This document shows positions 1 to 64,000 of a stretch of 64,000 nt of DNA, one piece after another. The notes beneath the pieces are model-generated. The model searched no databases. It was given only the letters and a program-made list of their open reading frames with translations, and had not been told where the DNA came from. Each line of letters starts with the position of its first letter. The stretch's first letter is position 1. The DNA is from Blastocatellia bacterium (GTDB taxonomy: Bacteria > Acidobacteriota > Blastocatellia > UBA7656): positions 67,770 to 131,769 of the forward strand of contig JBKHYJ010000042.1 of the NCBI GenBank assembly GCA_046565505.1. The letters run 5' to 3'. The translations under genes and the position numbers were made by a program.

Positions 1-1
1 G

Positions 2-442
2 AGCACGGAAGCGCTACGCGAGATAGATTTAGAGATCAGACAAATATATGACGCGCTGCGGGCGCTCGGGCCCGAGAGCCACGCCCCGGCCGAGGCGGCA
101 TTGAATGATAAGCAGGCGGGCTTCCCCGGCGGCGGGTTCACGACCGAGCCGGGCGCAAAGAGCCTCGTCTCCAGGCTGGGATTTTTGGGCCGCGAGCTTA
201 CCCCCCAGCTCGCGAGCTACTTCCAGGCGCGAGGCGGCATTCTGGTGACGGGCATCATGAAGGACAGCGCGGCCGCGCGTTCGGGTCTCAAGGCCGGCGA
301 CGTAATAGAAGGGACCGAGGAGCGCCACCCGCTGACGATGAGCCAAATGGAACAGTTGCTCTCAGTAGAGCATGGGCTTATATCGCTCAAAGTGGTGCGC
401 GAGAAAAAGCCGATCGTAATTAAACTCGACGCCCGGCAGTGA
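2..442 (+). CDS. PDZ-domain protein, C-terminal fragment (gene begins upstream of window; HtrA/Tsp-like or PDZ protein)
   Basis: Frame is open from the window edge with no stop, so the track's ATG at 101 is internal. C-terminal PDZ-like segment (GLKAGDVI ... LKVVREKKPIVIKL). Confidence 0.5.
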   Translation, partial: STEALREIDLEIRQIYDALRALGPESHAPAEAALNDKQAGFPGGGFTTEPGAKSLVSRLGFLGRELTPQLASYFQARGGILVTGIMKDSAAARSGLKAGDVIEGTEERHPLTMSQMEQLLSVEHGLISLKVVREKKPIVIKLDARQ

Positions 443-645
443 GAATTAAAACCGACGCTTTCATTCCGGCAATCCCGGCCCGCCATGCAATTAGTTATCT
501 ACGCCGGTGGCAGGTTCGGGCGCGTTTACTACGCTGCGGCCCGTGGCATTTCCAGGGTCGGCTCTTCGCCGGAGCGCTCAAAACCTCTCTCTGATACGAA
601 GACATCCGCGAGCGACTTCCCGGCCGCCGGGCCAATCTCATCTCC

Positions 646-999
646 CTATTTGAAGTGCCCCCTCACATCATCCACCTTCTTTTCAATCCTCCTGAGCATG
701 TTTATTAAGTCCCTGTCGCCCCCGGCCGCTCCTACTTCTTCATCGTCTTCCGCCCTCGGCCTGTCGTTGTTACTCTCACCCCTGTCGTTGTTCAGGATGA
801 ACTCCACGGCCTTATCAAGCCCTTCCATAAACGAATCCAGGCTCTCCTCAAACACCATCACGCGGTGGCGCTCAGTCTCGCTGCCTACTTGCGTCAACTC
901 CCCTATGACAAGGTATTTTGCCCCATCCCTTGTCTCCTTCACGTCGAAGAAGTAAGTCCTCCTGCTGGTCATGACTTTTTCTGAAAAGATCTCGCTCAT
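646..999 (-). CDS. PUR-alpha-like / DUF3276 family nucleic-acid-binding protein
   Basis: RTYFFDVKETRDGAKYLVI motif is typical of DUF3276 (Pur-alpha-like) proteins. The track start at 1038 is a TTG. ATG at 997-999 (MSEIF...) has a GGAG 6 nt upstream. Confidence 0.55.
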   Translation of the reverse strand: MSEIFSEKVMTSRRTYFFDVKETRDGAKYLVIGELTQVGSETERHRVMVFEESLDSFMEGLDKAVEFILNNDRGESNNDRPRAEDDEEVGAAGGDRDLINMLRRIEKKVDDVRGHFK

Positions 1000-1325
1000 T
1001 GCCATCTCCAATCGCACACATTCAGGTATAAAACGCAATATAGTTTACAATGCCGGGGCGAGTAGAATCGAGCCATCGCATGCCCTGATCGGCCGCGCGG
1101 GCGCAAGAGTCGGCGGCGGGAGATTTACAGACAACCTACCCCCCCGGCCGGACGGCCATGAAAAGTCTGCCGCGCACCTCTATTATTTCATGTTGACTTG
1201 TTTACTTCAGAGCCTGCAGGCATCCTCCGGCATTCGGAGGGCACCTACGGTTGGCAATTAGTTTACGCGAGAAATGCATTTCTCGCGGCGTGAGGTGCGG
1301 CCTCCTGCCAAACCTGTCCGGCAGG

Positions 1326-1706
1326 CTACTTAGATTTCTTGGTGGCGCTTTTCTTTCCGCCTCCGCCGGAGCGTTTGCGAACATTAATCTTCTGCCTCTT
1401 GTTCGCCCCGATAACCTCTATGCCTTTCGTGCCCAGAATTCCGTCAAGCGGGATAGAGACGGTATAAGGCGCAGTCGCAGGCAGGCCGATGCCTGGTAAT
1501 GAGCCGATAACCTCTATCCCCCAATACTCTGGCCTGCGAATGTAGACCAGAGGGCTGAGCTCGACGGTCATGTTGAGATACGGCTTGGTTCCTGAAACTA
1601 CCAGGAAGTAAGCGCCGGGAACTATCCCGCTATGAATCTCGGCATGGTCGAAATCTATAAGCCTGATCGACCCCGAGGTCGGCGCGTTCAAGAAAGCTTC
1701 AATCAT
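1326..1706 (-). CDS. hypothetical protein with Lys/Gly-rich C-terminal tail
   Basis: ATG start with GAGGAG 6 nt upstream. No recognisable family. Confidence 0.45.
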   Translation of the reverse strand: MIEAFLNAPTSGSIRLIDFDHAEIHSGIVPGAYFLVVSGTKPYLNMTVELSPLVYIRRPEYWGIEVIGSLPGIGLPATAPYTVSIPLDGILGTKGIEVIGANKRQKINVRKRSGGGGKKSATKKSK

Positions 1707-1868
1707 ATGTAGCTCCTCTGTTTCTGAGTTGGTTGTGAGGCTGACGCCGACAAAGCGTCGCCGGCAGAATATGAAACCGCTTTGTAACCCTTGTATGCCG
1801 CAAAGATATTCAGGTCGGAATGACGTGTCAATAGCAATTCAAACTACTTGCATCAGCCGGCGGGTGGC

Positions 1869-1906
1869 GCCCGGCCGGTTTCGCCGCCGGACCTAACCGG
1901 CCGGGC
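1869..1906. repeat. perfect 12-bp GC-rich inverted repeat (GCCCGGCCGGTT / AACCGGCCGGGC) with 14-nt loop, intergenic
   Basis: Read directly. Lies between two minus-strand genes. No U-tract follows, so not a canonical intrinsic terminator. Confidence 0.5.
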
Positions 1907-1994
1907 GCGTCGGTCTGACTGCGGCCGGCGCGCCATGTGAGATTTGCTTACCGCGCCCTGGCCGGGCGACTTCCGGCGCCGCCCGACTATGTAA

Positions 1995-2621
1995 TCACAG
2001 CCTCCGCACCGCGGCCAGACTCACCCCCGCGCCGATTAAGAATCCGCCCGCCACTCGATCCAGCAACGCGGGCAACCTCCCCTTCTTTATAACTCTACTG
2101 CCTCGTTCCGCCGCCCACCCATAGATCAGTAGCACGGGGAATTCTACGCCGACCGAAATTATTCCCAGGATTATTAGCTGCTCAAACACTTCGCCGCCGG
2201 GAGACACGAATTGCGGCAACAGGGCGCTGAAAAACACTATTGCCTTGGGGTTCGACAGTTGAGTGACAAGCCCTTCCGAATACAACCTCACGGGGCGTTT
2301 GGGCCTATACATGACTTGATTCGCGCCGCCTTCATACCCTCTGGCGAGGCACATCTTTAATCCGATGAAGATCAGGTAAGCCGCCCCGGCCCACTTGATA
2401 ATGTGAAACAGAGTCGCGGACGCCAAAAGGAGCGCACCCAGCCCGAGTGCCGATAACATAAAGTAGATGGCGTTACCAGTGAGGATGCCCATCGCCCCCA
2501 TCAGACTAGGCTTGAACCCATTTCTCATACTCTGCGATATGACCAGCAGGACGGCTGGGCCCGGCGTCAGTGATAGAAAAAATTCCGTGATGGCGAAAAC
2601 GGCCAATAATCTTAATGACAT
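1995..2621 (-). CDS. LysE/RhtB-family amino-acid exporter
   Basis: 208 aa, about 6 TM segments, LysE-type N-terminal motif (LTPGPAVLLVISQS) and size. Confidence 0.8.
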   Translation of the reverse strand: MSLRLLAVFAITEFFLSLTPGPAVLLVISQSMRNGFKPSLMGAMGILTGNAIYFMLSALGLGALLLASATLFHIIKWAGAAYLIFIGLKMCLARGYEGGANQVMYRPKRPVRLYSEGLVTQLSNPKAIVFFSALLPQFVSPGGEVFEQLIILGIISVGVEFPVLLIYGWAAERGSRVIKKGRLPALLDRVAGGFLIGAGVSLAAVRRL

Positions 2622-2740
2622 TCAAACTCCGAAGACTATCATACATAAATCGGTCCCGGCGGCGGATCGCCGGCCCGGCGGCAAAGCTGAGCCTGCCCAC
2701 GTGACCGCCGCGAGGTGGGTATTTCAGCGGCCCGGAGGCT

Positions 2741-4309
2741 TCAATTGACCGCCGGGGCGGGAGCCGGCGCGCGTCGAATAGTAACCACGCTTCCCGTAGC
2801 CCTCACCTCCAGCACCTTCGCGGCCGAGTCCCAGCTCATCTCGCCGCCCGTGACCATCCCCGGCTCCCATGCCCCCAGCTTGAAGCGCTCTTTTGAATGC
2901 TCGTCGAACTTTGTGTATGTGATCGCCTCAGGCCCATAGCTTATACTCTGAATTACCGAGCTCGTCCGCAGGAGATGGTTCTGATCGTCGGGCGCGAGCT
3001 CCGGCGCCGAGGCCATAGCGCGCAAGTAATGGCGCACGTAGTCCCCGTAACCATCCGTCAGCCATATGTCGTTTTGCGGGTAACGATTCCTCCCGCCCTC
3101 ATCGACCATGTAGGTGGCCCAGCTCAGCCGCCTGATCGCTCCGGCCTTGCGCGAATCGTCCCCGGTTTTCTCCCCGAACAGCAGCTCGACCGAAGCGTGC
3201 CTGGATGTATGACTGTTGCCGGGGACCATGTAGCGCGTTTGTTCATTAATCGGGACGACTCCATACCTGGCCCACCCGCCGTTGCCGAAGGTGGCGGCCG
3301 ACCAATCGAGAATAGATTCCGCATGCCGCCGCCAGTCGGCATCCCACGCGGGGCGCTCTAAGATATAGGCGGCCATAGTATCAGCGTTAGTCTCCGTGTC
3401 GGAATAATGGTGCGTCGGGACGTCTTCAAAGAAGGGCCCCCACCGATTTGTCTTTAGGGGATACGCCTTGATCCAATCGACCAGCATGCGGCGCGCCCTT
3501 TCGTAATCAGCGGCGCGGCCTTCGCCGAGCGCGATCAAATCGTCGTATAGCCGCAACGCGGGAGCCCAGTTGGCGGTATAGGACGCCACGTAAGCCTTCC
3601 CCTTCTTGACCACCTGATGCGCCTCGCCGGTTTTCGCGTTCACGCGGTAAGGCCAGGGCGAATTATCAGCGTCCCCCGGCCGGATCTTTTCCGCCAGAGT
3701 ATCCGCTATCCGTATGGCGACGTCTAAATACTTGCGCGACCCTGTGAGCTTGTACAGCATGACCAGCTCCGCGGCGAATGAAGCCGCCTTGTCCGGTTGC
3801 AAGTAACCCCTGCCCGCCTTCATGTCTCCGTCATATATGCCTGAATGCAGGTCCGTATTGTAAGGGTAAGGGGCATTGGGCCAGGCGTCTGAGGGCTCGC
3901 TGAGGGCATGGTCTATGTAGTAGTCGGCCATGTAGATCATGTCTTCTTTTACCGCCGCGTTGCCGAGGTACTGGTGCAGCAGGTTCCATGAAGAGAGCGC
4001 CATACTCAATTGGTCCCCGCCCAACCCATTAGGGTCATCCGCGCGCCTCTTCCAGACCTGGTGCTGCATGTAATACTTGACGCCGTTGGGGCACAGCCTC
4101 ATGTCCTTCCAGAAATCCCACACCAGCCTGATGTTGTGATCGTATGCCTTCCCGAGGTTGGGCGAAAACCACGGGATGATATTGCCCTCAATATCCGTCT
4201 TGATCGGGTGGTAGATAAGCTCCTCTTGAGGTATGGCCCCGGCCGAGTTTTGCAAGCTCGTGACCGCGAGCGCCAGAATCAATGTAGTAACTACGCCACC
4301 CCTGGCCAT
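2741..4309 (-). CDS. secreted hypothetical protein (signal peptide; possibly an alpha/alpha-toroid glycoside-hydrolase-like fold)
   Basis: N-terminal signal peptide MARGGVVTTLILALAVTSLQNSAGA. GGGGGA RBS. 522 aa, Trp/Tyr-rich. Family not recognised with confidence. Confidence 0.55.
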   Translation of the reverse strand: MARGGVVTTLILALAVTSLQNSAGAIPQEELIYHPIKTDIEGNIIPWFSPNLGKAYDHNIRLVWDFWKDMRLCPNGVKYYMQHQVWKRRADDPNGLGGDQLSMALSSWNLLHQYLGNAAVKEDMIYMADYYIDHALSEPSDAWPNAPYPYNTDLHSGIYDGDMKAGRGYLQPDKAASFAAELVMLYKLTGSRKYLDVAIRIADTLAEKIRPGDADNSPWPYRVNAKTGEAHQVVKKGKAYVASYTANWAPALRLYDDLIALGEGRAADYERARRMLVDWIKAYPLKTNRWGPFFEDVPTHHYSDTETNADTMAAYILERPAWDADWRRHAESILDWSAATFGNGGWARYGVVPINEQTRYMVPGNSHTSRHASVELLFGEKTGDDSRKAGAIRRLSWATYMVDEGGRNRYPQNDIWLTDGYGDYVRHYLRAMASAPELAPDDQNHLLRTSSVIQSISYGPEAITYTKFDEHSKERFKLGAWEPGMVTGGEMSWDSAAKVLEVRATGSVVTIRRAPAPAPAVN

Positions 4310-4482
4310 GTGTCATCCCCCATCGCATTGTTCGATCTAATCCGCCCCCATGAGTCACGAGCCTCTTACGAGGGCGCTGACCTTCGGCGTAGTCGCGGGC
4401 CTGCCGGGCGGGGCCCGCCCGGGAGGACGCGCCCCCGCCGGCACGACCGGGCGTCCTGTCAGCGTTCAATCTATTAGAGAAC

Positions 4483-5145
4483 TTAGTTTTTCGAGGTCGC
4501 TTTTCTTTGGGACTCCGCTGCCTTTTCGTGCGCTCTTTCTAAGGCTTTTATGTAGTCCGCTATCGGGATCAGCCCTACTTTATGCCGCCTCTCGTCCACA
4601 TGTTCTTCGTCTTCTATCGGCGCGAGCGCAACTTTGCCATCGACGAATTCGGCCTGCGTCCCATAGGCCTGCCGCTTCCCTTCCTTCAAAAGCACCCTGT
4701 CGACCAGCATGGCGTATGCTTCCATCGCCAGTTCGCCTCTGTCGGCAGAGGCCTTCAACGCGGGCAGCATCTCCTTTTGAAACTCAATTGATGGGCTTTG
4801 TTGAATCAGCAAGAACACGGCTCGCAAACCGTCCACGCCTACCGCGTCAATGCCGGGCAACCCGTTGGCCTCCATTATTCTTCGCAGGCGCTCGGTATTG
4901 AGCGAGTCAATTCTGTCCATCTCTTCGTTGATATTATTGTCCAGGTACTTCGACGCGAGCGCGCGCTGGCGCACTTCTTGCCCGGCGGCTTGCAGTTGGA
5001 ATATCTCTTTGCGCAGCGACTCGTTATACTCCTGCCCGTGAGCGGCGCCGGCCCGGGCGTTGGCTCTGTCCTGACCGCCGGCAGAAATCGAACCAATCCC
5101 GCACAACAGGAGCGCCGAAAAAACCAGATACATGATTCTCTTCAT
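4483..5145 (-). CDS. secreted hypothetical protein
   Basis: AGGAGG RBS 7 nt upstream of ATG. Signal peptide MKRIMYLVFSALLLCGIGSISA. Confidence 0.6.
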   Translation of the reverse strand: MKRIMYLVFSALLLCGIGSISAGGQDRANARAGAAHGQEYNESLRKEIFQLQAAGQEVRQRALASKYLDNNINEEMDRIDSLNTERLRRIMEANGLPGIDAVGVDGLRAVFLLIQQSPSIEFQKEMLPALKASADRGELAMEAYAMLVDRVLLKEGKRQAYGTQAEFVDGKVALAPIEDEEHVDERRHKVGLIPIADYIKALERAHEKAAESQRKATSKN

Positions 5146-5239
5146 AAGGAGACCTCCTGAATTTCAATCTCGAAAAGGAATGCCGACGTGAAGACCTGTG
5201 GCGTGGCGGGCGCATCGACGCGGCCCGGGGCAACACAAC

Positions 5240-5773
5240 TCATAGGGTGGCCTTCTCCGGGCTCTGGTTATCACTATCTTTCTCCATCTTAATCACGCTT
5301 ATGTGCCCATCCCCCTCAAGGTAACATTTCTTGACTTCCGACACGTTCTCCACCCCTTGCTCTCGTAGCTGGCTAATCAATTCCTCCTCCGAGATCATCT
5401 CGTGGCGCATGTTCTTGCGTAACATGCGCCCGTCCTTTATCAGCAGCAGGGGCGCGGGCCGGACGAAGCGCTGGAAGCGCGGGAACCTGTAACCCAGCCA
5501 GTCAAGCACGTAGTCCCAGAAGGCGATTGTCGAGACCAGGACCGCGCCCTCTGTAACTGATTTGTATTCGCCCGCCATCGCATTCTGCGCCGCGTCGGCG
5601 ATAAGTACAATCACCAGCACGTCCGCGATGCCGATGACCCCCGCCTCGCGCCTGAGCACGCGTAGGAGTACGAACAGAAAGAGGTAAACCAGCGTGCCTC
5701 GTAGAATGATCTCGATAATGCCTACGGACGGGACAAAGACTGACTTCCAATCCACCTGAAGAAAATTCCCCAT
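5240..5773 (-). CDS. YetF/DUF421-family membrane protein
   Basis: Two N-terminal TM helices followed by a conserved cytoplasmic domain (LIKDGRML..N..HE.ISEEEL...LREQG) typical of the DUF421/YetF family. Confidence 0.7.
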   Translation of the reverse strand: MGNFLQVDWKSVFVPSVGIIEIILRGTLVYLFLFVLLRVLRREAGVIGIADVLVIVLIADAAQNAMAGEYKSVTEGAVLVSTIAFWDYVLDWLGYRFPRFQRFVRPAPLLLIKDGRMLRKNMRHEMISEEELISQLREQGVENVSEVKKCYLEGDGHISVIKMEKDSDNQSPEKATL

Positions 5774-5865
5774 ATCGCCGTCTACTATAACCTGCCTCCG
5801 TATAATCGCCTAACGGTTAAGCCCGGCCTTCGCCTCACTCCTCGGCCGGCGGCCGGAAAGTCACC

Positions 5866-6912
5866 TCAAACCTCCAGGTCTTTTTTCCCTTTGTACAGCG
5901 AGGTCAGCTCGCTCTCCGCGCTCTCCTTCGATATTGAATGCTCAATCTTACCAATCAAGGCGGTTAATTCCTCGAACGCCTCGCGGGTCAGAAGCCCTTC
6001 CATCTTCTCCAGCAGGGTCCGCATCTTATCCGTTATGTATGGCATGCGCTCTATCTCTCGGGTCTTGTCCTTCGTCGCCGACACGATCTCGGCATCACCA
6101 AGGTCAGATATGCTGTAGGACACAGTTTCGATAAACTCCTTGATCAGCCTTATGGAGTTGTAATAGCGCGTGGCGAAGTAGCCGGCCGAGCTGCTCATCA
6201 GTTCGTTAGAGAGCGAATTGATCAAGGCCGGGAGACTCGCCTCCGCCCTGTATTGCCTCATAGCGATGTCGGACGCCTTCTGCAATATGGTCACGGAGAT
6301 CATCGGGGAGTAGGCGTCGTTGATTATCCTATCGAGAAGCTCTATCGTGTACCTGACGACCGAAAGGTTGCCGCGTAAAGAAGTGCTGCTATTCTTGAGC
6401 CGCCTGACGGACTCGTCCACCATGTCCGTCTGCTTGGCGCGGTGCCACCCGTTGACGCTGACGAATAACATTAGTTGATTATCTTTGCCCAGGTACTTCC
6501 AGAAATCTTCAGGCGTCGCACCCGGGCCCAGGCGTTGACCGTACTCCGCGGCGACCTCATGTGCGCCAATCAGTAAAGTATTGCCGCTCCTCAATACGTC
6601 ATAAAGGCCTTCGGATTCCTGCGCTATCGTGAAAAGATTTTTTCGGATGCCGTTGGCGGTCTCCCTTAATATTTCGGCCTGCCTTTGCCTCAAGGCGGCT
6701 ATAAAGTCACTAGCGCCACTATGGCGGCGATGGCGGTCGCTATGGACCCGATGGCCGTCATCCACAAGGTTAACGAGTCCTTCATCTCTTCCTCCTTCAG
6801 AAAGCGCCGCGGGGCGGCCGGTTAGTTTATTAGATAATATAGCCCAAAATGATGGGTCGGCAGCGCTGAAAAGCCGGTCTGCTCCGGCCGGAGCTTCCAA
6901 ACGTATACTCAC
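5866..6912 (-). CDS. hypothetical protein (start uncertain; track start is GTG)
   Basis: Long ORF. The C-terminal ~190 aa look protein-like (helical, lower GC). The N-terminal portion may be non-coding read-through. Confidence 0.4.
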   Translation of the reverse strand: MSIRLEAPAGADRLFSAADPSFWAILSNKLTGRPAALSEGGRDEGLVNLVDDGHRVHSDRHRRHSGASDFIAALRQRQAEILRETANGIRKNLFTIAQESEGLYDVLRSGNTLLIGAHEVAAEYGQRLGPGATPEDFWKYLGKDNQLMLFVSVNGWHRAKQTDMVDESVRRLKNSSTSLRGNLSVVRYTIELLDRIINDAYSPMISVTILQKASDIAMRQYRAEASLPALINSLSNELMSSSAGYFATRYYNSIRLIKEFIETVSYSISDLGDAEIVSATKDKTREIERMPYITDKMRTLLEKMEGLLTREAFEELTALIGKIEHSISKESAESELTSLYKGKKDLEV

Positions 6913-7191
6913 ATGGTTGGGTTAAATCTTCTTGCCCGACTATTGAGCCTGCTTTCCGTAAGCAAGAAAGCTGACGGGCGAAACGGGAGCAGCTTAATCA
7001 CGGTAAAGGCGAATGTCAATGCATCCCGCCCGCGCGGAATGAATTGTACGCGGCGTTTATAACTTCAAACCTGCCTGGCGCGGCGTATCCACGCCGTCGT
7101 TCGCTGATTCAAATCGGGTTCTCGAACAACTTCATACTCACCCGGCCCGAATCCGCGGCTATTCATCTACGCGGTTGGCTAACGTCCGTGC

Positions 7192-8139
7192 TCACCGGGG
7201 CCCCGGCGGCGAGTCCCGCTCCAGCTCGCGGCGGTCCCACGCACCCAGGCCGGCGGCCGCGTCATAGCTGCTTTGCAGGAACTCAAGCAACGCCTCATCC
7301 GGCGACGCCGCCCGCCGAACGTCGTCGTAGGGGAAGATAAATTCCCTCAGCGCCGGATCGTAGCCTGCACCCCCCGGGCGCGCCTCAGCGGCATTAAAAC
7401 CGTCCGGCTCGGGATACGCGTAGGCATAGAACACCGGCCGCGGCGCCTGCACACTTCCCGGCCAGAACCCGCAGCTACTCACCTCGTGAGAGTATGCTTC
7501 GCGCGTGACCCAATCCGGCAAATGTGGGACGCCGCCGGGGTGCTCGGGCGCCCGCCGCCCGGAAAAGCGAGTTACGGCCAGATCGAAGCTTCCCCAGAAG
7601 AAATGTACGGGGCTACATTTGCCGATGAAGCGCGCCCGGAATTGCTTGAATACCCGATCAGCCTGTACCAGCGCGCGCCAGAATCTGTTCGCGTAATCCG
7701 CGTCATAGGACGCATGCTCGTAGTCTTTCTCGAACGGGATGGGGGCCGCCACTTCGTTAGGCGTAGCGTGAATCTTCACCTCTAAATTAAGCTCCCCCAG
7801 CTTATCAAATAACTCTGCGTAGAAATCAGCGACCGGGCGCGGCGATAGCCGCATCGTCTTAATCTCCCCCAGGCTTGTTCGGATAAGGAGGCTGTGGTCG
7901 ATGAAATCGAAGTCAATTTGAAACGTTCGGCCGCCATACGGAATGGGCGAAGTCGTCAGGCCGCGCGAGGTGACGTACAGCGTCGAATGCCACGAGTGAT
8001 TGACCCACGGCGTGTGGGCTAGTCTGATTTTGCCTACGACTTGCGTCCACATGTGGAGTGTCGCGCACGTGTCTTGCCACTCTTGAAAAGGCAGGCTCGG
8101 CCATAGGTCGTCGCCGCCGGAAGGACTTGAATGAGTCAT
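7192..8139 (-). CDS. DUF5996-family protein
   Basis: Motifs WQDTCATLHMWTQVVGKIRL and FFWGSFDLAVTRFSGR are characteristic of DUF5996. Start chosen at MTHSS (GGAGAG upstream) rather than the track start at 8193. Confidence 0.6.
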   Translation of the reverse strand: MTHSSPSGGDDLWPSLPFQEWQDTCATLHMWTQVVGKIRLAHTPWVNHSWHSTLYVTSRGLTTSPIPYGGRTFQIDFDFIDHSLLIRTSLGEIKTMRLSPRPVADFYAELFDKLGELNLEVKIHATPNEVAAPIPFEKDYEHASYDADYANRFWRALVQADRVFKQFRARFIGKCSPVHFFWGSFDLAVTRFSGRRAPEHPGGVPHLPDWVTREAYSHEVSSCGFWPGSVQAPRPVFYAYAYPEPDGFNAAEARPGGAGYDPALREFIFPYDDVRRAASPDEALLEFLQSSYDAAAGLGAWDRRELERDSPPGPR

Positions 8140-8710
8140 ATTCTCTCCATTAAGTAGAGGGCCATCTAACGTCTCACACGCCAGGGCACGCAACGCGACA
8201 GCGAATTGCCGATATGAGACTTGCTTTTCGCGCCCAGGTCCACGTGATTGTCGGGCCAGGTGCCGTCATGCGTGCGACCGCGCCGCTGGCGCGTGAGTCG
8301 CCGCCATAAGAATCAGCCGGCCTCGACCTCGCCGAACCTGCTCATTGTATATCAACGCAGGCTCTGCATCACGCCGATGCCGCGCGGCCGCGCCCGGGGC
8401 GACGGCACTCCATGCAGCCGCCCGCCTGCGCGCTTTCATCACCGCATCACGCGCGGCGTCTAACCCCACATTGCATATCCCGGCTCCCATGTCGCGCGGC
8501 CTTCCCTCTCGCCCGAGGTCGGCCCTATTCAGTCCGCCCGGGCCTGTAGATACGGCGATTCAAACATCCACGGGCGCAAGCAGGCGAGTAGAGAGAACTT
8601 GAGTAATGCAGACAATCAAATTATACTGTCGGCCAGTAGAGGCTTCCGAAATTCATTATCGCCCGCTTCGGCCCTTTCACGGTTCGTCGAGAGATCGGAG
8701 GGAACACAGT

Positions 8711-10525
8711 ATGAGGAAGTTGAGTTGCCTGGTCGCCGCCCTGCTCTTCGCCGGCGCAACGCAGGCGGCTACTGTCCGGGCGCACAAGACGCATGCCGCC
8801 GCGCCCGTTACGGAGATTGTTTTGAGCAGTGAGCCCGGCGATTACGTCGGGCAAGGAAAGAGTTACTCGTACGCGGAGGGCGATGGCAAGTACGAGGTCT
8901 TTCTCAGAGATTTATCGCATGACGGCGTGATAGATGACGTTATATTCAGTTTCAACTCCGCCGATTCTTGGTATCTTGAGTTTGAAACTTCTAAAGCCGG
9001 CACGCCGCTTGAGCAGGGGTTTTATGATAACGCGCAACGCGCGTCATTCGCGGAGCCTAACCACCCTGGCTTTTCTGTCAGCGGGGTCGGGCGCGGGTGC
9101 AACGAGCTGACGGGCAGCTTCACTATCCTCGACATCGAGATCGATTCTTCGGGCGCGGAGCCGCGCATGGTCAGCTTTGCAGCCCTGTTTGAACAGCACT
9201 GCGAAGGCACGAAGCCATCGCTCACGGGTCACATCTACTACAACTACTCAGCGCCGGCCGGCCTTGCGATCGTGAACCCTTCTGCCCTGCCGGAGGCAAC
9301 GGTCGGCCGGCCATACTCGCGCGCGTTCGTGGCCGCAGGTGGCATGGGGCCCTACGCGTACCGCAAGGCGGCCGGCGTAATTCCCCCAGGGCTCGCGCTG
9401 AGCCCGGGCGGTACGCTGAGCGGCACTCCGACGGCAAGCGGCAGCTATAACTTTACCGCCCAGGTGACGGACGCGCGGGGCCGCATGGCGCAGAATTCGT
9501 TCTCGGTCATGGTAATCATTCCGCTCTCCGTAACCGCGCCGCCGGAGCTTCCCGCCGCGACTCTGGGGCTGCCCTATTCGTACACGCTTACCGCGCAGGG
9601 CGGGTCTCCGCCTTACAAATGGGAAGGCTTTTCCCCCGCCCAGCTTCCCGACGGCCTGACGCTGAATCCGGGCGGCACGATCAGCGGCGTGCCCGTCACG
9701 ACCAGCACATTCACTATCACTTTCCGCATAAAGGATGCTCAATCGCGCGAGGCTGAAGAGACGCGCGTACTGAAGGTGCAAACGGTTTCGGGCGAAGTGG
9801 GCTTGACGCAGCTCACTATGAGCAGCGAGGGGGATTACGTGGGCAGCGGGCTCAACTACTTTTTCAATCGCAAGCGCGGCCTCTGGTTTGCCGCCGCCCG
9901 GGACTTCACGCAAGATGGGTCAGCGGATTACATCAGCCTCCGCTATGTTGACCCTGAGCTGGGAGGCGTATTTTGGTCTCTGGACTTTTCAACGGCCGGG
10001 CTCGGCACAAACCTCGCGGCGGGCGTCTACGAGAATGCGCGGAGGGCGCCGTTCGCCGCCCCGGGCCATGCGGGACTGGACGTGTCCGGGCAGGGGCGCG
10101 GGTGCAACGTGTTGACCGGGCGGTTCATGGTCCTCGACGCGAAGTTCGATTATTCGGGCGACCAACCGAAGGTCATTAGCTTTGCGGCAAAGTTCGAGCA
10201 AAACTGCGAAGGCGGCGGGCCCCCGCTTTTTGGGAGTATTTATTACAACTCGCTCGCGAGACCCAATGGCTCGGCGCCAAAAATAACTAAAGTCTCTTAC
10301 GACGCCCGGGGCGAATTGCTCACGGTAAAAGGGAAGAAGTTTGACCCCACGGCCTCTGTAATCATAAACGGGGAGATGCTGAGAGCTGCGCATTTCGATA
10401 GTAGGAATAAGATTTCAAGCAAGGCTATAAAGGTGGGGTCGGTCGTCTTGCGGCCGGGCACCTACATGATTCAAGTCGCCAACCTTGAGGGCGCAATCTC
10501 GGCCCCATTCGCATTTTCGTTTTGA
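8711..10525 (+). CDS. secreted multi-domain protein: signal peptide, duplicated Cys-containing ~150-aa domain, two He_PIG/putative-Ig repeats, C-terminal IPT/TIG
   Basis: ATG at 8711 with GGAGGG upstream. Signal peptide MRKLSCLVAALLFAGATQA. Two internal repeats sharing GDYVG...G.GRGCN.LTG.F.VLD...SG..P...SFAA.FEQ.CEG. Between them, two repeats of the 'putative Ig' (He_PIG) type (PYS..L.A.GG..PY......LP.GL.L...G..SG.P). C-terminal IPT/TIG-like segment. Confidence 0.75.
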   Translation: MRKLSCLVAALLFAGATQAATVRAHKTHAAAPVTEIVLSSEPGDYVGQGKSYSYAEGDGKYEVFLRDLSHDGVIDDVIFSFNSADSWYLEFETSKAGTPLEQGFYDNAQRASFAEPNHPGFSVSGVGRGCNELTGSFTILDIEIDSSGAEPRMVSFAALFEQHCEGTKPSLTGHIYYNYSAPAGLAIVNPSALPEATVGRPYSRAFVAAGGMGPYAYRKAAGVIPPGLALSPGGTLSGTPTASGSYNFTAQVTDARGRMAQNSFSVMVIIPLSVTAPPELPAATLGLPYSYTLTAQGGSPPYKWEGFSPAQLPDGLTLNPGGTISGVPVTTSTFTITFRIKDAQSREAEETRVLKVQTVSGEVGLTQLTMSSEGDYVGSGLNYFFNRKRGLWFAAARDFTQDGSADYISLRYVDPELGGVFWSLDFSTAGLGTNLAAGVYENARRAPFAAPGHAGLDVSGQGRGCNVLTGRFMVLDAKFDYSGDQPKVISFAAKFEQNCEGGGPPLFGSIYYNSLARPNGSAPKITKVSYDARGELLTVKGKKFDPTASVIINGEMLRAAHFDSRNKISSKAIKVGSVVLRPGTYMIQVANLEGAISAPFAFSF

Positions 10526-10578
10526 AGCCGTGCGACGGCGGCGAAATCTTAGCCGGCAGGCGCGCGAGCAAGCCGCGT

Positions 10579-11415
10579 TCAATCGGTCGCGGCGTAGTGG
10601 TGAAGGAATGAATAGAACTCTTCTCTCGCGTCAACCATGAGCCAGTGAGAGGCGCCCGGGAATGACTTGCTCTCCAGGCCCATGCGATCCAAGAAGCGGG
10701 CGGTTTCTGGCGAAAGGCTCTCCGTGCCGTAACAGAAGACCTTCGGAATTCTAAGAGAGCAATACGTCCCGCCGATCTCGCTTTGGTATTCCCCTTCGAC
10801 AGATGTGTTCCTGTCATACAGCTCCCTAGCATTAGCCAGAAACGCGTCCTGACGCGCGAAGTGCAGGGACGCATAATACCTCCGGCAAGACTCGTAGCGG
10901 CTGCCCAGCTCGGCGTATACCTTTCGTTCCATGAAGTCGGACTCGAACCACTGCTTGAACTCGCCGCGGCCGGCCGCTTCCACCGCCCGGCCGGAAATAA
11001 AAAGGTCGAATTGCGTTACGTCGCCCTCAACGTTTACGAACTTGCTCACCTTGCCGCGGCGGTCGGAATTACAGAACAGGGTTGCGATGTCTCCGCCCAG
11101 CGAGTGGCCCACGACGATCAGCCTTTCGATTCCTATTCGCTCGCGCGATTCGAGTTTCTCAATCAGACTCCACAGCCTTTCAGTGTGCGCGGCGAAACTA
11201 TAATCCGTCGAAGCGGAGCTTCTGCCATAGCCCGCGAGGTCCGGGACCAGGATATTAAACCGCCCGAGTCTTTTATCCTCGAATGCCTCCTGGAAGGTAT
11301 TTCCCGAATCGCCCAGACCGTGTACGAACAACAGCGTCGGCCTGCCAGCGAGCAGCGGGCTATGTCTTAGAAATAAGTGGTCGTCAAGAATCTTGATGAA
11401 CGATTCGCGCATCAT
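10579..11415 (-). CDS. alpha/beta-hydrolase fold protein (cluster-flanking; possible esterase or editing thioesterase)
   Basis: Oxyanion-region HGLGDSG and nucleophile elbow GHSLGG. 278 aa. Confidence 0.75.
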   Translation of the reverse strand: MMRESFIKILDDHLFLRHSPLLAGRPTLLFVHGLGDSGNTFQEAFEDKRLGRFNILVPDLAGYGRSSASTDYSFAAHTERLWSLIEKLESRERIGIERLIVVGHSLGGDIATLFCNSDRRGKVSKFVNVEGDVTQFDLFISGRAVEAAGRGEFKQWFESDFMERKVYAELGSRYESCRRYYASLHFARQDAFLANARELYDRNTSVEGEYQSEIGGTYCSLRIPKVFCYGTESLSPETARFLDRMGLESKSFPGASHWLMVDAREEFYSFLHHYAATD

Positions 11416-11560
11416 TATATTTTACCGTAGGCGTCGCCGTCGGATCGAACGCATGCGCCGAGTGGGTGTCGGTCCCATGAAATAACGTCGCGCGGTGGGC
11501 CGGCGGCGTGCGAGATTTTATTGTTCGCCCGGGCGGCGCCCCGCCGGAGGTATATCAAAC

Positions 11561-12595
11561 ATGTTAATTAGTCATGAAGGCGATGAAGGCGTTGACACAC
11601 CTTCGCGAGCGGGGGTCAGGATCGGCAACCTCGGGGCGGGCGGGGCCATTCCGCTGGCGTTAGAGCCGGAAACCGACGACGCCGACCTGGTGTCCTGGGC
11701 GAGGAGTAATGCACAGTTCATAGAATCGCTTCTGCTACGGCATGGCGCCCTGCTTTTCCGCAATTTCAATATTGACTCACTGTCCGTTTTCAAAGAATTC
11801 GCGGAGTCCACGTCGGCGGCGCTGATGCCATACAGCGAGCCCTCGACGCCGCGCACGGAATTGACCGCCGATGTCTACACGACGACAGAATACCCCGCGA
11901 CGGAGAATATTTCGCTCCACAACGAGATGTCATACTCCCACGTCTGGCCGATGAAGATATGGTTTCATTGTATCAAGCCCGCCGACGCGGGCGGGGAGAC
12001 CTCCATCGGCGACAGCCGGAAAGTCTTTCAACTGCTCAGCCCCGGCATAAGGGAGGCGTTCGCACGCAGAAACGTCATGTACGTACGCAACTATGGCTAT
12101 GGGATGGGGCTCCCGTGGCAGACCGTCTTCCGCACGGCGAGCAAAGAGGTGGTCGAAAGGCATTGTAGCGAGAATGGCATCCGGTGCGAGTGGACCGGCG
12201 GCGGCCGTCTGAGAACGTACCAGGTCCGTCAGGCCGTCGCGAAGCACCCGAAGACCGGAGAGGATGTCTGGTTCAACCAGGCGCACATCCACAACATCAA
12301 GAATTTCTCCCCCTCACTGCGCGAGGCGTTGCTCTCCCTCGTCGAGTCCAAGGATTACCCACTCGACATTAACTGTGTCTACGGGGACGGGGGGGACATA
12401 GAGGCCCCCGTGCTCGAAGAGATTCGCAATGCCTACGAGCGAGTCACTACGACCTTCCCGTGGCAGAGGGGTGACATATTGATGCTCGACAACATGCTCG
12501 TGTCGCATGGGCGGACCGCGTTCTCCGGCCGCCGGAAGATAGCCGTGGCTTTGGGGGAACCCTTCGCCGCGGGCGGCCTTCAACATCAGCCCTGA
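11561..12595 (+). CDS. TauD/TfdA-family Fe(II)/2-oxoglutarate dioxygenase, SyrP-like (putative beta-hydroxylase of an NRPS-bound amino acid)
   Basis: ATG at 11561 with GGAGG upstream. Clavaminate-synthase-like family signature (HNE facial triad region, C-terminal H..R...G). These are frequently trans-acting amino-acid beta-hydroxylases in NRPS clusters. Confidence 0.7.
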   Translation: MLISHEGDEGVDTPSRAGVRIGNLGAGGAIPLALEPETDDADLVSWARSNAQFIESLLLRHGALLFRNFNIDSLSVFKEFAESTSAALMPYSEPSTPRTELTADVYTTTEYPATENISLHNEMSYSHVWPMKIWFHCIKPADAGGETSIGDSRKVFQLLSPGIREAFARRNVMYVRNYGYGMGLPWQTVFRTASKEVVERHCSENGIRCEWTGGGRLRTYQVRQAVAKHPKTGEDVWFNQAHIHNIKNFSPSLREALLSLVESKDYPLDINCVYGDGGDIEAPVLEEIRNAYERVTTTFPWQRGDILMLDNMLVSHGRTAFSGRRKIAVALGEPFAAGGLQHQP

Positions 12596-13740
12596 GCGTC
12601 GGCGTAGTGTAACATCGCCTCGAACGGCGTCATGTTGAAAGACGTTACAAGCCTGGTGATCTTAGACAGGAGGTGCCCTTCGACTTCCCGCACCGTAAGG
12701 TGAGCCAGCTCCTTGTCGAAGGACACGTGGGACCTGGATTTCCTCCAGAACCATTCGAGCCTCGAAGTCAGCGCGCCGCCGAGCGTCAGGACCTGGCCCG
12801 GCACGGAGTAGACGTTCCTGGCCGCGATGCCTTTCATGACGCTGAGGCCCTTGCTCCCCAGGGGCACCGACAGGTTATGCGCCAGGACCAGGACGCTCCC
12901 GGGCGGGATCGCCTTCCAGTTTGAATTCTCTAGCTCCTCCCCGTATGTCGTCGCGATGATCATGCCGCCCCGCTTCAAGCATTCTTCTGTCAGAGCGCCC
13001 ATCTTTGAAGTCAGCTTCTGGACGCCGGGCGGGGGCGCCGAAGTCCCGTCGTCGTACACCAGGTCGCACACGGCGAGGTCCGCGAACCCTCTCGCCGACA
13101 GGTATTTCAATACGTCGCTGCCCAGTGCGCCCGCCGAGCCTATGAGCGTTACAGGCTTGTCCTGGTAGTCGGAAATGCCGAGCATCTCCAGGGCGGTTAT
13201 GATGCCCGTGGCCGCGTAGGAAGATTTCCCGCCGCACCCGCCGGCCTCGCAGCGTATGCCCAGCACGTGAGTCGTGAACCTGGCGAGGATGTCGGCCATG
13301 CCCGCGTACCGGCCGAAATCGGGCGTCAGCTTAACCATGCCGCCATGTTCGTTGAGCAGCCCCCCGAGCCTTTCAAAGATGCCGGAGATGGTCGCGTCGA
13401 AATCGGGGTTGGCCGGGTTCTGGAGGGTCGCGTATATCTTCTCGTCTCTCGGCCTGAGTATACACCGGGCGCCGCCGACCTTGCTCCCCAGGAAGCCCTC
13501 GGGCATCCTGCCGTTATAGGCGGCGAACGTCTCTTGCGTAAGAACTTTATTGATGAGCCTGTTTTTGAACTCGCTCTCTTCGCTCATCAGCCTTGAGACG
13601 ATGCGGACGACGTCCGGCTCGGCCGTGGCCGGCGGGACCATCCGCGTCCCCCCATAGTAATAGTCGAAGCCTTCCTTCTCATCAAAAGCGATCCAGGCGT
13701 CGGCATTAGGGTGCGACACGTTCAGAATCTTAATGCTCAT
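12586..13740 (-). CDS. Glu/Leu/Phe/Val-dehydrogenase-family amino-acid dehydrogenase
   Basis: N-terminal GGTRM and GSKVGG motifs, then a Rossmann region (VTLIGSAGALGSDV...LAVCD). The 3' end overlaps the convergent TauD gene by 10 bp. Confidence 0.6.
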   Translation of the reverse strand: MSIKILNVSHPNADAWIAFDEKEGFDYYYGGTRMVPPATAEPDVVRIVSRLMSEESEFKNRLINKVLTQETFAAYNGRMPEGFLGSKVGGARCILRPRDEKIYATLQNPANPDFDATISGIFERLGGLLNEHGGMVKLTPDFGRYAGMADILARFTTHVLGIRCEAGGCGGKSSYAATGIITALEMLGISDYQDKPVTLIGSAGALGSDVLKYLSARGFADLAVCDLVYDDGTSAPPPGVQKLTSKMGALTEECLKRGGMIIATTYGEELENSNWKAIPPGSVLVLAHNLSVPLGSKGLSVMKGIAARNVYSVPGQVLTLGGALTSRLEWFWRKSRSHVSFDKELAHLTVREVEGHLLSKITRLVTSFNMTPFEAMLHYADAQG

Positions 13741-13957
13741 AAGTTATCTCCTTTGAGTTAACGGACCGTATAGAATCATTTCGCACAGCGGTCCCCGGCC
13801 GCGTGAGGCCCGGCCCGGCGGGCCGCCTGCTCAATTTGCGCAGTCGTTTTCGTGAAGAAAATATGACGAATCTTTCAGTCGATTTGAGGTCCGCCCGGCT
13901 CTCGACCCGGCAGGTCAATCGCCGCGCGGCGGGTGGGGCCTCGCCCCCGCGCGTGAA

Positions 13958-14806
13958 TTAGCCGGGCTTCTCGCCCGCCGCCATTAACAGTATCCTCATA
14001 TAGAAAGGGTCATCCGACGCCATGAACTTCTCTATGGCGGCGCGGTAATCCTCCGCTTCGTCCCGGGACAGCACGCCCGCCTCGACCAGCGGCATAATGC
14101 GGTCGGGGCTGATCTGCGGGTAAAACCATTCCATGCCCATCTCGCCGCTGTGCGCGGCGACGGCCTCAAGGTCTAATTTCTTGAACCCCGCCGAATCGAG
14201 CACGCGCCATAGGCGCCGCCCGGCCAGCGCGGACCTCCCCCGCGATGATTGATACCGCAGAAGCTTTTCCATGAGGGGCCGGGACTCGGCCAGGTGCGGG
14301 TCCGTGATGTGATTAAGAGAAAAATCGGTCTCGGAGATCACCAGTTTTCCGCCGGGCTTGAGCACGCGCAGAATCTCCCTGGCCGCGCCGCGCATGTCCT
14401 CCAGGTGGACGAAGATTAAACGCGCGAAAGCGAAATCGAAAGTGTCATCCGGGATGCCCATGCCCATCACGGACCCATTCAGAATGCGATACGGGCACCG
14501 CGCCTTGCCTTCCAGATACCGCTCCGCGTGCCGGATCAAAACGGGGTCTATCTCGACGCCGGTGATGGAGCCATTGGGGACCATTTCGGAAAGCCATTCC
14601 GTCACGAACCCGGGGCCGCTCGCGACTTCCAGGACGGACATCCCATCCGTCAACCCGAACCGGCTCAGGACGCGCTTCTCTTTCGCCTTGCTGCCATTGG
14701 CCTGGTTGTATAGACGGCGTAGCTCGTCTTCCAGGGAAACGTTTGCGGTTGTCGCGTCGTACAGCCTTGCCTTTTCCATGCGCGTCCTTTCGGCGAGCGG
14801 GGCCAA
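13958..14806 (-). CDS. class I SAM-dependent methyltransferase (paralogue 1)
   Basis: Motif I LEVASGPGFVTEWL, post-I acidic residue, motif II/III. Clear paralogue of the 24082-24900 gene. Confidence 0.85.
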   Translation of the reverse strand: MAPLAERTRMEKARLYDATTANVSLEDELRRLYNQANGSKAKEKRVLSRFGLTDGMSVLEVASGPGFVTEWLSEMVPNGSITGVEIDPVLIRHAERYLEGKARCPYRILNGSVMGMGIPDDTFDFAFARLIFVHLEDMRGAAREILRVLKPGGKLVISETDFSLNHITDPHLAESRPLMEKLLRYQSSRGRSALAGRRLWRVLDSAGFKKLDLEAVAAHSGEMGMEWFYPQISPDRIMPLVEAGVLSRDEAEDYRAAIEKFMASDDPFYMRILLMAAGEKPG

Positions 14807-14827
14807 TCGCCCGCCGCACCGCCGCGG

Positions 14828-17800
14828 TCAGATCAGATCATGCAGCTCCGGCCCCGGCAGGTCGTTTGCGTTCTTGATGACGCCGAGTTGTATTTGAAGG
14901 CGCTCGGCAAGCGCGCTGCAATGCGGCGGCCGGAGTATCGTAAAGTGATTGCCGCCGATTGTCTCCTCATGGACCGTACCCCTGGTGTATTTGCCCCAGT
15001 CCGTGCGAGGCAGACCGGCCCGCGCCTTCTCGCCGGCCCACCACACATGCAGGCTCGTTTGAATCACCGGCGCGTTGTGCGCCCGCAGCAACCTGTCATG
15101 TATTTCGGCCAGGGCGACCTGTTGGCGGATGACTTCCGCTGACAGGTCGGCGGGGAGCAAGTTGCGCCGCTGCCCCCAGCCGATGACCCTCTCTATTCGC
15201 TCTTCGGGCGACAGCGGCAGGAGTTCATCGCGAAAGGCTTGCTGAGCCCGCGCGTCGAGGGCGTTGAAGGCGTCCGTGAGCGCGCCGCCGAACGTGAGGC
15301 TGATCCCGAGCAACGGGTCGCTATCAAAAGTGAAAGGGTCGTCCTCGAACAGGTAAGAGTCTACGAGCCCGACGAAGGCCACGTCCTCGTTCTGTCGTTC
15401 CAGCTCGCGGGCGACGCTGACGGCGATCACCCCGCCCATCGACCAGCCGAGCAGATAATATGGGCCGTGGGGCTGCTGCTCTCGGATGACGCCGGCGTAA
15501 TCTGCGGCCATCTGCTCAAGGCTCTCGTGCTCACGCTCAAGGCCCGACAGCCCGCGCGACTGTAACCCGAAGACTGCCTGCCCGGGGTCATGCGAATCCG
15601 CCAGATGCTGGTACAACATCACCTGCCCGCCCGCGCCATGTATGCAGAATAATGGCGGCCACGTCCCGCCGGACCGGATGGGCACGAGGACCGAAAAGGC
15701 CGCCCCGGCGTCTTTCCCCGCTATGAGCGCCGCAAGCTCGGCCACCGTCGGGGCGCGAAACAGCGACGTTAGAAGCAGCTCCGCGCCGAGCCTCTGCCGA
15801 ACTTTCAACAGTAGCTGGATCGCTAGAAGCGAATGGCCCCCGAGCTTGAAGAAGTTGTCGTGTATGCCCACCCGGTCCAGGCCGAGCGTGTCCGCCCAGA
15901 TTCCCGCAAGCTCTTCTTCGACCGCGTCGCGAGGTGCGGCGTAGGATTGTCTCAGCTCCGGCCTGCTCTGGTCCGGCGGCGGGAGGGCGCGTTTATCGAC
16001 TTTCTTGTTCGGCGTGAGGGGCATCGCGTCGAGCGTCACGAACGCCGAAGGGATCATGTAATCGGGCAGCATCTCTTCGAGGTGATCGCGCAGCTCACTA
16101 ACGTCGATGGGCCGCTCGCCCGGCACCACGTAAGCGACCAGCCGCTTGTCGCCGGGCGAGTCTTCCCGCGCGATTGCTACCGCCTCGCGGACGGAGGGGT
16201 GCCGGCTCAGCGCGGACTCGATCTCCCCGAGCTCAATCCTGAACCCGCGTATTTTCACCTGGTGGTCTACGCGGCCGATGAACTCTATATTCCCATCCGG
16301 CATGTGACGCGTAAGGTCGCCGGTCTTATACATGCGGGCGCCTTGTTCGGGGCTGAACGGGTCCGGGATATACTTTTCGGCCGTCGCGTCGGGGCGCCCC
16401 AGGTACCCCCTGGCGGGGCTCGCGCCGCCGATGTATAACTCGCCGGTCACGCCCACGGGAACGACGTTGAGGCGTCTGTCCAGAATGTAAAGCCGTATGT
16501 TCGCGATCTGCCGCCCGATGGTGGGCCTTGCGGGCGGTATCCGTATCAGGAAGTATGTCGTATCGTCAGTGCATTCGGTCGGGCCATAGAGGTTGTAAAA
16601 ATCCGTCCAGTCGTTGCGGGCCAGGTGGTTCCAGGAAGCTTCGTCCAGGGCCTCGCCGGCGACGAAGACCACCTCCGGGGAAGTCTCCGCGGTCCCGGAT
16701 AGACCCGCCGCGAGCAACAGCTTCATCATTGAGGGCGTGACATCCAAAACGTCCAGCCCATGACGGGCTATGAAAGAAATTATCTCATCCGAATCGAGCC
16801 TCACCTCCTCGGGCAGTATGTACAGCGCGTGCCCGTAGGCCAGTTGCATCAACTGCTTTACGGAGGCGTCGAACGCGAGCGGCGCGTTCATGCTGACTTT
16901 CAGAGGGGCGCGCCTCCCCGCGTATATAGCTTCATGGAAGGCCGCCGCCAGGTTTACGAGCGAGCGGTGCTGCACCATGACCCCTTTGGGCCTGCCCGTA
17001 GACCCGGAGGTGTAGATCACATAAACGAGGTTCTCGGCCGAGGCCGCGTTGGCGGGGTTGTGCGAGCTTTGCCGCGAGATTTCTTGCCGGTCGGCGTCGA
17101 GGCAGATGGCCTTCGTCCTCTCTAATGGCAAGTCCGCCAGCAGCTTTTGCTGCGTCAGAATCGCCAGCGCGCGCGAATCTTCTATCATCAACGACAAGCG
17201 CTCCTTCGGGTAATCAGGGTCGAACGGCACGTACGCCCCTCCCGCCTTCAGGATGCCTAGAAGCGTCACCATCATGTCCACGGAGCGCTCCATGTAGATC
17301 CCGACGAGCGTCTCCGGCCCCACCCCGCGCGCCCTGAGGTAATGGGCCAACTGGTTAGCCCTGTCATTCAACTCGCGGTAGGTCAACCGCTGTCGCCGGA
17401 AGACGACCGCCGCCGCGTCAGGGGTCCGCTCGACCTGGTCCTCAAACAATTGATGGAAGCATACGTCGCGCGCGACCGGCAGCTCTATGCTGTTCCACTC
17501 CACCAGTATCTGGCGGCGTTCGGCTTCCCCGAGCAGCGGCAGGGCTGAAATACGCCGGGCGGGGTCCGCCGCCAAGCCCTCCAGCAGCGTTCGCAAGTGG
17601 CCCGCCATTCGGTCGATGGTGGCTTCGTCTAATATGTCGGCGTTATACAAGAAGAGCAGGCTCAGGCCGCCATCGGGGGACTCTTCTTTCGCCGTCTCCC
17701 AAACAGAGAGGCTCAGGTCGAACCGCGTAATCTCCCAATCTAGGTCGAGCACGTCAAGGGTGAGGTCGCCCATCCTGAGCGTAGGCAGCGGGATGTTCTG

Positions 17801-18991
17801 CACGCTGAGCGTCACCTGGAAGAGCGGGTTTCTGCCCGGGTCGCGGCCGGGCTGAAGCTCCTGTACCAACTTTTCAAATGGTAGGTCCTGGTGCGCGAAT
17901 CCGTCCAGTGACACCTTGCGAACCCGCCCGAGCAGCTCGCGGAAGCTCGGGTCGCCCGACAGGTCGCATCGCATCGCCAGAATATTCGCGAAGAACCCTA
18001 TCACCGTTTCCAGCTCCGGTCTGTTCCGGTTCGCGACAGGGACTCCCGTAATGATGTCCTCCTGGTCCGAGTAGCGACACAGCACGACATTGAAGGCGGC
18101 CAGCATTAGCATGAAGAGGGTCGCATTCTCTTGCCGCTGCAAATCGTTGAGCGCGTCGGCGAGCGGCCGCCCCAGCCTGAACAACCGGCGCTTGCCGCCG
18201 TAGGGCCGGGCGGACGTGCGGGGCCGGTCTGTCGGCAGCTCCAGCACGGGCAGCGCCCCGCCCAGCTGGTTGTTCCAATAGTCGAGATGCGCCGCCAGCA
18301 CCTCGCCTTGCAGCCATTCGCGCTGCCACACCGCGTAGTCTTTATATTGAATAGCGGGCTCCGGCAGCGTAGGGATCCGGCCAGCCGAGTACGCTTCGTA
18401 GTGGCTTATCAACTCTTCCACGATCAGTTTCAGGGACCACCTGTCGGAAATTATGTGGTGTTTCGTGAGCAAGAAAATGTAATCCTCTTCGCCCAGCCTA
18501 AGCAGCAGGGGTCGGAAAAGGGGGAGCCTCCCGAGGTCGAACGGCTTCCTCCCCTCCTCGACCGTCAGGCTTTGCGCCCTGGCCTCGCGCTCGGCTTCGG
18601 GTACGCCGCGCAGGTCGAACATGGGGATGGTCACGGTCAGGGAAGGGGCTATCACCTGGACGGGATTATCGCCCTCCATCGCGAAGGTGGTGCGCCAGCT
18701 CTCGTGTCTTTTCACAATCTCGTTCAGGCTGCGCTTAAGGGCTTCAACGTCGAGCCGCCCTTTAATGCGCGCCGCCGCGGGCGCTATATATTTCGAGCTG
18801 CCCGGCTCAAGCCTGTCGTGAATCCAGAGGCTCTGCTGCGAGAACGAAAGCGGGAACGGGCCGGGGCCTGTCTCCCTGCGGATGATCGCCCGCCCTTCGG
18901 GTTGGGCCGCCTTTTTTTCTTTGAGTCTTTTGAGAAAGAGATCGCGCTTATCCGGGGGAAGCGCCATTATCTGGGAAAGAACGTCGCTCAT
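14828..18991 (-). CDS. non-ribosomal peptide synthetase, terminating module (C-A-T-TE)
   Basis: C domain with HHIISDRWS. A-domain core motifs (YTSGSTGRPKG, NLYGPTE, YKTGDL, GRVDHQVKIRGFRIELGEIE, NKKVDKRAL). PCP FFKLGGHSLLA. TE with GWSMGG. AAGAAGG RBS. Confidence 0.97.
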   Translation of the reverse strand: MSDVLSQIMALPPDKRDLFLKRLKEKKAAQPEGRAIIRRETGPGPFPLSFSQQSLWIHDRLEPGSSKYIAPAAARIKGRLDVEALKRSLNEIVKRHESWRTTFAMEGDNPVQVIAPSLTVTIPMFDLRGVPEAEREARAQSLTVEEGRKPFDLGRLPLFRPLLLRLGEEDYIFLLTKHHIISDRWSLKLIVEELISHYEAYSAGRIPTLPEPAIQYKDYAVWQREWLQGEVLAAHLDYWNNQLGGALPVLELPTDRPRTSARPYGGKRRLFRLGRPLADALNDLQRQENATLFMLMLAAFNVVLCRYSDQEDIITGVPVANRNRPELETVIGFFANILAMRCDLSGDPSFRELLGRVRKVSLDGFAHQDLPFEKLVQELQPGRDPGRNPLFQVTLSVQNIPLPTLRMGDLTLDVLDLDWEITRFDLSLSVWETAKEESPDGGLSLLFLYNADILDEATIDRMAGHLRTLLEGLAADPARRISALPLLGEAERRQILVEWNSIELPVARDVCFHQLFEDQVERTPDAAAVVFRRQRLTYRELNDRANQLAHYLRARGVGPETLVGIYMERSVDMMVTLLGILKAGGAYVPFDPDYPKERLSLMIEDSRALAILTQQKLLADLPLERTKAICLDADRQEISRQSSHNPANAASAENLVYVIYTSGSTGRPKGVMVQHRSLVNLAAAFHEAIYAGRRAPLKVSMNAPLAFDASVKQLMQLAYGHALYILPEEVRLDSDEIISFIARHGLDVLDVTPSMMKLLLAAGLSGTAETSPEVVFVAGEALDEASWNHLARNDWTDFYNLYGPTECTDDTTYFLIRIPPARPTIGRQIANIRLYILDRRLNVVPVGVTGELYIGGASPARGYLGRPDATAEKYIPDPFSPEQGARMYKTGDLTRHMPDGNIEFIGRVDHQVKIRGFRIELGEIESALSRHPSVREAVAIAREDSPGDKRLVAYVVPGERPIDVSELRDHLEEMLPDYMIPSAFVTLDAMPLTPNKKVDKRALPPPDQSRPELRQSYAAPRDAVEEELAGIWADTLGLDRVGIHDNFFKLGGHSLLAIQLLLKVRQRLGAELLLTSLFRAPTVAELAALIAGKDAGAAFSVLVPIRSGGTWPPLFCIHGAGGQVMLYQHLADSHDPGQAVFGLQSRGLSGLEREHESLEQMAADYAGVIREQQPHGPYYLLGWSMGGVIAVSVARELERQNEDVAFVGLVDSYLFEDDPFTFDSDPLLGISLTFGGALTDAFNALDARAQQAFRDELLPLSPEERIERVIGWGQRRNLLPADLSAEVIRQQVALAEIHDRLLRAHNAPVIQTSLHVWWAGEKARAGLPRTDWGKYTRGTVHEETIGGNHFTILRPPHCSALAERLQIQLGVIKNANDLPGPELHDLI
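14882..15694 (-). other. thioesterase (TE) release domain of terminal NRPS
   Basis: GWSMGG nucleophile elbow and C-terminal His region. Approximate boundaries from residue counting. Confidence 0.8.
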
Positions 18992-19090
18992 TGTTGCCTT
19001 CTTTCAGTAAAGAATCAGTATCGTTTGTGACTGTGTTTCCCGCCGCCCATCTTTCATAAACCTGACTGACCGCCGCCCGGAGTCTGAGCC

Positions 19091-19834
19091 TCAACCCTCA
19101 AATGAGAGGACCGCGCCGGGCGACTCCTTTGACGCGAAACGGACCGGCCCGACAGAGGCCCCGGCGTCGGAAAGCAGCCCGCGCAGTTCCGCCAGCGCGC
19201 GAGAGACCGAATCGACCTGCGCGGCGGCGACGCCCTCGCTGAAGAAAGCGGCGAAGTCTGTTTCGCGTTCGAGGCAAGTCTTTCTCGAATCGCGGTAGTT
19301 GAAGCCATAACAGATCACCTCCGCGCCGCAGGCGTAAACCACCACGCCCGGCGAAAGCGGCATGTCTTCAACTCGCCCCGAGAGGGGAACGAAGTGGTCG
19401 GACTCAGGTTTGGCAAACCGCACAACTACTTTTGGTTCGGGCAGCCGGGCCAAATCGTAGCCGCCCATCGCCGCGAGGTGCATGGCGGAAATGGCGCAGT
19501 AAGCGTCCACGACCGGCAGTGGGGTGGATATGACATCGCCTTTGAGCAGCCGCCGCGCGAGTTGCTCGGGGCTGCTCTTGTAGGTCGAAGGCTTCAGCCC
19601 CATGCCGCGGAAAGCGTCGCGCCAGGCGGCGACCCTCGGCTCGTCGGAGAGATTCTGGACGCAAAGCCCCAGGTCAATCAGCCCGGCCCGCGCGCGCCGC
19701 ATCAGGTCTGCCGGGCAGGCATTCAGCGCCTTCAACCCGCCGACCAGAAACCCTCCCACCGCGACCTCCGGGAACTTTTTGACCACGCCCTGCTCGACCT
19801 CAAGCTCAAGCGCAGGTTTCATATAGAGCATCAC
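19091..19834 (-). CDS. B3/4-domain protein (phenylalanyl-tRNA synthetase beta-subunit editing-domain homologue), stand-alone
   Basis: AAWRDAFRGMGLKPSTYKSSPEQLARRLLKG and PVVDAYCAISAMHLAAMGGYDLARL resemble the stand-alone B3/4 family (PF03483). Confidence 0.6.
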   Translation of the reverse strand: MMLYMKPALELEVEQGVVKKFPEVAVGGFLVGGLKALNACPADLMRRARAGLIDLGLCVQNLSDEPRVAAWRDAFRGMGLKPSTYKSSPEQLARRLLKGDVISTPLPVVDAYCAISAMHLAAMGGYDLARLPEPKVVVRFAKPESDHFVPLSGRVEDMPLSPGVVVYACGAEVICYGFNYRDSRKTCLERETDFAAFFSEGVAAAQVDSVSRALAELRGLLSDAGASVGPVRFASKESPGAVLSFEG

Positions 19835-19994
19835 TCAAAAACCGGATGATTCTATGAAAGATACTGGGGCAAACGAACCTGGGCAAGCCATAATTATTAC
19901 CACCGTCCGCGGCGCCGGAATGACGCGCGGCCGCGCAGGACGAGGGTGCGCCTCCCGCAGTCGGAAGCGCCCCCGCAGGCGGCCCGGCGTGTGG

Positions 19995-20963
19995 TCATAT
20001 CACCGCGCTGAACATCTTTTCTTCCGTGTCTTCCTCCTCGCCCCTCCAGGGCCTGTTCAGATTCTGCCGGCGCAAATTATGAAAGAATTCTCGGTAAAAC
20101 GCCCAGTAGGAGGATTCGAGGTTTTTGATCCGCGACGCGACGTGCCCGTGCAGCTCAGGGAACTTGTCGTTCGGCACGCCGGGCAGCCAGTGGTGCTCAA
20201 CGTGGTAGTTATTGCCATCCGTGAACCAGACGGCGAACTTTCCCGCCTTGATCGTGCGCGTGTTTTCCAGGACGTTAGTCGTGTGCGTCTTGCAGCCTAT
20301 GTGTTCCGGCAGTTCGATCAGGGCGTGTGTCGGCACCCCGATCAGGAACGGGACGAGCCACAGCTTCAGGAATATCGGCGTCTGGAACGCTATCGTGATG
20401 GCGGCCATCACGATGACAAAAACGGCCATCAACTGATACTCGAACCGAATCTTCTTGGCCGCCTTCAGCGTGGCTTCTTTTTCCCGGACGAGCTTCCCCG
20501 CCATAGATCTGATCATGTACCCGGCAACGTCGCGGTAGTGGCGCACCATCCATAGGTGCGGGATCAGCGCCCACAACGATGACAGCTTCTGATAGCTGTA
20601 ATTGAAGAACTCTTTATCTTCCGGCGTGCCGAGCAGCCTGTGATGTTTGAAGTGACTGTTCTGGTAATCTGAGAAGGACACGAATAGCGGCAGCCCCATC
20701 ATGACCCCCACCGCGCGGTTCCTCCCCTTCCCCTGGTAGGCCGTGTAATGAAGGCACTGATGCTGAAGCTCTACGGCATGCGCGTAAGCCAGGCCGAGCA
20801 AGATCGACGGCACCACCCAGAGCGGGCCCGGGGCCAGTAGCGTGAGGGCGATCAAGGCCGCCGTCGCCAACACCAGGACCAATACCTTTTGTTGAAATTT
20901 GTAACTTCTTACCTGCGCAAGCTCGTGCAGATTTATACCGACAATCTCTTGTCCGACTATCAT
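19995..20963 (-). CDS. membrane fatty-acid desaturase family protein
   Basis: Three His boxes (HQCLH, HFKHHRLLG, HVEHHWLPG). About 4 TM segments. Start set at the ATG with AAAGGAGG 9 nt upstream; the track start at 21074 is an upstream alternative. Confidence 0.85.
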   Translation of the reverse strand: MIVGQEIVGINLHELAQVRSYKFQQKVLVLVLATAALIALTLLAPGPLWVVPSILLGLAYAHAVELQHQCLHYTAYQGKGRNRAVGVMMGLPLFVSFSDYQNSHFKHHRLLGTPEDKEFFNYSYQKLSSLWALIPHLWMVRHYRDVAGYMIRSMAGKLVREKEATLKAAKKIRFEYQLMAVFVIVMAAITIAFQTPIFLKLWLVPFLIGVPTHALIELPEHIGCKTHTTNVLENTRTIKAGKFAVWFTDGNNYHVEHHWLPGVPNDKFPELHGHVASRIKNLESSYWAFYREFFHNLRRQNLNRPWRGEEEDTEEKMFSAVI

Positions 20964-21268
20964 AACTGCATTCCTCCTTTCTAATCCTCGGCTGTAATCA
21001 CTGAATTCCGTGAGTAAGTCCCGGGCAGCGGTGTGCCGCCGCGTCACGCGAGCATGCGGGCGCCCACTGCTCAAGATTGTTGGCCTGTTAGGTGGTTCGG
21101 ACGGATGGTCCCGGCTTTACTGTGACCGAAGAAAGCGGTCCGGCATTCAGGCGGCTCGGTCAAGCCGCCCGAAGCATCATGGCATGGACATGTAAGCTGG
21201 TTTCTCTACGCGGTTGTGGCGGCAAAGCAATCTTCGCCGCCCTGTTACTTTCACGGGGGCGCCGACCC

Positions 21269-23722
21269 CTACTCGGCGCGGAGCGCCGCCAGCGGGTTCA
21301 CCCTCATCGCCCTGCGGGCCGGGAGGTAGCTCGCCAGCAGCCCGACGCAGATCAGTAACACGGAGGTGAGGACGAAAGTAGGTATGTCGATAGCGTTGAC
21401 CCTGAAGAGCAGGCTCGCTATAAGGCTTGTCGACGCGGCCGCGCCGATCAGACCTACCACCACGCCCATGATTAGAAGAGTTAACGTTTGTCTAACGATC
21501 AGCCCCAGGACATGCGCCGGCTGTGCGCCGAGCGCCATGCGTATGCCTATCTCCTGCGTGCGCTGCGTGACGGCGTAAGAGATGACCGCGTAGATCCCCG
21601 TCGCCGCCAGCAGCAACGCGACGGCGGCGAAGGCCCCGACCAGTAGCAGGTTGAACCGCCTCGGCGCGATCGAGGCTGAGATCAACTGCTCCATCGTCCT
21701 ATGACTCGAAGCGGGGACCGTCGCGTCCACGCTGTGGACCTCCTGCCGCACCGCGCCCGCCATAGCCAGGGGTTCGGAATTGGTGCGCACCATAAGGCTC
21801 ATGGTGTTAATGAGCCAGCCGACGGCGTCGTCGGGAATCTGGTGGAACGGAACGTAGATGTCGGGCGATGGCTCTTCGTCCAGCCTGATGTGTTTCACAT
21901 TCCCCACTACCCCGACTACCTCCACGTCCCTCAACTCGGGGCCGTCGTCTATCATCAGGTGCGCCCCGATGGCGTTCTCCGAGGGCCAGTAGGTGTTGGC
22001 GAGCGCCTCGCTTATGACGGCGACGGGCTGCGAGCGCGGCGTGTCCTGTGTGCTGAAGTCACGGCCCCTTAAAATAGGGATCCCCATTGTTGTGAAGTAG
22101 TCCGGGCTCACCATGCGCGCCTGCGCGGATGGCCTCTCGGAGGCCGAAACGGGCGGCCGCCCGACGACGACGTAATCCACGCGGGCGATCAACCCGCTGA
22201 GCGGGAGGATCGAGGCCGCGCCGACCGACTTGACGCCGGGCAGGCTCTGTATGCGCGGCGCGATCTTGTCATAAAAATTCACGACCGAGGCGCGGTCTGA
22301 ATACCTCGTCTTGGGCAAAGACAGGCTGACGACCAGCAGGTTCTCGGCGTTAAAGCCGGGGTCGACTTGCTGGAGCCGCGTGAAGCTCTTCACGAATAAC
22401 CCGGCGCTGATCAGAAGCATCAGCGAAAGGCCCACCTCGGAGATAACCAGGAAGCCGCGGGTGCGACTGCGGCCGTTGCCCCCCGTCGTCCCGCGCGAGC
22501 CCGCCTTGAGGTCTTCGCTCAAGTTGGCCTTCGACCCGACGAGCGCGGGCGCCAGCCCGAAGATAATGCCTACTAGGACTGAAAGCCCCAGCGTGAACCC
22601 GAGCACACGCCAGTCAGTGTCCACCTCGCTTGCGCGCGGGAGGTCCGCGGGCGTGAGCGACATCAACAGGCCGCGGCCCAGATGCGCAAGGAATAGCCCG
22701 AGCATGCCCCCCAACACCGCGAGCAGCACGCTCTCTGTGAGCAGTTGCCGGATCAGGCGGCCCCTGGAAGCTCCCAGCGCCATTCGTATGGCGATCTCTT
22801 TAGTGCGCGCGGAGGACCGGGCGAGCAGCAGGTTCCCTATATTCGCGCAGGCGATGAGCAACACCAGGCCGACTGCGCCCATTATCATCAGCAACGCCGA
22901 CTGGTAGTCGCCCACGATGTGGTCGCGCAGGGACACGAGCGTGACGGAGGTCTTTCGCGCGTTGGTCTTGGGGTACTGCTCTTGCAGATTACGCGCGATT
23001 GAAGTCAAGTCGGCCTGCGCCTGCTGCTGCGTGACGCCGGGCTTCAGGCGTGCAATCGCCCTGAGGAAGTTGGAGTCGCGCTCGGTGCGCCTGGGGTCTA
23101 CTTCCAGCCTTATGGGTATCGCCAGCTCGGCCCTGGTCCCAGGAAAAACAAAATTAGGAGGCAGGACGCCGACGACGGTGTAGCTCTCGTCATTCAGGGT
23201 GAGGGTCCGGCCGACCAGGCCGGGGTCGCCCCCGAAACGTCGCTTCCACAGGCCGTGCGTCACGACCACGACCGGCGCGCTTCCGGCGTTGTCGTCTTCG
23301 GGTATCAAGGCGCGGCCCGCCACTGCCTCGACGCCCAGCATCCGAAAGACGTTGGCGGAGATTCTTAGCCCCTGTATGCGCTCCGAGTCCCCGCCGCCCG
23401 TGAGGTTGGCGCTCCAGTCGGAGAAGGCAGACATGTGTTCGAGGGTCTGGTTTTGATCCCTCTCATCCAAGAAGTCCGGCACTGAGAATGGCGCCTTGTC
23501 ACGGTCCGTCCGCGTGGACCATACCCACACCAGGCGCTCGGAATCCTTGAAGGGTAACTGGCGGAGCACGATGCTATTGACCATGCTGAAGATGGCCGTG
23601 TTAGCCCCTATGCTAAGGCCCAGGCCTATAAGCGCCGCCACGGTGAACCCGGGCCGCCTGCCCAGCATGCGAAAGCTGAAGCGAACATCCCTCAGAAAAG
23701 TCTCCATTGAATCGCCCTCCAC
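21269..23722 (-). CDS. MacB-like FtsX-domain permease with duplicated permease modules and no ATPase (ADOP family)
   Basis: 817 aa. N-terminal TM + large periplasmic domain + FtsX 4-TM unit, repeated twice. Typical ADOP N-terminus (FLRDVRFSFRMLGRRPGFT). Confidence 0.85.
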   Translation of the reverse strand: MEGDSMETFLRDVRFSFRMLGRRPGFTVAALIGLGLSIGANTAIFSMVNSIVLRQLPFKDSERLVWVWSTRTDRDKAPFSVPDFLDERDQNQTLEHMSAFSDWSANLTGGGDSERIQGLRISANVFRMLGVEAVAGRALIPEDDNAGSAPVVVVTHGLWKRRFGGDPGLVGRTLTLNDESYTVVGVLPPNFVFPGTRAELAIPIRLEVDPRRTERDSNFLRAIARLKPGVTQQQAQADLTSIARNLQEQYPKTNARKTSVTLVSLRDHIVGDYQSALLMIMGAVGLVLLIACANIGNLLLARSSARTKEIAIRMALGASRGRLIRQLLTESVLLAVLGGMLGLFLAHLGRGLLMSLTPADLPRASEVDTDWRVLGFTLGLSVLVGIIFGLAPALVGSKANLSEDLKAGSRGTTGGNGRSRTRGFLVISEVGLSLMLLISAGLFVKSFTRLQQVDPGFNAENLLVVSLSLPKTRYSDRASVVNFYDKIAPRIQSLPGVKSVGAASILPLSGLIARVDYVVVGRPPVSASERPSAQARMVSPDYFTTMGIPILRGRDFSTQDTPRSQPVAVISEALANTYWPSENAIGAHLMIDDGPELRDVEVVGVVGNVKHIRLDEEPSPDIYVPFHQIPDDAVGWLINTMSLMVRTNSEPLAMAGAVRQEVHSVDATVPASSHRTMEQLISASIAPRRFNLLLVGAFAAVALLLAATGIYAVISYAVTQRTQEIGIRMALGAQPAHVLGLIVRQTLTLLIMGVVVGLIGAAASTSLIASLLFRVNAIDIPTFVLTSVLLICVGLLASYLPARRAMRVNPLAALRAE

Positions 23723-24081
23723 CCGAAGCTCTTTACAGACGATTTAGGTCAGCTATGATACTCGTCAAAGCCTTTCAGCAAAGCAGCAGGCATGATTCGC
23801 CCGCTAGAAATCTCATGGCTAACTCATCACCTGGCTAAACGCCCGCTCACTTTCCGCCGACGAGCGGCCCGACATCCGGCGGCAATTGCCGGGGGCGGCA
23901 TCGTCCGTAAATCGGGGAGTGAGTTTTGGTGTGAAAATCGTTACGAAGTCGGGCCAAATATAGCACCGGGACTAGGATTCGACAAGAGTTCACGCCGGCC
24001 GCCTCGCGCCGGGCGAGCGCCCCCGGGCGGGCAAAATGGCCCGCCGCGCCTAAGTATCAGAGGCCGAATCAACCCCCTCCG

Positions 24082-24900
24082 CTAGGGCTTTTCGCCGCAT
24101 GCCATAAGCAGCAGCCTGATGACAAACCTGTCCTCGGAGGCGAGGAGTTTGTCGGAGGCCGCGCGGAGGGTTTCGTACTCTTCTTCTGTTATTACGCCCG
24201 CATCAACGAGGGGCAACGCGCGTTGGGGGTTGATCTGCGGGTAAAACCCTTCGATGCCTTTGTCGCCGCTGTGCGTCGCCACGATTTCGAGGTCTATGTT
24301 TTTAAACCCGGCTTTGCTCAGTATCCGCCAGAGCTCGCGGCCTATCATCGTATTCCCGCCGAGCGAGGTCTGGTACTGCCTGAGCTTCTCGCGGACGGGC
24401 TGGATCTCGGGGAAATAAGGGTCGGTCATGAGGTTGAAGGCGAAGTCGCCTTCGGTCAGCACAAGCCTGCCGCCCGGCTTGAGCAGGCGTTTGATCTCAT
24501 TTAACGCCTCGACGCGGTCGGGTATGTGCTCGAAGACGAGCCGGCCGAAAGCGAAATCGAAGCTCTCGTCCGGGAGGTCCGTCTTATTTATTGACGCTTC
24601 GACGAAGCGGTACTTGCACTGCGCCGCCCGCTCTAAATGCTGCTCGGCGTATTTAATCATGACCGGGTCAAGCTCGACGCAGGTGATCGAGCCGTTCGGG
24701 ATCAGCTTGGAAACCCATTCCGTGACGAATCCCGGCCCGCTCCCCACCTCCAGGACGGACATGCCATCCCGCAGGCCGAACGCCAACAGGTTGCGCCCTT
24801 CTTTCTCCACGTTCAGGTTAGCCTGGTAGTAAAGGCGCTCGATCTCCGCGTCCAGGCTGACATTCGCCGTGCTAACGTCGTACACTTTCGGTTGAGCCAT
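24082..24900 (-). CDS. class I SAM-dependent methyltransferase (paralogue 2)
   Basis: LEVGSGPGFVTEWV motif I. Roughly 55-60% identical across its length to the 13958-14806 product. Confidence 0.85.
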   Translation of the reverse strand: MAQPKVYDVSTANVSLDAEIERLYYQANLNVEKEGRNLLAFGLRDGMSVLEVGSGPGFVTEWVSKLIPNGSITCVELDPVMIKYAEQHLERAAQCKYRFVEASINKTDLPDESFDFAFGRLVFEHIPDRVEALNEIKRLLKPGGRLVLTEGDFAFNLMTDPYFPEIQPVREKLRQYQTSLGGNTMIGRELWRILSKAGFKNIDLEIVATHSGDKGIEGFYPQINPQRALPLVDAGVITEEEYETLRAASDKLLASEDRFVIRLLLMACGEKP

Positions 24901-24994
24901 GAGGTCCTCCTTCGTGATTTGTACTCAGTCATTCAAGACACATATTTCTCTCAGGGGCCGCCCCGAGAAATCGCCCGGCAAAATTACCGATTGG

Positions 24995-26308
24995 CTAAAG
25001 AGCCTCGGACTCGGACTCGGCCGCCGCCGGCCCGCTTGTGAATGGCTCATCAGGCTTGCGGACGTTCGCCGAGGTGAATAGCCCCGCCGTGGCGAGCAGA
25101 ATGCACATCAGGCCCGTGGCGACCAGCACCGCCGACGCGCCGGCCCGCTCGGCGACCATAGAGGCGGCCGCCGTGCCGAGCGGGCCTATCACCGTGAGTA
25201 TCATCCAGAAGGCGGAAGTTACGCGCCCGAGCAGGCGGTCCGGCGTGACCTGCTGGCGCAAAGACATAGAGCTGACGTTCCTCACAGTGATGCCGAAGCT
25301 GTAGCACGCAGAGAGCGCCGCCAGGGCCGCCACGTTAGGCGCGAGGCCGATTGCGGCGATGGCCGCGCCCATCAAAATATTGCTGCCCAGAAAAGACCAG
25401 CCGAACCCTTTCCTGCGGCGCAGCGCCGGCGCGAGTACGCCCGCCAGTATCGCACCTACGCTGGCGATGCCGAAGATGATCCCGACCGTGTCGTCGTTTC
25501 GGCCCATGTCATGCTTCAGGCGGAATATGACCAGATTCATCGTCGCGCCTGAGATGAAAGAAAAGATGGCGAGCAGCACCGTGACCGACCTCAGCACGCG
25601 GTGGGTGAACACGAAGCGGACCCCTGCGAGGATGTTATCTATCTTCGAGCGGCCCGAATCGGTGGATTGCTCCGCGGGCTCGGGGTCGGCCTTGCGCAGC
25701 CTGACCATCAGCATAAAAATCGCGGAGGCCCCATACGACAGTGCGACCGTTATGACCGCATTGGTGGCGCTGAAGTGTCTGGAGGCAAGGCCGGCCAGCA
25801 TGGGGCCCGCCACGTAGGCGACGGCGACCGTGGCCTGCAACCGGCCATTGGCCTCGGTTATCTGTTCTTTATTGACCACGCCGGGTATTACCGACGTGTA
25901 CGCGATGAAGAAAAATGTCGTCAGGTAAGCGGTTATGGTCGCGACGACGTAAATGGCCATCAGGCTCGGGCCGAGCAGCCACCAGATGAGCGGTATGGCG
26001 AGGTAAAATAACATCCTGCCCAGGTCCGAGAGAATCATTACCTTTCGCCGATCCACCCTGTCTACCACGACCCCGCTTACCATGCTCGAAATCAGGTTGC
26101 CCGCGCCGATGGCCGCCGTGACCAGCCCCATCTGCGCAACCGACCCCGTCGCCTCAAGCACCAGCAACGGGATCACGATCAGGGCGGCCGAATCGCCGAG
26201 GGCGTCAAAGGTCTGCCCCACCCAGAAGGTGTTGAAATTACGGTCGCGCCACAGCCCGCGGCCGGGCGAAGCAGCGGCCGCCACGCCGAGCGGTGTTGTA
26301 TTACTCAT
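24995..26308 (-). CDS. MFS transporter (EntS-like / DHA-type exporter)
   Basis: 12 predicted TM helices, MFS motif region G..VDR.DRRKVM. Start overlaps the upstream carrier-protein gene by 8 nt. Confidence 0.85.
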   Translation of the reverse strand: MSNTTPLGVAAAASPGRGLWRDRNFNTFWVGQTFDALGDSAALIVIPLLVLEATGSVAQMGLVTAAIGAGNLISSMVSGVVVDRVDRRKVMILSDLGRMLFYLAIPLIWWLLGPSLMAIYVVATITAYLTTFFFIAYTSVIPGVVNKEQITEANGRLQATVAVAYVAGPMLAGLASRHFSATNAVITVALSYGASAIFMLMVRLRKADPEPAEQSTDSGRSKIDNILAGVRFVFTHRVLRSVTVLLAIFSFISGATMNLVIFRLKHDMGRNDDTVGIIFGIASVGAILAGVLAPALRRRKGFGWSFLGSNILMGAAIAAIGLAPNVAALAALSACYSFGITVRNVSSMSLRQQVTPDRLLGRVTSAFWMILTVIGPLGTAAASMVAERAGASAVLVATGLMCILLATAGLFTSANVRKPDEPFTSGPAAAESESEAL

Positions 26309-26558
26309 GCCGGGTCCGGTTTAATATATTGTCTCGGACGAGTCGAGGCGTGCGGAACGAGTTGACGGACTGCGCATTCAGATTGATCGCATGACCGCTG
26401 ACCCTTTCCAGAAGGTGGATGAACTCGATAAAGCCTAACGAGTCGATTACCCTTCCTTCTATGAGGTCAGTGTCGGGGCCGATTTCTTTCAGCTCGCGCT
26501 TTCTAGCCATGAGCCACCGCTTAACCGTCAGGATCGGGGCTGACTTGGTTGCGCTCAT
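26301..26558 (-). CDS. stand-alone peptidyl/acyl carrier protein
   Basis: 85 aa. Phosphopantetheine attachment motif GRVIDSLGFIEFI. AAGGAGG RBS 8 nt upstream of ATG. Confidence 0.75.
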   Translation of the reverse strand: MSATKSAPILTVKRWLMARKRELKEIGPDTDLIEGRVIDSLGFIEFIHLLERVSGHAINLNAQSVNSFRTPRLVRDNILNRTRHE

Positions 26559-26739
26559 CGTATCAGCCTCCTTACTTAAACATCAGGCGATGATTTCCGG
26601 CGGCACATCGGCTGCCTCCTATGAGTCAAACGCGGACGCGCCCGGCCGCTTCAGCCTGCCGGGCCTGCGCCGCTTCGCGGTACCCGGGTTGAAAGCTACG
26701 TTTGAATGGCTCGTCGCGCCGCGCGGACCGGCATGCCCT

Positions 26740-29700
26740 CTAGTCCGCCCCGAGTTTCTCGCCCGGAGATTCCTCCGCGAACGCCTCCACGTCGTCACCT
26801 GTAAGCTCTTGCATCTCCGACAGCACCTCTGCCATCAGGTTCATTTCCGCCTCATCCAGGTTTTGCTGGCCTTGTTCGATTGCGGCGGCGAGCCGGGCGA
26901 CGGTGGGCGACTCAAAGATAGTTCGCAAAGGAAGCTCTATGGGCAGGGCCTGTTGAATCTTCGATATGAGCTGAGTCGCCAGTATGGATTGGCCGCCCAT
27001 CTCGAAGAAGTCGTCATGTACACCCACGCGCTCGACGCCGAGCACGTCGGCCCACACGCCCGCCAGAAGCTCCTCAAGCGGGGAGCGCGGCGAGGCGAAA
27101 GGCGTTTGCGACCGCAGTTGCGATTGGTCGGGCGCGGGCAGCGCCTTACGATCAATCTTGCCGTTGGGGGTCAGCGGCATCTGCTCCAGAGCCACGAACG
27201 CCGAAGGGATCATGAAATCCGGCAGCCTCTCTTTCAAGGAGCCGCGTAGCTGGTCTGCCGAAAGAGTCTCCCCGGCCTCCGCGACGACGTATGCCACCAG
27301 ACGCTTGTCGCCCGGCCTATCTTCTCTGTCCACGACCACGGCTTCCCTGACGGAGGCGTTCCGCCTTATCGCCTCCTCGATCTCGCCAAGCTCTATGCGG
27401 AACCCGCGTATCTTGACCTGATGATCTATGCGCCCGAGGAACTCGATATTGCCATCGGGCAGGTAGCGCGCGAGGTCCCCCGTGTCGTAGAGTCGCGCCC
27501 CGGGCTCTTCGGAAAATGGGTTGGGGATGAACTTCTCTGCCGTCAGGTCCGGCCGCTTCAGGTAGCCGCGCGCTAGGCCCTCGCCGCCTATGTGTAACAC
27601 GCCAGGTATCCCGACCGGGGCCGGGCCGAGGTAGCCGTCCAGTATATAAATGTTTGTGTTCGCGACCGGCCGGCCGATAGGCACCAGCCCCGCCTCGCTA
27701 CGCCCGCCGCATTCCCAGTAAGTCACGTCCACGGAGGCTTCAGTCGGGCCATACAGGTTGTGCAATTCCGCGCTCATCAGATCGAAGAATCTCTGCTGTA
27801 GCTCGTAGGGCAACGCCTCCCCGCTGCATACGACTCGCTTCAGCCTGTAGCAAGCTTCCAGCCCATCACCCGCGAGGAAAAGCTGTAGCATCGAGGGCAC
27901 AAAATGAATCGTGGTTATCTTCTGCCTTGCTATCTCCTCGATCAGGTATTGCCTGTCTTGATGCCCCTCGGGCAGGGCCATTACCACGCACGCCCCGGTA
28001 ATCAGCGGCCAGAAGAACTCCCAGACGGACACGTCGAAGCTGAAAGGCGTCTTCTGCAATACCCTGTCGTCGCCCGTCATCTGATACGCCTCCTGCATCC
28101 ACAGCAGCCGATTACAGATTCCTCGATGAGGGATCATCACGCCTTTGGGCTTGCCCGTAGACCCGGAGGTGTAGATCACGTACGCCAGGCTCTCGCCCGA
28201 AGCCTCGTTGACAAGGTTTGCCTCGGACTCCCGCGATATGACATCCCAATCAGAATCAAGGCGGACGGTCTTCCCCATGTGCTCCGGCAACCGTCCCGCC
28301 AATCCGCCCTGAGTGAGCAGCACGGGCGGGCGGGCGTCGTCGAGCATGAACGTTAAGCGTTCTTTCGGGTAGGCCGGGTCTAAAGGCACATAAGCCCCGC
28401 CCGCCTTGAGAATGCCGAGCAGACCTACCACCATTTCCAACGACCGCTCGGCGCATACGCCCACGGGCACGTCCGGGCCGACCCCCCGCCGCCGCAGGAA
28501 ATGGGCCATTTGATTCGCCCGCCGGTTCAGCTCCGCATAACTGAGCCGCCGGTCGTCAAAGATGACCGCGTCGGCGAGCGGCGTGCGCTCGGCCTGCGCC
28601 TCGACCATCTCATGCAGGCACACGCCGCGCGGGTAGTCTCTCTTCGTTTGATTGAATTCGACAAGGACCTGGTGCTGTTCCTCCTCCGACAGCATGCGCA
28701 GGCCGCGCACGGGTCGGCTCCAGTCTTCTGTCGCGGAATCGAGTATCGCCAGAAAATGCCTCGCGGCATCCGCGCTCTGCCCTTCGCCGAACGCGCCGCA
28801 GTTGAAGTCAAAATCTAATACGAAATCTCCGCTCCCCTTGAAGTCGCTGACCTGTAGGGTCAAAGTGTCGTTGGAATGCCCCGAATGGACCAGGTCGAAT
28901 TCTACATGCAGCCCGCACAATTCCGTGAGCGACGCGCTTTGATAATTGAAGTAGACGTTGTAGACCCTGTTGTCGCGGGAGTTGCGGACAGGGTACATCT
29001 GGTTTCTCGACGATTCGAGCATCTCGACCTGCACGCGCCTGGCGAGCGAGTCGAAGTTGTCTCCCCCCGAGACGGAGACTTCGAGCGGGCAAACGTTTAT
29101 GAACAGCCCGGGCGTCTGCCTGAAAGCGTCCGGCCGGTTGGCGAACGGCGAGCCTATCCTCAGCCGCCGCTCCCCGGAGACGCGGTGCTGGTAGGCGAAT
29201 AACGTCGCGGCGAATACGACGGCCGGCGAGAATAACCCTTCGCGGCCCGCGACCTGCTTGACCCTCCGGCTGCGCTCCGCCCCGAGGTTGATTGATACCC
29301 TGCGGGTGCGGGTGGTCTTCGCGGAGGAATCTCTCTTATAAAACTGAAACAGATTGGGCGCCGTGGCGAGCTTCTTCCTCCAATAGAGTTCGGCCTGGCC
29401 GTATTGGGGCGAACGGCGGAATTCCCTCTCGTATTCTATGTAGGCCGCGTATGGGGGGAGCGGACGCGCCTCACCGATTCTGCCTTCGAGCGAGAGATGG
29501 TAATACTCGGACACCGACCGTAAGATCACGGCCACCGACCACAGGTCCGCTATCATGTGACTCAGGCTCAAGAACCACACGAACCGATCTTGCGAGAGCT
29601 TGAAGAGGGCCGAGTCGAACAGCCTCTCCCCCAGATCGAGCGGCTCGGCGCACAGCCGCCTGAGCGCCTCCCCGCATTCGGCGCGCGGGTCTTCGCCCCC

Positions 29701-32700
29701 GGAGAGGTCAACGTAGTCGATCTCGAAGTGGATATTCTGGTGCTCTATCCGCCGCGGCGCGCCGTTCGACTCGACGACGGTGCTGCGCAGCACGTCACTG
29801 TTATCTATGACCTTCTGGAACGCCGCGCGGAAATGCGCAACGTCGATCGCGCCTTCGATGGCGAACGTCCCTAGAACGTTGTCGAAGTACAGCTGTACGT
29901 CAGGCTGTAGCTTTTTGCTGAACCAGAACAACAACTGGTTCTGTGCCATGTTCGATTGTTCGTAGATGGCGTCAGTCGCGTCGGCTATGACGCCCTGGCC
30001 GTCCTTTTCCGCCTGCGGGAGTGCAGGCCCCGTCTGCCCCGGCCGTCGTTCGACCAGCGGCGGCAGCGTGAGGATGCGTCGCTCGGGATGGTGGGCGACA
30101 TCCTCCAACACCGCCTCGAAGAATTCCAGGAACCGCCGGGCCGTCGAAGCCTCAAACAGGTCGGAGTTGTATTCGAGCGCCCCCCTTAGTTTCCCCTGCT
30201 CTTCGCGGACGAAAACGGTCAGGTCGAGCCTGGACGTGTGGTCCTCGAACGGGATGCGGCTGACGGTGACGCCGGGCAGGTCAAGGAGCTGGGGTGAAGA
30301 ATTCTCGAAGGCGAACGCGACCTGGCGCAGAGGCGGGCGGCTAAGGTCTCTCTTCTGCTGGAACGCCTCCACCATCTTCTCGAATGGCATGTCCTGGTGG
30401 TCGAAGGCGTCGAGCGTCGCCTCGCGCACGCGATTTATCAGCTCCTTATAAGTCGGGTCGCCCGACAGGTCTATCGGCGGGACCAGTATGTTAGTGAAGA
30501 AGCCGATCAGCCCCTCCGTCTCCATGTGATTCCGGTTGGCGACGGGCAGCCCGACGATTATCTTCTCCTGGCCGGAACACCTGTGCAGCACGGCGGCGTA
30601 AGCCGCCAGCAGCGTCATGAATAGTGTGCTCCCTTGCTGTAGGCTCAGCTCCCTGACGGCCCTCGACAGCGAATCGGGAAACTCAAATGTCAGGGTCGCG
30701 CCGCGGAATGCCTGGACGGCGGGCCGCGGCCTGTCGGTCGGCAGGTCCAGCGTGGGAATGTCATCGCCCAGGCGGCGCTTCCAATGCTCAAGCTCCGCCC
30801 CTAACACGGGGCCGTCGAGCCACCGGCGCTGCCAGACGGCGAAGTCCGCGTACTGGATGGGCAGCGCGGGCAGGGGCGAGGCCAGCCCCTCCGAGAAAGC
30901 CCTGTAGAGCGCGGAAATCTCCCCGTTGAAAATCCCGACCGACCAGTCGTCAGACACTATGTGGTGAATGGCGAGAATCAGCACGTGTTCGTGTTCGCCG
31001 AGCCGGGCAAGGGCGGTCCTCAGCAAAGGCCCTCGGGTCAGGTCGAACGGACGGCGCGCCTCTTCGGCGGCCATTCGCAGGACGGCTTCTTCCCGCGCAG
31101 GCTCATCCAGGTGCGACAGATCGACGACCGGAAAATCCACTTCAAGGCTCGGCGCGACGACCTGCACGGGCTGGCCCTTGTCAGCGCTGAAAGTCGTGCG
31201 CAGTATGTCGTGGCGGCGCACGACTTCGTTGATGCTGCGCCCGAAGGCCCTCACGTCCAGCGGTCCGCTCAGGCGCAAGGCGACGGAGACGTTATAAACC
31301 GGGTTGTTCGGCACGAGCCGGTCGAGGAACCACAGCCGCCACTGCGAGTAAGATAAAGGGATCGCCGCGCGACTCCGCGATTTTTCAATGGGCGGGGCCT
31401 GAAGTCCCGTCCCATTCGCCCGCTCGCTCTTGATGAACTCGGCCAGGGCCGACACGGTCGGCGACTCGAACAGCTTGCGCAAAGGCAACTCCATTTGAAA
31501 GGCGGCGCGGAGGCGCGAGACGGCCTGTGTCGCGAGCAGCGAGTTGCCCCCTGCCTCGAAGAAATTCTCATGCACGCCTACCCGCTCAAGGCCCAGCACC
31601 TTCGCCCACACGTTAGCCACGATCTCTTCCACGGGGTTCGTGATGCCGGGACTCACGGCCTCGGATGCGGCTTCGTGTTGATCGGGCGCGGGAAGCGAGC
31701 GGCGGTCCACCTTGCCGTTCGGCGTCAGCGGGATGGCGTCCAAAAACAGGAACCGCGACGGAACCATGTACTCAGGGAGCCGCGCTTTCAGGAAAGCGCG
31801 CAGGTCGTCCGCACTGACATCTCTGCCCTGCTCCGCTACGACATAAGCCACCAGCCGCCTGTCGCTCGCCTCATCTTGCGCGGCCAATACCACGGCGTTG
31901 CGCAAGGCGTCGTGGCCTCGCAACACCGATTCGATTTCGCTCGGCTCTATCCGAAAACCCCTGACCTTCACTTGATCGTCTACACGGCCGAGGAACTCGA
32001 TGGCCCCATCGGGCAAGTGACGAGCCAGGTCGCCCGTTTTGTAAAGGCGCTCGCCCGGCGGGCCGCCGAACGGGTTCGGTATGAACTTTTCGGCGGTCAA
32101 GTTCGGGCGTTTGAAGTAACCGCGTGCCAGCCCCGCCCCTCCGATATGGATTTCGGCCGGGACTCCCGCGGGTACGGGCTGGGCGTCGCCGTCGAGCAAA
32201 TAGACCTGCGCGTTCGGGAGCGGATAGCCTAATGGGACGGTCGCGAGGTGATCGGCCATGCGCCGCGGGTCAGCATGATAGGTCAGCACGCCCACGGTGG
32301 TCTCCGTCGGGCCGTAGTGATTGATAACCGTCAGGCCGGGGTTGAGGCCCCGGAGCTGCTCGACCCAATTCCTCTGCGACGCCTCGCCGCCCAGCACGAG
32401 CATCTTGCGCGGTAAGACCTGCTCGCCATTAGAGAACGACCGCAAGCTCGCGAGGTGGCTCGGCACTACCTTGAGGCAGTCGATTGAGTTCTCGCGGAAG
32501 TAGCTGCTCATCGCGTCGGCGTCGGAGGCACGGTCCTCTGATATTACATGGAGGCAGCCGCCATTGCAGAGCGAAGGAAAGATGACCGTGTTTCCGAGGT
32601 CGGCCGCCGGCGTGGATACCAGCGCGAAGCTGCTCATGGCGGCCAGTCCTAACCTTTCGGCCGCGCCAATCATGTAATTGACCAGTTGCCTGTGCTCGAT

Positions 32701-35700
32701 GGCGACGCCCTTTGGCCGCCCGGTCGAACCTGATGTATAGAGCACGTAAGCGAGATTGTCGCCTGCTACATTAGAGGCCGGGTTCCCGTCGCTTTCCCGA
32801 CTTATCAGGTCCCAGTCCGAATCCACGCACACCGCCGCGTCCCCGTGTTCGGGCAAGGCATGAATCAACCGCTCCTGAGTCAACAGCGTCGCGGCCCCAA
32901 CGTCTTCGAGCATGAAAGCCACACGGTCCTTCGGGTATGACGGATCGATGGGCACGTAGGCCCCGCCGGACTTTAGTATTCCGAGCAGCCCGACGAACAT
33001 CTCCGGCGACCGCTCCATACACATGCCTACGGGCGTCTCGGGGCCGACGCCCAGCTTGCGCAGGTAATGCGCCAGCCGGTTCGCCCTCGCGTTCAAGTCC
33101 CGGAAGGTGAGCCGTTGCCCCTCGAACATTATCGCGATGTTGTCGGGCGTTCGCTCGACCTGCTCTTCAAAGAATTGATGCACGCACAGGTCTTCGCGGA
33201 AATCCCTCCGGGTGTCGTTGTACGCCACGAGCAAATGATGCAGCTCGGCCTCGGAGAGCATGGGCAGCGCCGAAATGGGCGTTGCGGGGGCCGACGCGGC
33301 TGCCTCCAGCAGCCGCTGGAAGTGGCCGGCCATCCTCCCTATCGTGGGCGCGTCGAATAGCTCTGTCTTGTACTCTATCCAGCCGCTTATCACGTCGGGC
33401 TGCTCTTCCGACAGCGCCATCGTCAGGTCAAATTTCGTCGCCTTTCTTTCGACTTCCACGAAGCTCGTTTTCAGTCCCGCCAAACTCGGCTCGGGCGTCG
33501 GCTCCATTTGCATCTCGAACATGGCTTGAAAGATCGGGTTACGGCTCAACTGCCTTTCGGGTTGTAGCTCATCGACCAACATTTCAAAAGGCAGGTCCTG
33601 GTGGGCGTAAGCGTCAAGACACACGCCTCGCTCGCGGGCTAACGTCTGCGTAAAGCTCGGCCTCCCGGAGAGGTCCGTGCGCAGGACCAGTGTATTTACG
33701 AAGAAACCGATCAACCCTTCCAACTCCGCGCGGTTGCGGCCCGCTATGGGCGTGCCGACGATTATGTCTTCCTGGCGGGTATACCTGTGGAGCAATACCT
33801 TGAATGCGCACAGCAGGGTCATGAACATGGTGACGCCCTCCTGCCTGCTGAGCGCCTTGAGCGACCGCGTCAAATCCTCCGACAGAGCGAACGACTGCCT
33901 GGAGCCTTGGAAGTCCGAGGCCTGCGCGTGCGGCCGGTCCGTCGGCAGCTCCAGCACCGGGAGGTCGCCCGAGAGCTTCTGTCTCCAGTACGACAACTGC
34001 GATTCCAACAACTCACCTTGTAACCACCCCCGCTGCCATACGGCGAAATCAGCGTACTGGATCGGCAACCCGGGAAGCGGCGAAGGTCTGCCGGCGGAAA
34101 AGGCGTCATAGAGTACGCCCATCTCGCGCGCGAACACGCCCAGAGACCACCCATCCGAAACAATGTGGTGCAAGCACAGAATCAGCAGGTGGTCATCTTC
34201 GCCCACGCGCAGGAGCTTCGCACGAAGCAACGGCCCCGCGGCGAGGTCAAAAACATGCGCGGCCTCTTCTTCGGCTAACTTTAGCGCGCCGGCCTCGCGT
34301 GAGCCGGCCGGCAGGTCAGTAAGGCTTATCACGGGGAGAGGCAGCTTAAGCTCCGGCGAGATGACTTGCCGGGGCCGCCCCTCCGCGGAGATGAATGTGG
34401 TTCTGAGGGATTCGTGACGCCACACTAGCTCATTCAAGCTCTGCTCTAAGGCCGAAATGTCGAGCCGGCCCTTGATGCGTATGGCCCCCGGCATGTTGTC
34501 TGCGCGGCGGCCGGGCTCTAACTGGCTGAGGAACCACAGGCGCTGTTGGGCGAAGGAAAGCGGCAGTTGCCCGTCGCGGGAGGCGGGCGATAGCTGCGGC
34601 GCCGCAGGCGCGGCCGCCGACCGGAGCGCCCTCTCTACGACCTGCGCCAGCCCGGCCACTGTCGGCGATTCAAACAGCGCGCGGACAGACAACTCTACGC
34701 CGAACGCATTATGCACGCGAGACAAAAGCTGCATGGCTAGCAGCGAGTGTCCGCCCATCTCGGAAAAGTCGTCATAAATACTTACGCGGTCGAGCCCGAG
34801 CACCTCCATCCAGATTTCCGCAAGGGCCTCCTCGACCGGCGTGCGCGGGGCGGCAAAGATACCCGCCGAGGCGGGCTTAGTCCAGTCTGGCGCGTGAAGC
34901 GCGCGGCGGTCCACCTTGCCATTCGGCGAGAGCGGCAGCGCGTCGAGAAGCACGAGCGAGGAAGGCACCATGTATTCGGGAAGCTTCTCCTCCAAGTAGC
35001 TGCGCAGAATCGGGACCAGTTTTTCGATGTGGACCCCCTGAAGCGGCGCGGTCGCGTACTTGCCCCACGGCCTGGGGCTTATAGTCTCTTTGACGAGAGG
35101 GGCGGCCGCCCTGATCGCGGCTTCTCCCTGCCCGGCGGCGCGGCGCTGGAAGACGATCTCGTATCGGCCATCCGCCCTCGATTCCGACCAGCCTATGCTG
35201 ACGGAGTACGGCTCTTCGTCGCCTATCGCCCAGATGTCCTCGGGGTCTATTCCCTCTTCGCCCGCCCCGGCGTATTCTGCCATCAACTCCGCCGCGGTCG
35301 CCGGGCCGTTGGCCTGTTTCAGCATTTGCACCAGTTTCACATCCGCCATGACCCTGGCGTTGGGCACTCCCTTTATGGCTAGCAGGTCAGGCCGGCTCTC
35401 TCGCAGCAGTCGCCGCACGCCGGCCGCCGTCAGGCCTTCAGTTTCCCAGTCGAGCCAATCGACATGCCGGGCGGCGCGCCTCTCGCCCCCGACATGCAGA
35501 ATCACGTCGTAGCGGAATTTGCTTAGCTCGTTCCGATTGCGCCCCCGCATCAGCAGTATTTCCACATGGCTTATCTGCGGCAGGTGGCGCTTCAGCGCGA
35601 TAAAGAACTCGGGGTCGATCACCAGTTGTTTTTCTTTTAGCAACTGTGTTTGTACCTGCTGCAATAACTCCGCCTTAGACAGCCCGGGCGGCGACTTGTG

Positions 35701-38700
35701 CAGTTGGACGGAGGTGTGGAAGGCTTCGAGCAGCGACAAGTTCCTAACGTCGCCCAGGAAAATATGCCCGCCTTTCGCGACCGCCCTCACGGCCTGTTCG
35801 AGTACGCGCATGAGGTAATCGACGCTCGGGAAGTACTGCGCAACCGAAACGATCAGCACCGCGTCGAACTCGCCCTCCTCCACGCCCTGGAAATTATCCC
35901 CGCCCCTGAGCTTGAAGCTCACCTGCGGCAGGTCGACGCCCATGATCTTTAACTGCTCCTGAATCAGTTCGAGCGAGCGCACCGCCTGATCCGTCGCGTA
36001 ATACTTCTCGCAAGAGGGCGCGACGCGCAGCAGCATAAGCCCGCTGCCCCCCGAGCCGATCTCATACACGCGCGAAGGGCGCAGCGACAGGATTCGCTCG
36101 ACCGTCTGGTCCATCCACTCGCGCACCTCTTCGCCGGGGATGGGCGCATCGGAGTAGCTGCTGGTCCAGCCCTTGATGTAGAACCCGAGTTCTTCGCCCG
36201 GGTCCATGTCCCTGTAGAGGTCGTTGAAAATCTCGCGCCAGTCGGCGGCCTGCCTGCTTTGCAGGTCATCGCCCGCCGCGCGCTCGTCGAATTCCACGTG
36301 CTCCCTGTCCGGGACCACGAACCCGACGAGCCGCTTATTGCCCGCGCCATATTCCTGCGCGAGGATCACGGCGTCCCGCACGGCGCGGTGCTGCCTCAGC
36401 ACAGTTTCGATCTCCTCAAGCTCGACGCGGAACCCGCGTATTTTCACCTGCTGATCGACCCGGCCGAGGAATTCAAGGTTGGCGTCCGGGAGGTAGCGGG
36501 CGAGGTCGCCGGTTCGGTACATCCTTTCGCCGGGCTTGAGCGCGAAGGGGTTAGGTAAGAACCTGTCGGCGGTCGTGTCGGGCCGCCCGTGATAGCCTCG
36601 GGCCAGGAGGGCGCCGCCCAGGTAGACCTCGCCCTGCACGCCGACCGGGGCGGGCTGTAGGTTCGTATCCAGTATATAAATCTTGGCGTCGGGTATGGCG
36701 GACCCTATCGGTAGCTCGCGCGTCACGCCCTCCCTCACGGGGAACTCCGATATGTCGCACATAGAGACGGAGATCGTCGCTTCGGTCGGGCCATAAGTGT
36801 GCATGAGCCGGGTCCGGCCTGCCGCATGCTTCTGCCAGGCGGCGAGCCTCTCCGGGAACGCCCTTTCCCCCGCTATGACGACCATCCTCAGCGAGGGCGG
36901 CAGCGACAGATTCTCTTCTTCCAGCGTGGCCGTGATTTGATGCCAGTATGCGGTCGGCAGGCTCATCACGGATATCCCCCACTCCCTGCACCTCTCCAGG
37001 AAGACGGTTACGGAGTCGAGCATAGAATCGGTCCGCAGCACGAGCGCCGCCCCGCGGGTGAGACACGGGTATATCTCTTCCCCGCTTATGTCGAAACTGA
37101 TCGAGCAGAATTGAAGCGCGCGGTCACCGGGCTTCACCCCGTAGTTGACCGCGCAAGTTTCCGCGTAGCTCACAAGCGAGCGGTGCTGGACCATCACGCC
37201 TTTCGGGGACCCCGTGGAGCCCGACGTGTAAATGACGTAGACGAGATTTTCTCCCGCGACGGTGTTGACAGGGTTCTCTTCGCTCTCGCCCGCGACCGCT
37301 TCCCATCCGGAATCCAAACAGATCACGCGCACGTCCCCGGCCGGAATGGTCTTGAGCAATCGCCGTTGCGTCAGCAGCACGGGCACGCGGGCGTCGTCCA
37401 ACATCAGTGCGAGGCGCTCCGGCGGGTAGTCTTTGTCTAACGGCACGTAGGCGCCCCCGGCTTTGATGATCCCGAGCATACCCACCATCATTTCCAGAGA
37501 GCGTTCCATGCACAGGCCGACAAGAACGTCTGGCCCCACCCCCATAGACCGTAAGCGATGAGCCACCTGATTGGCGCGGCTGTTCAACTGACGGTAAGTG
37601 AGTTCTTCTTTCTCGAAGGCCAGGGCGATGGCTTCGGGCGACCGCTCGACCTGCCGCTCGAATAGCAGGTGTATGCAAGGAGATTGAATATACTGCCGGT
37701 CGGTATCGTTCCAGGCGAAGAGGATCTGTTGGCGTTCAGACCTCGACAGGAGGTCTAAATCCGAGATGCGCGCGGCGGGGTCGGCCACTATACTCTCCAG
37801 GAGTCTTTGGAAATGGCCCACCATCCTGCCGACCGTGCCGGATTCAAACAGGTCCGTGTTGTACTCGAAGGAGGCGGCCAGCCCCTCGTCCACCTCGGCT
37901 ATGCTCAGGGACAAATCGAACTGAGCTATCTGCTGGTGCAGGCCCGTAGATTCCAGTAGCAAATCTCCCAGCCGCATCTGCACCCCGGCCTCCCCCAGCG
38001 CGAACGTAGCCAGCCTTTGCACGTCCGGCAGGGGCGACTTTTGCCATACGAACATCACCTGAAAAATAGGCGAGCGGCTGAGGTCGCGCACGGGTTGCAG
38101 TCGCTCGACAAGTAGCTGGAACTGGAAATCCTGGTGCTCGAAGGCTTCCAGTGCGGTCCGGCGCACCTGGTCCAGAAACTCGTCGAATCTAACGGAGGCC
38201 GACGCCTGCGCCCGCATCACGACGGGGTTGACGAAATAGCCTACGACCCCGCGCAAGTCGGCCCTGCCGCGGCCGGCCGTCGGCGAGCCCACGAGGATGT
38301 CCTCCTGAGCGGTGTAGCGGTAAAGCAGCGCCTGGAACGTCGCCAGCAACGTCATGTAGGGCGTCGCTGAGCGCGCGGCGGCGAGGGACTTCAGGCCCCG
38401 GGTGAGGTCGCGTTCCAGCTTGAAGAATATCGACGCACCGTTGTAAGTCTGGACGGGCGGCCTGACTTTATCCGTGGGGAGATTCATCACGGGGAGGTCG
38501 CCGGCAAGCTTTTCCTGCCAGTACTGCCACAGCCGGTCGCCGGCGGGACCGGACAGCATCTCTATTTGCTGCCTGACGTACTCCACATACTCTAATTCGA
38601 TGGGCGGGAGCGCCGCCTCCTCGCCGGCCGTCTTAGCCTGGTACAGTATCCCTAGCTCACGCATCATCACGGCCAGGGACCAGAGGTCGGCTATGATGTG

Positions 38701-41181
38701 GTGCATGGTCATTAGCAGAACGTGATCCTGCGCCGACCGCGTGAAAAGGGTGACGCGCAGCAGCGCGCCCCGTTCGAGGTTGAACGGGCGCTGAGCGTCC
38801 TCGATCACCCGCCTGTTCAGAAATTCGTCGTCCCACCGCGAAGCGTCCTCTAACTGGAAACACACCTCTGCGCGATCATGAATCAATTGTATGGGACTAC
38901 CCCCGGGGGCGGTGAAATTCGTGCGCAAGGAGGGGTGACGGTCGATGAGCGATTGAAATGCCCGGCGCAACGCGTCCGAATCTACGCGCGACCTGATGCG
39001 GACGGCGCCCATAATATTGTAGGCCGCGCTGTGCGGGGCCAGTTTATGCAGGAACCAGAGAGCGCGCTGTCCGTGGGAGAGAGGGTGTTCAGATTCGGCG
39101 TCACGTTCGGGGGCGGCGAGAGCCGGCGAGGGTCCGGGCGCGGCCGCCAAGCGGGAAAAAACCTGCGCGGCGATTTGAGCGACGGACAAGTTTTCGAGGA
39201 AATTCGCCATCGGGAGGTTCACGCCCAGACTGGTCTCTATGCCGTACGCTAGCTCGACTGCCACGAGGGAATCTAAACAGAATTGGGCTATGGGCCGGCT
39301 CGGGTCTATGCCGGAGGGCTCTACTCCCAGCATCATCGCCAGTCGCGATATAAGACCGGATTCGATCTCTTCGGTAGTTTGCGGAGGTGAGGCGAGCGCC
39401 TGCGGCTCGCTTCGAGGTATCAGGTTTAAATTGGACTGCGCGACCGCTTCGAGGCTCCCGGCCATATACCTTGCGCGGCAGGCTTGGCGTTGAATCTTGC
39501 CGCTGGAAGTCTTCGGTATGCTTCCCGGCTCAAGCAGGACGACCGCGTACGTTTGGATTTCATGTTCTTCCGCCACGGCCCTGCGGACGGCCTCTATAAC
39601 CGCGTCTGCGTCGAGGGGCGGCCGATTACTTACTTCCTGAGCCAGCACGAGGCGCTCTTCGCCGCCCACTTCGACTGAGAACGCGGCGCCGCAGCCGGGC
39701 CTCAGGGCCGGGTGACTCCTCTCGGCCGTCAACTCGATGTCCTGTGGGTAATGGTTACGCCCCCTTATGATAATCAGGTCTTTGAGTCTGCCGGTGACGA
39801 ACAACTCTCCGCCCTGTAGGAAGCCGAGGTCGCCTGTACGCATGTAAGGGCCATCGCCCGTGTCGGAGACGTACGCTTCAAACGTGTCCCGCGTCTCATC
39901 CGGGCGGCCCCAGTAGCCGCGGGCCATACTCGGCCCCCTCAGCCATATCTCCCCTATCTGATCTGTCGCACACTGAGTCAGAGATTCAGTGTTTACGATC
40001 ACCGCGTCGAGACCAATCGCGAGCCTGCCGCAGCCGGTCAGACTGCGCGAATCCAGCCCGCGCGCGGTGGCTTCGACCAGCCGGTTTTCTTTAAGGGCGG
40101 ATTCGTCAAAGGCGCTGATGACTGGGGGCGATTGTTTCGGCCCGCCCGCCACGAATAAAGTGGCCTCGGCCAAGCCGTAGCAGGGGCAGAAAGCCTCTCT
40201 GCGAAAGCCGCATGGCTCGAATGCGGCCGAGAACCGCTCTATCGTTTCAGGGCGGACTGGCTCCGAGCCATTGAAAGCCACCGTCCAACTGGAGAGGTCA
40301 AGGTCGGCTCGCTGTTCGTCACTGATCTTGCGAACACAGAGGTCGTAGGCGAAGTTCGGCCCCCCGCTCGTCGCGGCTTTATAACGCGACACGGCCTGTA
40401 GCCAGCGCAGGGGCTTTTGTAAGAACGCTTCCGGCGATAAGAGGATCGACCTTGAGCCTATGTACAATGGCTGGAGCACGTTGCCTATCAGCCCCATGTC
40501 GTGGAAGAGCGGCAGCCACCCGACGAAGGTCGATTCTTCGGTGTGGTCGAACGAGGCCCGGATCATACGTTCGTTATGTAACACGTTGCCATGAGTGACC
40601 ATCACGCCCTTCGGGGCGGCTGTCGAGCCGGACGTATACTGAAGGAAGGCTAACGTTTCAGAATCAACTTCAGGCTCGTGCCATTCGTCAGCAAGGCCGC
40701 GGGCCATTGCGTCCGTGGCAACCCTTCGCACGGACCGGATGTCCTGATCCAGGCCCGGCAGGCTCTCGATCATAGAAAGGATGGGAGATACGGTCAGGAC
40801 GACGAAAGGTCCCGCGTCATTTACGATGGCTCTGAATCTGGGCAGGCTCCGGCTCAGGCGGGCGGGGTCGGGTGAGTATGTAGGCACGGCAGTAACACCC
40901 GCGTACAGGCAGCCGAAAAAGGCGGCTATGAAATCTAACCCCGAGGGGTAAAGTAGCAGGGCGCGTTCCCCAGTCGCGTTCAAGGACTGGAGGTATGCGC
41001 CTATGGCTCGCGCCCGCCGGTCTAATTCTTCGTAGGTGAGGCTGGCCTCCTTGGTTTCCCCATCCGAAAGGAAGCTGTAGGCTAGTCGATCAGGCTGGTT
41101 CAGTGCCCTCCATCTCAGAAGCTCGATCAGGGAGGAGAATCCCGCATGGCTGCTAGAACCAGCTACTCTCTTGCTTTTCAT
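26740..41181 (-). CDS. non-ribosomal peptide synthetase, 4813 aa: FAAL-ACP-C-A(N-MT)-T-C-A-T-C-C*-A-T plus C-terminal docking region
   Basis: All core motifs read from the translation. FAAL (YTSGSTAAPKGVMVTHGN, extended insertion) with fused ACP (FCLDSLV). C1 MHHIIADLWS. A1 (SGSTGSPKG ... GRVDQQVKIRGFRVE) carrying an inserted SAM-MT domain (VYEIGSGGSG) before NGKVDRRAL. T1 GGHSL. C2 LHHIVSDGWS. A2. T2 GGNSL. C3 IHHIVSDDWS. C* with SHMIADLWS. A3. T3 GGQSIL. ATG with GGGGGA RBS. Confidence 0.97.
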   Translation of the reverse strand: MKSKRVAGSSSHAGFSSLIELLRWRALNQPDRLAYSFLSDGETKEASLTYEELDRRARAIGAYLQSLNATGERALLLYPSGLDFIAAFFGCLYAGVTAVPTYSPDPARLSRSLPRFRAIVNDAGPFVVLTVSPILSMIESLPGLDQDIRSVRRVATDAMARGLADEWHEPEVDSETLAFLQYTSGSTAAPKGVMVTHGNVLHNERMIRASFDHTEESTFVGWLPLFHDMGLIGNVLQPLYIGSRSILLSPEAFLQKPLRWLQAVSRYKAATSGGPNFAYDLCVRKISDEQRADLDLSSWTVAFNGSEPVRPETIERFSAAFEPCGFRREAFCPCYGLAEATLFVAGGPKQSPPVISAFDESALKENRLVEATARGLDSRSLTGCGRLAIGLDAVIVNTESLTQCATDQIGEIWLRGPSMARGYWGRPDETRDTFEAYVSDTGDGPYMRTGDLGFLQGGELFVTGRLKDLIIIRGRNHYPQDIELTAERSHPALRPGCGAAFSVEVGGEERLVLAQEVSNRPPLDADAVIEAVRRAVAEEHEIQTYAVVLLEPGSIPKTSSGKIQRQACRARYMAGSLEAVAQSNLNLIPRSEPQALASPPQTTEEIESGLISRLAMMLGVEPSGIDPSRPIAQFCLDSLVAVELAYGIETSLGVNLPMANFLENLSVAQIAAQVFSRLAAAPGPSPALAAPERDAESEHPLSHGQRALWFLHKLAPHSAAYNIMGAVRIRSRVDSDALRRAFQSLIDRHPSLRTNFTAPGGSPIQLIHDRAEVCFQLEDASRWDDEFLNRRVIEDAQRPFNLERGALLRVTLFTRSAQDHVLLMTMHHIIADLWSLAVMMRELGILYQAKTAGEEAALPPIELEYVEYVRQQIEMLSGPAGDRLWQYWQEKLAGDLPVMNLPTDKVRPPVQTYNGASIFFKLERDLTRGLKSLAAARSATPYMTLLATFQALLYRYTAQEDILVGSPTAGRGRADLRGVVGYFVNPVVMRAQASASVRFDEFLDQVRRTALEAFEHQDFQFQLLVERLQPVRDLSRSPIFQVMFVWQKSPLPDVQRLATFALGEAGVQMRLGDLLLESTGLHQQIAQFDLSLSIAEVDEGLAASFEYNTDLFESGTVGRMVGHFQRLLESIVADPAARISDLDLLSRSERQQILFAWNDTDRQYIQSPCIHLLFERQVERSPEAIALAFEKEELTYRQLNSRANQVAHRLRSMGVGPDVLVGLCMERSLEMMVGMLGIIKAGGAYVPLDKDYPPERLALMLDDARVPVLLTQRRLLKTIPAGDVRVICLDSGWEAVAGESEENPVNTVAGENLVYVIYTSGSTGSPKGVMVQHRSLVSYAETCAVNYGVKPGDRALQFCSISFDISGEEIYPCLTRGAALVLRTDSMLDSVTVFLERCREWGISVMSLPTAYWHQITATLEEENLSLPPSLRMVVIAGERAFPERLAAWQKHAAGRTRLMHTYGPTEATISVSMCDISEFPVREGVTRELPIGSAIPDAKIYILDTNLQPAPVGVQGEVYLGGALLARGYHGRPDTTADRFLPNPFALKPGERMYRTGDLARYLPDANLEFLGRVDQQVKIRGFRVELEEIETVLRQHRAVRDAVILAQEYGAGNKRLVGFVVPDREHVEFDERAAGDDLQSRQAADWREIFNDLYRDMDPGEELGFYIKGWTSSYSDAPIPGEEVREWMDQTVERILSLRPSRVYEIGSGGSGLMLLRVAPSCEKYYATDQAVRSLELIQEQLKIMGVDLPQVSFKLRGGDNFQGVEEGEFDAVLIVSVAQYFPSVDYLMRVLEQAVRAVAKGGHIFLGDVRNLSLLEAFHTSVQLHKSPPGLSKAELLQQVQTQLLKEKQLVIDPEFFIALKRHLPQISHVEILLMRGRNRNELSKFRYDVILHVGGERRAARHVDWLDWETEGLTAAGVRRLLRESRPDLLAIKGVPNARVMADVKLVQMLKQANGPATAAELMAEYAGAGEEGIDPEDIWAIGDEEPYSVSIGWSESRADGRYEIVFQRRAAGQGEAAIRAAAPLVKETISPRPWGKYATAPLQGVHIEKLVPILRSYLEEKLPEYMVPSSLVLLDALPLSPNGKVDRRALHAPDWTKPASAGIFAAPRTPVEEALAEIWMEVLGLDRVSIYDDFSEMGGHSLLAMQLLSRVHNAFGVELSVRALFESPTVAGLAQVVERALRSAAAPAAPQLSPASRDGQLPLSFAQQRLWFLSQLEPGRRADNMPGAIRIKGRLDISALEQSLNELVWRHESLRTTFISAEGRPRQVISPELKLPLPVISLTDLPAGSREAGALKLAEEEAAHVFDLAAGPLLRAKLLRVGEDDHLLILCLHHIVSDGWSLGVFAREMGVLYDAFSAGRPSPLPGLPIQYADFAVWQRGWLQGELLESQLSYWRQKLSGDLPVLELPTDRPHAQASDFQGSRQSFALSEDLTRSLKALSRQEGVTMFMTLLCAFKVLLHRYTRQEDIIVGTPIAGRNRAELEGLIGFFVNTLVLRTDLSGRPSFTQTLARERGVCLDAYAHQDLPFEMLVDELQPERQLSRNPIFQAMFEMQMEPTPEPSLAGLKTSFVEVERKATKFDLTMALSEEQPDVISGWIEYKTELFDAPTIGRMAGHFQRLLEAAASAPATPISALPMLSEAELHHLLVAYNDTRRDFREDLCVHQFFEEQVERTPDNIAIMFEGQRLTFRDLNARANRLAHYLRKLGVGPETPVGMCMERSPEMFVGLLGILKSGGAYVPIDPSYPKDRVAFMLEDVGAATLLTQERLIHALPEHGDAAVCVDSDWDLISRESDGNPASNVAGDNLAYVLYTSGSTGRPKGVAIEHRQLVNYMIGAAERLGLAAMSSFALVSTPAADLGNTVIFPSLCNGGCLHVISEDRASDADAMSSYFRENSIDCLKVVPSHLASLRSFSNGEQVLPRKMLVLGGEASQRNWVEQLRGLNPGLTVINHYGPTETTVGVLTYHADPRRMADHLATVPLGYPLPNAQVYLLDGDAQPVPAGVPAEIHIGGAGLARGYFKRPNLTAEKFIPNPFGGPPGERLYKTGDLARHLPDGAIEFLGRVDDQVKVRGFRIEPSEIESVLRGHDALRNAVVLAAQDEASDRRLVAYVVAEQGRDVSADDLRAFLKARLPEYMVPSRFLFLDAIPLTPNGKVDRRSLPAPDQHEAASEAVSPGITNPVEEIVANVWAKVLGLERVGVHENFFEAGGNSLLATQAVSRLRAAFQMELPLRKLFESPTVSALAEFIKSERANGTGLQAPPIEKSRSRAAIPLSYSQWRLWFLDRLVPNNPVYNVSVALRLSGPLDVRAFGRSINEVVRRHDILRTTFSADKGQPVQVVAPSLEVDFPVVDLSHLDEPAREEAVLRMAAEEARRPFDLTRGPLLRTALARLGEHEHVLILAIHHIVSDDWSVGIFNGEISALYRAFSEGLASPLPALPIQYADFAVWQRRWLDGPVLGAELEHWKRRLGDDIPTLDLPTDRPRPAVQAFRGATLTFEFPDSLSRAVRELSLQQGSTLFMTLLAAYAAVLHRCSGQEKIIVGLPVANRNHMETEGLIGFFTNILVPPIDLSGDPTYKELINRVREATLDAFDHQDMPFEKMVEAFQQKRDLSRPPLRQVAFAFENSSPQLLDLPGVTVSRIPFEDHTSRLDLTVFVREEQGKLRGALEYNSDLFEASTARRFLEFFEAVLEDVAHHPERRILTLPPLVERRPGQTGPALPQAEKDGQGVIADATDAIYEQSNMAQNQLLFWFSKKLQPDVQLYFDNVLGTFAIEGAIDVAHFRAAFQKVIDNSDVLRSTVVESNGAPRRIEHQNIHFEIDYVDLSGGEDPRAECGEALRRLCAEPLDLGERLFDSALFKLSQDRFVWFLSLSHMIADLWSVAVILRSVSEYYHLSLEGRIGEARPLPPYAAYIEYEREFRRSPQYGQAELYWRKKLATAPNLFQFYKRDSSAKTTRTRRVSINLGAERSRRVKQVAGREGLFSPAVVFAATLFAYQHRVSGERRLRIGSPFANRPDAFRQTPGLFINVCPLEVSVSGGDNFDSLARRVQVEMLESSRNQMYPVRNSRDNRVYNVYFNYQSASLTELCGLHVEFDLVHSGHSNDTLTLQVSDFKGSGDFVLDFDFNCGAFGEGQSADAARHFLAILDSATEDWSRPVRGLRMLSEEEQHQVLVEFNQTKRDYPRGVCLHEMVEAQAERTPLADAVIFDDRRLSYAELNRRANQMAHFLRRRGVGPDVPVGVCAERSLEMVVGLLGILKAGGAYVPLDPAYPKERLTFMLDDARPPVLLTQGGLAGRLPEHMGKTVRLDSDWDVISRESEANLVNEASGESLAYVIYTSGSTGKPKGVMIPHRGICNRLLWMQEAYQMTGDDRVLQKTPFSFDVSVWEFFWPLITGACVVMALPEGHQDRQYLIEEIARQKITTIHFVPSMLQLFLAGDGLEACYRLKRVVCSGEALPYELQQRFFDLMSAELHNLYGPTEASVDVTYWECGGRSEAGLVPIGRPVANTNIYILDGYLGPAPVGIPGVLHIGGEGLARGYLKRPDLTAEKFIPNPFSEEPGARLYDTGDLARYLPDGNIEFLGRIDHQVKIRGFRIELGEIEEAIRRNASVREAVVVDREDRPGDKRLVAYVVAEAGETLSADQLRGSLKERLPDFMIPSAFVALEQMPLTPNGKIDRKALPAPDQSQLRSQTPFASPRSPLEELLAGVWADVLGVERVGVHDDFFEMGGQSILATQLISKIQQALPIELPLRTIFESPTVARLAAAIEQGQQNLDEAEMNLMAEVLSEMQELTGDDVEAFAEESPGEKLGAD
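27112..28659 (-). other. A domain 3, hand-derived code D-V-W-H-V-S-L-V-D-K (close to Ser code DVWHLSLIDK)
   Basis: FDVSVW...TTIHFVPS...VVCSGE...NLYGPTEASVD. Manual derivation. Confidence 0.5.
28702..31368 (-). other. tandem condensation-family domains (canonical C3 followed directly by divergent C* with SHxxxD) preceding A3
   Basis: C3 has C1/C3/C5/C6/C7 motifs (LSYSQWRLWFL, HHIVSDDWS, IGFFTNILV, HQDMPFE, RDLSRPPL). The next ~425 aa form a second C-like domain (LLFWFSKKLQP, LSLSHMIADLWS) that lacks the HQD and RDxSRNPL motifs. No A or T domain lies between them. Confidence 0.75.
31687..33204 (-). other. A domain 2, hand-derived specificity code D-L-T-K-V-G-H-V-G-K (near-identical to Asp code DLTKVGHIGK)
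   Basis: Positions 235/236/239/278 from AADLGNT...CLK, 299/301 from VLGGE, 322 from NHYGPTE, 330/331 from TTVG. Manual alignment to GrsA numbering, so tentative. Confidence 0.5.
35182..36264 (-). other. N-methyltransferase domain inserted between A8 and A10 motifs of A domain 1
   Basis: VYEIGSGGSG (checked at nt 36040-36069) resembles the NRPS N-MT motif VLEIGTGSG. Flanked by GRVDQQVKIRGFRVE (A8) and NGKVDRRAL (A10). Confidence 0.8.
39142..41181 (-). other. FAAL (fatty acyl-AMP ligase) starter domain with fused ACP
   Basis: N-terminal FAAL-type adenylation region (aa 1-~585) followed by a DSL carrier motif at aa ~637. Implies N-acylation, i.e. a lipopeptide. Confidence 0.85.
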
Positions 41182-42484
41182 TTATTCCCCCAAGATTACC
41201 GACATAAAGACCGCGCGTTGCCCGCCGCGTCGCGCACGGGCTTAACCGGCCTGGCCGCCGCCGGGGCTTCGCGCGTGCGGCGCGGCGTCTGATGATTGCG
41301 CCGGGGCCGAACTCTAGAGCATTGTTGATGTCGGGTAAAATACTCCGGCAGGTCGGCGGAAGGTGCCCTGCTTCAGGAATTGGTTCTGGCCGCGCCCGGG
41401 GCGAACTAATCCGCATGAAGTGTTAGCCCTTTAAGGGAAGCTGCTTCGCAGCGTAAGAATTGCCAGGGCTGGTAGGGAACGAGAGGCTAAGGCGATAAGC
41501 GTACAGATCACTTACGACGGTTAGGGACTGTCACCCTCTGTGTCGGGACCTGATAATGGTATTGCCAGATGAGGAGCGTTCTCTCGGAATCGAATGAGCC
41601 AGCAATTTAATGTCTCTGTTCGTCACTAGCACTTCTGCCCCCGTGCCCTACTCGCAAAGAGGTCCAGACCGGGCACTATGACCCAAGCCCACATTCATCA
41701 TGTAATCTTTGTAAACCTGAAGCCGGGGAGCCCGCTTCGCGGGAAGGATGGGCGAGCAAGCTCCATAGCGTTGAAGATTCGACATCTTACATATGCTCCT
41801 TAGTCGTGGGTTGTGTTGGAGGACAATTCGGACTACAGCCCCGGGCTTGCATCAGTTTTGTCCTAATTCTTAAACCTGAAAGAGGTATGTAAATTCCCAC
41901 GGCTTGCTGCGGTTCCTCTTCGTACAGTGAGATTCAATATAAGAGCGTGTTCCGCAAGCCTGCGCCGCACCGATTGGCGCGGAGAGCTTTATCCCGCGAT
42001 ACACTGGTGACAGAGCGTATCTCTTAATAATGACTATGCTTGCCGTTGGGGCGTATTAAATTTCTAAACTGTTCGTATTTTTCAAAGAGGCCATTCAGAC
42101 CTACCGCTCAAAAAGAAATAATGCGCAGGCCAGCCTGCGATCTTCGAGAGAGCACGGACATGAGCGGCCAAATTTAAACTCGGCGTTTTGAGATAAGAAT
42201 CACATCTTGCTAAAGCCTCACCCATTTTAGCGATGGATATTACTTTGTCAAGAAAAATCGTACCCGCGCGCCGCCACGCGCCGGGCCATTAACTCATGGC
42301 CCGACGCGTAGTCCTGAGGTCGCTTCTTATGTTTGCCTTAAGATATGGGCGAAAGGTGGGCGTAAGTAGTGGGAATTACCTGGCACTCGCTTGCTGCCTT
42401 ACGGTCCTGCATGGTGGCGCGCGGTGCATTCACGCGCCTCTCCCTTCCGCCTTGCTCTCCCGCTCACAGTTATCTCTTGCCTTA

Positions 42485-42919
42485 TCAATCTACCACCACC
42501 GCTATTTCCCGCTGCTCGTAATACACGCGCGCGGGCAGCCTTACCTTCCCATTCAGTGCGTAGTATTCCCTCGTGCGCGCGCCCGGGGCCACGTCCCTGC
42601 CGGCGGCGGGCCAGTAATGGTCGCCCGACTGTATCGCCAGTATGTCCACCTGGCGGTCGTCGCTGCCCACGAATGATAAGCTCTGGGGATTGAACCGTGC
42701 GAAGTCCTTTGATGTGTTCTCCACCTCTATCTCTACGGACCCATTTCCGATCTTGAGCAAACTCCCCCTGAATTTAGTCATCCTGATCTTTATCGGGCCG
42801 ACGTTGATCGGGCTGGTATCCAGATCAGAGTTTCTGATGCGCGGCGTCTGATCCGCGGCCATAACAGATGGCAGGCACGACAAGATTAACAGCACCAGAG
42901 TAGATATCACTCTTCTCAT
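42485..42919 (-). CDS. secreted/lipoprotein-like hypothetical protein
   Basis: Start chosen at MRRVISTLVLLILSCLPSVMA (signal peptide) with AGGAGG 9 nt upstream. The track start at 43015 is an upstream alternative. Confidence 0.55.
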   Translation of the reverse strand: MRRVISTLVLLILSCLPSVMAADQTPRIRNSDLDTSPINVGPIKIRMTKFRGSLLKIGNGSVEIEVENTSKDFARFNPQSLSFVGSDDRQVDILAIQSGDHYWPAAGRDVAPGARTREYYALNGKVRLPARVYYEQREIAVVVD

Positions 42920-43167
42920 AGGTTTGACCTCCTGGTGAAGAATGATAATCGTACTCCCGCGGCGGTGACAATGAGGCCGCACGGGTGACCGCCTTGACCG
43001 CGGCCAGCTCGGCATTAAGACGCGGCGGTTTCAGTAGTAAGGAATGCGGCTTCCACATTCTACAAATCAGAACCTCCGCAGTCGGCGCCCCGGCGCAAAG
43101 CGTCCTTTCATTTCTCGGGCCGAGCGCCGGGAGTCGGATTATTAATCCGCGGCATGAAATCCAAAAT

Positions 43168-44643
43168 CTAGAACCGGGATGGCGCGCCCTTTCTGTTCTT
43201 CTTTTTCGGCGGAGCTTGAGGGACTGTGCCGGGCTTCAGCAATTCTTCAATCGCCTTCCCCTCCGCTTCGGTAAAGCTCAATCCCAGAACTGCCGCGGCA
43301 GTCGGCGCTATGTCAATCATTCGCGCCACGGCCAGCTTTGCGCCCACGCGGGCGCGCGCGCCATAGACTATGAGCGACGAGCGCATTTCAATTCGCGTGG
43401 GCAGGTGGCCGTGGGTCCCTCGATAGTCCTTCGAGTCATGGATCTCGGGGCCGCTCAACTCTTCGCCGAAAGCGTAGTCCGGCGCGGCGTCGAGCATCAG
43501 CGCGGCCTCCGGTATCGACTGCATGCGCTTGAGGTCGTCGCGGGTCAGGACGCGGTTGATAGGCCCATTGTCAGCGGACGCCATTCGGTTAAAAATCGTA
43601 AATACTTTTTGAGCAGTCTCTTTGTCGTTCGGGTCGCGCAAGACGATAGCGCATGAGCCGCCCGCAGGCCACGCCGCGGCTTTCCAATCTACAGGATTAC
43701 CGCCCGGGCCGAGCGTGATGAGCTTCTCCTTGACCAAGACCACACCTGGCTCGAACTTCTTCTTGACTTCCGCGAACCCATGATCGGACACCAGGAAGAA
43801 AGTCGTCTGGTCGAATACGCCCGCCTTCCGAGTCGCTTCGATTATACGGCCGACGTAGGCGTCCATCCGCTCCGCGGTTTCAAGGGCCGGCGGGGTGCGC
43901 GGTCCATACTTGTGGTGCGCGTCGTCTAGAGCCAGCAGGTGGATCAGCATCAGGTCGGGCTTGTAGGCGCTGATGATGTATTCGCTTATCGCCGTGCGGC
44001 GGCCGTCCGTGCTCGTATCGCCGCCCATGCCCATGCCGACCGCCTTCGCAATCAGGCCCGGCGTAGAGTATTGCAAGGTGCGCTTCGGCGTCGGGGGGTG
44101 CTCTTTAGGGTCCTTGATCTCCGGCACGTTGTAATCTATTTCCGCCCCGACCGTGACGGGCCACCCGACGTTGGCGGTGACGAGCCCCGCCCTCTTCGCG
44201 ATTGACCAGAGCGTCTCCGACTTCAGCGCCTCGGCGAACCAGTACCATTCGAGTGTCTGGGGCCCGGTCGGCGCTTCAAAGATGCGGTTTTGAACTATGC
44301 CATGAATGGCCGGGCGGACGCCCGTGATGAGCGTCGTGTGCGCCGGGTAGGTGACGGATGGGTAGATGCCTTCGACGCCCTCGGCGTACGCCCCGCCGAG
44401 CTTCATCATCGTGAGGCTAGGCACACGCAATCCCACGCGCGCCGCGGCCGTGTAGTATTCGGGCACAAGCCCATCAATCGAAATCATTATGACTCGCGAA
44501 TCACGACGCCGCTGGGCGGGCCGTGTGGGTTCGCCCGCCGGCGAAGGTTCCTGCGCGCCGAGCGGGCCGCCCGGGATTGCTGAGGCGATCAGCAGAAGAG
44601 CGAGCGCGGTTGAAGCAGCCCGCGAAAAAGATTGCTTGACCAT
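43168..44643 (-). CDS. nucleotide pyrophosphatase/phosphodiesterase (NPP / alkaline-phosphatase superfamily), secreted
   Basis: ISIDGL...YPSVTYPAHTTLITG (NPP metal-site region), D..HH and SDHGF motifs. Signal peptide after MVKQSF. Confidence 0.75.
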   Translation of the reverse strand: MVKQSFSRAASTALALLLIASAIPGGPLGAQEPSPAGEPTRPAQRRRDSRVIMISIDGLVPEYYTAAARVGLRVPSLTMMKLGGAYAEGVEGIYPSVTYPAHTTLITGVRPAIHGIVQNRIFEAPTGPQTLEWYWFAEALKSETLWSIAKRAGLVTANVGWPVTVGAEIDYNVPEIKDPKEHPPTPKRTLQYSTPGLIAKAVGMGMGGDTSTDGRRTAISEYIISAYKPDLMLIHLLALDDAHHKYGPRTPPALETAERMDAYVGRIIEATRKAGVFDQTTFFLVSDHGFAEVKKKFEPGVVLVKEKLITLGPGGNPVDWKAAAWPAGGSCAIVLRDPNDKETAQKVFTIFNRMASADNGPINRVLTRDDLKRMQSIPEAALMLDAAPDYAFGEELSGPEIHDSKDYRGTHGHLPTRIEMRSSLIVYGARARVGAKLAVARMIDIAPTAAAVLGLSFTEAEGKAIEELLKPGTVPQAPPKKKNRKGAPSRF

Positions 44644-44703
44644 TTTCTTTTCACCTTTACGAAGTATGGGAATGAACAGCCGCACGTGCGCTCAACTCTA
44701 TTC

Positions 44704-46407
44704 TCAAACGGGGGCGGCCGTCTCCGCCGCCCTGTCCCTGCCGCGCAGACCGGCCGCCCGCCTTACCGCCATCCACACGGCGCGCCCGACCAGCACCCAG
44801 GCCGCCGCCGCGAAGATGAAGATGAAGTATTGCATGGGGAGTGTGTACCTGAATTCCGTGTGCATAAGCGATTGAACGAGCATGTAGTAAAGCGGCACTA
44901 TCATCACGCGGAGCCACCGCCGCGCGCTCAGCAGCAGCAGGCAGGCCGCCCCTATGAGAATAAATAGCAGCAGGCTCTCTTTGGCGATTCTTTGGGACGC
45001 TCTCACGACCGGCCGCGCCCACGAGATGCTTTCGCCATAGGCGAGCGCGCGGAGCATGGAAGCCCTCCGCGCCGAAGGCTTATCGCGGCGGTCTGAATTT
45101 TTATCGCCCTCGCCGCTTCTGGCATGCCGGGCGGCCTCGCCCGCTTCGACCAACCTCGTATCTGTGCTCTTAAAAACCAGCGGGGCCTGCGCCGAGTACT
45201 TAAACATCTCGCCCATTCGCCAAAACATCGCGCCCGCGAACCAGGCCGGGTGCCTGACTATAACGCCCAGGCTTCTCCTGATCCTGTCGCGGTCGCGCTT
45301 TATCCCGTCGGGCACGGCCCACGACTCAGCGTAGCGCGGGTCGCCATACAAAATGGCTTCCTGGTCGGCCACTTTCTTGTCGTCGTCTACCGCGCCGAAT
45401 CGCCCCCCGCCCCCGTCCGCGATGCCTTCCCAGAGCACTATCCCCGTGTTTGCGCTTACGGGCACGAACTCCCCGAAGATTACATAATTGCGTACCGTGA
45501 TCGGGGCGATCACCAGGAGTGGCGCTATTGCGACGACCCATGCGCGCTTTGCCGTCTGCGCCTTCCGCGAAGAGAGCAGGACGAGCAGGGCGGCCAGAAA
45601 TGGCCCCATCATTAACGTGTTCGGCCTGAGCCAGGTTGACAGCCCTATCATCACGCCCGCGAGCCCATAAATCCACCACGCACGTGCGCGGCCGCGCCCC
45701 GTCACGGCGAGCAGGTACACGGCCATCAACAGCGGCAGCGAGCAGATGGAATCCGGGAGAATGAAATTCGAGTAGTAAGAAAGATGATGCGACAGCGCGG
45801 CCAATAATCCCGCCGCCGCCCCTACGGGCCAAGTGAGCAGATTCCCTGCGATAAGAAAGATCAAGACGGCTGAGAACGAGTTCAGGATGTTTTGAATCAA
45901 CTGAACGTTGAAATAGCTCTTGCCGAGGAGCGAGTAAATCGCCGCGAGGTAGATCGGATACCCCGGCGCGTGCACGAGCAGACTCGTGTCGGCCGGGTCC
46001 CAATTATCCGGGATCAGCAGCCCATGACCTTCCGTGATCGAAACGGCTTCGCGGTGGTATTCGGACGCCATGCCCCCGGCGGGCTGCTCGACCGTGTACA
46101 TGACGGGCGAGAGGTCCACCGCGACCAGCGATTTGATCGAGAATGAGGTGAAAAAAATCAGGAGAGAGAAAAGCAGCTTGGCCCTGTCGCCGAAACGGCT
46201 GCGGCCCCCGAGCGCAATGATGATGCGCCGGCGCAAGCGCGGGGCGTTCAAGCCCGCGGGCCATATAATTGCGCAGCCTGCTACGGTCCGCGCAGGGCGT
46301 GAAGAGTTGTTTTGAGTCATCGCCTCGGGCCAAACAGCATACAAAGCCCTGCGACGAACGGTCAACAGGCTCACTCGATGCGAACGCCGGCCGGGAATGG
46401 TAACCAT
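44704..46407 (-). CDS. polytopic membrane protein, putative GT-C-fold (ArnT/PMT-like) glycosyltransferase (start uncertain)
   Basis: 10+ TM helices. N-terminal periplasmic-loop acidic motif region (E.HREA.SI.EG.G...D..D) reminiscent of GT39/GT83 enzymes. The first ~60 aa of the track ORF look non-coding. Confidence 0.4.
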   Translation of the reverse strand: MVTIPGRRSHRVSLLTVRRRALYAVWPEAMTQNNSSRPARTVAGCAIIWPAGLNAPRLRRRIIIALGGRSRFGDRAKLLFSLLIFFTSFSIKSLVAVDLSPVMYTVEQPAGGMASEYHREAVSITEGHGLLIPDNWDPADTSLLVHAPGYPIYLAAIYSLLGKSYFNVQLIQNILNSFSAVLIFLIAGNLLTWPVGAAAGLLAALSHHLSYYSNFILPDSICSLPLLMAVYLLAVTGRGRARAWWIYGLAGVMIGLSTWLRPNTLMMGPFLAALLVLLSSRKAQTAKRAWVVAIAPLLVIAPITVRNYVIFGEFVPVSANTGIVLWEGIADGGGGRFGAVDDDKKVADQEAILYGDPRYAESWAVPDGIKRDRDRIRRSLGVIVRHPAWFAGAMFWRMGEMFKYSAQAPLVFKSTDTRLVEAGEAARHARSGEGDKNSDRRDKPSARRASMLRALAYGESISWARPVVRASQRIAKESLLLFILIGAACLLLLSARRWLRVMIVPLYYMLVQSLMHTEFRYTLPMQYFIFIFAAAAWVLVGRAVWMAVRRAAGLRGRDRAAETAAPV

Positions 46408-46557
46408 TCGGAGGCGAGTTTCAGGCGAACGCTCTGAATAAAAGAGGCGAGATCGTTACGCCGAGCAGCCCTGCCGCGGGGGCCGGACTGCTCGCCCAGA
46501 GTTCTAACTTCCCGCCCATCAGTTCGAGCAGGGGTAACGCTCGATACACGCCCACAC

Positions 46558-49242
46558 TTACTCGTACCTCAGCGCGACGAGCGGGTCGACGCGCGAGCCG
46601 CGACGCGCAGGTATGTAACAGGCCGCAAACGCGACCGCCGCCAGCAGCAGCGCGGCGCCGGAGTAAACAACAGGGTCCGTCGCGCTGACCTCGAAGAGCA
46701 GGCCCGCGATTGCCCGCGTCAAAGCCGCCGCGCCCGCGGCCCCCGCCAGGACCCCGACCGCCGTTAGCCGCATACCCTGCCGCAGTATCGAGCGCATCAA
46801 GTCACGAGGCTCGGCGCCGAGCGCCAGGCGAATGCCGAATTCTGTCGTCCGGCTGCTGACGTAAACGGACATGACGCCATATATCCCGACCGCGGCCAGC
46901 ACCACGGCAAGCAACGAAAACGCCGTGAGGAGCAGGTTGGTCAGGCGCTGGCTGTTGAGCGTCCGGCCGACCAGCTCCGTCATAGTGCGGACGGAATAGA
47001 TGGGCAGGTCGGGGTCGAGTCCCTGAATTTTGCCGCCGACGAGAGAAGTGACGGCCGCCGGGTCGCCTGCCGTGCGGACGACCAGGTACATTGACGGCTG
47101 CGGGTCTTGCGTGTAAGGAATGTAGAGGTGCGGCTCTATTGTTTCAGTCAGGCTCCTGTGCTTGACCCCGCCCACGACCCCCACGATGGTCATCCACGCA
47201 TCAGGCCCCGTCGCCCAGCCGTACCTTATTCGCTTGCCTACCGCGTTGCCGTCGGGCCAGTATTGCAGCGCGAGCGTTTCGTCGACGACCGCCACGGGCG
47301 GCGAGCTGCCCAGGTCCGCCTCTGAAAAATCCCGCCCACGCAGCAAGGCGATCCCGAGGGACTGAAAGTAGCCCTGGCTCACTATTCGGATTTGCGCGTT
47401 CGGATAAACGCTGCTTAGTGGCGGCTCGTGCCCTTCGACGACGTAACCATCCGAGGTGCGGCCACTGCCGAAGGGCAGGTTGGAGATTGCGCCGGCGTCT
47501 CTGACGCCCGGCAGGCCGCGCACCTGCTCAAGCAGGCTGCGGTAGAACTGAGATGTTTGCTCGGGGCTGGAGTACTTCCGGGCCGGCAGCGAGAGTCGCA
47601 GAGACAGCACCCTGTCAGGCTGAAAGCCAGGGTCGACTGACATCAAACGCTGGAAGCTCTTAAGCAGCAGCCCCGCGCCCACGAGCAGAACGACCGAGAG
47701 AGCGAACTGTGCCGCCACGAGCGCGTTGTTCATGCGGCGGCTAGAAGCGGAGGCGCTGCCCCGCAGACCTTCCCGCATGCCCGCGCTGAAGCCGAGCTTG
47801 TAAGCCCGCAACGCGGGCGCCAGGCCGAAAAGCAATCCCGTCAGCACAGCCACGCCGGCCGTGAACATCAGCACGGGGCCATTGACGGTCACCTCATCAA
47901 TCCGCGGAATGCCTTCGACCGGAAGCCTGCCGATCATACGCACGCCCCACCACGCGAGCGCGGTCCCGGCGGCCGCGCCCGCCAGCGCGAGCAGCAGGCT
48001 TTCCGTGATGAGTTGCCTTACCACGCGACGCGGCGACGCGCCCAGGGCCAGCCGCACGGCCATCTCCCTCGCGCGCGAAGTCGCCCGCGCCAGCAGGAGG
48101 TTGGCGACGTTCGCGCAGGCGATGAGGAGAACAAATCCGACCGCGCCCAGCAAAACTACCAGTGGCTTCTGGGTCTCTCCGGTGATCAGTTTCTTGAGCG
48201 GGGTTACGATGGTCTTCAGGTCCGCCCCCTCTGGAGGCGGGGCGTCGCCCTGCCGTGCCTCGTTCCACATTATAGTCGTCGTCTCGACGCGCGCTTCGGA
48301 AGGCGAGGTCCCGGGTTTCAACCTCGCGATGGCTGTCAAATTATATGGGTTTCGCTTCTGGGGATTCAGCCCCAGCGGGACCCACACGTCCGCGATGGGG
48401 TCTGGGAAGCCGAACCCCTGACGCATGACCCCCACGACTTCGGTCGGCGTGCCGTTCAGGTTCAAGGACGTCCCGATGATCTGTGGGTCCCCCCCGAACC
48501 GCCGCTGCCAGAACCCATAACTCAGAACGCATACGAGGTTCTTGCCGGGAACGTCTTCTTCGGGCCGGAAGACGCGGCCGACGACAGGCTCGACACCTAG
48601 CACGCTGAAAAAATCAGCGGTGACGCTCACGCCCCGCAGCCGCTCAGGCTCGCCCGCGCCCGTCAGGTTGAACCCTGTGCTGGTGAACCCGGCCATTTTT
48701 TCAAACACATGGTTTTGGTCGCGGTACATCGCAAAATCCGCCTGCGACAGCCCCCACGAATCCAAACCTTTCTGCGGGTATGACTTCACGAGGGTGACCA
48801 GCCGGTCTGGGTCCGAGTATGGCAGCGGGCGCAGCAACACCGCGTTGACAAGGCTGAAGATAGCCGTGTTGGCCCCGATGCCTAGCGCCAGCGTCAGCAC
48901 CGCTATGAATGTAAATCCCCTGTGCTTTCGCATCATCCGAACGCCAAAGCGCAAGTCCTGCCACAGGTCTGCGAACATGTTTCCCCTCCCCGCGCCTAAG
49001 GCCACAATCTCTGGCCCGGCGGCGCGCTCCGTACGTTTCAGCCCCCGCACCAGCAGGCTATTATCACTCAACTCCGAGAGCGCGACGCGGCGAGCTTCCT
49101 CTTCAGAGGCCCCGGCGAGCCGCGCTTCCTCGTACCGATCTTCCAAGTGCTGGGCCAGCTCTTCGACTATCTCGGCCTCGCGCGACGGCTCAAGCTTGAG
49201 CCTGGCCAGCCGCCCCCTTATGTGTTGCTTCCACTCACGCAT
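46558..49242 (-). CDS. ADOP-family duplicated FtsX permease with N-terminal extension
   Basis: 894 aa, same architecture as 21269-23722. 8-nt overlap with upstream PadR gene, the classic PadR-permease pairing. Confidence 0.85.
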   Translation of the reverse strand: MREWKQHIRGRLARLKLEPSREAEIVEELAQHLEDRYEEARLAGASEEEARRVALSELSDNSLLVRGLKRTERAAGPEIVALGAGRGNMFADLWQDLRFGVRMMRKHRGFTFIAVLTLALGIGANTAIFSLVNAVLLRPLPYSDPDRLVTLVKSYPQKGLDSWGLSQADFAMYRDQNHVFEKMAGFTSTGFNLTGAGEPERLRGVSVTADFFSVLGVEPVVGRVFRPEEDVPGKNLVCVLSYGFWQRRFGGDPQIIGTSLNLNGTPTEVVGVMRQGFGFPDPIADVWVPLGLNPQKRNPYNLTAIARLKPGTSPSEARVETTTIMWNEARQGDAPPPEGADLKTIVTPLKKLITGETQKPLVVLLGAVGFVLLIACANVANLLLARATSRAREMAVRLALGASPRRVVRQLITESLLLALAGAAAGTALAWWGVRMIGRLPVEGIPRIDEVTVNGPVLMFTAGVAVLTGLLFGLAPALRAYKLGFSAGMREGLRGSASASSRRMNNALVAAQFALSVVLLVGAGLLLKSFQRLMSVDPGFQPDRVLSLRLSLPARKYSSPEQTSQFYRSLLEQVRGLPGVRDAGAISNLPFGSGRTSDGYVVEGHEPPLSSVYPNAQIRIVSQGYFQSLGIALLRGRDFSEADLGSSPPVAVVDETLALQYWPDGNAVGKRIRYGWATGPDAWMTIVGVVGGVKHRSLTETIEPHLYIPYTQDPQPSMYLVVRTAGDPAAVTSLVGGKIQGLDPDLPIYSVRTMTELVGRTLNSQRLTNLLLTAFSLLAVVLAAVGIYGVMSVYVSSRTTEFGIRLALGAEPRDLMRSILRQGMRLTAVGVLAGAAGAAALTRAIAGLLFEVSATDPVVYSGAALLLAAVAFAACYIPARRGSRVDPLVALRYE

Positions 49243-49588
49243 TTTCCAACCCTGTTATGCGATTGATAGCCTCGACGAAAGCCCGCCAGTTGCTCCGCTG
49301 CGCGGCCAGCACCTTCCTGCCTTCGGGAGTCAGCCGGTAAAAGCGCCGCCGCCGCTGGCCCGCCTTCTCCACCCAGCGGCCCTGAATCCAGCCGCGCTTC
49401 TCCAGCCTGTACAGCAGCGGGTAAAGCGAGGCGACGTTGAACTGCAACGCCCCGCCCGAGCGCGCCTCAATCAACTTGCTGATCTCGTAGCCGTGCCGGG
49501 GCCGGCCTTCGACCAGCGACAGTATCAACAACTCCGCGCTCCCTTTCTTCAGCTCGCGGTCAAGCATTCGAGAGTCTATATGTGGCAT
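49235..49588 (-). CDS. PadR-family transcriptional regulator
   Basis: 117 aa winged-HTH PadR signature (ELLILSLVEGRPRHGYEISKLIE...LYPLLYRLEKRGWI). Confidence 0.9.
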   Translation of the reverse strand: MPHIDSRMLDRELKKGSAELLILSLVEGRPRHGYEISKLIEARSGGALQFNVASLYPLLYRLEKRGWIQGRWVEKAGQRRRRFYRLTPEGRKVLAAQRSNWRAFVEAINRITGLENA

Positions 49589-49836
49589 AGCGACATATTA
49601 CTTAGATATATGTCGCAGGTCAACCGAAATCTGCGCGGCTCCGGCGGGCCGGCTGAAACAGGGGGCGGGGCAAGGTCTCGCGGCAGGCGATTGGACAAAA
49701 GGGCGGGGCTCTGCGGGGCGGGCCGCGCGGGTACGAAAGCGCACGGGGGCGGGGGCGGCCGGGCGGCGAGGCAATGACTCGCTTCGACATCTCCCGGCCA
49801 TAAGCGTGCGCACACGAGGGGCAGGGGCCTCGGCTT

Positions 49837-50595
49837 TCAAACCTCGACCGTCAAGCCGTCCCGCCCGATCAGCACTTCGCCCGAGAAGTGCTCGCGAAGC
49901 TCGCGCCTCAACTCGTCCTCATTCACGTCAAAATAGAAATGCGTGACCAGCAACCTCTCCGCGCGCGCGGCGGCGGCCATCCCGGCCGCGTCTTTGATTG
50001 ATAGGTGCAGGGCGCCTTCGCGCCGCTCGCGGAACGAGCATTCGGAAACCACCAGGCTCGCGCCCGCGAAGAAGCGGCTCACTTCGTCGCTGCGATTCGT
50101 GTCGCCCGTGTAACAGATGGCACTGCAGCCGGCCTCGACCCTCGCCGCAAGGCTCTCCGCCGTGTGAGGCGTCTTCTCGACCGTCAGCGAGCAATGGCCG
50201 GAAAGCTCTACGCGGTCGCCGGGCGAAACCGCCCGCACGTCGAACGGGAACTTCGGCGCGAAGAGGTTCTCGCCGAACGCCGCCTTCAGGCCGTCCATCA
50301 CTCGGTCGATCCCGCGCGGGGCGATCAGCGTGAGCGGCCCGGCGCGCTTGTCCTTCATGCCGTGGCGGAACGCGAAGAAGAGCGACGCGAGCTCGCCGCA
50401 GTGGTCCACGTGAAAATGGCTGATGAACAGGTGCGTCATACGCTCCCACGGAAGGCCATACCGCGCGAGCGCGTGCAGCGTCCCCGCCCCGCAGTCCATC
50501 ATCATTCTTACGCCGCGCGATTCGATGAAATAGCCGGAAGAGTTCCTTCCGCCATCGGGGACGTTTGTGCCCGACCCTAGAACAGTGAGTTTCAT
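49837..50595 (-). CDS. MBL-fold metallo-hydrolase
   Basis: HFHVDHCGE (HxHxDH) motif. Start set at MKLTVLGSG with GGGGAGG RBS; the track start at 50793 is upstream. Confidence 0.8.
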   Translation of the reverse strand: MKLTVLGSGTNVPDGGRNSSGYFIESRGVRMMMDCGAGTLHALARYGLPWERMTHLFISHFHVDHCGELASLFFAFRHGMKDKRAGPLTLIAPRGIDRVMDGLKAAFGENLFAPKFPFDVRAVSPGDRVELSGHCSLTVEKTPHTAESLAARVEAGCSAICYTGDTNRSDEVSRFFAGASLVVSECSFRERREGALHLSIKDAAGMAAAARAERLLVTHFYFDVNEDELRRELREHFSGEVLIGRDGLTVEV

Positions 50596-50811
50596 GCCGC
50601 CTCCCCATCCGCCCTGCTTGCGACCCGGCCGCGCGCCGGAGGCATTTATACAATTTTTTACAAACGCCCACACGCCAACGTCGTTCATCGGATTGTTGGT
50701 TCTGATTTTATCACGCAGGCTCAGTGCCGCGCCCATGCCGCCGCTCGCGGCAAGCGTTGACATGGCCGCGTCGGTTCTTCTAGCATCGCACAAGCTACGG
50801 GCTGACTAAGA

Positions 50812-52074
50812 ATGGCATTCGCTAATTCAGATGGCGCAGAGACGGTCGAGCGATCCGGTTCCGTGCCGCGCGCCGGCGCGGTGATGGCGATCCTTTTATT
50901 GGTCTTCTTTCTGGGGACGAGCGACAACCAGATGATGTCGCCGCTGCTGCCGCTGATCGCGGGGGACTTCGGTTACGGCGGCCGCGTGGGAGAAGTTGGG
51001 CGCTTTCTAGGGCCCGCCTACGCGCTCGCCGCGGCCGTCGCGGCGCTGCTCGTCGGCCCCATCTCGGACAAGTATGGCCGCCGCCGTTTCCTGCTCTGCG
51101 CCTCGGTGCTCTTCGGCGTCTCGCTGCTGGCCGTGCTTTTGATTAAAGATTTCCGCGCGCTGGCCATCACGAGAATCTTCACGGGGCTCGCGGCCGGGAC
51201 GTTCTCCACCTGCTCGATCGCTTACGTCGCAGACTACTTCCCTTACAACCGGCGCGGCGTCGCGATGAGCGTCGTCCAGGCGGGGTACTTCGGCGCGCTC
51301 GTCGTAGGCGTGCCGGTGGCGAACCAGATCGCGCACTGGCAGGGCTGGCGGTCGAGCTTCGCCTTCTTCGGCCTGCTCTCGCTGCTCGCCTTTATTCTGA
51401 TAGCCGCGCTGCTGCCGGAAGATAAACACCTGATGCGCGAGCAGAACCTCTCGGCGCGAATGGCGAGGCGCTTCGATAACATCAGGCTCGTGTTCGAGAG
51501 GGGTGACCGCGTGGCCTCGATAGCCGCGGCCTTCTTCGTGTCCGGGGGCTTCGTCGGCTTCTTCTTCTACCTGGGCTCGTGGCTGCGCAAGGACCTGAAG
51601 CTCGACGTGGGAGAAGTGAATCTTTTCTTCATAGCGGTCGGGGTGGCGTTGCTGGTCGGGGCGGTCGTGGCGGGCCCCGTGGCCGACAGGTTCGGCAAGC
51701 GCCGCCTCTCAATCCTGAGCACGGTATTACTGGCGCCGATGCTTGTGCTGATACCGAATCTAGGGTGGGGCCTCCCGCTGCTAGCATGCTTTCTTACGGC
51801 GAGCCTCGCGTTCGCCTTCAGGCAAGGGCCGCTCCAGGCCCTCGCCACTGGGCTTGTGCCGCGCCGCGCGCGCGGCGCGCTCGTGGCGGTCCGCAACACG
51901 GCCTCTCAAATCGGCATCGCCGTTTCGACCGTCGCCAGCGGCCCGCTCTACGATAATTTCGGCTATGTGGCGGTGGGGGCCTTCGGCGGGGTGCTGACGC
52001 TCGCGGCCATTTTCTGCATAATCTTGATGAAGGAGCCGGGCGCGGAATTAGCGGAAGGTGGCGAACAGGTGTAA
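50812..52074 (+). CDS. MFS transporter
   Basis: 12 TM helices, MFS loop motif GPISDKYGRRRFLL. Confidence 0.8.
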   Translation: MAFANSDGAETVERSGSVPRAGAVMAILLLVFFLGTSDNQMMSPLLPLIAGDFGYGGRVGEVGRFLGPAYALAAAVAALLVGPISDKYGRRRFLLCASVLFGVSLLAVLLIKDFRALAITRIFTGLAAGTFSTCSIAYVADYFPYNRRGVAMSVVQAGYFGALVVGVPVANQIAHWQGWRSSFAFFGLLSLLAFILIAALLPEDKHLMREQNLSARMARRFDNIRLVFERGDRVASIAAAFFVSGGFVGFFFYLGSWLRKDLKLDVGEVNLFFIAVGVALLVGAVVAGPVADRFGKRRLSILSTVLLAPMLVLIPNLGWGLPLLACFLTASLAFAFRQGPLQALATGLVPRRARGALVAVRNTASQIGIAVSTVASGPLYDNFGYVAVGAFGGVLTLAAIFCIILMKEPGAELAEGGEQV

Positions 52075-52085
52075 ACTCTAGCCCC

Positions 52086-53051
52086 ATGAAAGCACCCCTC
52101 GCATCGCGCGGCGGCCCGAGACCCGGCCGCTGGAAGCGCGTGCTCAAGCGCGTGATCTTAGCCCTTCTAATCCTCTTCGTAGTTTTAGTCTATTGCGTGT
52201 TCCCGCTCTGGTTGTCGTCGGTCGTGACGAACGCGAGGACGCGCCCGGCGGACCGTCAACTGACCGAAACGCCCGCGGATTATAAAGCGGAGTTCAGGGA
52301 CGTTGAGTTCCATACGTCGGACGGCGTCAGGATAAGCGCCTGGCTGATGCCGAGCCGCGGCAGGCGTACGACGATCATTTACTCGCACGGGCTGTTCCGG
52401 TCGAGGCGAGAGCTTTTGGAGCGCGCGGCGGACCTCTGGCAGCTCGGCTATGGGGCGCTGCTGTACGACGCGCGCAACCACGGCGACAGCGGGCCTGCGC
52501 GCGTGAGCTTCGGCTATAACGAGCGGCTCGACGCCGAGGCGGCGGTCCGTTTCCTGCGCGAAGACCTGCGCTCGGGCGACCGCGTCGTGTTGTTCGGAAT
52601 ATCTATGGGCGCGGCGACCGCCTTGCTCGCCGCGGCCGAAACGCCTGAAGTCGCCGCCATCATCTCCGACAGCTCTTTCCTGTCTTTTAAGGACACCACG
52701 GACCATCACGTCAGGTTGTTCTTACACCTGCCGGCCTTCCCTCTGTCGAATGAGATGCGGTATTTGATGGAGTGGCGCGCGGGGTTCGATGGCTCAAGGC
52801 TCGACGCCCTGGACGCGGTTAAGAGAATCGGCCCCCGCCCAATACTCTTCATCGCTGCGGCGCATGATAAACGCATGCCGCCCGACCTTGCGCAAAGGCT
52901 GTACGAAGCTTCCGCAAGCCCCCGGCGCGATCTGCTTGTCGTTGACGGCCCCGGCTCCGAGATACACGGGCACGCCTACCAGGCCGACAGGAAACTTTAC
53001 GTCACGAGGGCCGCGCAGTTCCTTGAGGCCGCTCTTGAGAATCAGGATTGA
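52086..53051 (+). CDS. alpha/beta-hydrolase family protein (membrane-anchored)
   Basis: N-terminal TM helix, then GISMGAA nucleophile elbow with Asp/His downstream. Confidence 0.7.
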   Translation: MKAPLASRGGPRPGRWKRVLKRVILALLILFVVLVYCVFPLWLSSVVTNARTRPADRQLTETPADYKAEFRDVEFHTSDGVRISAWLMPSRGRRTTIIYSHGLFRSRRELLERAADLWQLGYGALLYDARNHGDSGPARVSFGYNERLDAEAAVRFLREDLRSGDRVVLFGISMGAATALLAAAETPEVAAIISDSSFLSFKDTTDHHVRLFLHLPAFPLSNEMRYLMEWRAGFDGSRLDALDAVKRIGPRPILFIAAAHDKRMPPDLAQRLYEASASPRRDLLVVDGPGSEIHGHAYQADRKLYVTRAAQFLEAALENQD

Positions 53052-53185
53052 GTACGGGATCGGGCGAGGGCCTATGACGTTAACGGGAAAGACATAAGCC
53101 CCGCGGGCGCGACACCCGGCCGCGCCATGTAAGACCCACGAAAGAGCATTATTCGGCGGCCCCTCGCGTCGCCCCCTGGGGCTTA

Positions 53186-56122
53186 TTGCCTTTTGCCTTT
53201 CATACTCCTCTTCTCTATGATTGCGGTATGGAAGATGATTCGTTATTCGAGAATCGGCTGATTGACATCACCCCCCGCAGGCGGCGGGTCTGGCTTTACG
53301 TGACCATCGCCATGGCCGTGGCCGCGCTCCTGTTCGGTTCACAGCTACTCAGAATATACGTGGACTCCCTGTGGTATTCGTCGGTCGGCTACTCGGATGT
53401 TTACTGGTACAAGTTCCGTTTAGGGGGGTTACTGTTCGCGGCCTTCTTCGTCGTCACATTCCTCATCTTCAGGGGCTCTTTCGCGCTGCTGAGCCGCGCC
53501 TTCCCGGAGCTGACGGAGCGGCCCGTCATACGCATCGCGGCTGTCGAAGACATCAAAGAGGTAAACTTCCTGCCATACCTCTACCGCCCGGGGGTATGGG
53601 TGATCTCTACGGGCGCGGCACTGCTGTCCGCGATCAGCATGAGCCAGGCGTGGGCGGACTTCGCGCTGTACCTTAACGCACAGCAGGCGGGCGCGGCTGA
53701 CCCGATCTTCAGCCGCGACGTGGGCTTTTACCTCTTCAAGCTGCCGACGATTGAGATGCTCACGGGGTGGCTGCAAACGATTTCCGTGTTCTTGTTCATC
53801 GTCGTCGCGGGGGCGGCGGGCTACATCTGGTACCTTGAGCGCGTGAGGAACGACGTGACTGCTTCCACGAGGCGGCGCGCGACGGCCGCCATCAGCGCGG
53901 CGGCCGCGCTGATGGCGCTCGCGTTCGCCGCCGGCACCTACGTCGAGCGGTTCGACCTTCTTCAAACCCGCAACAGATTCTTCACGGGGATCAACTACAC
54001 TGACGCGAACGTGCGGCTCGCGGTGATGAATATCTTAATAGTCATCTTTCTCATCTCGGCGGCGGCGCTCGCGGTGAACGCCTTCTCGATGAGGCGGCTC
54101 AAGCTGATCTTCTGGCTCGCGGCTTCCGTCGCGCTCGTCTGGGTGGCGGGGCTGGTGATCATCCCGCAGTCGGTCTTTTACGTCTCCGTCAGGGCGAACG
54201 AGCTCGCGAAGGAATCGCCCTACGTAGAGCATAACATCCAGATGACCAGGCAGGCGTTCGCGCTCGATAATTTCGAGGTGCGGCCATTCGTGCCGGCGGC
54301 GACCCTGACGGCGGAGCAAATCCAGGCTAACCGCGACACGCTCGATAACGTGAGGCTGTGGGACAGGCGTGCCTTGCAGGCCACGCTCGGGCAGATTCAA
54401 GAGATTCGCACCTATTACGATTTCAACATGCCCGACGTTGACAGGTACGTGGTCAATGGCAAGCTCCGGCAGGTGATGCTCACAGCGCGCGAGATGAACA
54501 CGAACCAGTTGCCCGAGAGAAACTGGATCAACCAACACCTCGTCTATACGCACGGGTTCGGCGTGGCGATGAACACCGTCAGCGAGTTCACGCCGGAAGG
54601 CATGCCGCACCTGGTTTTGAAGAACATGCCCGTCGAGAGCTCCGCGCCGGAGATTCAGGTGACCCGGCCCGAAATCTATTTCGGCGAAGAGACCAACGCG
54701 CACGTCTACGTCCGCACGCGGCCGCAGCGCGGGGACCAGCCGGAGTTCAATTACCCCGCGCCCGACAATACGGAGTCCTACACCACGTACGAAGGCGGCG
54801 CGGGGATAGAGGTCGGCGGGCTACTCAGGAAGACGGCGCTCAGCCTTTACCTGGGGGATGGGGCGAACCTGCTATTCTCCGATTACATAAACTCCGACAG
54901 CCGCGTGCTCATCCACCGCAACGTCCGCGAGCGCGTCGAGAAGATCGCCCCATTCCTCATGTTCGACGATGACCCCTACATAGTCATCAGCCGCGCGGGG
55001 AAGCTTTTCTGGATCGTGGACGGCTTCACCTACTCCGACCGCTACCCTTATTCGACCCAGTACTCCGTGGGCGGGCGCGGCCTCAATTATATACGCAACT
55101 CCGTGAAGGCGGTCGTCGACGCCTACGACGGGTCCGTGAACTTTTACGTGTTCGACGAGCCGGCCGACCCCGTAATCAACGCCTACCGAAAAATCTTCCC
55201 CTCGCTCTTCCACGCGAAGGACGAGATGCCCGCCGACCTGCGCGAGCATGTGCGGTACCCGAGCCTGTTGGTGAACGCGCAGGCCCGCGCTTACCTGCTC
55301 TACCACATACAGAACCCGCAGACCTTCTATAACCATGAGGACCTGTGGGCCATCGCCGCGTCGGAAACCCCGGTACAGCAGGGGGGCGACCCTGAACCCA
55401 TGCAGCCTTATCATGTGCTGATGCAGTTGCCCGGCGAGCAACGGCAATCCCTTGAGTTCTTGAACATCCTTCCGTTCACCCCGTCCGGCGGCAGGAGTAA
55501 TATGATAGGGTGGATGGCCGCGCGCAACGACGGCGAGAACTATGGGAAAGTGCTCGTCTACAGCTTCCCGAAGAACGTGACCGTCAATGGGCCCGCGCAG
55601 ATCAGGGCGCGGGTGAACCAGGACCCTGTGCTTTCGCAACAGATGACGCTGTGGAGTCAGAGGGGGTCGGAGCTGCTGCGCGGCAACCTGCTGGTGATTC
55701 CCCTGGCCGACTCGCTGCTCTACGTCGAAGCGTTTTACCTGCAGGCGGAGGGCGGACAGTCCAAGCTGCCGGAGTTAAGGCAAGTGGCCGTCGCGACGCA
55801 GGACAGGCTCGCGTCGTCAAAGACGTTTGACGACGCGCTACAGCTCCTCTTCCCGCAACTTCAAACGAAGCAGCCGCCCCCGCCCGCACAGCCCGAAGGG
55901 CAGATGGCTCGGTCGGGGCCGCAGCAGAATCAGCCCTCGGCCGCGCAGCCTTCAACCCCGCCCCAGGGCGGCGACGTGGACCGCCTCATACAACAGGCGC
56001 AGCAGTCGTTTTCGGATTATGAGAGGCTGACGGCGGAAGGCAAATACAGGGAGGCGGGAGAAAGGCTCGACCAGTTGAAGCAAACCTTCGCGGAGCTCAG
56101 GCGAAAGCGCGCGGGGCAGTGA
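53186..56122 (+). CDS. UPF0182-family large membrane protein
   Basis: About 7 N-terminal TM helices followed by a large extracytoplasmic domain and a Gln/Pro-rich tail. Overall layout and motifs (YxSVGYSDVYW) match UPF0182. Confidence 0.75.
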   Translation: MPFAFHTPLLYDCGMEDDSLFENRLIDITPRRRRVWLYVTIAMAVAALLFGSQLLRIYVDSLWYSSVGYSDVYWYKFRLGGLLFAAFFVVTFLIFRGSFALLSRAFPELTERPVIRIAAVEDIKEVNFLPYLYRPGVWVISTGAALLSAISMSQAWADFALYLNAQQAGAADPIFSRDVGFYLFKLPTIEMLTGWLQTISVFLFIVVAGAAGYIWYLERVRNDVTASTRRRATAAISAAAALMALAFAAGTYVERFDLLQTRNRFFTGINYTDANVRLAVMNILIVIFLISAAALAVNAFSMRRLKLIFWLAASVALVWVAGLVIIPQSVFYVSVRANELAKESPYVEHNIQMTRQAFALDNFEVRPFVPAATLTAEQIQANRDTLDNVRLWDRRALQATLGQIQEIRTYYDFNMPDVDRYVVNGKLRQVMLTAREMNTNQLPERNWINQHLVYTHGFGVAMNTVSEFTPEGMPHLVLKNMPVESSAPEIQVTRPEIYFGEETNAHVYVRTRPQRGDQPEFNYPAPDNTESYTTYEGGAGIEVGGLLRKTALSLYLGDGANLLFSDYINSDSRVLIHRNVRERVEKIAPFLMFDDDPYIVISRAGKLFWIVDGFTYSDRYPYSTQYSVGGRGLNYIRNSVKAVVDAYDGSVNFYVFDEPADPVINAYRKIFPSLFHAKDEMPADLREHVRYPSLLVNAQARAYLLYHIQNPQTFYNHEDLWAIAASETPVQQGGDPEPMQPYHVLMQLPGEQRQSLEFLNILPFTPSGGRSNMIGWMAARNDGENYGKVLVYSFPKNVTVNGPAQIRARVNQDPVLSQQMTLWSQRGSELLRGNLLVIPLADSLLYVEAFYLQAEGGQSKLPELRQVAVATQDRLASSKTFDDALQLLFPQLQTKQPPPPAQPEGQMARSGPQQNQPSAAQPSTPPQGGDVDRLIQQAQQSFSDYERLTAEGKYREAGERLDQLKQTFAELRRKRAGQ

Positions 56123-56176
56123 CGGAGCATTCTCCACGGGACAAAAACGACGCGGTCACTCTCTCGCCAGGACCCG

Positions 56177-57295
56177 TCATGGCTTATGCACGATCACGTC
56201 TACGCCGCGCGATGCGAGCTCGCCTTCGATGTCGCCGGCCAAAAACCGCCGCGCTTCCTCCCTTTGCCTCAACACCGAGTCCATATGGCAAAGCGTGAGC
56301 CCGCGCACGAACAGGTGTGCCTGTTCCCCCGAACATAGTTCCGAGATGGGGAGCATCTCCTTCGGAATCCATGCCAGCTCCCCCGAGAACGGCATTGCCC
56401 GTATGCTCTCATGCTCTTGCTCGACGTTGTCCATGAAGTGCGCGTGGTCGGCCCTGCGCAAGATGACCATTTGTTTTGTCGCCGGAGTCCTTTGGAATAG
56501 CTCATACAGGCCGGCCAGCGGAATGGGGGTGTCGTTCTCCGCGGCCAGGTACAACGTCGGAACGTCGCGCCCCCATGCGAAAGTAAGCTTCACGGGCAGA
56601 ATCCCCGGACGGGGCTTGGAATTTCCGCCCGGCGCGAGCGCCACCACGGCCCGTATGCGCCGCTCGACTTCGGTCGCGGCGAGCGCCGTCCACCCCCCGA
56701 AGCTGTGGCCGACGATCCCGACCCGGCCGCCATCAATCAGCGCTTCCGACTCCCACGCCGCGCTATTAAGCAGGTGATCGAGGAGGAAGCGTACATCAGG
56801 CACTCGGCTCGCTATCATCGCGTCCACTCGCGCGGCCCTCTGGTCGTCCGTCTCGCCGTCCCTGCGTGCCAGTTCCGCCGCCACCACCTCCGAGTGGTCC
56901 AACGCCGCGACGACGTACCCGTGGCTGCTCAAGTGCGTGCAAAGAAACGTGGCGGCCCGACGGTGCCCGCCGCTGTGGTGCGAGAAAATTATCAGCGGGT
57001 AAGTTCCGGGCAGCGCCGCGGCGTCGCGCACGGCCATCTGGCCGCGCGGCGTGTCCCGCGGCGGAACAGTGAATAGGTCTTGTGTTCCCGGCGCGCTATC
57101 CTGGCCCGCATGGCGCGCGGCCGCAGGATACCAGACCTCGCAGGGGAATGGCCTGTCCCGCGCCGCATCGAGCGCCCGGATCGTACGCACGCCCACAGGG
57201 AATCGCCCCCGGACGAAGGGGTCGTACTCGCCGGCATCTGCCGGCCCGCTTTTTTTGGAGCGTTGTTTCGCAGGCTCAAAGTTTTCGATGGCCAT
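56177..57295 (-). CDS. alpha/beta hydrolase (dienelactone-hydrolase / PAF-acetylhydrolase-like)
   Basis: GHSFGG nucleophile elbow. Start at MAIENF with GGAGAGG RBS; the track start is upstream. Confidence 0.7.
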   Translation of the reverse strand: MAIENFEPAKQRSKKSGPADAGEYDPFVRGRFPVGVRTIRALDAARDRPFPCEVWYPAAARHAGQDSAPGTQDLFTVPPRDTPRGQMAVRDAAALPGTYPLIIFSHHSGGHRRAATFLCTHLSSHGYVVAALDHSEVVAAELARRDGETDDQRAARVDAMIASRVPDVRFLLDHLLNSAAWESEALIDGGRVGIVGHSFGGWTALAATEVERRIRAVVALAPGGNSKPRPGILPVKLTFAWGRDVPTLYLAAENDTPIPLAGLYELFQRTPATKQMVILRRADHAHFMDNVEQEHESIRAMPFSGELAWIPKEMLPISELCSGEQAHLFVRGLTLCHMDSVLRQREEARRFLAGDIEGELASRGVDVIVHKP

Positions 57296-57484
57296 CAAAA
57301 ATACCTCTCCGTCCCGGCGCGGACGCGCCCCGGACTCCGCACACATTATATCGTTTAGGGGGCCGCGCTCACAGAGAGATTGAGGGAAGCGTGGGCGCGC
57401 GAAGCTACGGACGGCGGGCGTGACCTGAGGGAGGCCGGGGCCGGACTCGCCCCGCCCAGGTGTAGGTCTTGATTGCTTCCGCGC

Positions 57485-58732
57485 TCATCCTTCCGGCCGG
57501 GGCGCTTCTATTTCGGCGACTATAGAATGTAGCTGATTTGTTATCGCTTCGCGCTCAAACTTGATCCCGATCATCGGCAGGAATACGCGCTCGCGCGCCG
57601 CGCCGCTTATCTCTTTCAACAGCAAATGGCAAAATGCCGTCAGCACCTCCGGCGCGAATTGCTTGCCTGAGTTCCGCCGCAAGTCCGCCAGCGCGCGTTC
57701 GAGCGGCAGGCGCGAGCGGTACGGCCTGTCGGTCATCATCGCGTCGAACGAATCCGCGAGCGTGACTATCTTTGCGCCCAGGGGAATCTGGTCGCCCCTC
57801 AGGCCCTGCGGGTAGCCCGTCCCGTCCACTTTCTCGTGATGGCACTTCGTCATGTAAGCTATCTCGTTCCAGGGGTGCCTGATGTGCGACAGGATTTCGT
57901 ACCCGGTCGTCACATGCTTGTTCAGCTCCGTGAATTCCCGTTCGGTCAGGGGGCGCGGGTTGTTTATGATGGCGCGGTCGACGGTTATTTTTCCGATGTC
58001 GTGTAGGTAGGCGGCAACGCCGATGTACTCCAGCTCCTGTCCCGCCAGGCCCATCTCGCGGGCGATGGCGTCGGCGTATTTTGCCACGCGGTCCGAGTGG
58101 CCGCTCGTGTAAGTGTCCTTCAGGTCGATCGCGGTCCCGAAGGCGCGGACCGTGTCGCGATAAATCTGGCGCATCTCGCGAAACATCCTGCGGTTCTCGT
58201 CCGCCTTGCGCTTGAGCGACACCATCAGGCGGTGGTTGTAGAAGGCTATGGCTATGTGCCGCGAGATTGTGTTGATGATTTCAAGGTCGTCGCCGCCGTA
58301 CTCCTCGCGCGTGAACTTCTCGGATAAGAAAATCATGCCCATCAGTTCGCCGCGGGCCACCATAGGGATCGCGGCGTGAGCGCGCAGGCGCTTTAGCAAG
58401 TCGTCGTTCCTGCGGACGAAATGCGCGAGCCCGTTGCGCTCCGAGGCGAGCGACACGGGGCGTGCGCGGAGCGCGAGTTGCTCCGCCTCGTCACGGCCGA
58501 GCGAAATCGTCTGGCCCACCGCGCCCGCAAGCCCCTTCGCCGCGACTATTTTCAACAGGCGAGGGCGGTTGCTGAATCGCGCGATGGCCCCGCGCGGTAT
58601 GGCGAGCGTGCCGAGCAGCGTGTGCAGCGAGGCGCGCGTGACCTCTTCAAAATTATGCGTCGAGCTTATCTCCGCCCCGAGGTCTGTGATAGAGCCCAGA
58701 GTGTGCATTAACTTCCTGAGAGTGAGTTTCAT
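57485..58732 (-). CDS. GAF-domain HD-GYP phosphodiesterase (c-di-GMP)
   Basis: HDIGK ... HHEKVDGTGYP motifs of HD-GYP. N-terminal GAF-like region. Confidence 0.85.
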   Translation of the reverse strand: MKLTLRKLMHTLGSITDLGAEISSTHNFEEVTRASLHTLLGTLAIPRGAIARFSNRPRLLKIVAAKGLAGAVGQTISLGRDEAEQLALRARPVSLASERNGLAHFVRRNDDLLKRLRAHAAIPMVARGELMGMIFLSEKFTREEYGGDDLEIINTISRHIAIAFYNHRLMVSLKRKADENRRMFREMRQIYRDTVRAFGTAIDLKDTYTSGHSDRVAKYADAIAREMGLAGQELEYIGVAAYLHDIGKITVDRAIINNPRPLTEREFTELNKHVTTGYEILSHIRHPWNEIAYMTKCHHEKVDGTGYPQGLRGDQIPLGAKIVTLADSFDAMMTDRPYRSRLPLERALADLRRNSGKQFAPEVLTAFCHLLLKEISGAARERVFLPMIGIKFEREAITNQLHSIVAEIEAPRPEG

Positions 58733-59112
58733 ACGCCCTCCCCTGCCCGGATTCCTGGCCCGGCTTGCGCGCGAATCCTCTGGAGCGCGCTCTGCTCGGT
58801 CTGTTCAATGCGGACGTGCGACAGGAGGCCGAGCATCTCGAACAGCTCCCGGTTAGACGCGCTGAGGTTGGAGAGCATCAACGTCCCGCGCGCGTCGTTG
58901 ACGGCCTCGATCACGCCGAGCAGGATCGAGATGCCTATGCTGTTGATCAGCTCTGTCTCTTCAAAATTGATGACGATGTGGCGCACGCCCCCCCGAAGCA
59001 ACTCTTGACAGTGCGCCTCTATGTCCTCGCCCCTGAGTTGATTGAGGTAAGGGCCGGGGGAAATTACGGCCGCGCCCTGGACTATCTTTGCTCTGATTTC
59101 GGTAGCATTCAT
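58729..59112 (-). CDS. STAS-domain anti-sigma-factor antagonist
   Basis: 127 aa SpoIIAA-like protein (INFEETELINSIGISILLG, conserved phospho-Ser region). 4-nt ATGA overlap with downstream HD-GYP. Confidence 0.8.
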   Translation of the reverse strand: MNATEIRAKIVQGAAVISPGPYLNQLRGEDIEAHCQELLRGGVRHIVINFEETELINSIGISILLGVIEAVNDARGTLMLSNLSASNRELFEMLGLLSHVRIEQTEQSALQRIRAQAGPGIRAGEGV

Positions 59113-59239
59113 CTAGGCCTCCAGACGAAGACTTCAAGGATTAATCGGTTATGCCTGCGTGGATGAGAAGCCGAACGATAATGGTGCCGGGTGCCCGGCG
59201 CGGCGCGAGCGCCGCGTCAAGAGACGAGCGACTCGGCGC

Positions 59240-61684
59240 TCAGTCTTCAACCTTCGTGCGCTTGAGAAACTTTGTCATAACGAGGCTGGCGCCGTCGTCC
59301 GCGCGCTCGAAACGTACCTCGTCCATCAGCGCGCGGATTATCTTCAGGCCGCGGCCGCGCGAGGCGGCCGCGGGCGTCACGCCAATCAAGGGGGTAGATT
59401 GGCCTTCCGCCGCGCCTACCGCTTTACCCCTGTTCGATACGGTGATTACCAGCCGGTCGTCTTCGATCGAGAACCGCTGGTATATGCGCCGGTCAGGGCT
59501 GTCGCCGTGCTCGGCCGCGTTGATGCAGGCTTCGATCAGGGCGGTCTTGATTTGGTTAATCGCCTCCTGCTCGAAATCGGCCGCCCGCGCGATCTGCTCC
59601 ACGGTCCGCGCCGCTATAAGCTCGGCCTCGTCTTCGGCCGGGATGACTAGCTCGAACTCGCTCGCGGGCCGCGGCCCGGCCTCGCCCGCCGACAGCTTCA
59701 CCAGGTAATCCTGTATCAGGTCGAGCTGAGAGTAAGTCGAGCGATAAGCCCGCAGGCTCGACAGCCGCTCGGCGGCGACGGCGGAAAAACCTTCCTTGCT
59801 GATGTACCAGCGGACCGCCCGCCCGGCCTGGGCCGACCTGTCGCGCGCCGCGCGCGAGCCTGTTTCCAGCCGCTGGTCTATCCTGTTGAGAGTCTCCACG
59901 TCGAGCGGCTCCTTAGAATTTATCAGCGCGATCAGCCAGTGGACCTCGTTAGCCTCGCTGTAGATGCCTCCCTCGAAGCCGTTCGCGGAAAATAGCCGCC
60001 AAGTAATCCCCGGCTGCTCGCCGGCGCCCGCGTCGTCAACCATGACGATCTGCGGCAGGCGCACGCGGTCGGGCTCCTCGTCCAGCGCCCTGCGCACCTG
60101 CACGCGGCTCATCCCGCGATACCGCTTCTCGAACGCCGACTGGTCAAAAAGCGTCGCGGGCAGGCCTTGAAAGTCGAAGCGCGATAAGAGGGCCACGAGC
60201 TGGGATTCCACGGCGCGGTTGTAGCGCGACATCATCAGGCGGTAGGAATCCTTCAGCTTTTCGCCGAGCAGTCGTTCGCCCGCGACGGGCCGCCGGCCCC
60301 CGGCTATCTCGCTCCTGTACTTCGCCCGCGCGAAGTCCGCGAGGACCGGGTCGTCCGGCGCATTCACAAACCCGTAATTGATCTCAAGAAGCTCGCGGGT
60401 GTGCAAGCGGGCGAGCAACGCGTCCGCGTCGGCCACATGCTCGCTCATCCGATCTATCACCGCGTCGATAGGGACGGCGGAGCCGGAATCAAGAACCAGG
60501 CCGACCGCCTCAAAAGCCGCGCGGCGCGAGCGCGGGTCGGGCGCAAGGTCTCGCAGCAGCGCCCCCAGGTAATGGCTTATGCGACCGCTGAGGACCTCTT
60601 CCGTATACACGCGCTCAAACTCCATGAAGGTCTTCAGCGCCATGCCCCGCGACGCCGCGCCATCAAGGAGCGCATGAATGTAAAAGAGGTCGCGGTTGAG
60701 CTGTTGGATCATCAGCTCGGTCGTCGAATCGCTTATATCTACGCCGAGCCCTCGCGCTGACGCGCGGATCATGCGTTCGAGGGGTTCTTCGCCCATCGCC
60801 TCAAGGCGGATCAAATCGAGCCTGCTGAAGAGTGCTTCGTCGGGGGGTATGAGGTCAACCATCATGCGGCGCAGCCCGCAGAGCAAGTACGTCGGGACGG
60901 CCATGTGGGCCGCGCCCGCCTGTGCTTGCGGGCCATCGGCGGCGAGCGCCCTGAGAAGCTCCGAGCGAAGTCCCGCGAGCGATGTTCTGGCGCGGCCCGC
61001 CCCGGCGGCCTCCGCCGCAGACTTATCGTGCGAAGCTCCCCCGAGGCCCTGCGCCTCCGCGCCGCCCGCGAGCAGGTGGGAATTATCTATCATCACGAAG
61101 GGCGAGATGCGGGCGTTCGCGGCCGCGGCCGCCGGCGCGGACAGGGCTGCTCGCACGAGCGAGGGCGTGTCGCCCGCGGCGGCGGCCCGGGAGAACGAAT
61201 CGACTATCGCTCTGACCCAGAGGTAATCCTCCGGGGGGGCCGCGCGCGCGATCGCGGCTGGAGGCTCGTCCGCGGCCCCGACCAGCCTGGGGTCCGCGCG
61301 GCGGAACGCTATGAGCTGTGCGAGAAATTGCGATAGGAAATCGAGCGCGAACCGCTCAGGCTCCAGCGGGTAGGGCTTGAAGGCGTAATAAACCGGCGCG
61401 ACCTCCCCGCCCTCGTTGAACAGGAGGTCGAAGCACTTGCGGAGGAGTTCGGACTTGCCCACGCGGGGTGGCCCGAGCAGCAGCGCGTTGCGGGCGCGGC
61501 GCGACCTCTGCCCCTGCCGAATGGCGACGGGTGATTCGGCCGCGCGGCCCGGCGGCGGGAGCTCACGCCTGACCCGCCCGGTCGCTAACGAGTAGAGCTT
61601 ATCCAGCTCGGCCTCGCGGTCGAAGAATTCATCACCGGAGAGCCGACTAAGAACCCGCCTCAGGTCAGAATTATCCATTTGCAT
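59240..61684 (-). CDS. fusion protein: N-terminal P-loop NTPase (AAA/STAND-like) plus C-terminal RsbW-type HATPase_c serine-kinase domain
   Basis: Walker A LLLGPPRVGKSEL near the N-terminus. C-terminal IEACINAAEHG ... GRGLKIIRALMDEV (GHKL kinase N- and G-boxes). The start overlaps the GGDEF stop; the alternative track start is 61753. Confidence 0.7.
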   Translation of the reverse strand: MQMDNSDLRRVLSRLSGDEFFDREAELDKLYSLATGRVRRELPPPGRAAESPVAIRQGQRSRRARNALLLGPPRVGKSELLRKCFDLLFNEGGEVAPVYYAFKPYPLEPERFALDFLSQFLAQLIAFRRADPRLVGAADEPPAAIARAAPPEDYLWVRAIVDSFSRAAAAGDTPSLVRAALSAPAAAAANARISPFVMIDNSHLLAGGAEAQGLGGASHDKSAAEAAGAGRARTSLAGLRSELLRALAADGPQAQAGAAHMAVPTYLLCGLRRMMVDLIPPDEALFSRLDLIRLEAMGEEPLERMIRASARGLGVDISDSTTELMIQQLNRDLFYIHALLDGAASRGMALKTFMEFERVYTEEVLSGRISHYLGALLRDLAPDPRSRRAAFEAVGLVLDSGSAVPIDAVIDRMSEHVADADALLARLHTRELLEINYGFVNAPDDPVLADFARAKYRSEIAGGRRPVAGERLLGEKLKDSYRLMMSRYNRAVESQLVALLSRFDFQGLPATLFDQSAFEKRYRGMSRVQVRRALDEEPDRVRLPQIVMVDDAGAGEQPGITWRLFSANGFEGGIYSEANEVHWLIALINSKEPLDVETLNRIDQRLETGSRAARDRSAQAGRAVRWYISKEGFSAVAAERLSSLRAYRSTYSQLDLIQDYLVKLSAGEAGPRPASEFELVIPAEDEAELIAARTVEQIARAADFEQEAINQIKTALIEACINAAEHGDSPDRRIYQRFSIEDDRLVITVSNRGKAVGAAEGQSTPLIGVTPAAASRGRGLKIIRALMDEVRFERADDGASLVMTKFLKRTKVED

Positions 61685-63320
61685 CTTCGCAGACTGCCAC
61701 GCAATTGCGGCCGCGCGTCTTCGCCTGATAAAGGGCGCGGTCTGCGGACTCAATGATCGAAAGGGGGCTTTGCCTTGCGAGGCCGAAAGAAGAAACGCCT
61801 ATGCTGAGGGTGACTCTCTCCATCAGTTCGCCCTGCTCGGACCTGTACTCCGCCTCACAGACGGCCTTGCGCAGCCGCTCCGCGATACGCGCGGCGTCGC
61901 CGACCTCCGTTTCCGGGAGCACGATGCAGAACTCGTCGCCGGCGAACCGGGCGGACATGTCAATCGCGCGGATCGAGCCGCGCAGCATCTGGGCCGTCTT
62001 CACAAGGACGTGGTCGGCGTTCGTGTGGCCGTAGAAGTCGTTGTAGCTCTTGAAGCGGTCAACGTCGAGAATCATGAAAGACATGGGCGTGTTGTAACGC
62101 TTCGACCGCTCGACCTCTTCAAAGAGCCTGTCCTGAAGGTAGCGCCGGTTCGGCAGGCCCGTCAGGGGGTCTGTCAGAGACATCCGCTGATAAGCCTCCG
62201 CCTTACGGTGCCACTCGGTCCTGTCGATTATGAGCGCCAGGTGCGGGGACATCAGCTCAAGCAGCGGCAGGTCCTCGTCTCCGTATGGGATGCCGCCGGT
62301 GCGGTCCGTCAAGTTGATGACGCCGACCTTTCGTGCACCGAGCGTTATCGGGTAGCTGATGAATGAGCCGGACTTGTAGCGCCCGGGCCGGCCGCGCGGC
62401 ACGCGCTTGTCCGTCTCGGCGTCGCGCACGACGAGCGGCCTGCCGCTGGCCAGCACCGCGCCGGCCACGCCCTCCCCGAGCTTGAGGCGGACGGCCCCCA
62501 TCCGCTCGGAATAGGCTCCCAGAGCCGCTTCCAGGGCAAGCTCGTTCGACGTTTCGTTGAGAATCATGAGCGAGCTGCGCTCCGCCCTCAGTATCTCGCT
62601 GAACCTGGCGAGGACGCTGTGGTAGACCTTTTGGGAGTCGATAGTGGACGCGATGCCGCGCAAAAAATCGTAGAACTGCGCGAGGGCGCGCTTTCTGCTT
62701 TCGAGCTGGTCGGTGAGCCGAATGATCTCCAGGTGCGCGTCCATCAGCTCGGGCGAGGCCTGGGTTATCTCCGCCGGCCGGGGCTGTGGCTCGCCCGCTT
62801 CGCGGAAATGACAGGCGGCGGACGAGGCGACCTGTTCGGCGGCCTCGCGCAAGTCCCGCGAGGCCACGAACTTTACGTTCTTCATACAGTCCCCGGCCGT
62901 CAACGCGTCAAGGTCGCCGTAGCGCCTCATCATGTCCGCGTATTCGGCGGCCGTGGTGAAGGCCCTGCCGCCCAGTATCACCAACTGCTTTCCGGCGAAG
63001 TGGACGGGTATGGCGAAGCAATGGAGCCCCGCGTGGCAGACGAAGTCAACGCGCGCGCCGCCCCCCGCCGTGTTGGCGCATGCCGCCGCGCAATCGGCCG
63101 CGCACAACTGCCCGTAGTCGGCAGAGACTCTGAGCGCCTGGCAGATGCTGTTGTCATTCTCTATGCTCCCCACCACGTCGCCGTTATGGCCGAGCGTGCT
63201 GAGAGATATGTCATTTCTTTCGGCGAGCGACTTTTGAAGGCGCAACCAGACGGCGAGCGAGGTATCGGATTGGCTTTCGCCCTGCGAGGCTGCTGCCTTC
63301 CTGATGATCTGTTTGCTCAA
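61671..63320 (-). CDS. GAF-GGDEF diguanylate cyclase (AGDEF variant) with Cys-rich N-terminal region
   Basis: RYLQDR...MSFMILDVDRFKSYNDFYGH...RFAGDEFCIVL (GGDEF domain, with A at the first G position). N-terminal CAADCAAACAN...CHAGLHC cluster. Confidence 0.85.
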   Translation of the reverse strand: MSKQIIRKAAASQGESQSDTSLAVWLRLQKSLAERNDISLSTLGHNGDVVGSIENDNSICQALRVSADYGQLCAADCAAACANTAGGGARVDFVCHAGLHCFAIPVHFAGKQLVILGGRAFTTAAEYADMMRRYGDLDALTAGDCMKNVKFVASRDLREAAEQVASSAACHFREAGEPQPRPAEITQASPELMDAHLEIIRLTDQLESRKRALAQFYDFLRGIASTIDSQKVYHSVLARFSEILRAERSSLMILNETSNELALEAALGAYSERMGAVRLKLGEGVAGAVLASGRPLVVRDAETDKRVPRGRPGRYKSGSFISYPITLGARKVGVINLTDRTGGIPYGDEDLPLLELMSPHLALIIDRTEWHRKAEAYQRMSLTDPLTGLPNRRYLQDRLFEEVERSKRYNTPMSFMILDVDRFKSYNDFYGHTNADHVLVKTAQMLRGSIRAIDMSARFAGDEFCIVLPETEVGDAARIAERLRKAVCEAEYRSEQGELMERVTLSIGVSSFGLARQSPLSIIESADRALYQAKTRGRNCVAVCEDANG

Positions 63321-63817
63321 GAGTACAAGGAACCGGAGTCGGCTCCTACCTCCACCTGTTTATAGCCAAGAAGAAATACAAGATGCAACCTGGTCTCTAG
63401 TTCCTGCTAGTTACCCGAGGCGACGGGGCATATATAGACGGCCGGATGGGCCTGCCCGGCGCTGAAATACATGTCCACGTGAGTCTGTAAACTGCCTGCT
63501 TGATAATAGGTGCGATGCGCAGTCGCAAAGTAGCATATGCGTAATAAGTTTTCAATAGCAACTTATAGTACCGATTCAGGTAACTCGCCGCCCTGGAGAG
63601 CGCGGTGCGCGGGCCGGCGCATAGGCGCGGCGGCGTGAGGGATCGCGGATTGTCATGAATGAGACAGACCCATGTCGGCCCGAGTCGACCACACATTACC
63701 TATGCCATGCGTGGTTCACCCCTTCCAACTCGCAAGTACGCCGGCCCGGCGGTGAGAAACTGGGGTCATATACTCGCCCGGAGTGTGCAATAACCTGGGC
63801 GCATGATGAGAGCAATC

Positions 63818-63844
63818 TTGACAAAGCAAAAGGCGTGGTATAGG
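63818..63844 (+). promoter_or_regulatory. sigma70-like promoter (TTGACA, 15-nt spacer, extended -10 TGgTATAGG) reading toward window end
   Basis: Hexamers read directly. Downstream ~150 nt are ORF-free with GC hairpins. Confidence 0.35.
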
Positions 63845-64000
63845 TTCGGTTCCGGGGTTGAGAAGAGGCCGGCGTTAGGGCGGGCCTCTCTGTGACCCGC
63901 GTCGAGTACGCCCTTTGGGTGAAACGGGTTTAATTTTGGCTGGCTCTGCTTCTGACTCAATGCTTGGAAAATTGCTAGACAATCGTTACCGCCTCGTCGA

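Follow-up and report, generated by a model that had tools for sequence, protein, structure and literature searches.

A gene cluster in a Blastocatellia (Acidobacteriota) metagenome-assembled genome encodes a nonribosomal peptide synthetase (NRPS) system that is, in most of its parts, likely an ordinary lipopeptide pathway. The source is an uncultured, soil-type acidobacterium, and the window examined is a 64,000-nucleotide stretch of its DNA. [quoted passage not shown] We consider it an even call that the cluster is a functional, vertically inherited NRPS system for an N-methylated, fatty-acylated peptide built on X1-Asp-Ser-X4, with the roles proposed here for module 3 and the accessory genes. 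All mechanisms proposed for the cluster derive from homology and gene context.

A broader reading joins the two unusual parts. It holds that the tandem arrangement, C-C', is a common uncharacterised branching NRPS module, and that the GntB-like hydroxylase and the B3/4 deacylase form a portable two-gene module found in five phyla. This joint reading is tentative, and we hold it at less than even confidence. Neither the C-C' branching module type nor the hydroxylase/B3/4 module is described in the searchable literature. If the reading is true, C-C' modules would acylate both nucleophiles of carrier-bound Ser, Dab, Orn or Lys, or begin a second chain there, and icosalide would be one special case of them. 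The gene pair, in turn, would serve to produce a basic amino acid in hydroxylated form and to shield translation from it. Genome mining guided by tRNA deacylases would then extend to the B3/4 family, and the pair would point to a common, unrecorded bacterial amino-acid antimetabolite.

Cluster organization and conservation

Two synthetase genes define the cluster, and both are unbroken open reading frames (ORFs) on the minus strand. NRPS-A spans 26740-41181 (14,442 bp, 4813 aa) and NRPS-B spans 14828-18991 (4,164 bp, 1387 aa), with 7,748 bp between them. The first-pass annotation had described two same-strand genes of 14.4 and 4.2 kb lying 7.7 kb apart, and the intact ORFs agree with it. That annotation had also named disrupted or frameshifted synthetases as grounds for abandoning the cluster. 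A frameshift check of both genes found none, and a syntenic copy on an independent metagenome contig (L008; JGI 3300061847) has an identical gene order, with synthetase products of 4815 and 1387 aa. Neither a product nor a near-identical characterised cluster was found for this locus.

The genes between the synthetases include the carrier, MFS, ADOP, desaturase-fold and B3/4 genes that had been assigned to this interval. Two methyltransferase genes had been placed there as well, of which only the one at 24082-24900 lies between the synthetases; the other (13958-14806) is beyond NRPS-B, on its left side. The TauD and ELFV genes expected at the left edge are present at 11495-12595 and 12586-13740, whereas position 10579, given earlier as the start of the cluster, belongs to an alpha/beta hydrolase gene (10579-11415, minus strand; Pfam Abhydrolase_1/6). 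The hydrolase has 92% identity in L008 and is the left-most conserved gene; for the next gene outward, the window and L008 disagree. The TauD gene is the sole plus-strand gene of the cluster, and coordinates below refer to the minus strand unless stated.

The 1.3-kb intergenic stretch 5' of NRPS-A (41182-42484) is presumed, weakly, to be a putative promoter or regulatory region and the right cluster boundary. Its wholly internal ORFs are all of 87 aa or less, and a 126-aa plus-strand ORF (42296-42676) extends into it from the right. The stretch has no match in Rfam and carries four sigma-70-like sites against 0.8 expected.

Comparison with L008, whose syntenic copy of the cluster is 93-99% identical, shows that all cluster genes are under purifying selection. 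The dN/dS values range from 0.03 to 0.28 across genes, with the exception of an 85-aa carrier-like ORF at 0.54. A diverged relative from another metagenome (L012; roughly 50-70% identity) retains the C-C'-A-T and C-A-T-TE arrangements, the latter with the same A4 code, together with the ELFV-like gene, the MFS gene, two methyltransferases, the ADOP gene and a TauD gene. The visible part of L012 contains neither the desaturase-fold gene nor the B3/4 gene, and hence this pair appears to be accessory to the cluster family.

Synthetase domains and substrate prediction

Pfam, core motifs and an NCBIfam segment scan resolve NRPS-A as FAAL-ACP-C1-A1(MT)-T1-C2-A2-T2-C3-C4-A3-T3, and Pfam resolves NRPS-B as C5-A4-T4-TE. 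The Pfam content of NRPS-A comprises four AMP-binding, four Condensation and four PP-binding stretches in addition to a methyltransferase insert. Taken over both proteins, the modules are complete, with four adenylation (A) domains bearing the YTSGSTG, GPTE and PNGK motifs, four T domains (GGxS) plus an ACP, five C domains with the catalytic His, and a TE with the motif GWSMG.

The FAAL domain (aa 16-581, 39439-41136) matches NCBIfam FAAL models at 448-464 bits and Pfam AMP-dom_DIP2-like. Among the fatty-acid--AMP ligase models, PRK05850 scores 464 bits and FadD32 456 bits, values that fall under the full-length model cut-offs because the query is one domain of a bigger protein. The fused ACP follows (aa 602-678, 39148-39378; Pfam ACP_SdgA_C, DSL serine at aa 637-639), and C1 carries the motif HHIIADLWS. 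The first 680 aa of NRPS-A align with positions 9-658 of NF004282/PRK05691 at 625 bits, a model that we take to be of the PvdL type. The FAAL-ACP-C start and the terminal C-A-T-TE module thus bear out the earlier description of a FAAL-initiated NRPS divided over two genes. Lipoinitiation of the PvdL and daptomycin type likewise uses an acyl-AMP ligase and an ACP ahead of an acyl-accepting C domain. The cluster differs from those systems in its peptide, its taxon, the N-methylated first residue and the extra C domain in module 3.

A1 (34867-37704) is enlarged by some 430 aa (aa ~1640-2050, 35032-36264). The N-methyltransferase-type insert proposed for module 1 holds on three counts: a Pfam Methyltransf_11/12 match at aa 1707-1808, a distance of 825 aa from core motif A3 to the T domain against about 395 aa in the A2 and A3 domains, and the SAM motif VYEIGSGGSG. 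All A-domain codes were read by hand and not by NRPSpredictor or PARAS. The A1 code reads DIESVATIS(K), where position 278 could be either S or M, and X1 looks cationic. A2 (31702-33174) has the code DLTKVGHVGK, assigned to Asp on the basis of what we take to be the published Asp code, DLTKVGHIGK. A3 (27112-28602), followed by T3 (26872-27075), reads DVWHVSLVDK, a Ser code that is identical in L008. The A4 code, DAKDFALDDK, recurs unchanged in L008 and in the L012 ortholog, which shares 59% identity.

The predicted assembly starts with the FAAL, which would adenylate a fatty acid and load it onto the fused ACP. On T1, C1 would then link this acyl chain to X1, the residue of the A1 domain with the methyltransferase insert, and C2 would add Asp. 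Module 3 may then carry out a dual acylation of the icosalide kind, as either branching or second priming. Here, C4 would place a second, non-peptidyl acyl group on Ser-S-T3, with acyl-CoA or acyl-ACP as donor, the carrier possibly being the free-standing 85-aa protein. C3 would attach the acyl-NMeX1-Asp chain, for which the Ser side-chain oxygen is the favoured acceptor; alternatively, the 3-hydroxyl of the second acyl group could serve, as in icosalide. Finally, NRPS-B would add X4 and its TE release the product.

The tandem condensation module

The tandem C domains reported earlier are real, and the motif scan places C3 and then C4 before A3-T3. C3 (motif HHIVSDDWS, aa 3272-3715, 30037-31368) is an ordinary elongation-type domain that aligns to the elongation C of PRK05691 and shares 47% identity with C2 and 44% with the C domain of NRPS-B. 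C4, or C' (motif SHMIADLWS, aa 3737-4180, 28642-29973), directly follows it and is divergent, with 23-27% identity to the other four C domains of the cluster. The second His and the Asp of its HHxxxDG motif are retained and the first His is replaced by Ser, as in L008; L012 has HH.

Several comparisons lean towards a starter-like C4. Its best solved relative is the starter domain RzmA-Cs (7C1H/7C1K; 100 bits), with elongation-module C domains at 66-79 bits among the matches listed. Among NCBIfam models, it aligns best with the acyl-accepting C that comes first in NF004282/PRK05691 and with the MxcG C domain, at 119 bits versus 89 for C3. The MxcG C domain takes an aryl-carrier-protein donor. 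By pairwise identity (~24-29%), C4 is equidistant from starter-type and elongation-type domains, and it falls in a clade of its own that does not group cleanly with N-terminal starter domains.

This clade extends well beyond the cluster. Its members are 31-49% identical to C4 and reduce to about 50 representatives at 50% clustering, 39 of which lie directly after another C domain. Most keep HH and the full HHxxxD, and the architecture FAAL-C-A-(C-A)n-C-C'-A recurs among the proteins that contain them. The A domains that follow C' are strongly biased: 32 of 40 are Ser/Dab/Orn/Lys-like, whereas among the other 522 A domains of these proteins 75 are (Fisher p 3e-18, a value that ignores relatedness). 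The remaining eight fall outside the two-nucleophile group (Gly-like domains are one example), and Asp-like domains account for at most about one in 40. These patterns suggest that the C4 clade marks a branching or second-priming module.

A characterised precedent exists in IcoA of Burkholderia gladioli, whose module 3 consists of a C domain, an embedded chain-initiating C domain, A(Ser) and PCP (PMC6553374; reviewed in PMC10510592). The embedded domain, whose catalytic His is H164 of the construct studied, attaches a second fatty acid to the amino group of Ser-PCP, after which the preceding LCL domain forms an ester (PMC6553374). Both IcoA and the cluster present an elongation C, a second C directly after it, A(Ser) and PCP, followed by a final C-A-T-TE module. 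The systems differ in that IcoA consists of one polypeptide that begins with a priming starter C, whereas FAAL-ACP primes the two-protein system described here. IcoA also lacks associated tailoring genes, which the cluster has. C4 shares only ~24-29% identity with characterised starter domains and forms a separate clade; the likeness to IcoA is one of domain order. The acceptors of the C4 clade, being of the Ser/Dab/Orn/Lys type, favour side-chain branching over the esterification on a 3-hydroxy acid that IcoA performs.

This precedent changes two statements of the first-pass annotation. Its combination of parts had been called unfamiliar from characterised clusters, but the tandem C arrangement is precedented by module 3 of IcoA (PMC6553374). 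It had also predicted acyl-(NMe-X1)-Asp-Ser-X4 as the product. The methyltransferase insert and the Asp and Ser codes of A2 and A3 uphold the residues of that prediction; given the tandem C domains, though, a plain collinear tetrapeptide is probably not the whole product.

The collinear product could still be complete if C4 were a non-catalytic adaptor of the docking or interface type, recruiting the TauD enzyme or a methyltransferase to a carrier-bound residue. Such a role has been proposed for interface domains with Asp beta-hydroxylases and for X domains with P450s in glycopeptide synthetases. Interface domains belong to the condensation superfamily and are annotated by antiSMASH 8 (PMC12230676). 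The loss of the first His in C4 fits this model, as does the presence of a stand-alone TauD gene here and, in L012, of a second one immediately 5' of the C-C'-A-T gene. These two TauD proteins, however, are barely alike. Interface domains are also described as specific to beta-OH-Asp modules, yet the Asp module of NRPS-A is C2-A2-T2 with no extra domain, and C' precedes two-nucleophile A domains in 80% of cases rather than Asp-like ones. Moreover, C4 still has its catalytic His and Asp, its clade mostly has the intact motif, and C4 evolves under purifying selection jointly with A3-T3 (dN/dS 0.18). We regard the adaptor model as unlikely.

A modification of the residue itself by C4 can also be envisaged, in the manner of tandem Cy or C(modAA) domains. 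This would be either a cyclodehydration, turning Ser into oxazoline or Dab into tetrahydropyrimidine, or a dehydration of Ser to dehydroalanine. Tandem Cy domains occur in VibF, dehydrating C domains are known (e.g., in AmbE), and the acceptors of the clade do carry a side-chain nucleophile. Nevertheless, the clade motif is of the HHxxxD type rather than the DxxxxD of Cy domains. For Orn and Lys, the rings formed would be of unfavourable size, and neither can be dehydrated as Ser can. Dehydrating C domains, in addition, work on the preceding residue and are not known to sit ahead of the A domain for the one that they alter. This possibility is very improbable, and dual acylation is the reading that we retain for module 3.

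The putative hydroxylase and B3/4 gene pair

The gene at 19995-21074 encodes a membrane di-iron protein of the hydroxylase/desaturase fold (Pfam FA_desaturase, 122 bits), with a likely start at M38 that gives 19995-20963 and 322 aa. The protein has the His boxes HQCLH, HFKHH and HVEHH and two hydrophobic blocks. Of its four NCBIfam matches, the best is GntB (NF041365; 59.7 bits, E 2.9e-16), which does not reach the cut-off of 380, and the weaker ones are DesA, DesB and CrtR. GntB is an L-arginine gamma-hydroxylase of guanitoxin biosynthesis (PMC12371840). The two proteins have in common the FA_desaturase fold, three His boxes and hydrophobic segments, and the match is nearly full-length, although they are not orthologs. 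The cluster contains no GntC-type PLP cyclase.

Its neighbor (19091-19834) encodes a free-standing B3/4 protein, a putative aminoacyl-tRNA deacylase (Pfam B3_4, 52.9 bits). The presence of this protein had been noted before, and a specific relative is now available in CtdA, whose structures (9F7E and 9MKL) are its only PDB relatives, at E 6e-10 for the single sequence and 1e-13 for the family profile. CtdA is a canavanyl-tRNA(Arg) deacylase (PMC10018355, PMC12449066). Both are free-standing B3/4 folds of about 240 aa, and equivalents of G116, C166, N170 and R172 are kept, with a weak HMM match of 54 bits. In contrast, three CtdA pocket residues are altered and invariant in the B3/4 family, with N105 becoming Cys, W171 His and Q173 Asp. 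Salmonella CtdA cannot do without N105 (PMC12449066), and its replacement by Cys leaves deacylase activity of the B3/4 protein not assured. Such a pattern would be expected of a paralogous family acting on another substrate, rather than of CtdA itself. The contexts differ as well: the B3/4 gene adjoins that of a GntB-like putative hydroxylase, with no link to canavanine catabolism, and would edit against a host-made amino acid rather than a plant toxin.

The two genes travel together. They form an adjacent same-strand pair in 27 of 40 loci, which are distributed over Acidobacteriota, Actinomycetota, Planctomycetota, Myxococcota and Proteobacteria. A tblastn search of the pair loci detected no homolog of the NRPS proteins of the cluster and no FAAL. 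In all six partner desaturase-fold proteins tested, GntB is again the top NCBIfam match (26-74 bits versus 380), scores so far under the cut-off that they indicate family likeness rather than a shared substrate. At a Haliangium locus, the pair lies beside an Orn/DAP/Arg decarboxylase and an EamA exporter.

The protein had initially been called a desaturase, with action on the lipid tail left implicit. In a corresponding alternative, the enzyme would desaturate or hydroxylate the FAAL-loaded tail, and the B3/4 protein would be an unrelated nucleic-acid or ligand binder with no part in tRNA editing or self-protection. The strong FA_desaturase score, the DesA, DesB and CrtR matches and the presence of a lipid tail in the pathway are in keeping with this view, as is the loss of the CtdA-essential N105 from the B3/4 family. 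On the other hand, the pair is conserved across five phyla where neither NRPS homologs nor FAAL are detectable, which ties the two functions to each other rather than to a lipopeptide tail. The consistent GntB match, the decarboxylase and exporter neighbors at the Haliangium locus, and the exclusive structural match of the B3/4 family to CtdA also speak against it. We judge this alternative quite unlikely, and an amino-acid hydroxylase is the more likely identity of the enzyme.

The pair would accordingly combine synthesis of a non-canonical amino acid (ncAA) with self-protection, as far as homology and pairing indicate. The GntB-like di-iron enzyme would hydroxylate a free basic amino acid of the Arg, Lys or Orn type, and its product may be the substrate for X1. 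The CtdA-like B3/4 protein would clear the analogue from mischarged tRNA and so protect the producer. The idea that tRNA deacylases mark gene clusters for host-made ncAAs has been published for the AlaX family only (BesG/AlaX; PMC13149037), and a term search of that paper returned no mention of CtdA or of a desaturase. The pair would share with the BesG/AlaX clusters the logic of an editing deacylase encoded beside the enzymes that make its amino acid.

Candidate tailoring, carrier and export genes

The remaining genes may supply and tailor unusual residues. Candidates for this role are the TauD enzyme, the ELFV-fold dehydrogenase and the pair of paralogous methyltransferases, with X4 and beta-hydroxy-Asp as likely targets. 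The TauD/clavaminate-synthase-type Fe(II)/2OG oxygenase (11495-12595, plus strand; Pfam TauD, 160 bits) is kept in L008, and its best structural matches are 9YUT and At3g21360 (E 1e-32). Trans-acting Asp beta-hydroxylases of the SyrP type are likewise stand-alone TauD-family enzymes beside an Asp-module NRPS. This likeness is one of family and context, and the substrate here could equally be X1 or X4.

The 384-aa protein encoded at 12586-13740, with an L012 ortholog at 69% identity, has no Pfam or NCBIfam match at E 1e-3 or below, ELFV_dehydrog included. Its AF2 model (pLDDT 92.3) nonetheless retrieves Phe, Leu and Glu dehydrogenases in Foldseek at E 1e-16 and TM 0.70-0.76 (PheDH 1C1X, TM 0.70/0.76). 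All 32 homologs compared share the motifs GGCGGK and GSAGALG, which are assigned by inspection to the Gly-rich catalytic Lys and the Rossmann NAD(P) domain of the two-domain ELFV fold. The earlier call of an ELFV dehydrogenase is thus supported at the level of the predicted fold.

Export of the product would rely on two permeases. The ADOP-family protein (21269-23722) is a duplicated MacB/FtsX-type permease that scores 1017.7 bits with TIGR03434 against a cut-off of 622.3, and the EntS-like MFS exporter (24995-26308) matches Pfam MFS_1 and MFS_3 and NCBIfam EntS (127 bits). An 85-aa ORF (26301-26558) overlaps the MFS start by 8 nt and is tentatively carrier-protein-like. It has a DSL motif, within DTDLIEGRVIDSLGFIEFI, that is kept in L008, and its matches to the AmcB ACP (E 0.006) and to PCP structures (E 0.06) are weak, with none in Pfam. 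No loading enzyme for this carrier is encoded in the cluster, and the visible part of L012 lacks the ORF.

Both SAM methyltransferases match Pfam Methyltransf_11/25 and share ~55-57% identity. MT1 (13958-14806) is kept in L008 and L012. MT2 (24082-24900) additionally matches Methyltransf_31, and its exact sequence is also present on the Logan contig L001.

Organization and integrity of the synthetases

The locus at window 10579-42484 is, with near certainty, an intact FAAL-primed NRPS lipopeptide cluster, while confidence in the mechanistic model of the cluster as a whole is evenly balanced. Its two synthetases, NRPS-A (26740-41181, 4813 aa) and NRPS-B (14828-18991, 1387 aa), are both encoded on the minus strand in uninterrupted ORFs, within a window whose G+C content ranges from ~57 to 66%. 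No frameshift was seen in either, which bears out the first-pass annotation of an NRPS cluster split over two synthetase genes. Pfam assigns four AMP-binding, four Condensation, and four PP-binding stretches to NRPS-A, together with a methyltransferase insert, and resolves NRPS-B as C-A-T-TE. Core-motif positions give the order FAAL(16-581)-ACP(602-678)-C1-A1(MT)-T1-C2-A2-T2-C3(3272-3715)-C4(3737-4180)-A3-T3 for NRPS-A and C5-A4-T4-TE for NRPS-B, with an insert of ~430 aa inside A1. The N-terminus of NRPS-A matches the NCBIfam fatty-acid--AMP ligase models PRK05850 (464 bits) and FadD32 (456 bits). It also aligns with the first 658 positions of model NF004282/PRK05691, which we take to be of the PvdL type.

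The genes between the synthetases encode an 85-aa carrier-like ORF, an EntS-like MFS transporter, one methyltransferase (MT2), an ADOP permease, a protein with an FA_desaturase fold, and a B3/4 protein. To the left of NRPS-B lie a second methyltransferase (MT1), a 384-aa protein, a plus-strand TauD oxygenase, and an alpha/beta hydrolase. The gene layout described earlier stands in outline; of the two methyltransferases that it placed between the synthetases only one is found there, and position 10579 belongs to the hydrolase rather than to TauD.

Conservation of the cluster

On a JGI metagenome contig (L008), all twelve genes recur in unchanged order, with synthetase products of 4815 and 1387 aa. 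Protein identity between the window and L008 is 92-99%, except for the 85-aa carrier ORF (81%), and dN/dS is 0.03-0.28 for each gene, again except for this ORF (0.54 over 80 codons). The cluster genes are real and under selection, and none is frameshifted. The cluster is also present in a Logan assembly (L001), located by an MT2 look-up. As called, the B3/4 gene starts at a Met downstream of the GTG start.

A more distant relative, L012, retains TauD, the C-C'-A-T module, C-A-T-TE (59% identity), the 384-aa gene (69%), MFS, two methyltransferases, and ADOP. At L012:908-9891, the C-C'-A-T module is encoded as a separate protein, and the terminal module shares the A4 code of the window. The A domain after C' in the separate protein has the Dab-type code DIWEITADDK, where the window has Ser.

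Predicted residues

Stachelhaus positions were read by hand in GrsA numbering and checked by an alignment script, and substrates were assigned by comparison with published codes. The A2 code DLTKVGHVGK is close to what we take to be the Asp code (DLTKVGHIGK), and the A3 code DVWHVSLVDK to the presumed Ser code (DVWHLSLIDK); A2 and A3 would thus select Asp and Ser. The A1 code is DIE(S/M)VATIS. X1, the residue selected by A1, is probably basic, because the Glu at position 239 resembles that of Lys/Orn-type codes such as DAESIGSVCK. For the A4 code DAKDFALDDK the hand reading gave no substrate, yet L008 and the L012 ortholog (59% identity) have this code unchanged. Therefore, the terminal residue (X4) is a conserved and probably unusual feature of the cluster family.

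A tandem condensation module

Module 3 of NRPS-A contains a second condensation domain, C4 (here C'), directly after C3. C1, C2, C3, and C5 are mutually 34-50% identical, whereas C4 shares only 23-27% with each of them. Its motif SHMIADLWS keeps the catalytic second His and Asp. The closest solved structure is the lipoinitiating starter domain RzmA-Cs (7C1H/7C1K, 100 bits), below which elongation-module C domains are listed at 66-79 bits. C4 also aligns with the first, acyl-accepting C domain of the NCBIfam model PRK05691, and it scores 119 bits against the MxcG C domain, compared with 89 bits for C3 and 64 bits for C1. These closest relatives may point to a starter-type domain.

A Cy-domain identity for C4 was rejected, since the DxxxxD motif is missing, and an interface-domain role does not fit, as interface domains are tied to Asp modules and C' is not. 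An epimerization domain in the position of C3 was likewise rejected: C3 has C-type motifs and shares 44-47% identity with C2 and C5, and T2 carries GGNSLL.

A word-index search with C4 returned a single match, as the domain is too divergent; the C' clade was hence collected by an exhaustive search of 1.84 billion representatives, followed by domain-level BLAST. The clade comprises ~50 representatives at 29-50% identity, and the next-best matches are N-terminal starter-type domains at ~24%. Category-wise best BLAST scores, computed with some C'-like domains still in the "internal" class, gave no clear placement of the clade among the C-domain types. On plasmids, tblastn of C4 against PLSDB found no clade member; the matches reached at most 29% identity and included the megaplasmid of Mycetohabitans rhizoxinica, presumably the source organism of RzmA.

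The architecture FAAL-C-A-(C-A)n-C-C'-A recurs in the clade, and in 39 of the ~50 cases C' immediately follows another C domain. Most of the others stand at a protein N-terminus, a position that would agree with C and C' having been split. Of 40 A domains that follow C', 32 are Ser/Dab/Orn/Lys-like; among all other A domains of these proteins the figure is 75 of 522 (Fisher p 3e-18, calculated on non-independent sequences).

The one characterized precedent for a C-C' arrangement is the icosalide synthetase. In IcoA, module 3 combines an LCL domain with a chain-initiating C domain embedded after it. The embedded domain attaches a 3-hydroxy fatty acid to the amine of Ser-PCP, and the hydroxyl of this fatty acid is then joined by the LCL domain, as an ester, to the upstream lipodipeptide (PMC6553374; PMC10510592). 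Because of this precedent, module 3 of NRPS-A may be read as a dual-acylation module. We favor a route that would place the two acyl groups on the amine and the side chain of one residue, because the acceptor in the C' clade almost always carries a second nucleophile. The icosalide route, in which the upstream chain would instead be joined through the hydroxyl of the incoming fatty acid, is a close alternative. The free-standing 85-aa carrier protein is a candidate acyl donor to C4, given its conserved Ppant motif. Support for this ORF is weak, and no obvious loading enzyme for it is encoded in the cluster. It lacks an MbtH-like motif, and its identification as an MbtH-like protein was rejected.

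A desaturase-fold and B3/4 gene pair

The only solved relatives of the B3/4 protein are CtdA structures (canavanyl-tRNA(Arg) deacylase). The desaturase-fold protein shows the features of the membrane di-iron family, namely three His boxes and hydrophobic blocks, and a sequence search returned no solved relative. Its best curated match, far under the equivalog cut-off, is GntB, the L-arginine gamma-hydroxylase of guanitoxin biosynthesis (NCBIfam; PMC12371840).

A profile scan for the B3/4 family, with one genome per species, gave 38 loci, which L009 and L011 extended to 40. The matches in L013-L048 lie near position 10001, and the pair is found at 9028-10729 in L009 and at 19091-21074 in the window. 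The desaturase-fold gene lies immediately upstream of the B3/4 gene on the same strand in 27 of these 40, and the paired loci span five phyla (Acidobacteriota, Acidimicrobiia, Planctomycetota, Myxococcota, and Proteobacteria). GntB was the best match for all five partner desaturase-fold proteins tested. In one locus without an NRPS, only 1 bp separates a desaturase-fold gene from the B3/4 homolog (57% identity) that follows it, and tblastn of the cluster's NRPS proteins against the paired loci detected no homolog. Together, the two genes look like a portable module. In a Haliangium MAG (L043:9974-14711), the genes after B3/4 encode an Orn/DAP/Arg decarboxylase, a desaturase-fold protein (40% identical to that of the window), and an EamA exporter, a neighborhood that hints at basic amino acid metabolism.

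The closest desaturase-fold homolog (66% identical) occurs in Blastocatellia AA13 (L015:5758-10723). Unlike in the usual adjacent pair, it is separated from B3/4 there by a quinohemoprotein amine dehydrogenase alpha-subunit gene and a DUF4221-like gene.

Equivalents of CtdA C166, N170, R172, and G116 are kept in the B3/4 family, while three pocket positions are invariant but changed (Q173 to Asp, W171 to His, and N105 to Cys). Since these residues are invariant within the family yet differ from CtdA, the pocket argues for a conserved substrate other than canavanine, and plausibly a cationic one. Precedent comes from AlaX-family tRNA deacylases, which mark gene clusters making non-canonical amino acids (PMC13149037). 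Given the gene linkage, the GntB match, the pocket, and this precedent, the simplest reading is that the desaturase-fold protein acts as a hydroxylase that would make a hydroxylated basic amino acid, and that the B3/4 protein would clear tRNA mischarged with it. Such an amino acid would be a good candidate for X1. Against this reading, N105, which is essential in Salmonella CtdA (PMC12449066), is lost in the B3/4 family, GntB scores low, and the pair is absent from the visible part of L012.

Other accessory genes

The 384-aa protein (window 12586-13740) belongs to a family with ~50% identity across cyanobacteria, Chloroflexi, myxobacteria, and Acidobacteria (P0002-P0121), for which Pfam and NCBIfam hold no model. 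Its sequence matches a protein of a Blastocatellia MAG, on a 147-kb contig, at 100% identity. It had been called an ELFV dehydrogenase. An AlphaFold model from a 32-sequence alignment (pLDDT 92) supports this call, as the predicted fold matches Phe/Leu/Trp/Glu dehydrogenases (E 1e-16, TM 0.70-0.76) and, by inspection, its GGCGGK motif stands where ELFV enzymes carry the catalytic Lys. The Thermosporothrix copy lies between PanD (aspartate decarboxylase) and AsnB (asparagine synthase) in a PKS/NRPS cluster. As a cluster-specific marker the family serves only in part: the Moorea copy and a further copy, from a metagenome, lie outside such clusters.

The TauD enzyme resembles structures 9YUT and At3g21360, and it may plausibly beta-hydroxylate Asp. 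MT1 and MT2 are paralogues (~55-57% identical), both retained in L012. The ADOP permease scores 1018 bits against TIGR03434, well above the cut-off; a permease of this kind fits an Acidobacteriota origin.

Distinctive features and relevance

As such, the cluster adds a new member to a very large class, which makes it ordinary in this regard. Its distinctive parts are the C-C' module, with its single published precedent, distinct clade, and striking acceptor pattern, and the hydroxylase-deacylase pair. Literature searches found no near-identical characterized cluster, no matching lipopeptide from Blastocatellia or Acidobacteria, and no description of such a pair for the B3/4 family. Acidobacteria are abundant in soil and, to our knowledge, almost no natural product has been characterized from them; the cluster, complete, conserved, and ~31 kb long, is a target for heterologous expression. 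Structure prediction that relies on collinearity will go wrong for the sizeable, recognizable clade of tandem C-C' modules. In many phyla, the hydroxylase-deacylase pair may mark pathways to a non-canonical basic amino acid. If the proposed deacylase role is true, a new editing specificity and a likely antimetabolite would be identified.

Cluster boundaries

The left boundary was set at 10579 because the window and L008 have different genes on the far side of the hydrolase. Just outside this boundary, window 8606-10525 encodes a 639-aa protein with He_PIG/Ig-like repeats; the otherwise syntenic L008 has an unrelated 194-aa ORF in its place, which marks the edge of the conserved cluster. Further left, the ORFs at 2741-4309 (522 aa) and 5866-6912 (348 aa) have no Pfam match.

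On the right, a 1.3-kb stretch upstream of NRPS-A (41182-42484) holds no convincing gene but a few promoter-like sites. Its G+C content is slightly below that of the cluster, and it includes one strong sigma-70-like site (TTGACA-16-TAAAAT) at 42251-42224 on the minus strand. An Rfam search of the window, this stretch included, returned no match. Beyond it, window 43168-49242 encodes, on the cluster's strand, a type I phosphodiesterase/nucleotide pyrophosphatase, a PMT_2 (ArnT-like) glycosyltransferase, and an 894-aa second ADOP-like MacB/FtsX permease, which are probably unrelated to the cluster. The intervening 176-aa ORF (42485-43015) likewise lacks a Pfam match and has a hydrophobic N-terminal stretch resembling a signal peptide.

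Follow-up and report, generated by a model that had tools for sequence, protein, structure and literature searches.

A CtdA-like stand-alone B3/4 protein encoded in a lipopeptide NRPS cluster of a Blastocatellia bacterium, and the coupling of its family to membrane oxygenases and basic-amino-acid decarboxylases

In PheT the B3/4 domain is one of several, B1, B2 and B5 among the others, in a subunit of around 800 aa. The B3/4 domains so far characterised all attack the ester at the 3'-terminal ribose of tRNA (PMC12449066), and CtdA, which stands alone, is an experimentally proven canavanyl-tRNA(Arg) deacylase (PMC10018355, PMC12449066) that is unable to replace PheRS editing (PMC12449066) and whose gene immediately precedes an operon for canavanine degradation (PMC10018355). 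Deacylases encoded in biosynthetic gene clusters (BGCs) are also described, FthB of the INS family and BesG of the AlaX family guarding their producers from their own amino acids, and AlaX-type deacylases are found beside NRPS/PKS genes as well (PMC13149037). An earlier note on the DNA considered here, made from its sequence alone, had described a free-standing B3/4 gene inside an NRPS operon and knew of no characterised example in NRPS pathways. For the B3/4 family this stands, no B3/4-family deacylase in a biosynthetic cluster being found in the searchable literature, but the CtdA family is characterised and FthB and BesG are themselves embedded in BGCs (PMC10018355, PMC12449066, PMC13149037).

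The gene in question lies at 19091-19834 on the minus strand of the window (the whole stretch of 64,000 nucleotides that was analysed), its ORF filling that interval exactly from a GTG start, with in-frame ATGs at 19831 and 19822 equally plausible. The 247-aa product matches Pfam B3_4 (PF03483) at 52.9 bits (E 4.3e-14), above the gathering score of 29.3, and PF03483 is present in all its listed homologues. This is its sole Pfam domain, and so both the B3/4 identity and the free-standing architecture proposed in the earlier note are borne out. The PheT architecture is absent, the Pfam Thioesterase family (alpha/beta-hydrolase fold) gives no match and an NCBIfam search assigns no family; three family members bear the JGI label "lysyl-tRNA synthetase class 2", which carries no weight as evidence here. 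The AlphaFold2 model is confident (pLDDT 95.9, pTM 0.92), and Foldseek returns with it CtdA and 20+ PheRS beta chains at probability 1.00, the best structural matches being to CtdA (9F7E/9MKL) over the full length at TM 0.66-0.76 and the PheRS beta-subunit editing domains ranking after these at TM ~0.56. Searches of PDB sequences match only the CtdA structures, 9F7E and 9MKL being found with the single sequence (E 6e-10) and with the family profile (E ~1e-15), and that profile detects no PheRS chain in the PDB at E <= 0.01. On sequence and model together the closest characterised relative is CtdA, and not PheRS. Two metagenomic contigs from relatives keep the gene in the same order, at 93% and 88% identity, and its dN/dS of 0.18-0.28 indicates purifying selection. 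Domain, fold, family relationship and conservation can be taken as established.

Likeness to CtdA extends to the general build, both proteins standing alone at ~230-250 aa with the B3/4 fold and aligning over the whole chain, including the helical insert specific to the CtdA family, and sharing the KP...S.E.L..R motif, V..Y, G116, C166, N..R and E191. Identity is however only 21-22%. With the B3/4 domain of PheRS beta the window protein has in common the fold and the Pfam family, but it lies outside any synthetase and its insert is of the CtdA and not the PheRS type. Across 56 family members K81-P82, S88, E90, L92, R95, V109 and Y112 are invariant and common to CtdA, as are G124 (CtdA G116), C175 (C166), N179, R181 and E200. 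In CtdA N105 is essential, the N105A variant being inactive; PheRS tolerates N254A. The CtdA pocket set (N105, G116, E118, C166, Q173 and I189 in S. enterica numbering; PMC12449066) is only partly kept, G116 and C166 being retained and the other four replaced. Q173 to D182 and E118 to Y126 are invariant, family-specific changes, I189 becomes F198 in the window protein, and N105 becomes C113 there, with C in 34 members, S in 17, N in 4 and T in 1. Judged from these residues the N105-equivalent stays small and polar, yet the active site departs from that of CtdA. Were the same chemistry applied to a different amino acid, a kept core with a remodelled side-chain pocket is what one would expect to see, and the invariant Asp (D182) would suit a cationic side chain.

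The cluster around the gene is a lipopeptide NRPS cluster. An FA_desaturase-family gene precedes the B3/4 gene by 160 nt and a C-A-T-TE NRPS follows it after 99 nt, all three on the minus strand within a same-strand run of biosynthetic and transport genes, and so the placement between desaturase and terminal NRPS given in the earlier note agrees with the ORF and Pfam maps. The 160 nt spacer from the oxygenase (19835-19994, minus) holds no Rfam element and no terminator; no convincing terminator or promoter is seen in either gap flanking the B3/4 gene, an Rfam scan of 18800-21400 gives no match, no relevant RNA element lies upstream of the oxygenase-B3/4 pair in seven related loci, and no tRNA gene is near the B3/4 gene in the window. 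The terminal NRPS module (14828-18991, minus) has an A-domain code of DAKDLGLDDK or DAKDFALDDK, depending on the alignment. Upstream of the oxygenase is an ADOP-family duplicated MacB/FtsX permease (21269-23722, minus; TIGR03434 at 1017.7 bits, above cutoff), a candidate exporter, and the order permease-oxygenase-B3/4 recurs in three related loci (L001, L002 and L049). Then come a SAM-dependent methyltransferase (24082-24900, minus), an MFS transporter (24995-26308, minus) and an NRPS of 4813 aa (26740-41181, minus; domains taken from a 4815-aa orthologue), which begins with a fatty-acyl-AMP-ligase-type domain and has three amino-acid modules with the codes DIESVATIC-, DLTKVGHVGK and DVWHVSLVDK, a methyltransferase being inserted in the A domain of the first of these. 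On the other side are a second SAM-dependent methyltransferase (13958-14806, minus), a 384-aa protein (12586-13740, minus) that is 99% conserved in L001 and has no Pfam, NCBIfam or PDB match, and a TauD/clavaminate-synthase-like Fe(II)/2-oxoglutarate oxygenase (11495-12595, plus; Pfam TauD 160 bits), for which weak NCBIfam matches are clavaminate synthase and GntD and the PDB matches are uncharacterised CAS-like proteins only. An alpha/beta hydrolase (10579-11415, minus) stands at the cluster edge.

The neighbouring gene (19995-21074, minus; Pfam FA_desaturase 122 bits) encodes a GntB-like, FA_desaturase-fold membrane di-iron oxygenase whose true start is probably near 20960, because orthologues in relatives are called at 322 aa. 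GntB is a transmembrane enzyme hydroxylating free L-arginine to gamma-hydroxyarginine (PMC10367076), and is the only FA_desaturase-fold membrane oxygenase found in the literature with a free amino acid as substrate. It is like the window oxygenase in fold, in being transmembrane and in its three His boxes (HQCLH, HFKHH and HVEHH in the window), and the GntB L-arginine gamma-hydroxylase family is the best NCBIfam match of the window enzyme at 59.7 bits, true desaturases scoring 21-23 bits, though this misses the NF041365 (GntB) equivalog cutoff of 380 bits. GntB is likewise the top-scoring match for 10/10 partner oxygenases tested, at 26-101 bits against the same cutoff, which makes them distant relatives and not orthologues. 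A PDB sequence search with the window oxygenase gives no match. In PMC12371840 and PMC10367076, which are published descriptions and not the gnt cluster sequence, no B3/4 gene is mentioned alongside the gnt genes.

Across the family, 49 loci were evaluable, with NRPS genes scored within ~10 kb and oxygenase partners counted by HMM search, tblastn alone having under-detected them. An NRPS is nearby in only six of the 49, and a carrier protein is absent near most, so that the family does lie largely outside such clusters, an outcome that the earlier note had named as counting against its reading. The locations are nonetheless not random, since an FA_desaturase-fold gene is immediately upstream on the same strand in 32/49, often with an overlap of 4-8 nt, and over ~0.75 Mb of flanks each FA_desaturase ORF found was one adjoining a B3/4 gene. 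No oxygenase is nearby in 14 of the 49. The partner oxygenases comprise at least two lineages with a mutual identity of only 16-21%. Decarboxylases of basic amino acids are recurrent neighbours of the pair and belong to two unrelated folds, with an enzyme of fold I, LdcC/ODC-like, in 14 Acidimicrobiia loci and one of fold III, LysA-like, in L009, L040 and L069 as well as in 27/80 loci seeded with the oxygenase. In L027 and L039 the B3/4 gene is beside a decarboxylase only, without an oxygenase. The B3/4 family is thus not NRPS-specific but is coupled to FA_desaturase-fold oxygenases and basic-amino-acid decarboxylases, and this genetic coupling too is established. Fusions of B3/4 are to ankyrin repeats only, one adjacent ankyrin gene also being seen, and none to a synthetase, oxygenase or decarboxylase was found. 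Like CtdA, then, the family has a genetic link to enzymes metabolising a (here putative) non-proteinogenic basic amino acid. Unlike CtdA, it has no canavanine-degradation genes and no guanidine-I riboswitch around it, its partners being FA_desaturase-fold oxygenases and Lys/Orn/Arg-type decarboxylases, with some members in NRPS clusters.

The reading that we prefer, and to which we would give about an even chance of being correct, is that the B3/4 protein is a trans-editing aminoacyl-tRNA deacylase shielding protein synthesis against a non-canonical, Lys- or Arg-like amino acid that the cluster produces. A cluster enzyme would make the free analogue, most plausibly an oxidised Lys- or Arg-type one, with the GntB-like membrane oxygenase next door as its likeliest maker. 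Now and then the analogue would be charged to tRNA by a host aminoacyl-tRNA synthetase, and hydrolysis of the analogue-tRNA ester by the B3/4 protein would forestall incorporation into protein, while the NRPS could still draw on the analogue for its product. We infer here which amino acid is concerned, that tRNA is the substrate and that the oxygenase acts on a free amino acid. The tRNA-deacylation option of the earlier note is in line with CtdA as closest characterised relative. The proposed logic, a trans-editing factor encoded by genes for a non-canonical amino acid, would parallel that of FthB (INS/YbaK) and BesG (AlaX) by way of a third deacylase family, unrelated to theirs in fold. Of the features of those systems the window protein has one, being a free-standing homologue of an aminoacyl-tRNA editing domain. 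A second, neighbours that make a free non-canonical amino acid, is only putative for the GntB-like and TauD-family oxygenases and the methyltransferases of its NRPS cluster, the window-type oxygenase mostly lacking a B3/4 neighbour. An arginine analogue was the first choice, from CtdA and GntB, and has been softened towards a Lys-type one given the LysA-like and LdcC/ODC-like decarboxylases. No A-domain code that might name the amino acid is common to the B3/4-containing NRPS clusters compared (window, L003, L009 and L049). Presence of the B3/4 gene in only a subset of similar clusters is easier to reconcile with an accessory, protective function than with one in core assembly.

That subset is a small one. 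A reverse scan seeded with the window-type oxygenase finds a B3/4 neighbour in 3/80 loci, and in one of the 21 having at least 4 kb on both sides; the usual setting of this lineage is an NRPS cluster that has a LysA-like decarboxylase but lacks a B3/4 gene, and so B3/4 would be an optional accessory in window-type clusters. The window oxygenase as an obligate B3/4 partner is weakened by the same scan. It is the leading, though unproven, candidate source of the non-canonical amino acid, and may instead serve the lipid tail. These counts also bear on a possible but unlikely alternative, that B3/4 works together with the membrane oxygenase and is no quality-control factor of translation, delivering or holding its substrate or hydrolysing some other ester to release the product, whether an aminoacyl-lipid, an aminoacyl-AMP or an aminoacyl-tRNA serving as the oxygenase substrate. 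The 4-8 nt overlaps in many loci suggest stoichiometric co-expression, the ankyrin fusions and the adjacent ankyrin gene point to protein-protein contacts, and the change of the CtdA catalytic Asn to Cys or Ser brings in potential nucleophiles. Such a partnership sits poorly with the 14 loci that keep B3/4 without an oxygenase (L027 and L039 having only a decarboxylase beside it), with the window-type oxygenases that in most clusters do without B3/4, with GntB being described without a partner protein (PMC10367076), and with two oxygenase lineages only 16-21% identical both needing the same partner.

Distinctly unlikely, we think, is that a toxic amino acid from the environment is edited off tRNA while the compound is broken down or rendered harmless by the oxygenase, decarboxylase and amine dehydrogenase, the NRPS location being incidental or a secondary recruitment. 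CtdA itself, directly upstream of its canavanine degradation operon (PMC10018355), is a precedent for this, and a quinohemoprotein amine dehydrogenase, typically catabolic, lies between oxygenase and B3/4 in L012 and L078, an amidase adjoins B3/4 in L049, and many oxygenase-B3/4 pairs stand alone without biosynthetic context. Yet in the window, L001, L002, L003, L009, L049 and L069 the B3/4 gene is inside or beside NRPS clusters, LysA-like decarboxylases build amino acids and do not destroy them, and neither an uptake transporter nor a catabolic regulator accompanies the pair with any consistency. Type II thioesterases have the alpha/beta-hydrolase fold and act on phosphopantetheine thioesters; the window gene resembles theirs as that of an accessory hydrolase within an assembly-line cluster, but differs in the B3/4 fold of its product and in a family mostly away from NRPS genes. 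The NRPS-tailored carrier proofreading raised in the earlier note, in which B3/4 would replace such a thioesterase by hydrolysing mis-loaded aminoacyl- or acyl-thioesters on the NRPS carriers, could draw on the B3/4 gene immediately preceding the terminal NRPS module among genes of one strand, and on there being no stand-alone type II thioesterase among the annotated cluster genes, the alpha/beta hydrolase at 10579-11415 apart. It has not been upheld and seems most improbable, given the low co-occurrence with NRPS and carrier genes, a BGC family that mostly runs without the B3/4 gene, and the targeting of the tRNA 3'-ribose ester by every characterised B3/4 domain (PMC12449066).

Were the deacylase reading correct, the recently established rule by which tRNA deacylases signal the making of non-canonical amino acids would widen from INS and AlaX to B3/4, the CtdA-like family would be tied to FA_desaturase-fold membrane oxygenases, and the window lipopeptide would be predicted to contain a free amino-acid analogue that translation could take up, or to be synthesised by way of one. 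A stand-alone B3/4 gene adjoining an FA_desaturase-fold gene could then serve as a mining rule leading to loci in poorly studied soil phyla, and the co-expressed pair should yield a new amino acid and its cognate editing enzyme. More tentatively, the pair may be a widespread and previously unrecognised two-gene module in which the di-iron oxygenase makes an antimetabolite amino acid (hydroxylated or desaturated, of Lys, Arg or DAP type) and the CtdA-like deacylase gives immunity, sometimes plugged into NRPS lipopeptide pathways; in a more radical version the oxygenase would work on the tRNA-bound amino acid and B3/4 would release the product. With such a module the tRNA deacylases linked to biosynthesis would number three families, and B3/4 genes would flag a new class of amino-acid chemistry in genome mining. 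The oxygenase-B3/4 pair is found in soil Acidobacteriota, Acidimicrobiia, Planctomycetota, Myxococcota and Proteobacteria.

The minus-strand interval 19091-19834 is filled exactly by one ORF of 247 aa, whose sole domain is Pfam B3_4 (52.9 bits, E 4.3e-14, against a gathering score of 29.3) and for which NCBIfam gave no model. The AlphaFold2 model, made from an alignment with 49 homologues, is confident (pLDDT 95.9, pTM 0.92), and the top two Foldseek matches in the PDB are CtdA structures, 9F7E and 9MKL (TM 0.66-0.76 over 243-247 aligned columns, 21-22% identity), followed by more than 20 PheRS beta subunits at a query-normalised TM of about 0.56. By sequence, CtdA is the only relative with a solved structure (E 6e-10 with the single sequence, about 1e-15 with the family profile), and no PheRS chain was found among solved structures at E <= 0.01. 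The stand-alone B3/4 homologue that the earlier note had placed here in an NRPS cluster is confirmed. The dN/dS of the gene is 0.18-0.28.

CtdA is itself a stand-alone B3/4 protein, which hydrolyses canavanyl-tRNA(Arg) and so protects cells from canavanine, and its gene lies directly upstream of the canavanine-degradation operon (PMC10018355); its structure and pocket residues have been analysed (PMC12449066). With CtdA residues transferred through an HMM alignment to 9MKL (chain numbering being residue number plus 2), G116 and C166 are retained in the family as the invariant G124 and C175, as are the KP...S.E.L..R motif, V109, Y112, N179, R181 and E200. In contrast, the essential N105 is Cys113 in the window protein (34 C, 17 S, 4 N and 1 T among 56 family members), E118 is replaced by Tyr126 in nearly all members and the side-chain-facing Q173 by Asp182 in all, and I189 is Phe198 in the window protein. 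Because core residues are retained while four pocket residues differ, the family is, judged by sequence, a subfamily of its own, in which the catalytic scaffold is conserved and the side-chain pocket is lined differently. It is large: 1313 clusters of the 50%-identity representative library match at E <= 1e-3, and 117 still do at E <= 1e-30, with a length of about 240 aa in nearly every case. Two members in that library, P0253 and P0260 (549 and 434 aa), are fusions to ankyrin repeats, and at locus L012 the B3/4 gene is followed directly by one for a 206-aa ankyrin protein (10796-11416); together these suggest a protein-protein contact of B3/4.

The window gene is separated by 160 nt from an FA_desaturase-family gene upstream (19995-21074) and by 99 nt from a C-A-T-TE NRPS downstream (14828-18991), in a minus-strand run with a 4813-aa NRPS opening with a fatty-acyl-AMP-ligase-type domain (26740-41181), an ADOP/MacB-type permease (21269-23722), an MFS transporter and two methyltransferases; a TauD-family oxygenase lies on the opposite strand. 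Neither gap flanking the B3/4 gene holds a convincing terminator or promoter, no Rfam elements were found around it, and the window has no tRNA genes. The same cluster recurs in the same gene order in two metagenomic contigs, whose B3/4 proteins are 93% and 88% identical to that of the window; the closest relatives in genomes are from Pyrinomonadaceae and Blastocatellia. Among the cluster genes compared between the window and locus L001, B3/4 is the least conserved (93%), the oxygenase, NRPS, permease, methyltransferase, TauD enzyme and a 384-aa protein being 94-99% identical. This last protein (12586-13740, minus strand), inside the cluster and of no assigned family, finds no match in Pfam, NCBIfam or the PDB sequences and is 99% identical in L001, and so is a conserved, unclassified cluster gene. 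Duplicated permeases of the MacB/FtsX kind are seen at 21269-23722 and 46558-49242, and possibly also at 53186-56122 and 59240-61753; one of the window's permeases scores 1017.7 bits against TIGR03434 (ADOP family), and these permeases indicate that the window comes from an acidobacteriotal genome.

Exact-protein look-up, together with a scan that took a single genome for each species and yielded 40 loci, gave 49 evaluable distinct B3/4 places, window included, across Acidobacteriota, Acidimicrobiia, Planctomycetota, Myxococcota, Krumholzibacteriia, Verrucomicrobiota and Proteobacteria. The NRPS setting that the earlier note described for the window gene does not extend across them, NRPS genes flanking only six (window, L001, L002, L003, L009, L049); the coupling is instead to FA_desaturase-fold oxygenases. 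Since tblastn under-detects divergent oxygenases an HMM was built and used, and it places such an ORF immediately upstream on the same strand at 32 of the 49 loci (30 of 47 with the window and two close relatives counted once) and within 4 kb at 35, with a 4- or 8-nt overlap in many pairs. The flanking DNA, about 0.75 Mb in all, yielded no FA_desaturase-family ORF other than those adjoining B3/4, and therefore chance is no explanation; the partners belong to two or more lineages, mutually only 16-21% identical, which argues for functional coupling over inherited synteny. Fourteen loci lack an oxygenase. At an aroDE/his-operon locus of Thermoanaerobaculia and Holophagales some genomes have oxygenase and B3/4 and others B3/4 alone (comparison sets L013, L017, L022 versus L011, L015, L016, L042, L054), suggesting that the oxygenase was lost and B3/4 retained.

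For all ten partner oxygenases tested, the window's included, the best curated match is NCBIfam NF041365 (GntB), always ahead of true desaturases (26-101 versus 21-29 bits) and far below the equivalog cutoff of 380 bits. GntB is the guanitoxin L-arginine gamma-hydroxylase, a transmembrane enzyme acting on free arginine (PMC10367076). Fourteen Acidimicrobiia loci have the order fold-I Orn/Lys/Arg decarboxylase, 154-aa protein, oxygenase, B3/4; the decarboxylase adjoins B3/4 with the oxygenase absent at L027 and L039, and a fold-III decarboxylase accompanies the oxygenase at L009 and L040. The fold-I enzymes best match lysine decarboxylase LdcC, ornithine decarboxylases being a close second, and those of fold III resemble LysA (219-233 bits, just below the 297.9 cutoff). 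Also found nearby are a quinohemoprotein amine dehydrogenase (L012), an amidase (L049), a CmlA-type beta-hydroxylase (L009, L069) and EamA or ADOP exporters, and the common theme is basic-amino-acid metabolism, not lipid metabolism. The 154-aa protein (L034:8353-8817, with homologues in 9 loci) is conserved and has no Pfam match. In the Blastocatellia genome of L012 the dehydrogenase alpha and gamma subunits, and likely beta, lie between oxygenase and B3/4 (6728-9977); at L078 the two genes have the same spacing, about 3.3 kb. Three B3/4-only proteins of 241-242 aa (P0050, P0087, P0090) carry the JGI name 'lysyl-tRNA synthetase class 2', probably an annotation artefact, if a curious one given the Lys-type decarboxylases beside the family.

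A metagenome scan seeded instead with the window's oxygenase lineage gave 80 loci (L055-L134), of which only L069, L078 and L105 have a B3/4 gene, at L105 abutting a second oxygenase that differs from the first; where both flanks extend 4 kb or more (21 loci), a single locus has one. These oxygenases recur in NRPS clusters, either NRPS-flanked or in the order permease, oxygenase, LysA-like decarboxylase, FAAL-NRPS, and the decarboxylase is found at 27 of the 80 loci. No LysA-like decarboxylase is encoded in the window, where B3/4 occupies the slot directly after the oxygenase that the decarboxylase takes elsewhere. B3/4 is thus an optional accessory of this BGC family, and the window oxygenase is not its obligate partner, whereas other oxygenase lineages are tightly coupled to it. 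The pairing of this oxygenase with the LysA-like diaminopimelate-decarboxylase paralogue inside FAAL-NRPS lipopeptide clusters (L074, L069, L009 and L040 among them) may make an unusual lysine-type building block.

The best-supported reading, with about an even chance of being right, is that B3/4 would be a trans-editing aminoacyl-tRNA deacylase by which the producer guards itself against a non-canonical amino acid formed free in the cluster, most probably an oxidised analogue of Lys or Arg type. It draws on the kinship with CtdA, a conserved core whose pocket is re-specified (Asp182), the oxygenase/decarboxylase coupling, the accessory distribution across clusters, the precedents of FthB and BesG, and the AlaX genes that lie beside NRPS/PKS (PMC13149037). 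We infer that the substrate is tRNA, as well as which tRNA and amino acid are involved and that a free amino acid is what the oxygenase acts on. Against it stand the replacement of the Asn that is essential to CtdA, the reverse scan, which weakens the tie to the oxygenase of the window itself, the loci without an oxygenase and the low GntB scores.

Translational coupling and the ankyrin fusions could instead reflect a protein partnership, B3/4 being a working partner of the oxygenase, or else a hydrolase of another ester, which we hold possible though doubtful. The CtdA parallel would also fit deacylation of the same kind aimed at a toxin from the environment, for which the neighbouring genes would form a catabolic pathway, and this we consider unlikely. 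Proofreading of carrier-protein intermediates, which the earlier note offered as one option, is poorly supported and very improbable, most family members having no NRPS or carrier protein nearby.

Stand-alone B3/4 deacylases and BGC-encoded deacylases are already known. What appears new is that a large subfamily of CtdA-like proteins has a pocket signature of its own, that it is tightly coupled genetically to GntB-like FA_desaturase-fold oxygenases and basic-amino-acid decarboxylases, and that it is occasionally recruited into NRPS lipopeptide clusters, none of which was found described in the literature searched. Co-expression of the two genes could expose both a new amino acid and its editing enzyme.

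A-domain codes were read by alignment to a GrsA PheA fragment, the published DAWTIAAICK being reproduced as a control, and no code is common to the different B3/4-containing NRPS clusters. Modules 1 to 3 give DIESVATIC-, DLTKVGHVGK and DVWHVSLVDK, and the terminal module DAKDLGLDDK or DAKDFALDDK depending on the alignment; these presumably resemble Lys (DAESIGSVCK), Asp, Ser and Glu (DAKDLGVVDK) codes. The first A domain (core near 37227 in the 26740-41181 NRPS), whose code is unusual, is interrupted between its A8 region and A10 lysine by an inserted methyltransferase-like segment. If module 1 is Lys-like, this would be consistent with a modified lysine carrying the lipid, which is only a lead.

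Follow-up and report, generated by a model that had tools for sequence, protein, structure and literature searches.

Fusion of two condensation (C) domains within one module is a rare layout, characterised so far only in the icosalide synthetase. Module 3 of IcoA from Burkholderia gladioli is organised as LCL-CI-A(Ser)-PCP (Jenner et al. 2019, PMC6553374; Dose et al. 2018); its CI domain N-acylates Ser-PCP with a thioester supplied in trans, as shown in vitro, and attachment of the upstream chain is the role proposed for the LCL domain (PMC6553374; PMC10510592). Other NRPS modules are complemented in trans, as in SyrE/SyrB1, albicidin Alb04 and the stand-alone A-T proteins of ramoplanin and enduracidin (review PMC8949500). 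[quoted passage not shown]

The locus described here belongs to a lipopeptide synthetase whose host is an uncultured soil acidobacterium, and lies in a window of 64 kb (the whole stretch of DNA that was analysed). A single minus-strand reading frame has the order FAAL-T-C1-A1(MT insert)-T-C2-A2(Asp)-T2-C3-C*-A3(Ser)-T3. Residue i of this frame starts at position 41181-3(i-1), so that C3 begins at 31368 (aa 3272) and C* ends at 28702 (aa 4160). The features are as follows.

26740-41181, minus strand: NRPS gene, 4813 aa (open reading frame list, translation, Pfam, domain parsing, A-domain codes)
31402-31641, minus strand: T2, aa 3181-3260 (phmmer domain parsing; Pfam PP-binding)
30016-31368, minus strand: C3, aa 3272-3722 (Pfam; PDB sequence matches)
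30940-30966, minus strand: active-site motif of C3, HHIVSDDWS
29965-30069, minus strand: linker between C3 and C*, about 30 aa (translation)
28702-30000, minus strand: C*, aa 3728-4160 (Pfam, PDB sequence matches, NCBIfam, AF2, Foldseek)
29536-29562, minus strand: active-site motif of C*, SHMIADLWS
27112-28671, minus strand: A3, Ser-activating (code DVWHVSLVDK)
26842-27081, minus strand: T3 (Pfam, domain parsing)
26301-26558, minus strand: free-standing CP, 85 aa, with an IDSLG motif (translation; weak PP-binding match)
14828-18991, minus strand: final module C4-A4-T4-TE, 1387 aa (Pfam)
11495-12595: TauD-family gene within the cluster

The 4813-aa protein has four stretches that match Pfam PP-binding and is extended beyond T3 by an acidic tail of some 45 residues; Pfam and domain parsing find no TE domain in it. 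From the domain order, T2 is predicted to carry the upstream FA-aa1-Asp chain as donor for C3, the Asp assignment resting on the A2 code DLTKVGHVGK. T3, the putative Ser carrier, would serve C* as acceptor, and probably C3 too, and the separate C4-A4-T4-TE protein, which shares 45% identity with its counterpart in the related locus L004, would take the chain from T3. The CP gene adjoins the NRPS gene on its downstream side.

A preliminary description had placed back-to-back C domains at 28702-31368, in front of a Ser module and with no A or T domain between them. This observation is confirmed: the coordinates are exact on the minus strand, the A3 code is that of a Ser module, and C3 and C* score 356 bits (E 3.6e-106) and 179 bits (E 1.6e-52) against Pfam Condensation, for which the gathering score is 30.6. 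The junction (...ILTLPPLVERRPGQTGPALPQAEKDGQGVIADATDAIYEQSNMAQNQ...) is a single open frame of about 30 residues, in which neither Pfam nor the translation gives a match to, or trace of, an A or T domain. With C3 and C* only 27% identical, an assembly duplication can be ruled out. By its sequence C3 is an ordinary LCL-type domain, with the C domains of Txo1/Txo2 as its best PDB sequence matches (342-350 bits). Where Gly is usual, its active-site motif has Asp, and this HHxxxDD variant is common to the upstream C domains of L004, L009, P0006, P0012, P0016 and others.

The second domain is less canonical. As had been read earlier, Ser replaces the first His of its active-site motif, while the motif retains its second His and its Asp. 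The C6/C7 motifs, reported as absent, are instead degenerate; they are indeed altered, with a 10-residue deletion (SRNQMYPVRNSRDNRVYNVYFNYQ), and fit the consensus of related domains (ARHQxYPVRNP..YDVYFNYQ). Structure prediction, which had been suggested as a check, gives a well-folded C domain (AF2 pLDDT 90.7, falling below 50 in the first eight residues; Foldseek TM 0.82-0.84 to C domains). The best PDB sequence match of C* is the starter C domain (Cs) of RzmA (99 bits, E 2e-27, residues 21-431), whereas elongation C domains among the PDB sequences reach at most 79 bits and align over residues ~1-340 only. NCBIfam relates C* to the N-terminal C domains of MxcG (residues 11-313, E 5e-34) and EntF (residues 32-326, E 8e-14), and among annotated plasmids its best matches sit at the extreme 5' end of their NRPS genes. 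On this ranking of best hits and on genomic position, with a margin of some 20 bits over elongation C domains, C* is probably of the starter type; the best matches are thus starter domains, and not those of an E domain followed by a DCL domain.

The first C domains of MxcG and EntF take their donors from free carrier proteins, and RzmA Cs uses acyl-CoA. RzmA Cs (PDB 7C1H/7C1K) matches C* over its full length at 23-24% identity, and both it and CDA C1 (4JN3) share the fold of C* (TM 0.81-0.83). Unlike RzmA Cs, C* is internal, stands behind another C domain and belongs to its own clade, which is associated with carrier-bound donors. It is predicted to resemble the EntF and MxcG domains in receiving its donor from a separate carrier and in using an in-cis aminoacyl-T as acceptor (Ser in EntF), but it is embedded rather than N-terminal, and genes for aryl acid activation are missing from the cluster.

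Judged by sequence, C* groups with metagenomic domains in a distinct clade that has 60 members. About 58 representatives score at least 195 bits against C*, the best region of the other listed proteins reaching no more than 119, and clade members score at most 110 bits against the other C domains of the window. Forty-five of the 60 come immediately after another C-type domain, 11 are at protein N-termini, in the position of a starter domain, and four are found elsewhere. Almost all of the 44 upstream C domains keep HHxxxD, and since 21 of the 44 C-C* didomains open their protein, C-C* travels as one unit. Within the clade motif, 52/60 members have His at the second position and 60/60 keep the Asp. 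Members near to C* are each followed by a Ser-specific A domain, and A domains of many specificities follow members of the wider clade. N-terminal members adjoin a FAAL-T protein or stand near a free CP (L001), and in L003 a stand-alone A domain and a CP are nearby.

The free-standing carrier noted in the preliminary description is present, preceded at 8 nt by the ribosome-binding site AAGGAGG. It shares 42-52% identity with the CPs of L004, L007, L008 and L012, the Asp-Ser being invariant. CP orthologues in these loci and in L017/18 stand beside C-C* synthetases and are flanked by an AurF-like oxygenase and a Bll0957-like, aaRS-derived amino acid:CP ligase (match to 3MEY, E 1.5e-24). L016 has AurF and a small ORF that is truncated where the contig stops, which brings the count to five to six related loci, and L006 has a stand-alone A domain and a CP in place of the trio of CP, ligase and oxygenase genes. 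AurF homologues such as HamC/PvfB carry out N-oxygenation on carrier-tethered substrates; HamC oxidises carrier-tethered Val (PMC11659414). Unlike in the Bll0957 and HamC systems, both genes are missing here: the whole 64-kb window is devoid of amino acid:CP ligases, of AurF homologues and of stand-alone A domains, and holds no pseudogene remnants.

Taken with the starter affinity of C* and the occurrence of N-terminal clade members beside free CPs and loader genes, these neighbourhoods favour the earlier suggestion of a site for the stand-alone CP in trans, so that the earlier interpretation as a whole is partly supported. The leading explanation, in which we place moderate confidence, is that C3-C*-A3-T3 is an icosalide-type tandem-condensation module, where a unit would enter in trans through C*, most likely on the CP, and C3 would join the chain to it. 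A3, which a canonical C-A linker connects with C*, would load Ser onto T3 and have C* as its native partner. C*, through its retained catalytic His (aa 3875), would condense a trans-delivered thioester unit onto the Ser amine, the most likely donor carrier being the 85-aa CP encoded directly downstream. C3 would then move the FA-aa1-Asp chain from T2 to a nucleophile of the newly installed unit, which would be the alpha-amine in the case of an amino acid or a hydroxyl in that of a hydroxy acid, and C4-A4-T4-TE would add the last residue and release the product. The ligase and AurF of the relatives point to a unit derived from an amino acid; ester formation by C3 or C*, as in icosalide, is possible. 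Weighing against this explanation are the lack of a ligase, AurF homologue or stand-alone A domain in the window, the margin of some 20 bits behind the starter assignment, and the place of C* in one of the more divergent subclades of its clade. Nor does a CP or ligase occur within the retrieved flanks of the close relatives L009 and L010, or of L013 and L005, which implies that C-C* is not strictly dependent on a cluster-encoded CP.

The likeness to IcoA is one of architecture, taken from its published description. In both, an elongation LCL runs straight into a C domain of the chain-initiating type, without an intervening A or T, and behind the pair come an A domain for Ser and a carrier. Both synthetases have four modules and a closing TE, and in both the two C domains have their catalytic His, the embedded one being predicted here to take a trans donor. 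IcoA differs in opening with a second CI domain, where the present synthetase opens with FAAL-T-C, and in having no dedicated carrier; fatty-acid synthesis is its presumed source of 3-hydroxyacyl thioesters, whereas the 85-aa CP adjoins the synthetase here and relatives add the ligase and oxygenase. The SHxxxDL active site of C* is a further difference. With trans-complemented modules the proposed module shares a building block made on a separate carrier and open to tailoring before incorporation, but those modules keep an in-cis T, often with a dead A, and one C domain each, and here the extra unit has no in-cis T and two C domains are fused.

A split-module relay, in which the free CP is the missing T between C3 and C*, would yield the same product in reversed order: C3 would condense the T2 chain onto aminoacyl-CP, and C* would pass the peptidyl-CP to Ser-T3, so that the CP visits two catalytic sites. 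In six related loci the CP has a dedicated ligase, and the two together resemble a trans-acting A-T pair; free carriers provide the donors for the clade of C*, and P0008 (C-C*-C*-A-T-TE) is easily read as employing two successive trans carriers. A strict relay would, however, be blocked by loss of the CP or ligase unless replacements were encoded elsewhere, and the ligase is lost from the window. In L009 the NRPS stop is followed directly by an MFS gene, with no CP between, yet C-C* is intact (HHIVCDDWS, SHMISDLWS). In the one characterised precedent, moreover, the LCL works on the in-cis PCP. The relay is considered unlikely.

The missing genes could also mean that C* is vestigial, a mere structural platform for A3. 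Once the AurF-like gene and the ligase gene had been lost, C3 would pass the chain straight to Ser-T3, and the CP gene would be a leftover. Both genes are present in close relatives, the first His of C* is Ser and its C6-like His is Asn, and the subclade of the window, L004 and L009 ranks low in conservation within the clade, with 37-40 of the 46 conserved columns kept. But SHxxxDLWS and similar divergence recur in L004, which has the full trio, and so are not linked to gene loss. C* retains its second His and Asp and 40 of the 46 columns, its conservation relative to C3 and A3 is no lower in trio-less than in trio-bearing pairs, and the CP frame is intact with its Asp-Ser and a strong ribosome-binding site. 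Decay of C* in this way is quite unlikely.

The modifying C domain proposed in the preliminary description (Ser dehydration, beta-lactam formation) fares worse. A modAA-like C* would tailor Ser, to dehydroalanine, a beta-lactam or similar, and condense no trans donor; the Ser module directly behind C*, the Ser-specific A domains after all near-clade members and the non-canonical active site would suit such a role. McyA, the only modAA-containing NRPS among the matches of C*, nevertheless reaches 50 bits where RzmA Cs reaches 99, the A domains behind distant clade members have many other specificities, some clade members are the first domain of their synthetase with no upstream residue to modify, and the conserved CP would be left without a role. 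This reading is very improbable, as is a fusion of two assembly lines, with C3 as the terminal, releasing C of the FA-aa1-Asp line and C*-A3-T3 plus C4-A4-T4-TE as a CP-primed dipeptide line. C* does resemble first-module C domains and the short linker looks like an interdomain junction, but C3 is a standard LCL lacking similarity to releasing CT domains, and where proteins begin C-C*-A-T (21/44) the break falls before the upstream C, the pair being inherited as a unit.

Non-catalytic interface domains of the C superfamily, on which Reitz et al. worked in 2019, reportedly recruit a TauD-type beta-hydroxylase for beta-hydroxy-Asp siderophores. That C* recruits a stand-alone enzyme of this type is the least probable of the readings: the cluster has a TauD-family gene and A2 is Asp-specific, but C2, an ordinary domain, is the only C in the Asp module and C* precedes the Ser module, trio-bearing relatives have no TauD gene in their flanks, and the catalytic His and Asp of C* are conserved. 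Modifying-C, epimerase and interface-domain readings of C* are not supported. Near-clade members precede Ser A domains, none of them Asp-specific, and an Asp-like code (DSTKIGHVGK) follows P0091, a distant N-terminal member.

The 4813-aa NRPS of the window, parsed with Pfam and phmmer, carries two condensation (C) domains in direct succession in front of its last adenylation (A) domain, and is followed directly by a small ORF for a free-standing carrier protein (CP). The features on which the argument turns are as follows.

26740-41181, minus strand: NRPS ORF, 4813 aa, FAAL-T-C1-A1(methyltransferase insert)-T-C2-A2-T2-C3-C*-A3-T3, without a TE domain
30016-31368, minus strand: C3, the first of the two adjoining C domains
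28702-30000, minus strand: C*, the second C-family domain
26301-26558, minus strand: CP, 85-aa ORF with an IDSLG phosphopantetheine motif and an AAGGAGG ribosome-binding site

The coordinates given in the preliminary description proved exact, the first residue of C3 lying at 31368 (aa 3272) and the last residue of C* at 28702 (aa 4160) on the minus strand, and the junction of about 30 residues between them runs in a single frame and shows no remnant of an A or T domain. Both domains match PF00668 (356 bits for C3 and 179.2 bits for C*, against a gathering score of 30.6), and their active-site motifs, HHIVSDDWS in C3 and SHMIADLWS in C*, are as originally read. Of the further claim that the C6 and C7 motifs are absent from C* it is more exact to say that they are degenerate and accompanied by a 10-residue deletion, which is usual in the C* clade. 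An assembly duplication, raised as a possible source of the second domain, is excluded by the 27% identity between C3 and C*. The downstream module is indeed a Ser module, A3 having the Ser code DVWHVSLVDK and being followed by T3, and the code of A2, DLTKVGHVGK, corresponds to Asp (Stachelhaus codes were anchored by hand and then checked on an alignment). C3 itself is an ordinary LCL-type elongation domain, whose best solved-structure matches are the C domains of Txo1 and Txo2 (342-350 bits). The Gly of the HHxxxDG motif is near-universal in C domains; in C3 (30940-30966, minus strand) an Asp occupies this position, giving HHxxxDD. The same variant marks the subgroup of the window, occurring in the C domain before C* at the related loci L004 and L009 and in the related NRPS proteins P0006, P0010, P0012-P0014, P0016, P0020, P0023 and P0026, and may have arisen to suit an acceptor whose nucleophile is unusual.

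C* is a putative starter-type C domain, a class assigned by best-match ranking rather than by curated subtype HMMs or a reference phylogeny. Its best PDB sequence match, aligned end to end, is the starter C domain (Cs) of the rhizomide synthetase RzmA (99 bits, E 2e-27), whereas elongation C domains reach at most 79 bits and align with its N-terminal three quarters only. NCBIfam aligns it to the C domains that open MxcG and EntF and are supplied with their donor by a free carrier protein. In a plasmid collection the best matches lie at the very 5' start of their NRPS genes; they are at most 29% identical to C*, so that no clade member is present in the cultured-organism plasmids searched. C* does not share the N-terminal placement of starter-type domains but is internal (aa 3728-4160), behind C3. 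Its motif retains the Asp and the catalytic second His (aa 3875), while the first His is replaced by Ser and the Gly is absent. Structure prediction, proposed earlier as a check, returned an intact C fold (AlphaFold2 pLDDT 90.7, pTM 0.89, from a 15-sequence clade alignment with L004 left out), and Foldseek placed the model at TM 0.82-0.84 to Txo2, the RzmA Cs domain, CDA C1 and the fuscachelin PCP-C didomain, a match that confirms the two-lobed, chloramphenicol-acetyltransferase-like C fold and does not tell C subtypes apart.

Three other identities for C* were considered. The interface domains of beta-hydroxy-Asp siderophore synthetases, which Reitz et al. are said to have described in 2019, reportedly stand ahead of the A domain for the Asp (or His) that a separate TauD-type enzyme hydroxylates. 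The cluster does contain a TauD gene, but this reading fails on position: the A domain after C* activates Ser, and the C domain of the Asp module, C2, is an ordinary one. A modifying C domain, as first suggested, agrees less well with the PDB matches, McyA (8JBR) scoring 50.5 bits against 99 for the RzmA Cs domain, and the modAA class (McyA, AmbE type) was rejected in view of clade members that are first domains or that stand before non-Ser/Thr A domains. An ordinary epimerisation domain followed by a DCL domain, named at the outset as the outcome that would overturn the reading, is not what is found: C* sits behind a C domain and before an A domain via a canonical C-A linker, stand-alone E-domain structures are absent from its PDB sequence matches, and its top structural neighbours are C domains.

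C* belongs to a well-delimited clade. An exhaustive HMMER search with C* against 1.84 billion representatives was parsed per domain, and the clade was surveyed in the best 150 of the 8474 hits with E ≤1e-30. About 58 representatives among these 150 score 195-499 bits against C* and at most 110 against C1-C4; there is then a sharp break, the best region of the remaining listed proteins reaching no more than 119 bits against C*. A word-indexed homologue search with C* found five proteins, all of at most 39% identity, a scan of genome contigs a single relative (L004), and a metagenome scan with a four-sequence alignment only L009 and L010. When the 60 domains of the clade, including those of the window, L004 and L009, are compared, 45 lie directly behind another C-type domain with linkers of 1-40 residues, 11 are at a protein N-terminus and 4 are elsewhere. 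The active-site Asp is present in all 60 and the His of the second position in 52, the window, L004 and L009 forming a small SHxxxDLWS subclade. N-terminal and embedded members are interleaved on a neighbour-joining tree, which implies that one kind of domain serves both positions.

At least 44 distinct C-C* didomains occur in metagenomic NRPSs clustered at 50% identity, and in nearly all of the 44 the upstream C domain keeps HHxxxD. Since 21 of them open their protein (C-C*-A-T...), the pair is inherited as a unit, which speaks against two assembly lines having fused by chance; that explanation fails on this feature. One related protein (P0008; L011, 1549-8280) has the arrangement C-C*-C*-A-T-TE, with two embedded starter-type C domains in succession.

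A literature search for tandem C modules found one characterised equivalent, module 3 of the icosalide synthetase IcoA from Burkholderia, in which an LCL domain is followed directly by a chain-initiating (CI) C domain and this in turn by an A domain specific for Ser (PMC6553374; summarised in PMC10510592). The CI-A-PCP tridomain of IcoA N-acylates Ser-PCP with a 3-hydroxyacyl pantetheine thioester, mutation of the CI active-site His abolishes this N-acylation, and the LCL domain is proposed to join the lipodipeptide made upstream to the newly added unit, forming an ester; IcoA is the documented exception to the N-terminal placement of starter C domains (PMC6553374). The window likewise has an LCL domain (C3) directly followed by a putative CI-type domain (C*) with no A or T domain between, and then a Ser-specific A3 and the carrier T3. 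It differs from IcoA, where module 1 opens with another CI domain ('dual priming'), in that its own module 1 is primed by FAAL-T-C1, and in having a dedicated gene for a free carrier; its relatives add an aaRS-like loader and an oxygenase. The layout is a variant of a known, rare kind, likened to IcoA by its architecture.

The carrier gene is shared with the nearest locus, L004, also from a Blastocatellia MAG. [quoted passage not shown] Gene context, covering 13 loci of which many are limited by contig ends, places the same trio beside the C-C* synthetase in L007, L008, L012 and L017/L018, and L016 has an AurF gene at this position followed by a small ORF that runs off the contig.

Trio of AurF-like oxygenase, CP of 81-87 aa and Bll0957-like ligase, or part of it, at related loci
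L004, 13080-15117: trio
L007, 12718-14751: trio
L008, 1-1246: trio
L012, 23576-25558: trio
L017, 19866-21916: trio
L016, 14763-15847: AurF gene and small ORF at contig end

The L017 cluster is minimal, comprising FAAL-T-C-A-T-C-C*-A-T with AurF, CP, ligase and TE. In L006 a stand-alone A domain and a CP take the place of the trio. N-terminal clade members adjoin a FAAL-T protein or have a stand-alone CP nearby (L001), and near the one in L003 there are genes for a stand-alone A domain, a CP and an acyl-CoA-dehydrogenase-like protein. The retrieved flanks of L005, L009, L010 and L013 contain no CP, ligase or AurF gene. Within the 64-kb window only the CP is kept, neither ligase nor AurF gene being present, and tblastn of the NRPS-CP junction and of the whole window for remnants of either gave chance-level matches only (E >0.1).

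The best-supported reading of C3-C*-A3-T3 is an icosalide-type tandem module. C*, as the native partner of A3 by virtue of its canonical linker, would condense onto Ser-T3 a unit that arrives in trans; this unit would most likely be carried by the neighbouring CP, a candidate suggested by gene context. C3 would join the upstream chain held on T2, a fatty acyl-aa1-Asp, to the newly installed unit, and the final module C4-A4-T4-TE would finish and release the product. The domain architecture, the integrity of the motifs, the behaviour of the clade and the orthology of the CP are observed, and from them the donor carrier, the sequence of the steps and the nature of the unit are inferred. A relay, in which C3 acts onto aminoacyl-CP and C* then from peptidyl-CP, would give the same product as the tandem module. 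It accords with the trio and with the C-C*-C* protein, but fits poorly with L009, where an intact didomain has no adjacent CP. It is also possible that C* is vestigial in the window, given that the loaders are missing there; yet it retains the catalytic His and Asp, the ORF of the CP seems to be functional, and the trio-bearing L004 has the same SH motif and has diverged to a like degree.

A more specific extension of the tandem module, which we put forward tentatively and think rather improbable as it stands, is that the C-C* pair is a dedicated site at which a type II branch of the assembly line is spliced in, with the window as a derived form. The ancestral state would be that of the six related loci: an aaRS-derived aa:CP ligase would charge the 85-aa CP, an AurF/HamC-like diiron enzyme would oxidise the amino acid while it is bound to the CP, an N-hydroxy amino acid being one conceivable result, and C(HHxxxDD)-C* would insert the residue between two in-line residues of the lipopeptide, so that the product would gain a hydroxamate in its backbone or some comparable group that binds metal. 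The window would have kept the CP and the didomain and altered how the CP is charged. AurF homologues such as HamC oxidise carrier-tethered valine (PMC11659414). The aa:CP ligases were first described in 2010, and a 2022 review called their biological role unknown (PMC9437257); our literature search found no paper linking them with C domains. The trio beside C-C* may be their long-sought physiological context, and the trio-bearing loci offer a concrete, testable pathway for these ligases, which, if the type II branch exists, would be their first physiological role.

Tandem C-Cs modules violate the rule of collinearity with one C domain per module, and standard genome-mining tools would consequently mispredict the product, giving either a plain four-residue lipopeptide or one with a 'broken' module. 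The C-C* layout is recurrent and not confined to the icosalide of Burkholderia, and in the clade of the window the didomain goes with a small CP of its own, which six relatives accompany with a ligase and an AurF-like oxygenase. For engineering, the C-C* pair would be a natural point at which to feed non-canonical units in trans.

After the CP the gene order is MFS transporter, methyltransferase, MacB-type permease, fatty-acid-desaturase-family protein, B3/4-domain protein and C-A-T-TE; this partner module (start 18991) lies 7.7 kb downstream of the NRPS with six genes between. Four genes of the cluster, which spans about 10.5-41.2 kb, may bear on the residues that are incorporated.

19995-21074, minus strand: fatty-acid-desaturase-family protein, best NCBIfam match L-arginine gamma-hydroxylase GntB (E 3e-16)
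19091-19834, minus strand: stand-alone B3/4-domain protein, resembling canavanyl-tRNA deacylase CtdA (PDB 9F7E, E 6e-10)
12586-13740, minus strand: GDH/LeuDH-like protein, 384 aa
11495-12595, plus strand: TauD dioxygenase

Together these look like genes for the supply of an Arg-like non-proteinogenic residue and for self-protection against tRNA mischarging, and the codes of A1 (DIESVATISK) and A4 (DAKDFALDDK), to which no residue is assigned, may belong to such residues. The 384-aa ORF, which has no Pfam match and whose product is 100% identical to ACLGJB_08275 from a Blastocatellia MAG, was considered as a loader of the CP; this idea was dropped because it resembles a GDH/LeuDH-like Rossmann protein, a label that is the source's name for a homologue. 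A related C-C* cluster, L008, encodes a DUF6875 + tRNA_edit (YbaK-like) protein (8791-9990); this and the B3/4 protein of the window both have a trans-editing deacylase fold, and such proteins thus recur in these clusters. Two paralogous class I methyltransferases (13958-14806 and 24082-24900, both minus strand; 56% identical) flank the cluster core, and in L005 this pair stands in tandem, alongside a GDH-like protein 69% identical to that of the window.

Within the NRPS, A1 is split by an insertion of about 400 aa with a methyltransferase fold (~34860-36260, minus strand; aa ~1640-2040), in which Pfam Methyltransf_11/12 matches aa 1707-1808; the L004 orthologue has no such insertion in A1. 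The C-terminus of the NRPS consists of T3 and an acidic tail of about 45 residues (26740-26870, minus strand), which may be a docking element. The ~1.3 kb upstream of the NRPS start (41182-42484) holds only short ORFs of <50 codons and is probably the promoter and control region of the cluster.
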